Shown here: positions 1 through 24,000 of the stretch, in pieces | How positions within the stretch are numbered: position 1 is the first letter of the stretch | Layout: each line of letters begins with the position of its first letter | Made by a program: the position numbers and the translations under genes | Source: Opitutales bacterium | GTDB lineage: Bacteria > Verrucomicrobiota > Verrucomicrobiia > Opitutales > UBA953 | DNA: 24,000 bases | NCBI GenBank assembly: GCA_017935025.1 | Contig: JAGBIL010000022.1 | Span: forward strand, 5,273 to 29,272 | Reading direction: 5' to 3' | Notes under the pieces: generated by a model | Database searches by the model: none | Told to the model about the DNA's origin: nothing | Seen by the model: the letters and a program-made list of their open reading frames with translations, nothing else

Positions 1-189
1 CGCGTTAGTTCCCGCAAAGAGTTTTGTCCCATGTAGCTCCGCATCGGCGAGGTCCAAGTCTTTTTGATAATCCGGCGCTCAAGAATCTTGCCGAAAACAA
101 AAAGCGCTTCCCCAAAATTTTCCGTTTCATATCCCCGTTTTTTTTCCGGATTCCCTTTTTGGCGGGAACACGATTTGCTGAATCCGGTT

Positions 190-861
190 ATGAGCTTTTC
201 AAATATTTCTGCCGTGATTTTTGATATGGACGGCACGTTGCTGGATTCCGAACGGCTGAGCCATAAGGCTTGGGATGCCGCCGCACGGGAGATCGGCGAG
301 CGTGTTACACGGGAAATTTTTCTCAAAATGGTCGGACACCGTTCGGCGGATTGTATGCGGATTATGCAACGCGAAATCGGGCGGCCGCTTCCGGAGGAAA
401 AAATCATCGCTTCGGCGCGGGAACACTACGCGGCGTTGGTGCGTGCCGGGGTTCCGCTGATGCCGGGCGCTCGGGAAATGTTCGATTTCGCGCGGGAACG
501 CGGTTGGAAAATCGGCGTTGCGACCTCTACGCGTCGCGAAAGTGCGCAGGAAAAACTTGAGCGCGCCGGGCTGTGGGAGCGCGTCGATGTCGCGACGTGC
601 GGCGATGAAGTCTCGATCGGAAAACCCGATCCGGAAATCTATTGCGCGACGGCGGAAAAATTGGGCGTTCCCGCAGAAAATTGTCTTGCCGTGGAAGATT
701 CCCCGACGGGATTTCGAGCTGCGTTTTCCGCCGGTTGCGTCTCCGTGCTTGTTCCGGATCTGGTTGCGCCTACGCCCGAAGCGCTTCGCGACGCTGTCGG
801 AATTTTTTCCTCGTTGCTTGCTTTGCGGGAAAAACTTTGCGCGGAGTTGCCGCTCGCCTGA
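190..861 (+). CDS. HAD-superfamily hydrolase (beta-phosphoglucomutase/phosphatase-like)
   Basis: ORF 64..861; the likely start is ATG 190 (MSFSNISAVIFDMDGTLLDSE). HAD motif I (DMDGT), GKPDPEIY and EDSPTG blocks are visible in the translation. Confidence 0.85.
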   Translation: MSFSNISAVIFDMDGTLLDSERLSHKAWDAAAREIGERVTREIFLKMVGHRSADCMRIMQREIGRPLPEEKIIASAREHYAALVRAGVPLMPGAREMFDFARERGWKIGVATSTRRESAQEKLERAGLWERVDVATCGDEVSIGKPDPEIYCATAEKLGVPAENCLAVEDSPTGFRAAFSAGCVSVLVPDLVAPTPEALRDAVGIFSSLLALREKLCAELPLA

Positions 862-918
862 TTTTTTTGAAATTTGATTCTGTAAAATTTTTATTTTCGC
901 GCGTAAAATCCGTTCCCG

Positions 919-1668
919 ATGGAAGATTTGAAAAACCACTTAAAAATTGCGGAAGATGCGGCGCGCGATACGGGCGCGATCTTGCGTGCCGGCGGAAATT
1001 GCAGTGTCGCTCTCAACTCCGATACCGATGTCAAACTCGCTGCCGACGTCGATTCCGAAAAGCTCGTGCGGGAACGCCTCGGTGCGACGGGATTGCCGAT
1101 TTTCGGCGAAGAACTCGGCGGAGATCCCGCGCTTTACGATTCGCCGGGAACGCTTTATTGGGTCGTGGATCCGCTTGACGGAACGTTCAACTATCAGCGC
1201 GGGCAACCGCTGACCTGCGTCAGCATCGGGCTGATGCGCGGGAGCGAGCCTGTGCTCGGCGTGATTTATAATTTTAATGCGGATGAAATGTTTTCCGGCG
1301 TGGTCGGGACGGGGATTTTTCTGAACGGAGAAAAAATCGTTCCCGCGTGGGCGAGCGAGATTTCACAGGCGTGCCTGATGACGGGTTTCCCCGCGCTTGC
1401 GGACAAATCCCCCGAGGCTCTCGCTCCGTTTATCGCCGAAGTCGGAATGTTCAAAAAAATCCGCATGATCGGGACGGCCGCGCTCGCCATCGCCTACGTC
1501 GCTTCGGGGCGCGCCGACGTTTACAGCGAAAAGGGGACGAACCTCTGGGACGTTGCGGCGGGAATGGCGCTTGTTAAGGCTGCCGGAGGTTTTATCAAAA
1601 TTGAGCCGACCGGCAAGCGCGCGCTAAACTTCAATTTGCGTTGCGCCGCCCGCGAAGAGTGGCTTTGA
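919..1668 (+). CDS. Inositol monophosphatase family protein (SuhB/CysQ-like)
   Basis: 249-aa ORF with the WVVDPLDGTFNY metal-binding block and GTAALAIAYVASGRADVY block typical of the IMPase family. Confidence 0.85.
   Translation: MEDLKNHLKIAEDAARDTGAILRAGGNCSVALNSDTDVKLAADVDSEKLVRERLGATGLPIFGEELGGDPALYDSPGTLYWVVDPLDGTFNYQRGQPLTCVSIGLMRGSEPVLGVIYNFNADEMFSGVVGTGIFLNGEKIVPAWASEISQACLMTGFPALADKSPEALAPFIAEVGMFKKIRMIGTAALAIAYVASGRADVYSEKGTNLWDVAAGMALVKAAGGFIKIEPTGKRALNFNLRCAAREEWL
1622..1640 (+). promoter_or_regulatory. Copy of the CGCTAAAYTTCAATTTGCG element, inside the 3' end of the IMPase-family gene
   Basis: cgctaaacttcaatttgcg matches 23815-23833 at 18 of 19 positions. Its function here is unknown. 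Confidence 0.3.
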
Positions 1669-1692
1669 GAGAGAAAAAAAGCGAATTGACGT

Positions 1693-1734
1693 AAAACAAA
1701 AGAAGCGCTCCCGCGGGAACGCTTCTTTTGTTTT
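1693..1734. terminator. Bidirectional intrinsic terminator between convergent IMPase-family gene and tpiA
   Basis: aaaacaaaagaagcg-ctcccgcgggaa-cgcttcttttgtttt. The outer stem is a perfect 15 bp, the inner tcccgcggga is a palindrome, and A/T runs lie on both sides. Confidence 0.75.
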
Positions 1735-1751
1735 GTCGGTCGGAAGACCTC

Positions 1752-2528
1752 TTAGGCTTTCGCTGCTTGAGCCTTGACGCCGCTGTTGACGAGCGCGAGG
1801 AAATCGTTCGCAACGAGAGCCGCGCCGCCGATCAGGCCGCCGTCAATGTCCGGCTTGGCGAGGAGTTCGTCCGCGTTGGACGGTTTCATCGAGCCGCCGT
1901 AAAGGATGCGGATGTTTGCGGAAACGGTGCCGAGGATTTCGGTGAGCGTTTTGCGAATGAAAGCGTGAACTTCCTGCGCCTGTTCCGGTGTCGCCGTTTT
2001 GCCCGTGCCGATCGCCCAAACCGGTTCGTACGCGATAACGATGCTTTCCGCTTTGTCTGCGGGAACGTCTGCGAGACCGCCGACGAGCTGGGTTTTGATC
2101 ACTTCTTCAACCTTGCCGGCTTCGCGTTCTTCGAGCGTTTCGCCGACGCAGAGAACGGGCTTGAGGTTGCTTTCGAGGCAAGCGAGAACCTTCTTGTTGA
2201 TGAACGCGTCCGTTTCGCCGTAGTAGCTGCGGCGTTCGCTGTGTCCGAGGATGACGTAGGAAACCTGAAGGTCGCGGAGCATGGCGGCGGAGATTTCGCC
2301 CGTGTAAGCGCCGGACGCTTTGTCGCTGACGTTTTGTGCGCCGATTTTTGCCGTCGAGTTGCCGACGAGGGCGGAAACGGCGGGAATCGACGTGAATGTC
2401 GGGCACATCAGGACGTCGATGTCGTTCTGATTCGCGACGGCGTCGATGATCGGCTTTGCGAGTTCAACGGCTTCCGTAGCCGTTTTGTTCATTTTCCAGT
2501 TACCTGCAATGAGAATTTTGCGTGACAT
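1752..2528 (-). CDS. tpiA: Triosephosphate isomerase
   Basis: 258 aa; N-terminal IAGNWKMNKT and the AYEPVWAIGTGKTATPEQAQEVH active-site signature. Confidence 0.95.
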   Translation of the reverse strand: MSRKILIAGNWKMNKTATEAVELAKPIIDAVANQNDIDVLMCPTFTSIPAVSALVGNSTAKIGAQNVSDKASGAYTGEISAAMLRDLQVSYVILGHSERRSYYGETDAFINKKVLACLESNLKPVLCVGETLEEREAGKVEEVIKTQLVGGLADVPADKAESIVIAYEPVWAIGTGKTATPEQAQEVHAFIRKTLTEILGTVSANIRILYGGSMKPSNADELLAKPDIDGGLIGGAALVANDFLALVNSGVKAQAAKA

Positions 2529-2576
2529 GATTTTTAATTAAAAATGGATGATTGATAGTGGATATTTTTCAGTAAA

Positions 2577-2677
2577 TAACGAACAGTGAATAATGAATAA
2601 CGCAGTGCTTAAGGTTTTTGCTTTGGCAAAAACTTTGAACAATGAATTATTCACTATTCGTTATTCATTGTTCGTTA
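2577..2677. repeat. Nested imperfect inverted repeat (long stem-loop) in the pgk-tpiA intercistronic spacer
   Basis: The outer arms 2577-2599 (taacgaacagtgaataatgaata) and 2655-2677 pair at about 21 of 23 positions. The inner hairpin is gtttttgc-tttg-gcaaaaac at 2614-2633. No T-run follows on the transcribed (minus) strand. Confidence 0.6.
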
Positions 2678-2681
2678 AATC

Positions 2682-3926
2682 TTATTCCTTATCGAGGGCA
2701 TCGACACCCGGGAGAATTTTGCCTTCGAGGAGTTCGAGGGAAGCGCCGCCGCCCGTGGAGCAGTGCGAAACGGTTTTCGCAACGCCGAATTTCTTTGCCG
2801 CCGTTGCCGTATCACCGCCGCCGACAACCGTCGTCGCACCGTCCGCCGTCGCTTTCGCAATCGCGTCCGCCATGGCTTTCGTTCCCGCGGCAAAGCTGTC
2901 GAATTCAAAGACACCCGCCGGACCGTTCCAAACGATGGTTTTAGAAGCGAGAATGGAAGCGGTGAAGATTTCGTTGGTTTTCGGGCCGACATCGAGACCC
3001 ATCCAGCCGGCGGGAATGCCGGTTTCGTCGGTTGCCGCCTGCGTTGCCGCGTCTGCCGCGAACTTGTCGCCGCAAATGTAGTCGACCGGAAGCGTGATTT
3101 TCACGCCTTTTTCCTGCGCCTTTGCTATGAGTTCGGGAACGAGCTTTGCGCCTTCTTCGTCGAAGAGGGAGGAACCGATTTCCATGTTTTGCATGACTTT
3201 CTTGAACGTGAACGCCATGCCGCCGCCAATGATGATTTCGTTGGCTTTGTCGATAAGGTTCTTGATCAGCGGGATTTTGTCGGCGATCTTTGCTCCGCCG
3301 AGAATGGCGAGAAGCGGGCGAGCCGGATTGTCGAGCACCGCCGCAAATGCCTTGAGTTCCTTTTCCATGAGGAAGCCGGCAACCTTCGCGGGAAGATCGA
3401 CACCGACCATCGAGGAGTGCGCGCGGTGTGCCGTGCCGAACGCGTCATTCACGTAAACATCGACGTTCTTGGAAAGGCTGGCGCGGAATTCTGCAACTTT
3501 CGCGGGATCGGCTTTGATTTTGTTTCCGTCGGCATCTTTTGCCTTGCCTTCTTCTTCGATGTGGAAACGAAGGTTTTCGAGGAGGAGAATTTCGCCCGGC
3601 TTGAGATCGGCTTTCGCCTGTTCGGCGGCTTCGCCGACACAGTCTTCAACGAACTTTACCGGTTTGCCGATCTGTTTGGAAAGCTCTTCGGCGACGGGTT
3701 TGAGGGAGAACTTGGGTGTTACCTGACCGTTCGGGCGGCCGAGGTGCGAGGCGAGGACGACCGCCGCGCCGTTGTCGAGCGCGTATTGAATGGTCGGAAG
3801 CGCTGCGATGATGCGTTGCGGGTTGGTAATTGCGCCCGTTACTTTGTCTTGCGGGACATTGAAGTCAACGCGGATGAAGACGCGTTTGCCGTTAACATCG
3901 ATATCACGAATTGTTTTAGCTGCCAT
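2682..3926 (-). CDS. pgk: Phosphoglycerate kinase
   Basis: 414 aa; RVDFNVP N-terminal block, the SHLGRP region and the C-terminal VVGGGDTA motif. Confidence 0.95.
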
Positions 3927-3957
3927 AGTCTTTTAGATTTTTAAAAAGTCTTTCCAT

Positions 3958-4063
3958 TAAACGCGCGCGGGAACGGCTTTGCAAATGCAAAAAAGGCACT
4001 TAGCTTCGGCAACGTTTTAGCGTTTTAAATTTCTCTGAAACATTTGCGTTCCCGTCGCGTTTA
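3958..4063. repeat. Inverted pair of the GCGGGAACG-type motif with shared flanks, in the pgk / ECF-sigma divergent intergenic region
   Basis: Left arm taaacgcgcgcgggaacgg (3958-3976). The reverse complement of the right arm (4046-4063) is taaacgcgacgggaacgc. Matching blocks are 8+8 nt around a small bulge, about 70 nt apart. Confidence 0.5.
4036..4061 (+). promoter_or_regulatory. Candidate ECF-type promoter (TGAAAC-N16-CGTT) upstream of the ECF sigma gene
   Basis: tgaaac at 4036-4041, a 16-nt spacer, then cgtt at 4058-4061, 20 nt before ATG 4081. It resembles the generic ECF -35 AAC / -10 CGT pattern. This is a pattern match only. Confidence 0.3.
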
Positions 4064-4080
4064 TCCTCTACTATAAACTG

Positions 4081-4650
4081 ATGAGCGAAGCCCGAAGATC
4101 TCCCTGCGAGCCCGACCCTGACGCACAGCGTATGCAACGCATAGCTTCGGGGGATTTTTCGGCGATGCGGGAACTTGTCGAACGCTGGCAAAAGCCGCTG
4201 ATAAACTTCTTTTTCCGTTCGGTCAATTCCGTCCATACGGCGGAAGATTTGGCGCAGGCGACGTTTGTCAAAATTTTTCGCAATGCGGGAACATACGAGC
4301 CGAAAGCGCGCTTTTCGAGTTGGCTTTTTCTCGTTGCGCGTTCGATTCTCATCAGCAATTTCCGCAAGGAAATCGCGCGCCCCTCGACGGCGACCGATCC
4401 CGCTGATTTGCCCGCTGTGGCGGTGCCGACCGATGAGCTCGGCGTTTTCGATTTGGAGCAGGCTTTTTCCGAATCGGTAAAAACGCTTCCGGAAAACCAC
4501 CGCACGGCAATTCTGCTTTTGTGTCAACAGGAGCTTTCCTACGAGGAAATCGCCGAGACGATGGAAACAAATGTGCAAAACGTAAAAACATGGATTTTCC
4601 GCGCGCGCCGGAGCCTGCGCGAGACCCTTTCCGTTTTTCTGGAAAAATAA
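4081..4650 (+). CDS. ECF-subfamily RNA polymerase sigma-70 factor
   Basis: 189 aa. Region 2 block (AEDLAQATFVKIF...FSSWLFLVARSILISNFRK) and region 4 HTH (LSYEEIAETMETNVQNVKTWIFRARRSLRE). Confidence 0.85.
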   Translation: MSEARRSPCEPDPDAQRMQRIASGDFSAMRELVERWQKPLINFFFRSVNSVHTAEDLAQATFVKIFRNAGTYEPKARFSSWLFLVARSILISNFRKEIARPSTATDPADLPAVAVPTDELGVFDLEQAFSESVKTLPENHRTAILLLCQQELSYEEIAETMETNVQNVKTWIFRARRSLRETLSVFLEK

Positions 4651-4705
4651 ATTTTCGGTGTGCTGAAACTTTTTTGAAAATTTTTCGTTTTCCTAAACAT
4701 AAGCA

Positions 4706-5206
4706 ATGAAAAAGAATGCCACAGTCGATGCCGACAAGCGCTTGGAGATCTTGCTCGCGGGAACGCCGCTTGAACCCTCGGGCGATTTTTTGCGTCGCGT
4801 TTGTGAGGCGTGTCTGGACGAAATGATTGACGCGAAACTCGCGCAGATGCCCGTCGAGCCGCGCGCGGATTTTGCGGATCGCGTGATGGCGGAAATTTCT
4901 TCGGGAAACAATGTTGTCGCGTTCCCGCGGCGCTTTTCGGCGTTTCGCCGTGCGTTTCGCGTATCCGCCGCAGGCGTTGCCGCCGCGCTCGCCGTAACCG
5001 TCGGAATTTTCTCGCTGAAACCGCAGGCGACATCGCTCAACGAGCAGGTGGCAAGCGTAATCAGCGCCGATCCCGAGCTTGCCCGACTCGCTTTGCCGGA
5101 TGACGATTTTACGCTTAGCGAACTTGTCGCCGCGTCGGAACTTTTGACGGCGCTCAACGATAATTCCTCTCAAACCGCAGATTTTTTTGCATACTATGAA
5201 AACTAA
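4706..5206 (+). CDS. Putative single-pass anti-sigma factor
   Basis: Lies immediately downstream of the ECF sigma gene. 166 aa with one central hydrophobic helix (VSAAGVAAALAVTVGIFSL). No recognisable ZAS HxxxCxxC motif. Assignment rests on position and topology only. Confidence 0.4.
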   Translation: MKKNATVDADKRLEILLAGTPLEPSGDFLRRVCEACLDEMIDAKLAQMPVEPRADFADRVMAEISSGNNVVAFPRRFSAFRRAFRVSAAGVAAALAVTVGIFSLKPQATSLNEQVASVISADPELARLALPDDDFTLSELVAASELLTALNDNSSQTADFFAYYEN

Positions 5207-5801
5207 GATCACAGCAATACTCACGTTCTTCGCTGCGTCCGTTTTCGCTTTCGCGGAAACCGTTGCCGAAGCTCAAAAAGCACCCGAAACTGCTCCGGCT
5301 CCGCAAGTTTGTGCCGAGCAGCCCAAAAAATGCCCGAAGGCCTGCCCGCAAATTTCTCAGGAAATGCGCGAAGCGTTCGTGCAGCGCATTCTTCTTTCGC
5401 TCAGCGAAGAAGATTTGGCAAAGCTCGCCGAAAAGGTTGATGCCGTTCGCAAAATGACTCCGGAGCAGAAGGCGGAAGCGCGCAAGGCGCTCCCGAAACC
5501 GCATTTCTGCCCGGCTTCGCAGATGAAAAAATCCTGCGGCGAGCCCGGATGCAAATTCGGTCCGAAAGGTCCGAAGTGCAAGGGTCCGAAAGGCAACGAT
5601 TGCTGCGGATCGAAATGCGGAGGCAAGAAAATGGGTAAATGCCACCACGGTCGCCGCGGTCCGGGAGCGAAATTTCACGGGCATCGCGGACACGGTCCGA
5701 AAGCTCCGGGTGCGAAGCCCTGTATGTGCCCGAAAAAGGGTGCGCCGCTCCCGCCGCCGGCTTCGGACGCTCCTGCCGCAGAAGCGCCTGTCGCAGAATA
5801 A
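5196..5801 (+). CDS. Secreted protein with Cys/His/Gly/Lys/Pro-rich C-terminal half (possible periplasmic metal-binding protein)
   Basis: ATG 5196 (MKTKITAILTFFAASVFAFAE, signal-peptide-like) overlaps the upstream stop by 11 nt. The C-terminal half reads CGEPGCKFGPKGPKCKGPKGNDCCGSKCGGKKMGKCHHGRRGPGAKFHGHRGHG. Confidence 0.6.
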   Translation: MKTKITAILTFFAASVFAFAETVAEAQKAPETAPAPQVCAEQPKKCPKACPQISQEMREAFVQRILLSLSEEDLAKLAEKVDAVRKMTPEQKAEARKALPKPHFCPASQMKKSCGEPGCKFGPKGPKCKGPKGNDCCGSKCGGKKMGKCHHGRRGPGAKFHGHRGHGPKAPGAKPCMCPKKGAPLPPPASDAPAAEAPVAE

Positions 5802-5841
5802 TCGACGAGACGCCGCAAGGTCGTTTTAACGACTGTGTTAT

Positions 5842-5892
5842 CGTTCCCGTGAAAATCCTTGTTGAAAATTTTCGCGGGAACGTTTCTTTTTT
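5842..5892 (+). terminator. Intrinsic terminator built from an inverted pair of the abundant motif
   Basis: cgttcccgtgaaaat (5842-5856) pairs with attttcgcgggaacg (5868-5882) with one mismatch, followed by tttctttttt. Confidence 0.65.
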
Positions 5893-5910
5893 GAAAATTC
5901 CTCTAAAAAA

Positions 5911-6462
5911 ATGACTATGAATTTCCGAAATCTGATTCTTTCCGCTGTTTTGTCGCTCGGATTTTCCGCCTTCGTTTTTGCCGATGCGGAAAAAATGTCC
6001 GTTCCCGCAGGAGGGCCGCAGGATCGGGGACCGGAAAATACGGAGATCTCCGATGCGCCTCCGCCGCCCGCATTTTCGCGCGAGGATGCGCGTATGCTCA
6101 AACGCCTTTTCCTCATGAAAAATGAGGAGTTGCACCGCTTGGGCGAATTTATCCGCCGCTTGGAAAAAATACCTCCGGAGCGCCGCAGGCAGATGGCGGA
6201 GGATTTGGAGCGCGCCGCGTCCGTTAAAACGCCCGAGCAGCGCCGCGCGTTTGAAAAAGATATGCGGGAACGTTTCCGCCGCGAACGCTCCGATTTGCTC
6301 GCTCGATATTTTGCTGCGCTTCCGCCGGAGCAGGCGGATGCCGAACGCAAGAAATTTCTTTCGCTCGACCGGAAAGCGCGTCGCGCCTACATCGCCGACG
6401 TACGCCGCAAGCTCGGGTACGAGCCGTTCCCGCCGCCTCCGCCGAAAAAAGGTGAAAACTGA
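5911..6462 (+). CDS. Secreted helical protein with repeated x-P-P/T-E-Q/R-R motifs (DUF3106-like by eye)
   Basis: Signal-peptide-like N-terminus (MTMNFRNLILSAVLSLGFSAFVFADA). Repeated motifs KIPPERRRQM, KTPEQRRAFE and LPPEQADAERKKF. Shares the L-x-x-E-[DE]-L...K-x-[TP]-P-E motif with the preceding gene. Confidence 0.6.
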   Translation: MTMNFRNLILSAVLSLGFSAFVFADAEKMSVPAGGPQDRGPENTEISDAPPPPAFSREDARMLKRLFLMKNEELHRLGEFIRRLEKIPPERRRQMAEDLERAASVKTPEQRRAFEKDMRERFRRERSDLLARYFAALPPEQADAERKKFLSLDRKARRAYIADVRRKLGYEPFPPPPPKKGEN

Positions 6463-6485
6463 AATCCGGCGGGATTTTCTTTCGC

Positions 6486-6539
6486 CGTTCCCGCGATAGG
6501 AAAAAGGTTGAGAAGCGGCGCGGGAACGCTATGATTTTT
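6486..6539 (+). terminator. Terminator-like hairpin from an inverted pair of the abundant motif
   Basis: cgttcccgcg (6486-6495) and cgcgggaacg (6519-6528) form a 10-bp stem with a 23-nt loop. A short T-run (6535-6539) lies 6 nt downstream. The geometry is weak for a canonical terminator. Confidence 0.35.
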
Positions 6540-6543
6540 CGCC

Positions 6544-8139
6544 ATGAGCGAAGACGAGAAAACTCCGCCCCGGACCTCTGATACCCCTGCTTCCGACGAA
6601 GGCTACTGCGTTCGAAAATTTTCTTTTTCCGAACTCTTCGTGCGCGCGAAAAAATTCGGGCTCGGTTTTTACGACGAAGTTTGGAAACCGACTGTTTCCG
6701 GCGAGCGTTCGTTCCCGCTTCAGGCGTTTTTTCTGCTCTGGCGCGTTGTCGAAATTACAATTGCGCGCACGCTGACCAACCGGATTCCGCTTCAGGCGGC
6801 GGCGCTCACATATTATTTGCTCATGGCGCTGGCACCGTTTGTGATGTTTGTGCTCACGATTTTCGGCGTCGTGATGAACGTGCGCGGGGAGGAAGCCGTA
6901 GAAACGATGAAACTCCGTATTGCCGAAACGATGCAGCTCATCGCGCCGGAAACGGTCGCCGCCGAGCAAAATGCCGCAGAGGCGGCATCGCTGGAATCCG
7001 GACACACGGTGGTGGCGACGGTCGCGCCGGAATTGCAGGAATTTGCCAATAATCTTTTAGAAAGTACAATGGCGAATTCGAGCTCTGCGGGAACGATCGG
7101 TTTTATCGTTCTCGCCGTTCTCGCGATTTTCATGGTCGCGCGTGTGGAGGACGCGTACAACCTGATGTGGAACGTCAAGCTCGGGCGGAGCTGGAGTAAA
7201 CGCTTTCTTGTATATTTTCTCTTTCTCGTGTTCGGCGGCGCGTTGGTCGCGGTTTCCGCTTCGGTGCTTTCCGTTTCCGCCGCGTTTCGCGGGATCACGG
7301 CAATGACGGGAACGGTGCCGGATTGGGCGGCGTCGCTTCCCGGCGGCGAAGCGTTTTTCGGGCTGATGACGACGTTTGTTCCGACGCTGATTGCGTTTCT
7401 TGCGCTCACGCTCGCTTTTGCCTGTTTGAATAAATATATGCCGAAAACGTCGGTGCGCTGGCGTCCGGCGCTGATCGGCGGGGCGTTTGTCGCGCTCGTC
7501 TTCATCGTAAACCAAAAGCTGGCAATGATTTATGTGCGCCAGATTTCCGAGTTCAATTCGATTTACGGAAACCTCAGCGTCATTTTTATCATTATGTTCA
7601 TGCTCTACATGGGCTGGATTTTTGTTCTGTTGGGCGGGCAACTTTCTTTCGCGGTGCAGAACGCGCGCTTTTTGAAAAATCTGAATCGGGAATGGGCGGA
7701 GCTGAGTCCGCGCTCGAAGCAGGAAGCCTTTTTCGCGTGCCTTTTCGCTATTTTCGCCAAGTGTTCCCGCGACCCCGTCGGCTTTACGCCGAACGAGCTC
7801 AGCCACAAGCTCAGCGTTCCCGTGAATCATGTGTTGGAATGTGTCGACGTTCTGGAAGCGCAGGGCATGATTGTTCAGCTGGCGGGCGACGGAAGCGAAC
7901 CGCGTTACAACACGACGGGCTCGGTGCCGAAAATGACCGTTTCCGAAATTAAGCGGCGTTTCGATAATCTGCGTGAGCCGCTTTTCCTCGGCGGAGACCG
8001 GGAAATCCGTGTCGCGCTCAAGCGTTTTTCCCGGGCGTTTTTCGCCTGCCGCGACACGATGACGGTTGACGAACTTCTCCGCATCGCCGGCTCCCGCGAC
8101 AAACGGAACAAACGGGAAGAGTTGAAAATTGAAAGCTGA
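6544..8139 (+). CDS. YihY/virulence factor BrkB family membrane protein with long C-terminal cytoplasmic extension
   Basis: 531 aa. AAALTYYLLMALAPFVMFVL and multiple later TM helices typical of YihY. The last ~135 aa are soluble and include the winged-helix-like segment FTPNELSHKLSVPVNHVLECVDVLEAQGMIVQL. Confidence 0.8.
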   Translation: MSEDEKTPPRTSDTPASDEGYCVRKFSFSELFVRAKKFGLGFYDEVWKPTVSGERSFPLQAFFLLWRVVEITIARTLTNRIPLQAAALTYYLLMALAPFVMFVLTIFGVVMNVRGEEAVETMKLRIAETMQLIAPETVAAEQNAAEAASLESGHTVVATVAPELQEFANNLLESTMANSSSAGTIGFIVLAVLAIFMVARVEDAYNLMWNVKLGRSWSKRFLVYFLFLVFGGALVAVSASVLSVSAAFRGITAMTGTVPDWAASLPGGEAFFGLMTTFVPTLIAFLALTLAFACLNKYMPKTSVRWRPALIGGAFVALVFIVNQKLAMIYVRQISEFNSIYGNLSVIFIIMFMLYMGWIFVLLGGQLSFAVQNARFLKNLNREWAELSPRSKQEAFFACLFAIFAKCSRDPVGFTPNELSHKLSVPVNHVLECVDVLEAQGMIVQLAGDGSEPRYNTTGSVPKMTVSEIKRRFDNLREPLFLGGDREIRVALKRFSRAFFACRDTMTVDELLRIAGSRDKRNKREELKIES

Positions 8140-8374
8140 GTCGTGAAAGTTCTTTCTTTAACCGGGAAGGGACAAAAGAAAAAGAAGTTTTTATTTTGAT
8201 TTTTAAGGGAAGAATTAAAACTCCGGAGGAGCGTCACTTCGTTAACCCCATGCGAAGCGAGCAACGCGAGCGGATCTTGGGAAAAAGATTGCAGTATTAG
8301 CTTTAAGCCCTCATCTCTCATCTTTTTTTTCTTATTTCTATTTCGCGGAGGCGGAATTACAATTTCCCGCAATT

Positions 8375-9286
8375 ATGAAAATTGCGGTTGTCGGAGCCGG
8401 CGCGGTTGGCGCCTATCACGGAGTTTGCCTCGCACGCGCGGGACACGAAGTTCATTTTCTTCTGCGTAGCGATTACGAAATTGTGCGGGAACGCGGTTTT
8501 GAAATCCGCGATCGCGGAAATACGTTTACCGTTTCCGTGCACGCGCACAAAACGCCCGAAGAAATCGGCGTTTGCGACCTCGTTTTAATCGCGCTGAAAA
8601 CAACGGCGAACGCGCAGTTTCCGAAACTCCTCCCGCCGCTTTTCGGCGCGGGAACGACGGTTTTGACGCTGCAAAACGGACTCGGCAACGTCGAAGCACT
8701 CGGCGGACTTTTCGGCGCGGAAAACATCGTCGGCGGGCTTTGCTACGTTACGATTAACCGCCTTGCGCCCGGCGTTATCGCCAATCTCGGTGCGACGCGC
8801 CTGTGGCTGGGCGAGGGCGACGGCGGTGCGCCGAGGGAACGCACGCACGCGCTTGTGAAAATGTTCTGCGAAGCCGGACTTCCCGCCGAAGCGAAAACTT
8901 CGCTCGAAGAAACGCTTTGGAAAAAACTCTGCTGGAACATTCCGTTCAACGGGCTCGCGATTGCGGGCGGAAACATCGCGTGCGACGCGCTTTTGGCTTC
9001 GCCGGAACTCGTCGAACTCTCGTGGATTCTCATGCGCGAAATTCAGGCGGCGGCGCGTTCCCGCGGATGCGAAATTTCCGACGACCATTTGCAGAAACAA
9101 TTCGACGTTACCGCGCGCTGCGGCGCGTATTTGCCGTCGAGCCTGCTCGATTTCCGCGCCGGACGGGAAGTCGAAATCGAATCGATTTGGGGCGAACCGC
9201 TCCGTCGCGGCACCGCCAACGGCGTTCCCATGCCGCATCTCGAAACGCTTTATCTTTTGCTCAAAACGCTGTGCGCGAAGAATTAG
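8375..9286 (+). CDS. panE: 2-dehydropantoate 2-reductase (ketopantoate reductase)
   Basis: 303 aa. MKIAVVGAGAVGAYHG Rossmann N-terminus, LIALKT, and the C-terminal PSSLLDFRAGREVEIESIWGEPLRRG block. Confidence 0.85.
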   Translation: MKIAVVGAGAVGAYHGVCLARAGHEVHFLLRSDYEIVRERGFEIRDRGNTFTVSVHAHKTPEEIGVCDLVLIALKTTANAQFPKLLPPLFGAGTTVLTLQNGLGNVEALGGLFGAENIVGGLCYVTINRLAPGVIANLGATRLWLGEGDGGAPRERTHALVKMFCEAGLPAEAKTSLEETLWKKLCWNIPFNGLAIAGGNIACDALLASPELVELSWILMREIQAAARSRGCEISDDHLQKQFDVTARCGAYLPSSLLDFRAGREVEIESIWGEPLRRGTANGVPMPHLETLYLLLKTLCAKN

Positions 9287-9361
9287 GAAAAAATCCGTTT
9301 GTTCCGTTTTTTTTTTACAATAAACTTTTAACATTACACGCGCCGTAGGCGCTAAGAAAAA

Positions 9362-10249
9362 ATGCCCGCTCTTTCGACAAAAAACGGTTTTTGGACTTCG
9401 CCTCACGGGCGCGCGCTCCCGTGTGATTTCGCGAAACGCACCTTGCTGATGGGCATCGTGAATGCGACGCCGGATTCGTTTTCCGACGGCGGAAATTTCC
9501 TCGCTCCCGAAGCCGCGCGGGAACAGGCGTGCGCGCTGGTTGCGGCGGGCGCGGACGTTATTGACCTCGGCGCCGAGTCCACGCGTCCGGGCTCCGCTCG
9601 CGTGGGTGCGGACGAAGAATTGCGTCGGCTCATTCCCGCTTTGCGCGCTATTCGGGAAGCGCTTCCGCAAATTCCCGTTTCCGTTGACACTTCGCGTCCG
9701 GAAGTTGCCGAAGCCGCAATTCTTGCCGGCGCGGATATTATCAACGACGTTCTCGCTATCGGCGCGTTTGTCGCCGTTCCCGCCGATCCGGAAAGATATG
9801 AAATGGGGCAACTCGCCGCGCGCTTGGGCGCTCCGGTTATCGCGATGCACAACCGTCCGGCGGCAAACTACACGGATTTTTGGCAGGAATTTTTGAATGA
9901 TTTAACCGCCGGAATTGACCGCATTTTAAAAAGCGGCGTTCCCGCGAATCAGCTTTGGATTGATCCCGGTTTCGGCTTCGGAAAAACGCCGGAGCAAAAT
10001 CTGCAAATCGTGGCGCGCCTGCGGGAAATCGCCGCGCTCGGTTTCCCGGTTTTGCTCGGAACGAGCCGGAAAAGCACTCTGGGAATCGTTCTCGGCGGAA
10101 AACCTCCGCTGGAACGCACGGGCGGCGATTCCGCCTGCTGCGTGCTCGGCGCCTTTCACGGCGCGGCGTGCCTGCGCCTGCACGACATCGCCGCACACCG
10201 CGACACCGTAACCACCGCCGACGCCATCTCCCGCACGCTCTTTCCTTGA
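9362..10249 (+). CDS. folP: Dihydropteroate synthase
   Basis: 295 aa. MGIVNATPDSFSDGG and GADVIDLGAESTRPG signature blocks; DPGFGFGKT. Confidence 0.9.
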   Translation: MPALSTKNGFWTSPHGRALPCDFAKRTLLMGIVNATPDSFSDGGNFLAPEAAREQACALVAAGADVIDLGAESTRPGSARVGADEELRRLIPALRAIREALPQIPVSVDTSRPEVAEAAILAGADIINDVLAIGAFVAVPADPERYEMGQLAARLGAPVIAMHNRPAANYTDFWQEFLNDLTAGIDRILKSGVPANQLWIDPGFGFGKTPEQNLQIVARLREIAALGFPVLLGTSRKSTLGIVLGGKPPLERTGGDSACCVLGAFHGAACLRLHDIAAHRDTVTTADAISRTLFP

Positions 10250-10263
10250 CACATTAAAGGAGG

Positions 10264-10311
10264 TAAAGGAGCTTAACCTTCTTAAAGTCTTAACTCCTTA
10301 TATTCCTTTTC
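10264..10311 (+). terminator. Possible folP terminator hairpin
   Basis: aaggagcttaa (10266-10276) pairs with ttaactcctt (10290-10299) as a 10-bp stem with a 1-nt bulge and a 13-nt loop. A T-rich tail attccttttct follows. Confidence 0.4.
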
Positions 10312-10312
10312 T

Positions 10313-10872
10313 ATGCCTGAAGAACTCGTCCCGCATTGGGGAAATTACAAAAAGTTGCTCAGTTTTCAAAAAGCAGAGTGCATTTACGATCTGACATACT
10401 ACTTTTGCCGCAATTTTCTCAGAAAAAACGACCGCACCGTCGATCAGATGATTCAGGCGGCGCGTTCCGGAAAACAAATATTGTTGAGGGTAGTGCGGCG
10501 GCATCGACTTCCCGCGAAATGGAAATCAAGCTTCTAAACGTCGCAAAAGCCAGCCTCCACGAATTGCTCGCCGATTACGAAGATTTTTTGCGTTCCCGCA
10601 GTCATCGGCAGTGGGAAGAAAACTCCGTGGAACTTCTCAAGATGCGGGAACTCGGACGCGCCCGAAACGACTCTGCATTTTTTATGCGCCTTGCGTCCAC
10701 CCGTCCGCCGGAAACCATCGCCAATATGGCTATCGTTCTCATTAAACAGGCGGATTATCTGCTTTTTCGCCAGATTCAACGCGCAAGCGCAGAATTTCTC
10801 AAACACGGCGGTATGCGGGAACGCATGACCCGACTTCGTCTCCAAGCCCGCTCCCGCCAATCTCGTCCTTAA
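10313..10872 (+). pseudogene. Four-helix-bundle protein (23S rRNA intervening-sequence protein family), disrupted by a 1-nt frameshift
   Basis: ORF 10313..10537 ends ...DQMIQAARSGKQ and continues in the frame of ORF 10336..10872 as NIVEGSAAASTSREMEIKLLNVAKASLHELLADYEDFL. The family motif SGKQNI(A/V)EGS is restored by adding one A to the AAA run at 10476-10478. Confidence 0.7.
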
Positions 10873-10965
10873 TTGCACTTTCTCTTTAAACACGTCCTTC
10901 TCTTTAAACTCCTTATTTTTTACCCGAAAAGCACCGTCATTTATGCGGAGCCGGATGACAAAAAG

Positions 10966-10998
10966 CCCACCGAATTTCTCATTCGGTGGGCATCTTTT
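10966..10998. terminator. Intrinsic terminator hairpin (possibly bidirectional)
   Basis: cccaccgaat-ttctc-attcggtggg is a perfect 10-bp stem. It is followed by catcttttg on the plus strand and by ctttttgtc on the minus strand. Confidence 0.6.
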
Positions 10999-11206
10999 GT
11001 TGGACGATAGTCTAAGCGAGATTGAGGCTATTTTTCGAGCAAAATTTTCTCGCGGAGGCGCAGAGCGCTACGGGAACATCTTGAATCTTGCTTCCAATCA
11101 AGGATTCATTGTCGTTGTTTCGGTGTCTGGGAGGAAGTTTATCACTTGATTCTCCGTGGTTTTGCGTCTCAGTGAGCGCGTCAAAGACCACCGAATGAGA
11201 AATTCG
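10971..11206. repeat. 19-nt perfect inverted repeat pair bounding a ~200-bp segment at the left border of the island
   Basis: cgaatttctcattcggtgg (10971-10989) has its exact reverse complement ccaccgaatgagaaattcg at 11188-11206. The flanks are also partly similar. Confidence 0.6.
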
Positions 11207-11252
11207 CTGAGCACGAATCTATGAGAAAAACCCCTAACAAAAGAACAAATTT

Positions 11253-13430
11253 GTGACTTATTTTGAACAGGCTCTTCATTTCTTCGAAGCGGGAAAGCTC
11301 GAAGAAGCACGTAAATATTTCGGCTACGCAAAGAATTTCGGTAGCGAAAACGAAAAGCAACGTGCGACTGAAATTCTCGAACAAATTAACGCGGGAACGG
11401 CAAATGTTGACTCGCTCATTCATGAGAATGCGTTGGCACGGCCGGCAAAAACCTTACTCGAAGAAAAACTCTACGCGCTCGCGTTGGAAAAACTGCTTGC
11501 GCTTGGGGATTCCGCAAGTGCCGAGGAGCTTTATTACCTCGGCGTTTTGCACGATGACTTCGGCATGGGAATGCCGAACGATCCGGGAAAAGCGCGTGCG
11601 TATTTCAAAAAATCATTCGACCTCGGCTATGCCGATGCCGGCGTCGGATATGTTTATGTAGGGACAGACGAAGATGAAGCCCCTGAACCGCTTAGCACAG
11701 AACAAAGGAAACTGTTAGAAAAAGCGGCAAAACGAGGAAGCATCCGGGCAAAAGCTTGGTTGCTAATAGACGATCTCGTCGTGTGCCTGAAAGAAAATGC
11801 GTCAGAAGAAGAAATTGAGACGGCAAAACAACGTTACGAACAATTTTTAGAAAAAACGGAATCTGATGATCCTTTCATATTGCTTCTTTCGGGAAAAGCG
11901 AGTTTAAGAAACGGTGTGCCCACTGTACGGGCTCGCGGATTTGAAATATTGCTTAATCTGCGAAATTATTGGGAAACCGACATTGCGGACATTGCATGGG
12001 TATGGATTGGTGAATGTTTCCGCGACGGAATTTATGTGTCACAAGATTTGGATGAGGCAAAATTTTGTTTTAATAAAATCGTAGAAATCGGAAAAAAAGA
12101 AGTTTCCGAAGAAGTGCGGGAATTCCTTTCCGGAAATTGGAGAGACGAGCCTTTGGAAGACGAGGATGCCGGGGAATGGGCGGTTGGGAAGATGAACGAA
12201 AAACTCCGCCAAATCGAAGAAGCTCTCTTTTTCGCCCGCCAAATGTGGCTGTATGATTTAGGGGAATCCAATAAGGACGAATGCAATGTAGAAGAATTTA
12301 GCCACATTCTTTCGGAGTGGACTGGTATGGTAGGGGCGTTGGAAACCGTCAAAAATCTTATCGGCGATTTGGGAAACATATTTAAAACGCACTTTGGAAT
12401 TTCTGACGCGGCGGAAATCTTGAATCAAAAAATCAGAAAAGAATTTACCGCGCTCAAAAAAGTTATCGAAGAAATGAATTGGGACTTAGCCAAATACAAA
12501 TTGCAGGCGGATAGCGACGGGATGATTGAAAATCTTAGAGGTCTGCTGTCGGCTTCAAAAATCGCCAAGAAACATACGACACGTTTTCTTGAGGCGAAAG
12601 AAGCTTTCATCGAAACGTTAAAGGAAACGTTAAAGAATACCGTTGTCGTCCTTATTTCCGAAGAGGACGAAAAAAGGACATCTAATACTAATGATTTCGA
12701 TTCTCTCTTTTCTTCACTCAAAAGCCCCTGGGGTCGATCAATCGCTTTTAAGATTAAGGATCTTCTTTTTACGGCTCATGCTTCTTGGAAAATGAGGATG
12801 ACCAACAAAAAAGTCGGAAACACCTCATTCGAAATTCCGGATTCATGGAAAGAAGATGCGTCACTCGCATTCAAAAAAATGATCGAAGATTGGGATGTTG
12901 ATTGCTTTAGGAAAGAAATTAAAGAACTTCTTAATGGCGTCGATTGCCTTTCGGTCGTAGGAAAGGATTTAAAAAAACTCTATCACGTCCTTAAAGAAAT
13001 GCAACACACCCTCCATGAGCGACAAACAGGCGGGGCTGATGAACCTGTCGTTTTGGAAAATTACTCAGAAATAGAAGCACGTTTTTTCGCATTCCAAAAC
13101 GACTTTTTAGAGGTCGTATGGGAAGCACTCCGTGAGGACGATGAATATTACAGAGACGAGAATGATGACGATCTCGAAGAATGCGACGATGAAGAAAATA
13201 ACGAGGAATCGTACGAAGACGACGAGGAAGATGAGGAATACGACGAAGATTCCGATGACGGAGAAGACGACGATGAGTACGAGGAAGAGGGTGATGACGA
13301 CGGGGAGGATGAGGACGAGGATGAAGAAGACGACGCTTACGTTTTTTGCATTTCCTGCGGAGCGAGAAATCCGGAAGGTGCAAATTTCTGCTACAAGTGC
13401 GGCGAGGAGATCTTTAGGGACGAAGATTAA
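11253..13430 (+). CDS. Large Sel1/TPR-repeat protein with central helical region, 67-aa poly-acidic tract and C-terminal CX2CX10CX2C zinc ribbon
   Basis: 725-aa ORF with a GTG start at 11253; TAA at 11235 closes the frame upstream. The N-terminus aligns to the start of the 16470 gene. Sel1-like units include LYYLGVLHDDFGMGMPNDPGKARAYFKKSFDLGYADA and WIGECFRDGIYVSQDLDEAKFCFNKIVEIG. The C-terminus is FCISCGARNPEGANFCYKCG. Confidence 0.8.
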   Translation: MTYFEQALHFFEAGKLEEARKYFGYAKNFGSENEKQRATEILEQINAGTANVDSLIHENALARPAKTLLEEKLYALALEKLLALGDSASAEELYYLGVLHDDFGMGMPNDPGKARAYFKKSFDLGYADAGVGYVYVGTDEDEAPEPLSTEQRKLLEKAAKRGSIRAKAWLLIDDLVVCLKENASEEEIETAKQRYEQFLEKTESDDPFILLLSGKASLRNGVPTVRARGFEILLNLRNYWETDIADIAWVWIGECFRDGIYVSQDLDEAKFCFNKIVEIGKKEVSEEVREFLSGNWRDEPLEDEDAGEWAVGKMNEKLRQIEEALFFARQMWLYDLGESNKDECNVEEFSHILSEWTGMVGALETVKNLIGDLGNIFKTHFGISDAAEILNQKIRKEFTALKKVIEEMNWDLAKYKLQADSDGMIENLRGLLSASKIAKKHTTRFLEAKEAFIETLKETLKNTVVVLISEEDEKRTSNTNDFDSLFSSLKSPWGRSIAFKIKDLLFTAHASWKMRMTNKKVGNTSFEIPDSWKEDASLAFKKMIEDWDVDCFRKEIKELLNGVDCLSVVGKDLKKLYHVLKEMQHTLHERQTGGADEPVVLENYSEIEARFFAFQNDFLEVVWEALREDDEYYRDENDDDLEECDDEENNEESYEDDEEDEEYDEDSDDGEDDDEYEEEGDDDGEDEDEDEEDDAYVFCISCGARNPEGANFCYKCGEEIFRDED
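13134..13334 (+). other. Poly-acidic low-complexity tract within the 725-aa protein
   Basis: By hand count, 51 of 67 residues are D or E (EDDEYYRDENDDDLEECDDEENNEESYEDDEEDEEYDEDSDDGEDDDEYEEEGDDDGEDEDEDEEDD). It sits directly before the zinc ribbon. Confidence 0.9.
13347..13400 (+). other. Zinc-ribbon module copy 1 (CX2CX10CX2C)
   Basis: C-IS-C-GARNPEGANF-C-YK-C at the C-terminus of the 725-aa protein. Confidence 0.75.
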
Positions 13431-13463
13431 CCCGAATATTTCAAAAACCAAAACCCTATAACA

Positions 13464-14225
13464 ATGACTAACACTTGGAAAAATCTTGTTCCCGTGGAAA
13501 TCGGGAAGTGGACGGGAACGGGCGACGTGATAACGCTCAACCTTGCTCGCGTGAAATCGCTTTTAATCGGCGGCGAATCCGGAAGCGGGAAATCTTGCCT
13601 GATTCGGCATATTCTCGCGACGCTCACGCGGGAACACACGCCGGAAGAAGTTTGCTTTCTCATCGCAGATCCGAAAATTGTCGAATATTCGGATTACGAA
13701 GATAGTCCGTATTTGCTACGTCCGGTCGTCACGGACGCAGAGTACATGGCGGAAACATTCGATTGGCTTTTTGCGGAATACGAGCGCCGCTTTAACCTTC
13801 TCGGAAAATACGGTTGTCGCAACATCGCTACGTTTAACGAAGCGGTTTGTGCGGGAACGATTTCCGAAGAAAAGCTTCCGAACATTGTTTTCGTTATTGA
13901 TGAATTTGCGGATTTCTTAATTCAAGATTTCGAAGGCTTTGAAGCTTCGATTGCGCGTCTTGCCGCACTCAGCCGTGCGTACGGAATTTTTCTCGTTCTT
14001 GCGACGCAGCACGCGGATCCGAAATGCGTTACAAACCTGATAAAAGCCAATTTGAACGCGCGCATCGCGTTTCGCACGGGAACGGCGAAAGCTTCAAAAG
14101 TCATCCTCGAACAATCCGGCGCGGAATCCCTGCGGGAACGCGAATTTCTCTATTCGCCCGACGCTACGGCTTCCGAAAACCCGACCGCCATAAAACTCCG
14201 CGCCTCCGAGTGTCCGGAGGAATAA
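13464..14225 (+). CDS. Stand-alone FtsK/SpoIIIE-family ATPase (motor domain only, 253 aa)
   Basis: Walker A GGESGSGKS (13572-13595) and Walker B IVFVIDEFADF. FtsK-like blocks IADPKIVEYSDYEDSPYLLRPVVTD, FAEYERRFNLLGKYGCRNIATFNE, YGIFLVLATQHAD and LIKANLNARIAFRTGT. No TM region and no gamma/KOPS-binding domain. Confidence 0.85.
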   Translation: MTNTWKNLVPVEIGKWTGTGDVITLNLARVKSLLIGGESGSGKSCLIRHILATLTREHTPEEVCFLIADPKIVEYSDYEDSPYLLRPVVTDAEYMAETFDWLFAEYERRFNLLGKYGCRNIATFNEAVCAGTISEEKLPNIVFVIDEFADFLIQDFEGFEASIARLAALSRAYGIFLVLATQHADPKCVTNLIKANLNARIAFRTGTAKASKVILEQSGAESLREREFLYSPDATASENPTAIKLRASECPEE

Positions 14226-14259
14226 AACACTTTCAACTTCTCTAATCCCGAACTCAAAA

Positions 14260-14952
14260 ATGTTCATTCCGATTAACACAGCTCCAAGTTTGGCAACGAT
14301 GGCAATTCTCGCCGCAATCACCATTGTTGAGGACGCTATTCCAAAATCGCGGGAAGACGCAAAGCGTAAGCTCGGGGCTGTTGTAAAAATCGTCGCAACC
14401 CTTGCCAAAGAAACCCTCAAGCGTAAGGTCGGAAAACCTTTGCTCGAAGATGCGGAACTCACGCTTGCGTGCTTGCAGGAGCGAGTTGAGGGAAATTTTC
14501 TCAAGGTTCAAACCGTTTCGGCGGGAACGGTCGTTATTTGCTCGCTCGCAAAAGGAATAACGCATCACTCCGGAATTTGGCTCGAAAACGGGACAATTTC
14601 CGAACTCGACGGCGACGGAAATTATCGTGCGGTCAATTTAGAAACGTTTCTTCGCGGGAACGAAGGCGAACGCTGGAGAGCTGGAACATTTGCCTATGCC
14701 GCGTGTAGTTTGCAGGGACAACCGCTGGGCTCGAATGATGTCGCCGAAATAGCCCAAAGCTTTCTCGGCAAAAAAACAAAATACAGCGTGGATGCCAACA
14801 ACTGCCACCGTTTTTCAACGGCATGCCACAGTGGCGGGGAGGCAGAAAACGTTTTCCGACCCAATGAAACTTTTTCAGTCGGAAAACTTCTCAACCGCAT
14901 TCTCTGCTTCCACAATAAAGAAAAAATCCGCTGGATACCGATTGTTGCATAA
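14260..14952 (+). CDS. Membrane-anchored LRAT-like (permuted NlpC/P60 papain-fold) protein
   Basis: 230 aa with a hydrophobic N-terminus (SLATMAILAAITIV). The His-then-Cys order is as in LRAT/H-rev107 enzymes: HHSGIW (His codons 14563-14568) and NNCHRF (Cys codon 14803-14805), compare NCEHF. Assignment is by motif only. Confidence 0.6.
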   Translation: MFIPINTAPSLATMAILAAITIVEDAIPKSREDAKRKLGAVVKIVATLAKETLKRKVGKPLLEDAELTLACLQERVEGNFLKVQTVSAGTVVICSLAKGITHHSGIWLENGTISELDGDGNYRAVNLETFLRGNEGERWRAGTFAYAACSLQGQPLGSNDVAEIAQSFLGKKTKYSVDANNCHRFSTACHSGGEAENVFRPNETFSVGKLLNRILCFHNKEKIRWIPIVA

Positions 14953-15005
14953 ACGAAACCGACGAAAACACAGGTAAAAATTGAAATCAATCAACAATCA
15001 ATGCC

Positions 15006-15890
15006 ATGACTCGCGATTTTATTCACCCTGCGGACAAAGAAGCTCTAAAAACGTTAAAAGATATTCCGGGCTTAGACCTTTTAATAAAAAAAGTCCTCGG
15101 GCTCTTTTCCGAAAACCAATATCGCGCTTTGTGCCTCGCAACAAAGGTGCGTCTATCTCCATCGCAACTTCCGGAGCTTTACAATAAATTACCTCCGATT
15201 TGTAAGCGCTTAGGAATATCCGTTCCCGAATTTTATTTGGAGGCAGATGTAAATCCGAATGCTTCTGCATTTGGTGATACGAATCCGATTATTTGCGTAA
15301 CTTCCGGTCTCATCTCCTCTATGACCGAAGAGGAAATTGAGTACGTTATTGCTCACGAATGCGGACACATCGCCTGCCACCATATGCTGTATCACACGCT
15401 CTCGAGAATTTTAATTCTCTGCGCCGATTCTTTGGATATTTTGGGAATGGCAATTAAACCGTTAATTTGGGCGTTACTAAAATGGCAACGTTGTAGCGAG
15501 CTCTCCGCAGATCGGGCTGCCGCATTTGCGCTCCGTAGCGTGGAATGGGTCGTTAACACTCAAATTCGTCTGTCCGGCGGACCTGCGGTATTAACCCAAC
15601 ATGTAAACATCGACGAATTTGTAAAACAGGCAGACGAGTTTGAAAACTACGGATCTAACATACTTAAGAGCTTGCTGAAAAACATTCTGGCTCTCGGAGA
15701 AACTCATCCGTTTGCCGCCGTACGCGTTAGGGAGATTTTGAAATGGAGCCACTCTTGGGAATATCGAAAACATATCAAAAACACCGAAGTCATTGACTGT
15801 TTAACAAATCAAAGCATTTGCCCTTGTTGCGGCAACGAAATCGAACCGGAATGGGCATTTTGTAAAAAGTGCGGAAACAAAATCCGGTAG
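15006..15890 (+). CDS. M48-family zinc metallopeptidase with C-terminal zinc ribbon
   Basis: 294 aa with HExxH in IAHECGHIACHH (15354-15368), a downstream glutamate-containing region, and the C-terminal CPCCGNEIEPEWAFCKKCG. Confidence 0.85.
   Translation: MTRDFIHPADKEALKTLKDIPGLDLLIKKVLGLFSENQYRALCLATKVRLSPSQLPELYNKLPPICKRLGISVPEFYLEADVNPNASAFGDTNPIICVTSGLISSMTEEEIEYVIAHECGHIACHHMLYHTLSRILILCADSLDILGMAIKPLIWALLKWQRCSELSADRAAAFALRSVEWVVNTQIRLSGGPAVLTQHVNIDEFVKQADEFENYGSNILKSLLKNILALGETHPFAAVRVREILKWSHSWEYRKHIKNTEVIDCLTNQSICPCCGNEIEPEWAFCKKCGNKIR
15819..15872 (+). other. Zinc-ribbon module copy 2 (CX2CX10CX2C)
   Basis: C-PC-C-GNEIEPEWAF-C-KK-C at the C-terminus of the M48 peptidase. Confidence 0.75.
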
Positions 15891-15937
15891 TTTTTTACTT
15901 CATCAATAAATCTCTAACCACAATCAAAATAAAAATT

Positions 15938-16447
15938 ATGGGAACATTCACATCCGATAAAGTATTCACTTGCCCAAAATCTTGTATTCCGGAAATCGAA
16001 TCGGCAATTATCGCCGCATTTGAACCGGAAGGTTTTGAAATTAAGCGATTTTCGCTTCCAAACGGCGGATTCGAATTATCAATGACCAAAGGCGGAATGT
16101 TTAAAGCCGTTGTCGGAATGAAATCTGCATTGAAAGTAACGGCAAATCCGACCCCGACCGGTGTTCAAATCGAAGCGGGAATAGGGATTTTCGGGCAACA
16201 GGCATTGCCGACGGTCGTTACAATGTTTGTATTTTGGCCGGTCATGATTCCTCAAATTTGGGGAATGATTCAGCAGTCAAAACTTGATGACAAGGTTTTG
16301 GAAATTGCGGAATCAACAGTCCAAAATTATGTCGAACCGATTGCGATTACGCAGCAAACTGATGCGGGAACGCAATTTTGCACACAATGCGGAGGCAAAA
16401 ATCCTTCCGATGCTAAATTCTGCAACAAGTGCGGAGCTAAACTTTAA
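15938..16447 (+). CDS. Small protein with one hydrophobic segment and C-terminal zinc ribbon
   Basis: ATG 15938 (MGTFTSDK...); the ORF-track start at 15869 would overlap the upstream gene. Hydrophobic segment ALPTVVTMFVFWPVMIPQIWGMI. C-terminal FCTQCGGKNPSDAKFCNKCG. Confidence 0.6.
   Translation: MGTFTSDKVFTCPKSCIPEIESAIIAAFEPEGFEIKRFSLPNGGFELSMTKGGMFKAVVGMKSALKVTANPTPTGVQIEAGIGIFGQQALPTVVTMFVFWPVMIPQIWGMIQQSKLDDKVLEIAESTVQNYVEPIAITQQTDAGTQFCTQCGGKNPSDAKFCNKCGAKL
16379..16432 (+). other. Zinc-ribbon module copy 3 (CX2CX10CX2C)
   Basis: C-TQ-C-GGKNPSDAKF-C-NK-C. Confidence 0.75.
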
Positions 16448-16469
16448 AACTCAATAGAGATTATTTCAT

Positions 16470-16841
16470 ATGGCAAAGACATACTTTGAAACGGCAATAG
16501 ATGCCCTTCGTCAGAATGATTTTACGACAGCTTGTAGATTTTTGGGGTATGCAATCGAATACGGTAGCAATAAAGAAAAGAGGAAAGCTAGGAAAATTTT
16601 AGAAGAAACCCCGCAACTTGAAAGATACAAAGAGATTCCTCGTAAAACCAACGACACAATTGTTGATGAAATTATTACAAAAGCTACTCGTCTAGCAAAT
16701 AAAGCCGCAACCGGAGAACTAAAAAAAGAAATATCTAAAAAAGGGAAATACCTTGCTGAAGAATTTATCGACGAAGTTAAGTCAAATCCTATTGGTTGTA
16801 TAAAAATCGCATGTCGAATGTGGAAGATTTTTGGAGGTTAG
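16470..16841 (+). CDS. Small helical protein sharing the N-terminal TPR-like module of the 725-aa protein
   Basis: 123 aa. TYFETAIDALRQNDFTTACRFLGYAIEYGSNKEKRKARKILEE aligns to TYFEQALHFFEAGKLEEARKYFGYAKNFGSENEKQRATEILEQ at 17 of 43 identities by hand. Confidence 0.55.
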   Translation: MAKTYFETAIDALRQNDFTTACRFLGYAIEYGSNKEKRKARKILEETPQLERYKEIPRKTNDTIVDEIITKATRLANKAATGELKKEISKKGKYLAEEFIDEVKSNPIGCIKIACRMWKIFGG

Positions 16842-16845
16842 AAAT

Positions 16846-17637
16846 ATGGCTAAAGAAAAAGATCCGTGGCTCGACACCCTAGAAAAAAAGACTGATAAGT
16901 TGAATGCACCCATTTTGCTTGAGTTCGAAGAGTGGAATAATTCCGAGAAAGAGGCTGATGAATTAATACAAGCTGCCAATAACTTCAGTCCTGAAAGAGT
17001 CGTTAGCAAAATAGAAAAACTCTGCGAAGAAATTGCGCAGTGGTATGTTTCAGAGCACAATAAGTTAATAAAAAAAGTATGCAAAGAAACAGAAATCAAG
17101 CCAACCCCATGGCTTTCTCATGATTCTAAAGATTGGCTCTACGGTGAAGTTGTTTCAGAACTAAAAGCTCTTGAAAATGCTCTCAATCACGTAAGAAATT
17201 CAATGTGCGATATCGCCTCATTTGTGGAGAGAAATACAGGATTCTGGGCGAACGCGAAAGTATTTATTGATAGCGCAATTAAAGGAGCTATTTCTCCTTT
17301 GCGTAGTATGTACGACTACGGGAAGGATTTCTTAAGTGGATTTGAAAATCCGGAAGCCAAACGGGTTGATTCAAATTATGAGAGGTCTCTTGAAGAACTT
17401 TCCAATGCACAAGAACGTTTGTCTCAAGTAGTATATACAAAATGTATTTCTCGGTGGAACGATAAAACATTGGGAGCAATTAAAGATATTGAGAACTCCC
17501 TGCTACCCAGTAAAGTCCAACCCGCGCCATCGATTCTCAAACGCTGTTTTTGGGGAATTATTAAACTCTTACTGCTTGCTGGGCTTATCCTCGGAGGGAT
17601 GACACTTCTTGAAAAATACAAAATTATTAACTTTTAA
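16846..17637 (+). CDS. Tail-anchored helical protein
   Basis: ATG 16846 is preceded by ggagg at an 8-nt spacing and lies 4 nt after the upstream stop. The protein is predicted mostly helical, with a C-terminal TM segment CFWGIIKLLLLAGLILGGMTLL. Confidence 0.55.
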   Translation: MAKEKDPWLDTLEKKTDKLNAPILLEFEEWNNSEKEADELIQAANNFSPERVVSKIEKLCEEIAQWYVSEHNKLIKKVCKETEIKPTPWLSHDSKDWLYGEVVSELKALENALNHVRNSMCDIASFVERNTGFWANAKVFIDSAIKGAISPLRSMYDYGKDFLSGFENPEAKRVDSNYERSLEELSNAQERLSQVVYTKCISRWNDKTLGAIKDIENSLLPSKVQPAPSILKRCFWGIIKLLLLAGLILGGMTLLEKYKIINF

Positions 17638-17659
17638 AATAACGACTTACCCTAATATC

Positions 17660-19735
17660 ATGAATGGAATATTAACCGAACGGGAGAAAAATATTGTCTC
17701 TGCCACCAAAGAAGAGCTCGAAAAATGCAGGTCTATTCTTGAATCAACCCCCGAGGCAAGAAAGACGCTTGTTCCCGCTTATGAAAATGTTTTGCGGGAA
17801 CTCCGCGGATTTGATTCCGAGCTCTTCATTGTTTCTTCAATGGGAATGCTAAAATCAGGGAAATCGTCTCTGGTTAATTTGTTGGCACGTTCGGAACTTG
17901 CGTCTCCTACCGGATACGGAACGGATACAACACTTCGCCCTGCACTCATCATGCCAGCGACAGCACAAAAGCCTGAAGGGGAAATTGAGGTTTGGTTTGC
18001 AAGTAACCCAACAGAACTTTCGCTTTCCGGCGATATGTCGAAAGAAGACATCGAAGCAAAACGTAAAGAAATGCTGTCTTCTGTCTTTGATTTTGTTCGA
18101 GGCGTAGGACGTGAGCCGGAGAACGCAGTCAGAAAATCGCACAGACTAACGGAAGAAAAGCTCAAAAATATTTTATGTAAAAAACAAAGCTTAGGAAATG
18201 AGCTACCTTCCGAACCGATATTGGTTATTGTGCGTGTGCCTCGGAAAGACGGCTCCTTACTTTCTGATAAAATCGTTTTGTTGGATACACCGGGTTTAGA
18301 CTCCATGAATTCCGAGTGGACTACAAATTCCGCTTGGTATCTTTGGCTAATGGAAAAAAGCGATTTGCTTCTATTTTTACAGAGTAGCGTCGCACCATTA
18401 AATCTCTCAGCCGGAGAAATTTTGAAAGAACTCCAACGCCAAAAACGCGGACGCCCGATTTGGTTGATACAAAACCTTATGGAGGCAAAGCACTGGATGA
18501 AAAAAGATGTTCAGGAGGCAGAAAATCTATCTCAAAAGGAAAGAGCGGTTACCGAGTTTCAAAAAATTAGCACCAACACGAATAGTTATTCGGTAAATCT
18601 CGGCAAGGACTTTCCGAAGTTGTTCGAGCAAGAAAGCGATCTTGACTGCAGTGCTGATTCAGAACATCTGTTAAATGAATCCGGATTCAAAGAGCTTGAA
18701 GAAGGCATTAAAGATTCTCTCAAAAGAAATGCGACCGCTCAACGTAAAGGGAATTGTATCAGAAACGTAGAAAATGCAAAAAATGAATTTGGGAAAATGA
18801 TCAAGAGTTTTAGGGAAAATGAAGTCGGAAAAATTCGCAACGAATGTGATCAAAAGCGGAAAGTAATTGAGAACGCATTCAAGGTATTGGCGGAAAAAAT
18901 TGATCCGAACCTAACACCTGCAGGGTTGCGCGTACAACGCGTAACGGACGATCAAATTTCTTTCAAGGGGGAATCTGAATCTGAGTTTTGGGGAGGATCG
19001 TTTGACGCTTCGCTAAACAGCAAGTTTAAAAGCAACGAGAACTACAACTTAGTCTATCTTAATAATTTTAAGGATGAAAAAATTCGCGAGGCGCATGATA
19101 GGTTTCGACAATTTTTGGAAGAAACCGAATCCGATGACGTAAATTGGGAGTCGGAAGAAGGCGCAAAAATGAATCTTCGGCGCAAAGTTATAGGTCAATT
19201 CTCAAAATTTATAAAAGAAGTAATGGCAGAGACGCAGGACGCGAAGAACGTTCTGAAATGCGAAGATATTCAACACAAAGAATGTCCACAAAAAATGAAT
19301 ATCACAGAAATTCACAGTCTTTCGAAGATTGAATTTCCGGATTATGATAGCTCAGGCTTATCCGACAAAGGCTTCATCAAAAGACTTAGTAAAAAATGTT
19401 CATCTCTTTTCTGCGGAGGAAAAATTTATATCGGTGAACGTTGTCGCTCCAAAATAACAGATTACAAATACAACGAAAAGTCATTGAAAGCCACCCTTAA
19501 GTTCTTTCACGAAACGGAGCAAAAAAAAATTAAGAGTAAAATCGCAAACTGGGCAAACGAACAATTTAATGAATCGTGCCGTGATTTTTTAAAAAAACTT
19601 GAGGCGCGGAGAGAGGAATGTTTAGAGGAAATCAGGAGAAAACGGGAGAACGCAGATTCTTTGGAATCAAATCTTTTTTGTATTGAAAGTATCCTCGAAA
19701 ATGCCATGAAAAGATTTGACGGGATTAACAATTAA
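17660..19735 (+). CDS. Bacterial dynamin-like GTPase (BDLP family)
   Basis: ATG 17660 (MNGILTEREK...). G1 P-loop GMLKSGKSSLVNLL (17843-17866), G2-like GTDTT, G3 LLDTPGLDS. The following SDLLLFLQSS...IWLIQNLMEAK layout resembles BDLPs. A long helical C-terminal half follows. Confidence 0.8.
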   Translation: MNGILTEREKNIVSATKEELEKCRSILESTPEARKTLVPAYENVLRELRGFDSELFIVSSMGMLKSGKSSLVNLLARSELASPTGYGTDTTLRPALIMPATAQKPEGEIEVWFASNPTELSLSGDMSKEDIEAKRKEMLSSVFDFVRGVGREPENAVRKSHRLTEEKLKNILCKKQSLGNELPSEPILVIVRVPRKDGSLLSDKIVLLDTPGLDSMNSEWTTNSAWYLWLMEKSDLLLFLQSSVAPLNLSAGEILKELQRQKRGRPIWLIQNLMEAKHWMKKDVQEAENLSQKERAVTEFQKISTNTNSYSVNLGKDFPKLFEQESDLDCSADSEHLLNESGFKELEEGIKDSLKRNATAQRKGNCIRNVENAKNEFGKMIKSFRENEVGKIRNECDQKRKVIENAFKVLAEKIDPNLTPAGLRVQRVTDDQISFKGESESEFWGGSFDASLNSKFKSNENYNLVYLNNFKDEKIREAHDRFRQFLEETESDDVNWESEEGAKMNLRRKVIGQFSKFIKEVMAETQDAKNVLKCEDIQHKECPQKMNITEIHSLSKIEFPDYDSSGLSDKGFIKRLSKKCSSLFCGGKIYIGERCRSKITDYKYNEKSLKATLKFFHETEQKKIKSKIANWANEQFNESCRDFLKKLEARREECLEEIRRKRENADSLESNLFCIESILENAMKRFDGINN

Positions 19736-19746
19736 ACCTGTTAGTT

Positions 19747-20760
19747 ATGAAAAAACTTTTCAAGTCTCCGTGGGCTTGGTGTGTCGTTTCGGGAATCGTA
19801 CTTTTTGCTGTTTCCGGATTGCTGATGCGCGGGAACGCTTTAAACGAATGCTTTCCCGGTGGAATCGTCGGGTGGATTTTCTGGGGAATTCTTATACTAC
19901 TCGCGTTGCACTTCCTAATTCGTCCGTTTGTGGGATTTGTCGGGCTTCCTCAATGGAAATCCGAGGAAGAACAAGCGGGAATGAATGACTTTGATCGGTT
20001 ACTGTTTTTAGAAAAATATGCTAAAAGCATCTCTAAAACGCAGGCCGTCTCTTCGTTTGAAAATGCTAGTTTACTGGAAAAATTGAGGAACCTTGAAAAT
20101 GCCCTGCATGAAATGCACTCGAGTTCCCGATTAGAGCTCTTGGAGAAAAGCGTTCCCGAATTTCGGGAAGCATTACATAAAGAGGTTTGTAGTCCTATTA
20201 TTTCTGCCCACATGAAATATGCCGCAGTCGCCGTTGTTGTTTCTCAACGCGGGATTCTTGATGCTTTTGTCGTATTTGCATTGCAGGTAAAACTAATTAT
20301 CGCTCTTAGTCGAGCAATGGGACATCGCCCGTCGTGGGCGTTTGTTTCCTGTTGCATGGTCTGGGTAATAAGCAATTCACTCATTTCGTTAATCTTTGAC
20401 GAAACAAATATCACCGAAACAGCACTTTCTTCTTTAAGCGAAATTTTGAGAATCCAATCCGGCGGGCTGTTAGGTGAAATCCCCGGATTAAAAACAATCG
20501 CAAATCTTTCAATGCAAGCACTTACTGCTGCTAGTTCCGTTTACATTACGGGGGAACTCGTTCGATCCCGCTTACTCGGAAACGCAAAAAAGAAAACCAT
20601 AAAAGAGTTACTAAAAATACGTGTCGACGGCTACAACGAAGCCGGAAAAATCGCAACCAACATAATCGGCGGTTTTTTCGGAGCAAAATCTACTGAAAAT
20701 GATGATTCTGATAAAAGTGCTACAACGACTCCCATGAAATCTCCTGTTCTCCCACAATAA
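19747..20760 (+). CDS. DUF697/YcjF-like membrane protein
   Basis: 337 aa. Two N-terminal TM helices, a helical linker, then AAVAVVVSQRGILDAFVVFALQVKLIIALSRAMGHRP. By eye this resembles the YcjF core ([30 protein letters not shown]). Starts 11 nt after the dynamin-like gene. Confidence 0.5.
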   Translation: MKKLFKSPWAWCVVSGIVLFAVSGLLMRGNALNECFPGGIVGWIFWGILILLALHFLIRPFVGFVGLPQWKSEEEQAGMNDFDRLLFLEKYAKSISKTQAVSSFENASLLEKLRNLENALHEMHSSSRLELLEKSVPEFREALHKEVCSPIISAHMKYAAVAVVVSQRGILDAFVVFALQVKLIIALSRAMGHRPSWAFVSCCMVWVISNSLISLIFDETNITETALSSLSEILRIQSGGLLGEIPGLKTIANLSMQALTAASSVYITGELVRSRLLGNAKKKTIKELLKIRVDGYNEAGKIATNIIGGFFGAKSTENDDSDKSATTTPMKSPVLPQ

Positions 20761-20765
20761 ACTCC

Positions 20766-20945
20766 ATGCTTTTCGCATCTGTAATTGATTTAGTTTGTCG
20801 TGTGATTTTGGTTTTCGGGAAAGGAATAAAAGCCTTTACCGAAGGGGAATTCGGGGCATTTTTTATGGAGTGGATTGCTTTGCCGTTGATTGTTCTCTTC
20901 GTTTCAATCGTCGTTTATTGTTTCTGTCGCAATAGAAAATGGTAG
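20766..20945 (+). CDS. 59-aa putative small membrane protein (below the 60-aa ORF-track cutoff)
   Basis: ATG 20766 lies 5 nt after the upstream stop. Translation MLFASVIDLVCRVILVFGKGIKAFTEGEFGAFFMEWIALPLIVLFVSIVVYCFCRNRKW has two hydrophobic segments. TAG at 20943-20945. Confidence 0.4.
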   Translation: MLFASVIDLVCRVILVFGKGIKAFTEGEFGAFFMEWIALPLIVLFVSIVVYCFCRNRKW

Positions 20946-21115
20946 AGCTGTACTCAAAAATCTTCCGGGAATTGGAATTTGTCGGGTGCGGGAGGGCGGA
21001 GATGTATCCGGATAATTACAAAATACAGGCGGAAGATTGCCGGAAACGTTTCACGTCTGAATGATGCTGAAAATTCCAGTTTGGTGAAGATTTGAAACCG
21101 CGACTGAACACCGAT

Positions 21116-21285
21116 AAACACGAATTATTTTATTTATTTAACACAGATGTAGCAGATTCAAACAGATGAAAAAACTTTGCGATTTTGCGTGATTTACTTA
21201 CCGCAAAGGAACGAAAGCAAAAGAAGGTTTTATAAAAATATCCGGTTTCATCTGTTTAATCCGTGTTAAATAAAAATTCGTGTTC
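21116..21285. repeat. Imperfect AT-rich inverted repeat (about 40-55 nt arms, about 73-nt centre) at the right border of the island
   Basis: Left arm aaacacgaattattttatttatttaacacagatgtagcagattcaaacagatgaaa (21116-21172). The reverse complement of 21246-21285 is gaacacgaatttttatttaacacggattaaacagatgaaa. Matching blocks of 10, 12 and 12 nt are separated by indels. Confidence 0.6.
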
Positions 21286-21306
21286 ATTCGTGGTTTCTTC
21301 TCTTGG

Positions 21307-21329
21307 TTCGCGGGAAATTTCAATTTGCG
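21307..21329 (+). promoter_or_regulatory. Copy of the TTCGC..AAATTTCAATTTGCG element, 33 nt upstream of the pyrF ATG (candidate promoter/operator)
   Basis: ttcgcgggaaatttcaatttgcg. The 15-nt core aaatttcaatttgcg (21315-21329) is identical to 23819-23833 and to the reverse complement of 23703-23717. Confidence 0.35.
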
Positions 21330-21362
21330 TTTGCGTGGGGTTTTTCCGAAAATCGCGGCATT

Positions 21363-22052
21363 ATGGCTACGGAACTCATTCTTGCGGTTGACCTCGACGA
21401 CAAAGACGTTGCAAAGAGCTTTCTCGCGCCTCTGCGCGGCGAGCTTTCCTGGGTAAAACTCGGCTTGCAAATGTTTTTGAAATACGGTCCGGACATCGTC
21501 GACGAATTTGCCGATGCGGGCTTCAAGATTTTTCTCGATTTGAAGCTGCACGATATTCCGAATACCGTTGCGTCCGCGATTAAAAGCCTGCGCGGTCGTC
21601 CTTGCGGAATGCTTACTATTCATACGCTCGGCGGTGCGGAAATGATGAGCCGCGCGCTCGATGCCGCCGCAGACGCGCTGCCGCAGACGCGCTTGCTCGG
21701 CGTGACGGTGCTGACGTCGATGAACGATGCGCAACTCGCCGGAATCGGCGTGCCGCGCGCACCGATGGCGCAGGTTGAAGTTTTGGCAAAACTCGCCGCC
21801 GGCGCGGGAATGCGCGGGCTTGTTTGCTCGCCGCTTGAGTTGCCGTGTCTGCGCGGTTTTCTCGGGGAGAAAATTGCGTTGGTGACGCCGGGAATCCGCC
21901 CGAAAACGGCGTCGCTCGACGACCAGAGTCGCGTGATGACTCCGGCGGATGCTGCTACTGCGGGGGCGAGCTACATCGTAGTCGGCAGACCGATTCTCAA
22001 GGCGGACGATCCCGTCGCCGCCACGCGGGCAATTCAGCAGGAATTGGCGTAG
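21363..22052 (+). CDS. pyrF: Orotidine 5'-phosphate decarboxylase
   Basis: ATG 21363 (MATELILAVDLDD...). The DLKLHDIPNTV block and the C-terminal IVVGRPI block are present. Confidence 0.9.
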   Translation: MATELILAVDLDDKDVAKSFLAPLRGELSWVKLGLQMFLKYGPDIVDEFADAGFKIFLDLKLHDIPNTVASAIKSLRGRPCGMLTIHTLGGAEMMSRALDAAADALPQTRLLGVTVLTSMNDAQLAGIGVPRAPMAQVEVLAKLAAGAGMRGLVCSPLELPCLRGFLGEKIALVTPGIRPKTASLDDQSRVMTPADAATAGASYIVVGRPILKADDPVAATRAIQQELA

Positions 22053-22072
22053 GTCGAAGAATTAGAAATGAG

Positions 22073-22112
22073 AAATTAGGAATGAGGAAGCCTTCCTAAT
22101 TCCTAATTTTTT
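22073..22112. terminator. Intrinsic terminator between convergent pyrF and dus
   Basis: aaattaggaat (22073-22083) pairs with attcctaattt (22099-22109). Four further inner base pairs form (aggа-type: 22085-22088 with 22094-22097). A T-run extends to 22112. Confidence 0.55.
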
Positions 22113-22125
22113 CATTCCCTCATCC

Positions 22126-23202
22126 TCACTCGCAATTCGGGCGGGCGCAAAGAGCAGGGAAGGGCTCCGGCGGGAACGGCGTTTCGGCAAGCGTTCCCGC
22201 GAGGAGGAATTTTTCCGAAATTTTAAAAATTTCCGTCGGCGATTCCGCACGGCGAACGGCGTGTAAAAATGCGCCCTCGGCATCGACGCCGGTCCCGATA
22301 AAGTTCAGAAATTTTTTCATTCGCGCGGCAACGCGGGCGGCGGAAACGGTTTCGTCCGAAACACAGGTTTCCAGCTCGCGAATGTAGTCGAAAACGTCGC
22401 CGAGTTTCGGCGCAAAAATTTCGTGTTCCGGCGTTCCCGCGAACATTTCGCGAAGTTGCCGGAAAATCCACGGATTGCGCACCGCGTGGCGTCCGCACAT
22501 GAGCCCGGCGCAACGCGTCTGCGCGAGGACCTTGCGCGCTTTTTCAACGGAGGAAATTTCGCCGTTGGCGGCAACGGGGCAGGCGGATTTTTTCACGGCA
22601 TCGGCAATGGCGGCGTAATCGACGGGAGAACGGTAAAGCCCGCGCACCGTGCGCCCGTGAACGGCGAGCAGATCGGCCCGGTTTTCGCGGATAATTTCGA
22701 GAAGGCGCGGGAACGGCGTCGCGTCATCAAATCCGAGGCGGCATTTTACGGTAAAAAGTTTTCCGTGGTCGGAGCAGATTTTGCGCAAGGCGGAGAGAAT
22801 TTCTTCGACTTTCGGGAGGTCACGCAAAAGACCGCCGCCGACGTTTTTCCGGAAAATTTTCGGCATCGGGCACCCGAGGTTGATGTCGATTCCGGCGACG
22901 CTTTCCGCGTAGCGCGTGAGCACGGCATCGGCGATGCGGACGAGCGCGGGAACGTCTTCTCCGATGAGTTGCACGAGCAACGGCGCTCCCGTCGCGGCGA
23001 GCGTTTTTTCGGCGCACTCGGCGACGGAATCGTCAATCTGCGAGGTGGCGTTAACGCGGAGAAATTCCGTGACGAAAAGGTCCGGCGCGCCGCGTCTTGC
23101 CAAAAGTTGCATAAACGGAAACGTCGTGATGTCCTGCATCGGCGCAAGCATCGTAAATCCTTCGCGCGGGAACGCGAAACCGCTCGGCGTTTTCTCGCTC
23201 AT
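22126..23202 (-). CDS. tRNA-dihydrouridine synthase (Dus family)
   Basis: 358 aa. LAPMQDITTFPFM, the GIDINLGCPMPKIFRKNVGGGLL catalytic-Cys block and VHGRT are typical of the Dus family. Confidence 0.85.
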   Translation of the reverse strand: MSEKTPSGFAFPREGFTMLAPMQDITTFPFMQLLARRGAPDLFVTEFLRVNATSQIDDSVAECAEKTLAATGAPLLVQLIGEDVPALVRIADAVLTRYAESVAGIDINLGCPMPKIFRKNVGGGLLRDLPKVEEILSALRKICSDHGKLFTVKCRLGFDDATPFPRLLEIIRENRADLLAVHGRTVRGLYRSPVDYAAIADAVKKSACPVAANGEISSVEKARKVLAQTRCAGLMCGRHAVRNPWIFRQLREMFAGTPEHEIFAPKLGDVFDYIRELETCVSDETVSAARVAARMKKFLNFIGTGVDAEGAFLHAVRRAESPTEIFKISEKFLLAGTLAETPFPPEPFPALCARPNCE

Positions 23203-23213
23203 TTTTCAAGGTT

Positions 23214-23669
23214 TCAGGAGAAAACGCTCGGATCGCGGCGGCGGAATTTTTCCAAAAGCTCCGAGGCATCTTTGCATTTTTGAAGGAGATTTCGGGAAAC
23301 GAGCACGGGCGCGTGGCAGGAAAATGCGAGTGCGAGCGCATCGGACGGTCGGGCATCGAGCTCGACGAATTTTTCGCCGAGTTCATTTTTCATATCGAGA
23401 GAAATTGCGGAGAAATAAACGCCGTCCTTGACATCGGTGAGCGCGACACCGGCAACTCGCGCGCCGAGCGCTTTGCATATGTCCGCGAGCAGTTCGTGGG
23501 TTTGCGGGCGGTCGGCGCGCTTGCCGGTTTCCGCCCGTTGCAGGCGTTCCCCCGTACCGACTTCCGTTTGCATAACAAAGGTTTTCTGCGGGCAAACGAC
23601 GAAAATTGCCGTGCTGTCCGCCAAGTCAAAAAAGTGAAATCCTTTGGGTTTTATCCAATCTGCATTCAT
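23214..23669 (-). CDS. Bifunctional nuclease family protein (BFN/DUF151)
   Basis: Likely start ATG at 23669 (MNADWIKPKGFHFF...). Blocks RPQTHELLADICKALGARV, DGVYFSAISL and LDARPSDALALA are present. The ORF-track extension to 23780 runs through the conserved intergenic element. Confidence 0.75.
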   Translation of the reverse strand: MNADWIKPKGFHFFDLADSTAIFVVCPQKTFVMQTEVGTGERLQRAETGKRADRPQTHELLADICKALGARVAGVALTDVKDGVYFSAISLDMKNELGEKFVELDARPSDALALAFSCHAPVLVSRNLLQKCKDASELLEKFRRRDPSVFS

Positions 23670-23702
23670 TCTTCCGGTAATCTTAAAAGCTCGTTTCCCG
23701 GG

Positions 23703-23725
23703 CGCAAATTGAAATTTAGCGAAGC
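23703..23725 (-). promoter_or_regulatory. Copy of the element (minus orientation), 33 nt upstream of the nuclease ATG
   Basis: cgcaaattgaaatttagcgaagc is the perfect 23-nt reverse complement of 23811-23833. Confidence 0.35.
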
Positions 23726-23810
23726 ATAATGTGAGGAATGGGAAGAAAGAGAAGAATGTGTGTTTTCCCGTTTCTCTCATTCATCTCATTATTCTCATTA
23801 TTCATCTGAC

Positions 23811-23833
23811 GCTTCGCTAAATTTCAATTTGCG
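23811..23833 (+). promoter_or_regulatory. Copy of the element (plus orientation), 64 nt upstream of the next plus-strand gene
   Basis: gcttcgctaaatttcaatttgcg faces the 23898 gene, while its inverted partner faces the divergent nuclease gene. Confidence 0.35.
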
Positions 23834-23897
23834 GGAGCGGGAGGCGAGCGGTATGCTTTGTTGAAGTTTTAACTGACAAAATTTTTTTTGTAAATTT

Positions 23898-24000
23898 ATG
23901 GAAAAAAGAACGCTTATCATCGGTGCGGGCGGGGTCGGCAACGTCGTCGCTCACAAAGTAGCTCAAAATGCGGCGGAGTTCGGCGAAATCATGCTCGCTT
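23898..24000 (+). CDS. Saccharopine dehydrogenase / carboxynorspermidine dehydrogenase-family protein (5' fragment, runs off the window)
   Basis: MEKRTLIIGAGGVGNVVAHKVAQNAAEFGEIMLA is a Rossmann GxGxxG N-terminus typical of this family. Only 34 codons are visible. Confidence 0.5.
   Translation, partial: MEKRTLIIGAGGVGNVVAHKVAQNAAEFGEIMLA

What the first reader, a model, noticed from the sequence alone, without database searches (positions are those of the whole stretch)
1..24000. Extreme over-representation of the 8/9-mer GCGGGAAC(G) on both strands and in all reading frames (uptake-sequence-like or other genome-wide signal)
My manual scan found about 68 GGGAAC/GTTCCC hexamers. About 49 of them are the full octamer GCGGGAAC/GTTCCCGC: about 32 with the G-rich form on the plus strand and about 17 with the C-rich form. 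This is a hand count and may be off by a few. Base composition predicts roughly 1 octamer in 24 kb. The next base is usually G, giving the consensus GCGGGAACG. The motif is read in different frames: CGG-GAA (Arg-Glu, e.g. 493), GCG-GGA-AC (Ala-Gly-Thr, e.g. about 7087), GTT-CCC-GC (Val-Pro-Ala, e.g. 667), TTC-CCG (Phe-Pro, e.g. 4921) and TGT-TCC-CGC (about 7762). It also occurs in intergenic DNA. This argues for selection or drive at the DNA level, not on a peptide. A density of about 1 per 0.5 kb is comparable to or higher than DNA uptake sequences of Neisseria/Pasteurellaceae and far higher than Chi or KOPS-type signals.
Basis: seen in the sequence. Interest (0 to 1): 0.7.

Follow-up and report, generated by a model that had tools for sequence, protein, structure and literature searches.

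The report
Hyper-abundant CGGGAACG motif in gut Opitutia
A short DNA word, (G)CGGGAAC(G), occurs 2.5 to 4.4 times per kilobase in a small clade of uncultured gut Verrucomicrobiota and almost never in their relatives; its copies are preserved at the DNA level, as DNA uptake sequences are, but what it does has not been tested.

Summary
GCGGGAAC occurs 49 times (32+/17-); dinucleotide shuffles give 1.5. The real unit is the core CGGGAAC (63 copies) inside c-G-CGGGAAC-G-c, with no information outside those 11 bp.

The signal acts on DNA, not on protein:
- It is read in all six frames and also lies between genes.
- It is 6 to 8 times the count after synonymous-codon shuffling.
- It is not confined to the window. 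It continues on the same contig, and it is the most frequent 8-mer in related Opitutia MAGs (50 to 65% GC) and in several metagenome contigs.
- Pooled, CGGGAACG is 2.54/kb, against 0.068/kb in other Verrucomicrobiota (37-fold).
- Between two species 93% identical, perfect copies are conserved at 83 to 98.5%. Any 8-bp window, one-off variants and flanks are conserved at 55 to 66%.

There is no consistent strand polarity, so it does not look like Chi or KOPS. It is not palindromic, so it is not HIP1. It shows no excess of inverted, terminator-like pairs, unlike Neisseria and Haemophilus uptake sequences.

Best reading, confidence about 0.4: a DUS/USS-like uptake sequence spread by biased uptake and recombination. 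Uptake, competence genes, methylation and replichore skew could not be tested. I found no published description.

The parts
1..11200 (.). High-density segment: 41 CGGGAAC cores (3.66/kb), GC 54.7%; housekeeping genes (HAD, IMPase, TIM, PGK, ECF sigma, BrkB, PanE, FolP)
11201..21000 (.). Low-GC (43.0%) segment of nine co-oriented genes with lower absolute density: 16 cores, 1.63/kb. It is still 8 times the synonymous-shuffle expectation
21001..24000 (.). GC-normal segment: 6 cores, all inside Dus. Density rises to about 3.8/kb just beyond the window end on the same contig
8..14 (-). CGGGAAC core, intergenic
163..169 (+). CGGGAAC core, intergenic
418..424 (+). core, HAD hydrolase, sense (CGG-GAA-C, Arg-Glu)
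493..499 (+). core, HAD hydrolase, sense (Arg-Glu-Arg)
667..673 (-). core, HAD hydrolase, antisense (GTT-CCC-G, Val-Pro)
912..918 (-). core without 5' G (TCGGGAACG), intergenic
1069..1075 (+). core, inositol monophosphatase, sense
1145..1151 (+). core without 5' G (CCGGGAACG), inositol monophosphatase, sense
1339..1345 (-). core, inositol monophosphatase, antisense
1714..1720 (+). core, intergenic
2060..2066 (+). core, TIM, antisense
2881..2887 (-). core, PGK, sense (GCG-GGA-ACG, Ala-Gly-Thr); these codons are identical in all six related PGK genes
3134..3140 (+). core without 5' G, PGK, antisense (Val-Pro-Glu); conserved in all six related PGK genes
3968..3974 (+). core, intergenic
4048..4054 (-). 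core without 5' G, intergenic
4168..4174 (+). core, ECF sigma factor, sense
4286..4292 (+). core, ECF sigma factor, sense
4758..4764 (+). core, hypothetical 166 aa, sense
4921..4927 (-). core, hypothetical 166 aa, antisense (G-TTC-CCG, Phe-Pro)
5843..5849 (-). core without 5' G, intergenic
5875..5881 (+). core, intergenic
6001..6007 (-). core, hypothetical 183 aa, antisense
6265..6271 (+). core, hypothetical 183 aa, sense
6426..6432 (-). core, hypothetical 183 aa, antisense
6487..6493 (-). core, intergenic; left arm of an inverted pair with 6521
6521..6527 (+). core, intergenic; right arm of the inverted pair
6711..6717 (-). core, BrkB-family membrane protein, antisense
7088..7094 (+). core, BrkB, sense (Ala-Gly-Thr)
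7307..7313 (+). core without 5' G, BrkB, sense
7763..7769 (-). core, BrkB, antisense (T-GTT-CCC-GC read as Cys-Ser-Arg)
7816..7822 (-). core without 5' G, BrkB, antisense
8486..8492 (+). core, PanE, sense
8649..8655 (+). core, PanE, sense
9057..9063 (-). core, PanE, antisense
9518..9524 (+). core, FolP, sense
9776..9782 (-). core, FolP, antisense
9938..9944 (-). core, FolP, antisense
10592..10598 (-). core, hypothetical 117 aa, antisense
10645..10651 (+). core, hypothetical 117 aa, sense
10816..10822 (+). core, hypothetical 117 aa, sense
11071..11077 (+). core without 5' G, hypothetical 68 aa, sense
11392..11398 (+). core, Sel1/Zn-ribbon protein, sense; the only copy in this 2.2-kb gene
13488..13494 (-). 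core without 5' G, FtsK-like ATPase, antisense
13513..13519 (+). core without 5' G, FtsK-like ATPase, sense
13629..13635 (+). core, FtsK-like ATPase, sense
13852..13858 (+). core, FtsK-like ATPase, sense
14077..14083 (+). core without 5' G, FtsK-like ATPase, sense
14133..14139 (+). core, FtsK-like ATPase, sense
14522..14528 (+). core, LRAT-like protein, sense
14655..14661 (+). core, LRAT-like protein, sense (C-GGG-AAC, Gly-Asn)
15222..15228 (-). core without 5' G, M48 peptidase, antisense
16365..16371 (+). core, Zn-ribbon protein, sense
17771..17777 (-). core, dynamin-like GTPase, antisense; inverted pair with 17795
17795..17801 (+). core, dynamin-like GTPase, sense
19830..19836 (+). core, hypothetical 337 aa, sense
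20123..20129 (-). core without 5' G, hypothetical 337 aa, antisense
20152..20158 (-). core without 5' G, hypothetical 337 aa, antisense
22171..22177 (+). core, Dus, antisense; inverted pair with 22193, inside the coding sequence
22193..22199 (-). core, Dus, sense
22433..22439 (-). core, Dus, sense
22708..22714 (+). core, Dus, antisense
22947..22953 (+). core, Dus, antisense
23167..23173 (+). core, Dus, antisense

Best explanation
The motif c-G-CGGGAAC-G-c is a lineage-specific DNA uptake-enhancing sequence, analogous in function to Neisseria DUS and Pasteurellaceae USS. It belongs to a clade of uncultured, gut-associated Opitutia (Verrucomicrobiota; Candidatus Spyradosoma and close relatives). 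Proposed mechanism: a surface DNA receptor of the competence machinery binds double-stranded DNA carrying the motif in either orientation. Motif-bearing DNA from the same or sister species is imported preferentially and recombined into the chromosome. Each round favours motif-bearing alleles, so copies build up wherever the protein sequence allows and are repaired when they decay ('molecular drive'). Shown here: extreme, exact, lineage-restricted abundance; independence from reading frame, gene orientation and base composition; motif-specific conservation between species; and no consistent strand polarity. Inferred only: that the reader of the motif is an uptake receptor, and that recombination is what spreads it.
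For: 1) Abundance far above every null model: 49 copies against 1.5 in dinucleotide shuffles; 37 against 6.2 after synonymous-codon shuffling; 20 to 30 times a first-order and 5 to 11 times a third-order Markov model in eight sequences. 2) It acts on DNA: all six frames, sense:antisense 84:62, coding 2.87/kb against intergenic 3.70/kb. 3) It is lineage-specific and spread across the genome. It is the top 8-mer in L001, L002, L005, L007, L008 and L009 (PGK at least 96% identical, GC 50 to 65%, unrelated gene neighbourhoods). It is essentially absent from 77 other Verrucomicrobiota and outgroup loci: 2.54/kb against 0.068/kb. The metagenome scan found more motif-dense contigs, up to 4.4/kb. 4) Motif-specific preservation in the L007/L008 alignment (92.9% identity): 64 of 65 and 64 of 77 perfect sites are intact. 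The controls are 59% for any 8-bp window, 64 to 66% for one-off variants and 55 to 57% for flanking 8-mers. In PGK the motif codons are fixed while neighbouring synonymous sites vary. 5) The profile is sharply peaked, as for USS: 273 perfect copies, the commonest single one-off variant 54, and the excess is mainly in transition variants. 6) It is a compact stand-alone word with no flanking information (n = 272), like the 10 to 12-mer DUS. 7) Flank preferences differ between species (3' G 62 to 100%, 5' G 25 to 77%), which recalls DUS dialects. 8) No consistent polarity relative to GC skew. 9) Spacing is slightly more even than random in three loci (CV 0.80 to 0.84). 10) ComM/YifB homologues lie in L001 and L007; this is weak evidence because the family is widespread.
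Against: There is no functional evidence; every genome in the clade is a MAG. No type IV pilus, ComEA, ComEC or DprA gene was seen in about 150 kb of annotated clade sequence. That is only about 5% of a genome, so their absence from it means little. [quoted passage not shown] Here inverted pairs within 50 bp number 27 against 29 expected at random, and 82% of copies are coding. The density of 2.5 to 4.4/kb is several times that of H. influenzae or Neisseria (about 1/kb; my own knowledge). The low-GC segment is as enriched relative to its own codon-aware expectation as the core genes are, so island depletion is not clear support. Conservation and abundance fit equally well with any selected genome-wide recognition site.
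Confidence: 0.4

Rival explanations
1. A hyper-abundant recognition word of the HIP1 type. A chromosomal DNA-binding or DNA-modifying protein, for example an orphan methyltransferase or a repair, recombination or nucleoid factor, reads the motif in place. Selection for that function maintains the copies, and DNA uptake specificity plays no part.
For: The abundance and the above-background conservation match what was used to argue for selection on HIP1 (PMC5861425, listed). Density (up to 4.4/kb) lies within my recollection of the HIP1 range rather than the DUS/USS range. There is no terminator association. Copies are spread fairly evenly through coding DNA.
Against: The motif is not palindromic, so it cannot be a symmetric methylation site like HIP1. 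No methyltransferase or other candidate reader was seen in the sampled DNA. HIP1 itself is now proposed to act in transformation (10.64898/2026.06.24.733823), so this rival may reduce to the uptake model.
Confidence: 0.25
2. A by-product of context-specific mutation or repair, such as motif-directed very-short-patch repair or biased gene conversion. This would create and restore the word without the word having any function.
For: The L007/L008 asymmetry: 12 to 13 private perfect sites against 1. Seven L008 one-off sites are perfect in L007 and none the other way round. The differences are mostly G/A and C/T. One-off excess is concentrated in transition variants.
Against: Known repair biases shift oligonucleotide frequencies only modestly, not 37-fold for an exact 8-mer (my own knowledge). 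The motif holds across genomes of 50 to 65% GC. After masking it, no second skewed word appears. A drive through uptake predicts the same asymmetries.
Confidence: 0.1
3. A polar chromosome-maintenance signal: a Chi site for RecBCD/AddAB, or a KOPS/SRS-type FtsK-orienting sequence.
For: It is a G-rich 8-mer and is over-represented. The window shows 32:17 in favour of the strand with positive GC skew.
Against: Orientation is only about 58:42 overall. In L002 it runs against the GC skew (26:42 with skew +0.06), and in L009 it is 28:28. The sense:antisense ratio is 84:62, p = 0.08. Density is about 10 times that of 8-mer Chi or KOPS (my own knowledge).
Confidence: 0.05
4. Not a DNA signal at all: a repeated peptide or codon-usage effect, a dispersed mobile element (REP/MITE), promoter boxes (the ECF -35 element GGAAC), or an assembly artefact.
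For: GGAAC resembles ECF sigma -35 boxes (my own knowledge), and an ECF sigma gene lies at 4081-4650.
Against: Six frames and both orientations are used. The synonymous shuffle still leaves a 6 to 8-fold excess. There is no sequence information beyond 11 bp, hence no -10 partner and no element body. No Rfam hit. The same motif appears in independent ENA, Logan, NCBI and JGI assemblies.
Confidence: 0.02

Closest known systems
Neisseriaceae DNA uptake sequence (DUS, 10-12-mer, read by the minor pilin ComP)
   Same: A compact, non-palindromic exact word with no extended flanks. It is found on both strands and inside genes in several frames. It is restricted to one lineage, with species-level flank differences that recall dialects. 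It is far above compositional expectation.
   Different: A different sequence and a different phylum. Density is 2.5 to 4.4/kb, against roughly 1/kb. There is no excess of inverted pairs and no terminator association (compared). No receptor, pilus or uptake data exist.
Pasteurellaceae uptake signal sequence (USS, 9-mer core with AT-rich flanks)
   Same: Mostly inside coding regions, in permissive frames. Perfect copies outnumber each one-off variant. Sites are conserved between related species. Spacing is slightly even.
   Different: USS has a roughly 29-bp extended consensus with phased AT tracts. Here there is no information outside 11 bp. There is no terminator pairing.
HIP1 (GCGATCGC) of cyanobacteria
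   Same: A hyper-abundant 8-mer at up to more than one copy per gene. It is conserved beyond background between genomes. Its function was long unknown and it is now suspected to aid transformation.
   Different: HIP1 is a palindrome recognised by two methylases. This motif is asymmetric, and no methylase is known for it.
Chi and KOPS/AIMS polar octamers
   Same: A G-rich, over-represented octamer.
   Different: Those motifs are strongly co-oriented with replication and about ten times rarer. This one has no consistent polarity.

Membership tests
DNA uptake-enhancing sequences (DUS/USS) | Short exact word, hundreds to thousands of copies per genome, far above compositional and codon-aware expectation | tested here: met
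   20 to 37 times composition or relatives, and 6 to 8 times the synonymous shuffle.
DNA uptake-enhancing sequences (DUS/USS) | Present in both orientations, in coding DNA in several frames, with no replication polarity | tested here: inconclusive
   Both orientations and all six frames are shown. There is no consistent relation to GC skew. Replichores cannot be defined from loci of 21 to 38 kb.
DNA uptake-enhancing sequences (DUS/USS) | Shared by a family-level clade, absent from its relatives, with dialect variation | tested here: met
   present only in loci with PGK at least 96% identical. The next relative (L010, PGK 79% identical) has none. Flank preferences differ between species.
DNA uptake-enhancing sequences (DUS/USS) | About half of the copies, and most inverted pairs, lie in transcription terminators | tested here: not met
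   Inverted pairs within 50 bp: 27 against 29 expected at random. Of 179 cores, 146 are coding and 33 intergenic.
DNA uptake-enhancing sequences (DUS/USS) | Competent cells preferentially take up motif-bearing DNA | not testable with these tools
   All members are MAGs or metagenome contigs; no isolate or uptake data exist.
DNA uptake-enhancing sequences (DUS/USS) | The genome encodes the competence machinery (type IV pilus or pseudopilus, ComEA, ComEC, DprA) and a DNA receptor | not tested
About 150 kb of clade DNA annotated here holds only ComM/YifB and RecQ.
Chi (RecBCD/AddAB hotspot) | Marked co-orientation with replication | tested here: not met
   Orientation ratios are 38:25, 26:42, 36:46 and 28:28, with inconsistent sign relative to GC skew.
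KOPS/SRS/AIMS | Very strong strand skew that switches at the terminus | tested here: not met
   at most about 60 to 66% on one strand in any locus.
HIP1-type iterated palindrome | Palindromic octamer that coincides with methyltransferase sites | tested here: not met
   The reverse complement GTTCCCG is a different word from CGGGAAC. Methylation is not testable.
REP/MITE dispersed elements | Intergenic copies with an extended conserved body or an imperfect palindrome | tested here: not met
   82% of copies are coding. There is no information outside 11 bp.
ECF sigma promoter (-35 GGAAC) | A conserved -10 partner 16 to 17 nt downstream, with upstream-of-gene placement | tested here: not met
   The highest information content is 0.04 bit at any position from -35 to +35 outside the motif. 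Copies sit inside genes in both orientations.

The most novel reading that the evidence does not exclude
The motif is not an uptake tag. It is a new kind of asymmetric, non-polar 'self' word that a repair, recombination, modification or defence system reads inside the cell. Its density, one copy per 250 to 400 bp, would be maintained by selection across a whole clade of gut Opitutia. That would be a genome-wide signal class with no characterised counterpart.
Probability: 0.2. Interest if true: 0.85.

Novelty: new member of a known kind. Interest (0 to 1): 0.65.

Why it matters
Sequence-specific DNA uptake is documented in only two proteobacterial families, with cyanobacterial HIP1 as a recent candidate. 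An independent, even denser word of this type in an uncultured gut Verrucomicrobiota clade would have three consequences. First, it would suggest that self-preferring transformation is more widespread than thought. Second, it would give a fresh test of drive versus selection for the origin of such motifs: here there is no terminator role, the host genomes range from 50 to 65% GC, and two sister species differ in motif gain and loss. Third, it provides a practical marker. The k-mer identifies contigs of this clade in metagenomes, flags foreign DNA within them, and could improve transformation vectors if an isolate is obtained. If the motif is not for uptake, it is an unexplained genome-wide signal that occupies about 2 to 3% of the DNA.

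Tried and rejected
1. Terminator or hairpin role. The three close inverted pairs in the window (6487/6521, 17771/17795, 22171/22193) looked suggestive. Two lie inside coding sequence, and the pooled count of such pairs equals the random expectation.

2. Island depletion as evidence of slow accumulation. The low-GC segment has half the absolute density, but it has the same or higher excess over its codon-aware expectation. I dropped the argument.

3. Phage carriage. A scan of viral contigs for paired motifs returned only chance hits and one tandem repeat (L177). No contig had comparable density.

4. Finding competence genes by luck. I annotated motif-dense metagenome contigs and L007/L009 and found housekeeping genes only.

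5. Extending the source contig through other window proteins. Dus is not on record. TIM and the ECF sigma returned the same contig.

6. A second motif. After masking the core, nothing stands out.

7. Literature. Searches for the motif strings, for uptake sequences in Verrucomicrobia and for Spyradosoma found no description.

8. The GAAC/GTTC core matches the classical Dnd phosphorothioation site (my own knowledge), and an SspH-like ATPase domain lies in the window. I treated this as coincidence, because those systems are not known to enrich their sites.

Full report
**Observation.** The hand count is exact. GCGGGAAC/GTTCCCGC occurs 49 times, 32 on the + strand and 17 on the - strand; dinucleotide-preserving shuffles give 1.52, maximum 5. 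A k-mer census shows that this word and its overlaps dominate every length from 7 to 12. Aligning all GGGAAC hexamers gives the consensus c-G-C-G-G-G-A-A-C-G-c. The C before GGGAAC is present in 93 to 99% of copies. The G after it is present in 78% of copies in the window and in 93 to 97% in relatives. The unit is therefore the core CGGGAAC, 63 copies (38+/25-), usually followed by G. With 272 pooled copies, no position from -35 to +35 outside this 11-bp footprint carries more than 0.04 bit.

**Source.** The window lies on ENA contig ERZ28654807 scaffold_257 (143 kb); retrieve the same contig. Its PGK is 96 to 99% identical to that of three GTDB species representatives: 'Verrucomicrobia bacterium SIG76' (L007), 'Opitutales bacterium RGIG6493' from sheep rectum (L008), and 'Candidatus Spyradosoma sp.' (L009). 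The next relative is only 79% identical. NCBI taxonomy places Ca. Spyradosoma in Opitutia, Verrucomicrobiota. All members are metagenome-assembled.

**Genes.**
- Positions 1 to 11.2 kb and 21 to 24 kb carry housekeeping genes: HAD hydrolase, inositol monophosphatase, TIM, PGK, an ECF sigma factor, BrkB, PanE, FolP, OMP decarboxylase and Dus.
- Positions 11.2 to 21 kb are low-GC (43%) and hold nine co-oriented genes. These include Sel1/Zn-ribbon proteins, an FtsK-like ATPase, an M48 peptidase and a dynamin-like GTPase.
- There are no tRNAs and no Rfam families.

**The signal acts on DNA, not on protein.**
- Over about 60 kb with called genes, cores lie in the sense orientation 84 times and in the antisense orientation 62 times (p = 0.08). 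All six frames are used: sense phase 1, 43; antisense phase 0, 37; sense phase 0, 22; sense phase 2, 19; antisense phase 2, 15; antisense phase 1, 10.
- Density is 2.87/kb in coding DNA and 3.70/kb in intergenic DNA.
- Shuffling synonymous codons, while keeping every protein sequence and the codon pool, leaves 6.2 ± 2.5 cores against 37 observed in the GC-normal genes, and 2.0 against 16 in the low-GC genes.
- Markov simulations of order 1 give 20 to 30-fold excess and of order 3 give 5 to 11-fold excess, in eight sequences. Even order 5, which already contains the motif's own hexamers, falls short or only ties at its maximum: the simulated maximum is below the observed count in seven of the eight sequences and equals it in the eighth (L260).

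**The signal is not confined to the window.**
- The same contig beyond the window's right end has about 3.8 CGGGAACG per kb. The 38-kb extended stretch has 107 cores.
- L002, L007, L008 and L009 share only PGK-TIM with the window, so each contributes about 19 kb of different genes. In all of them the motif is the most frequent 8-mer, at 2.6 to 3.9 cores per kb, although their GC content ranges from 52 to 65%.
- None of the 77 other loci has it; these are other Verrucomicrobiota and a few outgroups.
- Pooled, CGGGAACG is 2.54/kb in 107.5 kb of clade DNA, against 0.068/kb in 733 kb of GC-matched relatives. That is 37-fold.
- A metagenome scan for paired motifs returned mostly chance hits, but also further motif-dense contigs: L231 at 4.4/kb and 62% GC, plus L260, L244, L258, L281 and L286. 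These encode ordinary housekeeping proteins.
- After masking the core, no second unusual word remains.

**Copies are specifically preserved.**
- L007 and L008 are syntenic over 21 kb at 92.9% identity. Of 65 perfect CGGGAACG sites in L008, 64 are intact in L007. Of 77 sites in L007, 64 are intact in L008.
- The controls are lower: 59% for an arbitrary 8-bp window (p = 1e-13 and 7e-6), 64 to 66% for one-off variants of the motif, and 55 to 57% for 8-mers flanking motif copies.
- In PGK, the codons GCG-GGA-ACG (Ala-Gly-Thr) and GTT-CCC-GA (Val-Pro-Glu) are identical in six species while adjacent synonymous positions vary. In L009 an Ile-to-Val change creates a new copy.
- Turnover is asymmetric. 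L007 has 12 to 13 private copies and L008 has 1 (p = 0.003). Seven one-off sites in L008 are perfect in L007, and none the other way round. Without an outgroup, gain in L007 and loss in L008 cannot be told apart.
- The frequency profile is sharply peaked: 273 perfect copies, against at most 54 for any single one-off variant. The excess lies mainly in transition variants.

**Arrangement.**
- Orientation shows no consistent polarity. Forward:reverse counts are 38:25 (window, GC skew +0.05), 26:42 (L002, +0.06), 36:46 (L007, -0.05) and 28:28 (L009).
- Spacing is close to random and slightly more even in L002, L007 and L008 (CV 0.80 to 0.84).
- Inverted pairs within 50 bp number 27, against 29 expected from random placement. 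The three pairs in the window are therefore not evidence for terminators, and two of them lie inside coding sequence.
- Flank preferences differ between species: 3' G ranges from 62% in L002 to 94-100% elsewhere, and 5' G from 25 to 77% (p about 0.03 for the source genome against L007).

**Interpretation.** The anatomy is an exact, compact, asymmetric word. It is present in both orientations and all frames. It is specific to one clade regardless of GC content. It is protected from decay, turns over between sister species, has no polarity and has no extended body.

This excludes peptide repeats, codon usage, mobile elements, promoter boxes and assembly artefacts. It argues against Chi and KOPS-type signals.

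Two known phenomena look like this. One is the uptake sequences of Neisseriaceae and Pasteurellaceae. The other is HIP1 of cyanobacteria, which is itself now proposed to promote transformation. I therefore rank a DUS/USS-like uptake sequence first, at confidence about 0.4. In this model the motif spreads by preferential import and recombination of motif-bearing DNA.

The motif fails one typical feature of that family, the concentration in terminators as inverted pairs. Its density is several-fold higher. The defining properties, biased uptake and a competence apparatus, could not be tested. About 150 kb of annotated clade DNA contains only ComM/YifB and RecQ among plausibly related genes, and such a small sample cannot decide the matter.

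The rivals are:
- an intracellular recognition word maintained by selection, HIP1-like, confidence 0.25;
- a motif-directed repair or conversion bias, confidence 0.1;
- a polar maintenance signal, confidence 0.05.

**Novelty.** Full-text searches for the motif, for uptake sequences in Verrucomicrobia and for Spyradosoma found no description. A 2025 survey still treats uptake-enhancing sequences as a property of two proteobacterial families. I classify this as a new member of the known kind 'lineage-specific hyper-abundant short DNA word'. Its function remains open.

Noticed in passing
window 11253-20760: A low-GC (about 43%) block of nine co-oriented genes. It encodes a 725-aa Sel1/Zn-ribbon protein, a 253-aa FtsK-like ATPase that matches the C-terminal region of SspH and mad8 in PADLOC, an LRAT/NlpC-like protein, an M48 peptidase with a Zn-ribbon, further Zn-ribbon proteins, a 691-aa dynamin-like GTPase (weak LeoBC match) and a 337-aa unknown protein. 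It looks like an acquired, possibly defence-related island. It recurs intact in three other samples (L088-L090).
   Followed up: partly
L007 versus L008 (whole loci): Two species 93% identical differ sharply in motif turnover. L007 has 12 to 13 private perfect copies and L008 has 1. Seven L008 one-off sites are perfect in L007 and none the other way round. Either L007 is gaining copies or L008 is losing them.
   Followed up: partly
L002, L003, L004, L006 versus window 2682-3926: The 414-aa PGK protein is identical in contigs that have completely different gene neighbourhoods and only 91 to 93% nucleotide identity. The clade is therefore extensively rearranged around a protein under very strong purifying selection.
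   Followed up: partly
L001 16175-17710 and L007 1311-2882: ComM/YifB (Mg-chelatase-like) homologues lie a few kb from PGK in two clade genomes. ComM is a transformation helicase in some bacteria, but the family is widespread, so this is not evidence of competence.
   Followed up: no
ext, L002, L007, L008, L009, L231, L258, L281: Flank preference around the core varies between species: 3' G from 62 to 100% and 5' G from 25 to 77%. This recalls DUS 'dialects', but statistical support is weak (p about 0.03).
   Followed up: partly
window 4081-6462: An ECF sigma factor is followed by three co-oriented hypothetical genes (166, 201 and 183 aa) with no Pfam match. They may be an anti-sigma module.
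   Followed up: no
L076 (CAVKGV010000001.1) and L047: A contig labelled Alistipes onderdonkii carries a PGK 73% identical to the query. Its k-mer style (TGCGGAAA, AAATTTTC) matches a contig labelled Fibrobacter sp., so it is probably mis-binned or mislabelled.
   Followed up: no
L177 3288-3630 (IMGVR_UViG viral contig): Nine CGTTCCCG copies at spacings that are multiples of 18 bp: a tandem repeat that happens to contain the word. It is unrelated to the dispersed motif.
   Followed up: partly
motif core, all copies: The core contains GAAC/GTTC, the classical Dnd phosphorothioation site (my own knowledge). This was not pursued, because no dnd or ssp modification genes were seen.
   Followed up: no

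Follow-up and report, generated by a model that had tools for sequence, protein, structure and literature searches.

A dynamin-like GTPase and its membrane partner as the conserved core of a horizontally acquired ten-gene cluster in an Opitutales bacterium, with a possible role in envelope protection

The window analysed here is a 24,000-nucleotide stretch of the genome of an uncultured Opitutales bacterium of the gut (assembly GCA_017935025.1, contig JAGBIL010000022.1). Between positions 11253 and 20945 it carries ten ORFs, here termed G1 to G10, all on the + strand and separated by gaps of 33, 34, 53, 47, 22, 4, 22, 11 and 5 nt, exactly as reported in a first-pass annotation made from the sequence alone. 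Two metagenome contigs with the same locus, whose genes were called by an independent pipeline, give identical product lengths. The island is AT-rich, as had been claimed, with a GC content of 0.430 vs 0.553 and 0.558 in the flanks and a GC3 of 0.27–0.54 vs 0.65–0.68, and GC varies by gene from 0.49–0.51 in G2 and G3 to 0.36–0.44 in G5–G10. Profile matches on both sides also confirm its position: upstream lie folP (Pterin_bind, 3e-68) and a four-helix-bundle suffix-domain gene (TIGR04258, 1e-19) with a degraded-looking N-terminal part, and downstream lies pyrF (NF001273, 1e-76). The upstream transcription unit ends in a bidirectional terminator-like hairpin at 10965..10991 (7 of the 11 bp in the stem are G-C, and T runs follow it on both strands), an imperfect inverted copy of which is found at 11188-11212 (inverted repeat I2, 92% over 25 nt), while no convincing terminator or promoter was found inside the ten-gene cluster. 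The earlier proposal of a single operon holds: the ten genes are an operon-like cluster of foreign composition that was horizontally acquired. For the nine genes shared with a sister species (all except G3), dN/dS is 0.10–0.44, indicating purifying selection and therefore maintained genes rather than chance ORFs.

Profile searches verified all the domain calls of the first-pass annotation. G1 (11253..13430, 725 aa) is a soluble scaffold in which a TPR-like N-terminus (aa 2-44) is followed by Sel1/TPR repeats (a sub-threshold Pfam Sel1 match at 2e-6) and an extended helical region, then by an acidic tail (aa 618-695, 68% Asp/Glu) and a zinc ribbon (aa 698-720, Zn_Ribbon_1 5.6e-6). G2 (13464..14225, 253 aa; Pfam FtsK_SpoIIIE 4e-33) is a mini-FtsK. 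As in FtsK/SpoIIIE translocases, the RecA-like beta motor domain is complete, both Walker A (GESGSGKS, aa 37-44) and Walker B (VFVIDE, aa 142-147) being present, and G2 aligns with residues 191-440 of Pseudomonas aeruginosa FtsK (2iuu, E = 4e-42), but unlike them it lacks the membrane segment, the alpha domain and the gamma domain. It scores 1.8e-43 against true FtsK and 1e-17 to 1e-23 against the EccC and EssC models (NCBIfam), and it resembles the C-terminus of SspH (4e-37) and MADS mad8 (2e-22), although the other components of the Ssp and MADS systems are absent here according to PADLOC. This mini-FtsK family comprises about 10 clusters with 67–90% identity, all 252-257 aa long. At one locus (L077), the gene lies beside HipA, Fic and HTH genes, and no dynamin was found within 9 kb downstream.

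G3 (14260..14952, 230 aa) has an N-terminal hydrophobic helix (aa 5-23) and an LRAT/NlpC-P60-type domain (Pfam LRAT 1.6e-5, 25.6 bits vs a cut-off of 24.3, with only profile positions 80-117 covered). Its His and Cys motifs (HHSGI, aa 102; NCHRF, aa 181) are kept in all four homologues, and a thiol acyltransferase or hydrolase of this type is the candidate activity. The gene is an indel cassette, missing from L009, L071 and L072. G4 (15006..15890, 294 aa) is a zinc metalloprotease of the M48 family (Pfam Peptidase_M48 1.4e-17); its HECGH motif is at aa 117, and it carries a zinc ribbon at the C-terminus (aa 272-293, Zn_Ribbon_1 1.9e-5). Its best models are those of the HtpX quality-control proteases (NCBIfam, down to 3e-13; PDB homologue 3cqb, 1e-6), with which it shares the HExxH core, but it falls far under the equivalog cut-offs (49 bits vs 341) and, unlike HtpX, it shows no more than a single weak hydrophobic segment and ends in the ribbon common to G1 and G5.

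The remaining small genes have the appearance of adaptors. G5 (15938..16447, 169 aa) consists of an N-terminal domain with no assigned family, a hydrophobic helix (aa 93-111) and a zinc ribbon (aa 147-169, Zn_Ribbon_1 5e-7). G6 (16470..16841, 123 aa), which ends in MWKIFGG, has no family match in Pfam, NCBIfam or PADLOC. Directly upstream of the dynamin, G7 (16846..17637, 263 aa) combines a helical domain (about 215 aa) with a C-terminal TM tail anchor; it too is without a match in these three collections, and a search of 1.84 billion cluster representatives returned 28 relatives at E-values up to 0.001, which end in a TM tail or in an SH3-like domain. G10 (20766..20945, 59 aa; dN/dS 0.44 vs L071) is made of two hydrophobic helices. 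In a Kyte-Doolittle scan, G3, G5, G7, G9 and G10 show hydrophobic segments and G4 a weak one, in line with the earlier count of at least five membrane-anchored proteins. Both recurrent modules noted previously are present in the copy numbers given: the zinc ribbon in three, at the C-terminal ends of G1, G4 and G5 (73% DNA identity over 59 nt between G1 and G5), and the TPR-like N-terminus in two, G1 and G6 being paralogous there (BLASTP, 40% identity over 43 aa, E = 2e-9). These modules therefore bridge G1–G4 and G5–G10.

G8 (17660..19735, 691 aa) belongs to the BDLP/mitofusin class of bacterial dynamin-like GTPases (Pfam Dynamin_N 1e-9, 39.2 bits vs a cut-off of 27), with an intact P-loop (GMLKSGKS, aa 62) and G3 motif (DTPG, aa 209). 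Its AlphaFold2 model (pLDDT 90) has BDLP (2j69) as best Foldseek match at 2.6e-13, other top matches being IniA, SynDLP, mitofusins, Campylobacter DLP1/2 and LeoA, and G8 is thus predicted to adopt the BDLP fold. As in BDLP, DynA, IniA/IniC, DLP1/DLP2 and SynDLP, the GTPase domain is flanked by N- and C-terminal neck and trunk helices. Unlike Nostoc BDLP, Bacillus subtilis DynA and the others, however, G8 has no significant sequence match to solved dynamins (the best, to a mitofusin, is at 0.36), no hydrophobic segment in a Kyte-Doolittle scan and so no hydrophobic paddle, and an atypical G4-motif region, with an invariant N272 in a conserved IQN.M.AK.W instead of N/TKxD. The distal trunk and tip (aa 438-616, 18971..19507), including a low-confidence model loop (aa 572-585), are hypervariable: three close alleles are 32–75% identical there vs 90–100% in the GTPase domain. 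The distal stalk and tip are mosaic between close alleles, and hypervariability recurs in an independent lineage (L003 vs L074). This apparent excess divergence coincides with saturated dS and uncertain alignment, so that positive selection is not demonstrated.

G9 (19747..20760, 337 aa), the partner of the dynamin, is a polytopic membrane protein in which two TM helices at the N-terminus are combined with a helical region on the cytoplasmic side and a DUF697 domain of divergent sequence. Pfam DUF697 is matched by 15 of 16 G9 homologues, all below cut-off (best 1.4e-5), and a match of G9 to TIGR01620 is at 1e-3; in RefSeq, the Treponema saccharophilum pair is annotated as 'dynamin family protein' and 'DUF697 domain-containing protein'. 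A profile comparison with Escherichia coli YcjF was not significant, and the low-confidence G9 model (pLDDT 68) had no PDB match. G9 directly follows G8 in 36 of the 48 evaluable locus groups, in gut MAGs of Opitutales, Akkermansia, Lentisphaerota, Kiritimatiellia, Bacteroidales and Treponema, all carriers being diderm gut bacteria. At the junction, our own crude gene calls give anything between a 20-nt overlap and a 40-nt gap, and the external pipeline gives a 4-nt overlap in L003, L074 and L075. G9 is better conserved than G8 (61–65% vs 41–58%). The dynamin occurs without G9 in the other 12 groups, so G9 is not obligatory for it. The conserved unit is nevertheless this two-gene core, kept as a pair across several phyla.

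Around this core the accessory genes undergo modular turnover between lineages, and the idea of the ten genes as one conserved system does not hold: the complete set is confined to this species, in the sister species the operon occupies the same site but lacks G3, and G4, G6 and G10 were found in these two species only. Co-occurrence elsewhere is partial, involving G8+G9 (widely), G5+G7+G8+G9, G2+G3, G3 with dynamins, or a G1-like gene with G8+G9. G5 and G7 form one cassette that travels with the pair and is seen in L080-L082 without G1–G4; in L080, G5 is 82% and G7, again directly upstream of the dynamin, 53% identical, although the dynamin is only 41% identical to G8. Other upstream cassettes carry a G1-like scaffold (35% identical and directly upstream of the pair in L003), PrsW proteases, kinases/VWA proteins, or LRAT-like and C39-like proteins with Eleos-like dynamin pairs, some with Hsp70. 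The mini-FtsK and LRAT-like genes recur together before a different dynamin, and in two further architectures (L074, L078/L079) G3 and mini-FtsK immediately precede dynamins. Upstream cassettes are exchanged between close strains at one site (L003 vs L074), and L028 and L074 have LeoA/LeoBC-like dynamins (about 1e-20) upstream of G8+G9.

PADLOC gives domain-level matches only, the FtsK domain matching SspH and mad8 and the dynamin matching LeoBC weakly, and profile searches (Pfam, NCBIfam) found no relaxase, VirB4 or integrase in the cluster, in keeping with the first-pass annotation, which did not recognise the combination as a named system; on these comparisons, no described system matches. 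Eleos (LeoA + LeoBC) is likewise dynamin-based, but G8 matches the LeoBC model weakly and partially (1.2e-7), there is one dynamin in the window instead of two, and Eleos is devoid of the DUF697, FtsK, LRAT and M48 components present here. Unlike tandem or fused dynamin pairs, G8 usually stands alone as a dynamin, its partner being a DUF697-type membrane protein. An analogy is offered by YcjX–YcjF, where a soluble NTPase gene is also followed directly, often with overlap, by that of a DUF697-type polytopic membrane protein, which would imply that a nucleotide-driven factor works from a membrane anchor in the setting of envelope stress (PMC3041696, PMC8125068). However, YcjX is a DUF463 P-loop NTPase and not a dynamin, and G9 is only a sub-threshold relative of the DUF697 family.

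The reading that we favour, with a probability of roughly 45%, is by analogy a modular machine centred on a dynamin, which would protect the envelope by surveying it and repairing it through membrane remodelling. G8, which has no membrane-inserting paddle, would be kept at the cytoplasmic membrane and controlled there by the adjacent G9, following the two-part logic of the YcjX NTPase and YcjF, and this core would be extended here by the small membrane-anchored adaptors G5 (zinc ribbon), G6, G7 (tail-anchored) and G10. By assembling in a GTP-driven manner where the membrane is damaged or deformed, G8 could then tether, seal or remodel the bilayer, actions on membranes shown for dynamins such as DynA of B. 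subtilis and IniA of mycobacteria. The upstream genes would be lineage-specific add-ons, co-localised by docking through the zinc ribbon (G1, G4, G5) and the TPR-like N-terminus (G1, G6): G4 may remove damaged membrane proteins, G3, as a membrane-anchored acyltransferase or phospholipase, may edit phospholipids, and the substrate of the stand-alone G2 motor could be DNA or polypeptide. The recruitment of G8 by G9, docking, the biochemical roles of G2–G4 and the physiological trigger are all inferred. The net role would be envelope protection, which may cover tolerance of phage lysis or pore-forming gut agents. As precedents, ycjX-ycjF is under sigma-32 control, often lies next to psp operons and is induced with membrane-damage responses in phiX174 infection (PMC3041696, PMC8125068), and DynA protects from phage through membrane integrity (PMC8844932; Millman et al. 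preprint 10.1101/2022.05.11.491447). The alternative accessory sets also suggest protease/chaperone quality control (PrsW, Hsp70, C39-like), G5+G7 stay with the pair even where the dynamin has diverged, and the sampled neighbourhoods are mostly housekeeping. This repair role is less easily reconciled with a stand-alone FtsK motor, which is not obviously needed, with the sub-threshold DUF697 matches of G9 and with the locus groups in which it is missing.

A dedicated anti-phage or anti-invader immunity at the membrane, which is possible yet rather less probable, would have G8 (via its variable tip) and/or the repeat proteins G1 and G6 detect an invader component, and G3 (phospholipase/acyltransferase), G4 (protease) and G2 (DNA/protein pump) block the invader or cause abortive infection. 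The mosaic tip beside a nearly identical GTPase domain, the cassette differences between close strains and the Eleos-like dynamin linkage would suit an arms race better than repair, two-dynamin Eleos being an experimentally shown defence (10.1101/2022.05.11.491447), and foreign composition and a patchy spread across phyla point the same way. So do the HipA, Fic and HTH genes of L077 and the RHS or HNH toxins with immunity genes, restriction-modification genes or Abi_2 that adjoin some loci. Against this, PADLOC returned no system-level match, the tip divergence is open to the caveat given above, no relative of the pair was found on viral contigs and the dynamin core had no PHROG match. Moreover, a survey of 150 neighbours from about 50 locus groups finds extra dynamins, kinases and GYF_2 as recurrent families, other top entries being housekeeping; no restriction-modification, Abi or CRISPR family recurs, and recurrent defence-model matches are limited to other dynamins and generic kinases. 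Relatives of this locus are thus not enriched near defence genes, while about 60% of Eleos occurrences adjoin known defence systems (10.1101/2022.05.11.491447). Of the conflict/defence system first proposed for this locus, the foreign cluster without a described match stands, but the conserved ten-gene unit and the defence-island context do not, and the membrane-remodelling or stress role mentioned as its alternative has no less support.

A vesiculation or export device, in which the dynamin pinches off or fuses membrane while the FtsK-type ATPase and peptidases process or load cargo, is very improbable. Vesicle release has been proposed for LeoABC in enterotoxigenic E. coli, and protein secretion by type VII systems is powered by FtsK-family ATPases; the fold shared by LeoA and G8, the EccC/EssC matches of G2, the C39-like peptidases of sister architectures and the diderm carriers would be consistent with such a device. 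However, G2 is nearer to true FtsK than to secretion ATPases, neighbourhood analysis offers no hint of cargo, and Pfam, NCBIfam and PADLOC found no secretion-system components, signal-peptide cargo or toxin gene in the operon. Rather more plausible, though still unlikely, is that independent cassettes sit side by side in one hot spot, a G5–G10 dynamin module next to one or more unrelated units in G1–G4 that would have separate functions. This is suggested by the higher GC of G2 and G3, the G3 indel between sister species, the confinement of G4 to these two species, the mini-FtsK without a dynamin in L077 and the absence of G1–G4 from L080-L082. Nevertheless, gaps of 22–53 nt with no convincing internal terminator or promoter and the modules joining both halves argue for a single unit, as do the recurrence of G3 and mini-FtsK directly upstream of dynamins in L074 and L078/L079 and, in L003, a G1-like protein encoded directly before G8+G9.

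The ten genes of the island (G1–G10) occupy positions 11253–20945 on the + strand and are separated by gaps of 33, 34, 53, 47, 22, 4, 22, 11 and 5 nt. The first-pass annotation had described a ten-gene, same-strand, AT-rich island, probably one operon, inserted between folP (followed by a four-helix-bundle pseudogene) and pyrF, and this description proved accurate down to the gaps themselves. The same locus is present on two metagenome contigs, for which the gene calls of an independent pipeline give identical product lengths. The GC content of the island is 0.430, against 0.553 in the upstream and 0.558 in the downstream flank, and its genes have a third-position GC of 0.27–0.54, against 0.65–0.68 in folP, panE and pyrF, which makes the island compositionally foreign. 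On the 5′ side the order is panE, folP (Pterin_bind, 3e-68) and a gene at 10336–10872 encoding a four-helix-bundle protein whose suffix domain is well conserved (TIGR04258, 1e-19) and whose N-terminal half, degraded or replaced, is without a family match; lying at the island edge, it is probably truncated or a pseudogene. On the 3′ side pyrF is followed by a dus gene. A strong bidirectional terminator hairpin (10965–10991) lies after the four-helix-bundle gene and has an imperfect inverted copy (92% over 25 nt) 198 nt downstream, at 11188–11212, just before G1, which may be the remnant of a repeated element or of an insertion event. Inside the island, sigma-70 promoter-like sites are no commoner than in shuffled sequence and no convincing internal terminator was found, while the whole window is without an Rfam match at gathering thresholds.

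The window contains no tRNA genes and the island is not flanked by direct repeats. There is no integrase among the ORFs scanned (the ten island proteins and the flank ORFs), and no relaxase, VirB4-type ATPase or other recombinase among the ten proteins or in the flanks, on which grounds a Tn916-like or ICE conjugative module (FtsK with NlpC/P60) was rejected. A viral origin was rejected because no G8 relative occurs in 2.9 million viral contigs, and PHROGs match nothing beyond the generic parts of the island (FtsK, metalloprotease and Sel1). A plasmid origin was likewise rejected, the single match being a 382-kb non-mobilizable replicon, pTS2 of Treponema saccharophilum. When the PyrF of the window was compared with metagenome contigs, even the closest relatives reached no more than 64% identity, and they were not syntenic with the island or with folP or dus.

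Profile searches of each protein upheld all the domain calls of the first-pass annotation, as well as its claim that two modules recur across the island, a zinc ribbon on G1, G4 and G5 and a TPR-like N-terminus on G1 and G6. G1 (725 aa) has Sel1/TPR repeats and a tail rich in acidic residues (68% Asp/Glu), and it ends in a zinc ribbon. G5 has a terminal ribbon of the same kind, and the two are 73% identical over 59 nt even in DNA; G1 and G6 share 40% identity at their N-termini (E = 2e-9). G2 (253 aa; Pfam FtsK domain, 4e-33) aligns to residues 191–440 of Pseudomonas aeruginosa FtsK (2iuu) at 4e-42, from the start of the beta domain, with intact Walker A and B motifs. It thus has in common with FtsK/SpoIIIE the RecA-like beta motor alone, since profile and hydropathy scans detected no hydrophobic segment, no alpha domain and no Ftsk_gamma (KOPS-binding) match, and it is not a full FtsK. 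G3 combines an N-terminal hydrophobic helix with an LRAT-type domain (HHSGI at aa 102, NCHRF at aa 181). It scores 25.6 bits against Pfam LRAT (cut-off 24.3), with only profile positions 80–117 covered, and its PDB match to PLAAT2 gets no better than 0.81. It resembles LRAT and NlpC/P60 thiol acyltransferases and hydrolases in this profile match and in the permuted order of its His and Cys (NCxxF) residues, both motifs being kept in 4/4 family members. G4 is an M48/HtpX-like protease with a zinc ribbon (Peptidase_M48, 64.6 bits, cut-off 20.3) and resembles M48 metallopeptidases in having its HExxH site (HECGH, aa 117) inside the profile match. G10 (59 aa) has two hydrophobic helices.

Pfam, NCBIfam and PADLOC contain nothing that matches G6 or G7. 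Through its helical domain G7 nevertheless belongs to a small family of 28 relatives (P0257–P0284; E-values up to 0.001) among 1.84 billion cluster representatives; some members end in a transmembrane tail anchor, others in an SH3-like domain (...VPGW.KV....G..GW...). No G7-like segment was detected within G1 itself. Remote homology between G1, G3, G5, G6, G7 or G10 and other families found upstream of the G8–G9 pair (f28, f44, f136 and others) was not apparent, with hhalign probabilities of at most 1.2%.

G8 scores 39.2 bits against Pfam Dynamin_N (cut-off 27), and its P-loop (GMLKSGKS, aa 62) and DTPG motif (aa 209) are invariant in 89 homologues. A protein that NCBI assigns to an Opitutales MAG is 100% identical to it. 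Sequence searches against solved structures returned nothing significant. An AlphaFold2 model built from the 89 homologues (pLDDT 90) predicts long helices at residues 7–52 and 343–690, and Foldseek relates it to BDLP (2.6e-13, the top match being that of Nostoc), IniA (1.3e-12), SynDLP (4.8e-12) and mitofusins (~1e-10), all with a probability of 1.00, and further to Campylobacter DLP1/2 and LeoA; TM-scores are low (0.27–0.35), as expected with different hinge states. With a GTPase domain and a helical neck and trunk, G8 is thus, on its model, a BDLP/mitofusin-class dynamin. It resembles other bacterial dynamin-like proteins in the GTPase domain and helical bundle and differs in lacking a hydrophobic paddle, no 19-residue window reaching 1.6 on the Kyte–Doolittle scale. 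The tip of the trunk (aa 533–608) is a basic, Cys-containing loop modelled with low confidence.

G9 is a weak match to its family. It scores 17.6 bits against Pfam DUF697, below the cut-off of 27.7, and 1e-3 against TIGR01620; DUF697 is matched by 15/16 of its close homologues, all below cut-off (best 1.4e-5), and the hhalign probability with Escherichia coli YcjF is 0.1. RefSeq names the corresponding pair of T. saccharophilum 'dynamin family protein' and 'DUF697 domain-containing protein'. A total of 62 genome loci, together with metagenome contigs reached via individual homologues, were searched with the ten island proteins; collapsing loci with dynamins at least 90% identical gave 51 locus groups, of which 48 are evaluable (three contigs end too early). 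A G9 homologue directly follows the dynamin in 36 of these 48, with a junction that is an 11-nt gap in the window and ranges from a 20-nt overlap to a 40-nt gap across groups (own crude gene calls). G9 is the better conserved partner, at 61–65% identity against 41–58% for G8. Carriers of the pair are labelled, as MAGs, Opitutales, Akkermansia, Verrucomicrobiales, Victivallaceae/Lentisphaerae, Kiritimatiellae, Bacteroidales and Treponema; the guts of ruminants, horses, rabbits and humans are their main source, and the cultured T. saccharophilum is among them.

The conserved unit is therefore the two-gene core G8+G9 and not the ten genes, which the first-pass annotation had read as one candidate system. 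Among the loci collected, the full set is confined to this species. In a sister species whose dynamin is 77% identical, the operon occupies an identical position, ahead of pyrF–dus, but is without G3. Recurrent co-occurrence elsewhere was found for G2 with G3, G3 with dynamins, G1-like proteins with the pair, and G5 and G7 with the pair; G4, G6 and G10 were seen in the two sister species only. The absence of G3 corresponds to a clean indel of ~785 nt (window 14224–15008 against 1933–1966 of the sister-species contig L071).

The genes upstream of the pair are a set of interchangeable cassettes. Three loci (L080–L082) have G5 and G7 upstream of the pair and lack G1–G4; in L080, G5 (8618–9127, against 15938–16447 in the window) is 82% identical to its counterpart, compared with 41% for the dynamins, 61% for G9 and 53% for G7, which would reflect either unusually strong constraint on G5 or its recent exchange. 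Locus L003 has a G1-like Sel1/zinc-ribbon protein that does carry a G7-like segment, and L074 has a G3 homologue (63%), a C39-like peptidase, two LeoA/LeoBC-like dynamins and a 514-aa protein. These two loci belong to very close strains and share their chromosomal position, flanked by a gene for polysaccharide synthesis and by ftsZ/ftsA. Their gene sets upstream of the pair are entirely different (L003:6425–11381 against L074:2581–13038), the first 35 residues of the first gene being 74% identical, which looks like recombinational cassette exchange downstream of a conserved 5′ end. Loci L078 and L079 have, in order, a mini-FtsK (80%), G3 (72%), and a C39-like peptidase and an extra dynamin as in L074. 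Upstream genes elsewhere encode two PrsW–GYF_2 proteases (L033), or VWA proteins, a Ser/Thr kinase and a phosphoesterase (L008 and L015). The mini-FtsK is also found without a dynamin, beside HipA and Fic genes. In the window, the GC of G2 and G3 (0.49–0.51) exceeds that of G5–G10 (0.36–0.44), which fits a separate origin and suggests that these two were acquired as a cassette of their own.

A larger conserved cluster in Akkermansia (L028:1387–12960) and Kiritimatiellae (L067:3–13050) comprises a ~210-aa protein, a C39-like peptidase, LeoBC-like and LeoA-like dynamins and either one Hsp70 paralogue or two, all upstream of the pair; in the literature searched, no account of dynamins clustered with Hsp70 was found. 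Two ~270-aa proteins lacking assignment lie between Hsp70 and the G8-type dynamin in L028 only. The dynamin of L028 is followed by G9, and the gene after that of L067 is G9-like by iterative search only. Within the single genus Akkermansia, one site varies between species: flanked by the same genes, five loci (L024, L025, L044, L045 and L063) have G8 alone, G8+G9 or a tandem G8+G8+G9.

Variation is also found inside G8 itself. Between the window and the sister species, pyrF and G4–G7 are 96–98% identical and G8 merely 77%, with a dN of 0.150 for G8 against 0.019 for pyrF. Most of this divergence falls in the distal trunk and tip, with 25–67% identity over residues 438–616 (window 18971–19507) against 90–100% in the GTPase domain. 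A third allele shows the same pattern, residues 554–616 being 32–44% identical in all three pairs. An independent lineage repeats it (L003:8344–10404 against L074:10001–12046), with GTPase domains 97.5–100% identical at a dS near zero and C-terminal halves 55–87% identical. The pattern, as read from these alignments, suggests an arms race or allele shuffling. Sliding-window dN/dS exceeds 1 in two boundary windows only and elsewhere dS is saturated or the alignment unreliable. Because dS is saturated and the alignment uncertain across the variable block, no claim of positive selection is made, and mosaic recombination is the safer description.

Two known systems invite comparison with the island. 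Eleos has two consecutive dynamin-like genes, whereas the island has one, G8 being its sole ORF with a dynamin match; the Eleos profiles give a weak, partial LeoBC match (aa 204–529, 1.2e-7, 29 bits) and no LeoA match. Eleos adjoins known defence systems in ~60% of cases (10.1101/2022.05.11.491447), a context that the G8 loci lacked in a crude neighbour scan. Identity with Eleos was rejected on these three counts. YcjX–YcjF is alike in that an NTPase gene is directly followed by a membrane-protein gene, but its NTPase is a DUF463 protein and that of the island a dynamin without a DUF463 match; with G9 a sub-threshold DUF697 relative not significantly similar to E. coli YcjF, this identity was rejected too. 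PADLOC gave domain-level matches only, to the SspH C-terminus and mad8 for the FtsK domain and to LeoBC for G8. The first-pass annotation had set the island apart from Eleos, ycjXF and Tn916-like elements and recognized no named system in it; these distinctions stood, and PADLOC returned no system-level match. A defence-island context, for which it had proposed a check, was not seen. The neighbour scan covered 150 neighbours (up to four genes either side, one per family, from ~50 locus groups), relied on own crude gene calls with the top 25 families listed, and had no background control. Within these bounds, recurrent PADLOC matches were other dynamins and generic kinase models only. Pfam families with more than one member were generic GTPase domains, dynamins, GYF_2, kinases, Mrp/Nuo antiporter subunits, metallo-beta-lactamase-fold proteins, GNAT acetyltransferases and radical SAM enzymes. 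The single-member families listed were housekeeping ones (transketolase, tRNA synthetases, SRP54, SufBD, QueC and similar), so that the neighbours are mostly housekeeping and the context argues against a classical defence island.

Bacterial dynamins are few and poorly understood, and have recently been tied to membrane repair and phage defence. What the analysis shows is anatomy, fold, conservation and gene turnover; every functional step is inferred. We favour, with a probability of roughly 0.45, a modular machine centred on the dynamin that would remodel or survey membranes. In such a machine G8, having no paddle of its own, would be brought to the inner membrane by G9, following the logic of YcjX–YcjF, which is sigma-32 controlled, often lies beside psp operons and is induced with membrane-damage responses in phiX174 infection (PMC3041696, PMC8125068). 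G5, G6, G7 and G10 would be local adaptors, and the zinc-ribbon and TPR-like modules might dock G1, G4, G5 and G6 onto a common partner, while the HtpX-like G4 and G3, a putative LRAT-type lipid-modifying enzyme, would act on damaged membrane. DynA and IniA offer a precedent for protective membrane sealing, including phage protection at the population level (PMC8844932). That the island is instead a dedicated immune or abortive-infection system, as its hypervariable G8 tip might suggest, is possible though doubtful, given the locus context and the absence of the pair from viral contigs. Rather unlikely, too, is the proposal that G8+G9 represent a family of immune modules of gut bacteria, so far undescribed and built on a dynamin. 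The hypervariable trunk tip would then be a surface for target recognition, as the L4 loop is in animal Mx proteins, positioning of the dynamin would fall to G9, and the cassettes would supply effectors (mini-FtsK with an LRAT-like lipid hydrolase, M48, PrsW and C39 proteases, Hsp70 and Eleos-like dynamins). An improbable alternative is a composite of unrelated cassettes. A vesiculation or export device built around the dynamin seems very improbable.

No paper naming DUF697 together with a dynamin was found in the literature searched, nor anything matching the island in that on dynamin-based candidate defence systems. The pairing and its cassette architecture thus appear undescribed, although the types of part are already known, and a known functional theme probably applies to pair and cassettes. 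The locus indicates a separate clade of dynamins that has been exchanged widely between gut bacteria belonging to several phyla and that recruits different enzymes by lineage. The proposal that its membrane anchoring is outsourced to a DUF697 protein would provide a first testable hypothesis for the large, uncharacterised DUF697/YcjF family, and the core pair is open to experiment because a culturable carrier exists in T. saccharophilum. Should an arms race lie behind the tip variability and cassette turnover, the locus would represent a new immune architecture, based on a dynamin and paralleled by Mx; otherwise it would be a modular device with which Akkermansia and other abundant taxa of gut and rumen maintain their envelope.

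Some loci do have conflict genes as neighbours. RHS/YD toxin genes lie beside L005 and L080, and L080–L082 are adjoined by restriction-modification and Abi_2 genes. On pTS2 of T. saccharophilum (L083, 286444–294000) the pair, at 286444–289331, is directly followed by genes for an HNH-motif protein and for Imm19, SUKH-4 and SMI1/KNR4 immunity-type proteins, a run that is, from its gene content, a predicted polymorphic-toxin immunity island. G6 ends in ...MWKIFGG (window 16821–16841) and the G7 homologue of L080 (9149–9949), which has lost its TM tail, in ...LYRIFGG; these otherwise different proteins have in common a C-terminal amphipathic helix with a terminal Gly-Gly, for which a role as a processing or conjugation signal is conceivable. 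Some Lentisphaerae loci adjoin an integrative-element-like block. At four loci from Lentisphaerae/RUG MAGs (L006, L011, L012 and L014), solo G8-type dynamins without G9 end a conserved block with PDDEXK_1, DUF932 and DUF4942 proteins; the vicinity of L006, with a transposase, a ResIII helicase and an integrase, resembles an integrative element, and one genome has two copies ~20 kb apart on the same contig.
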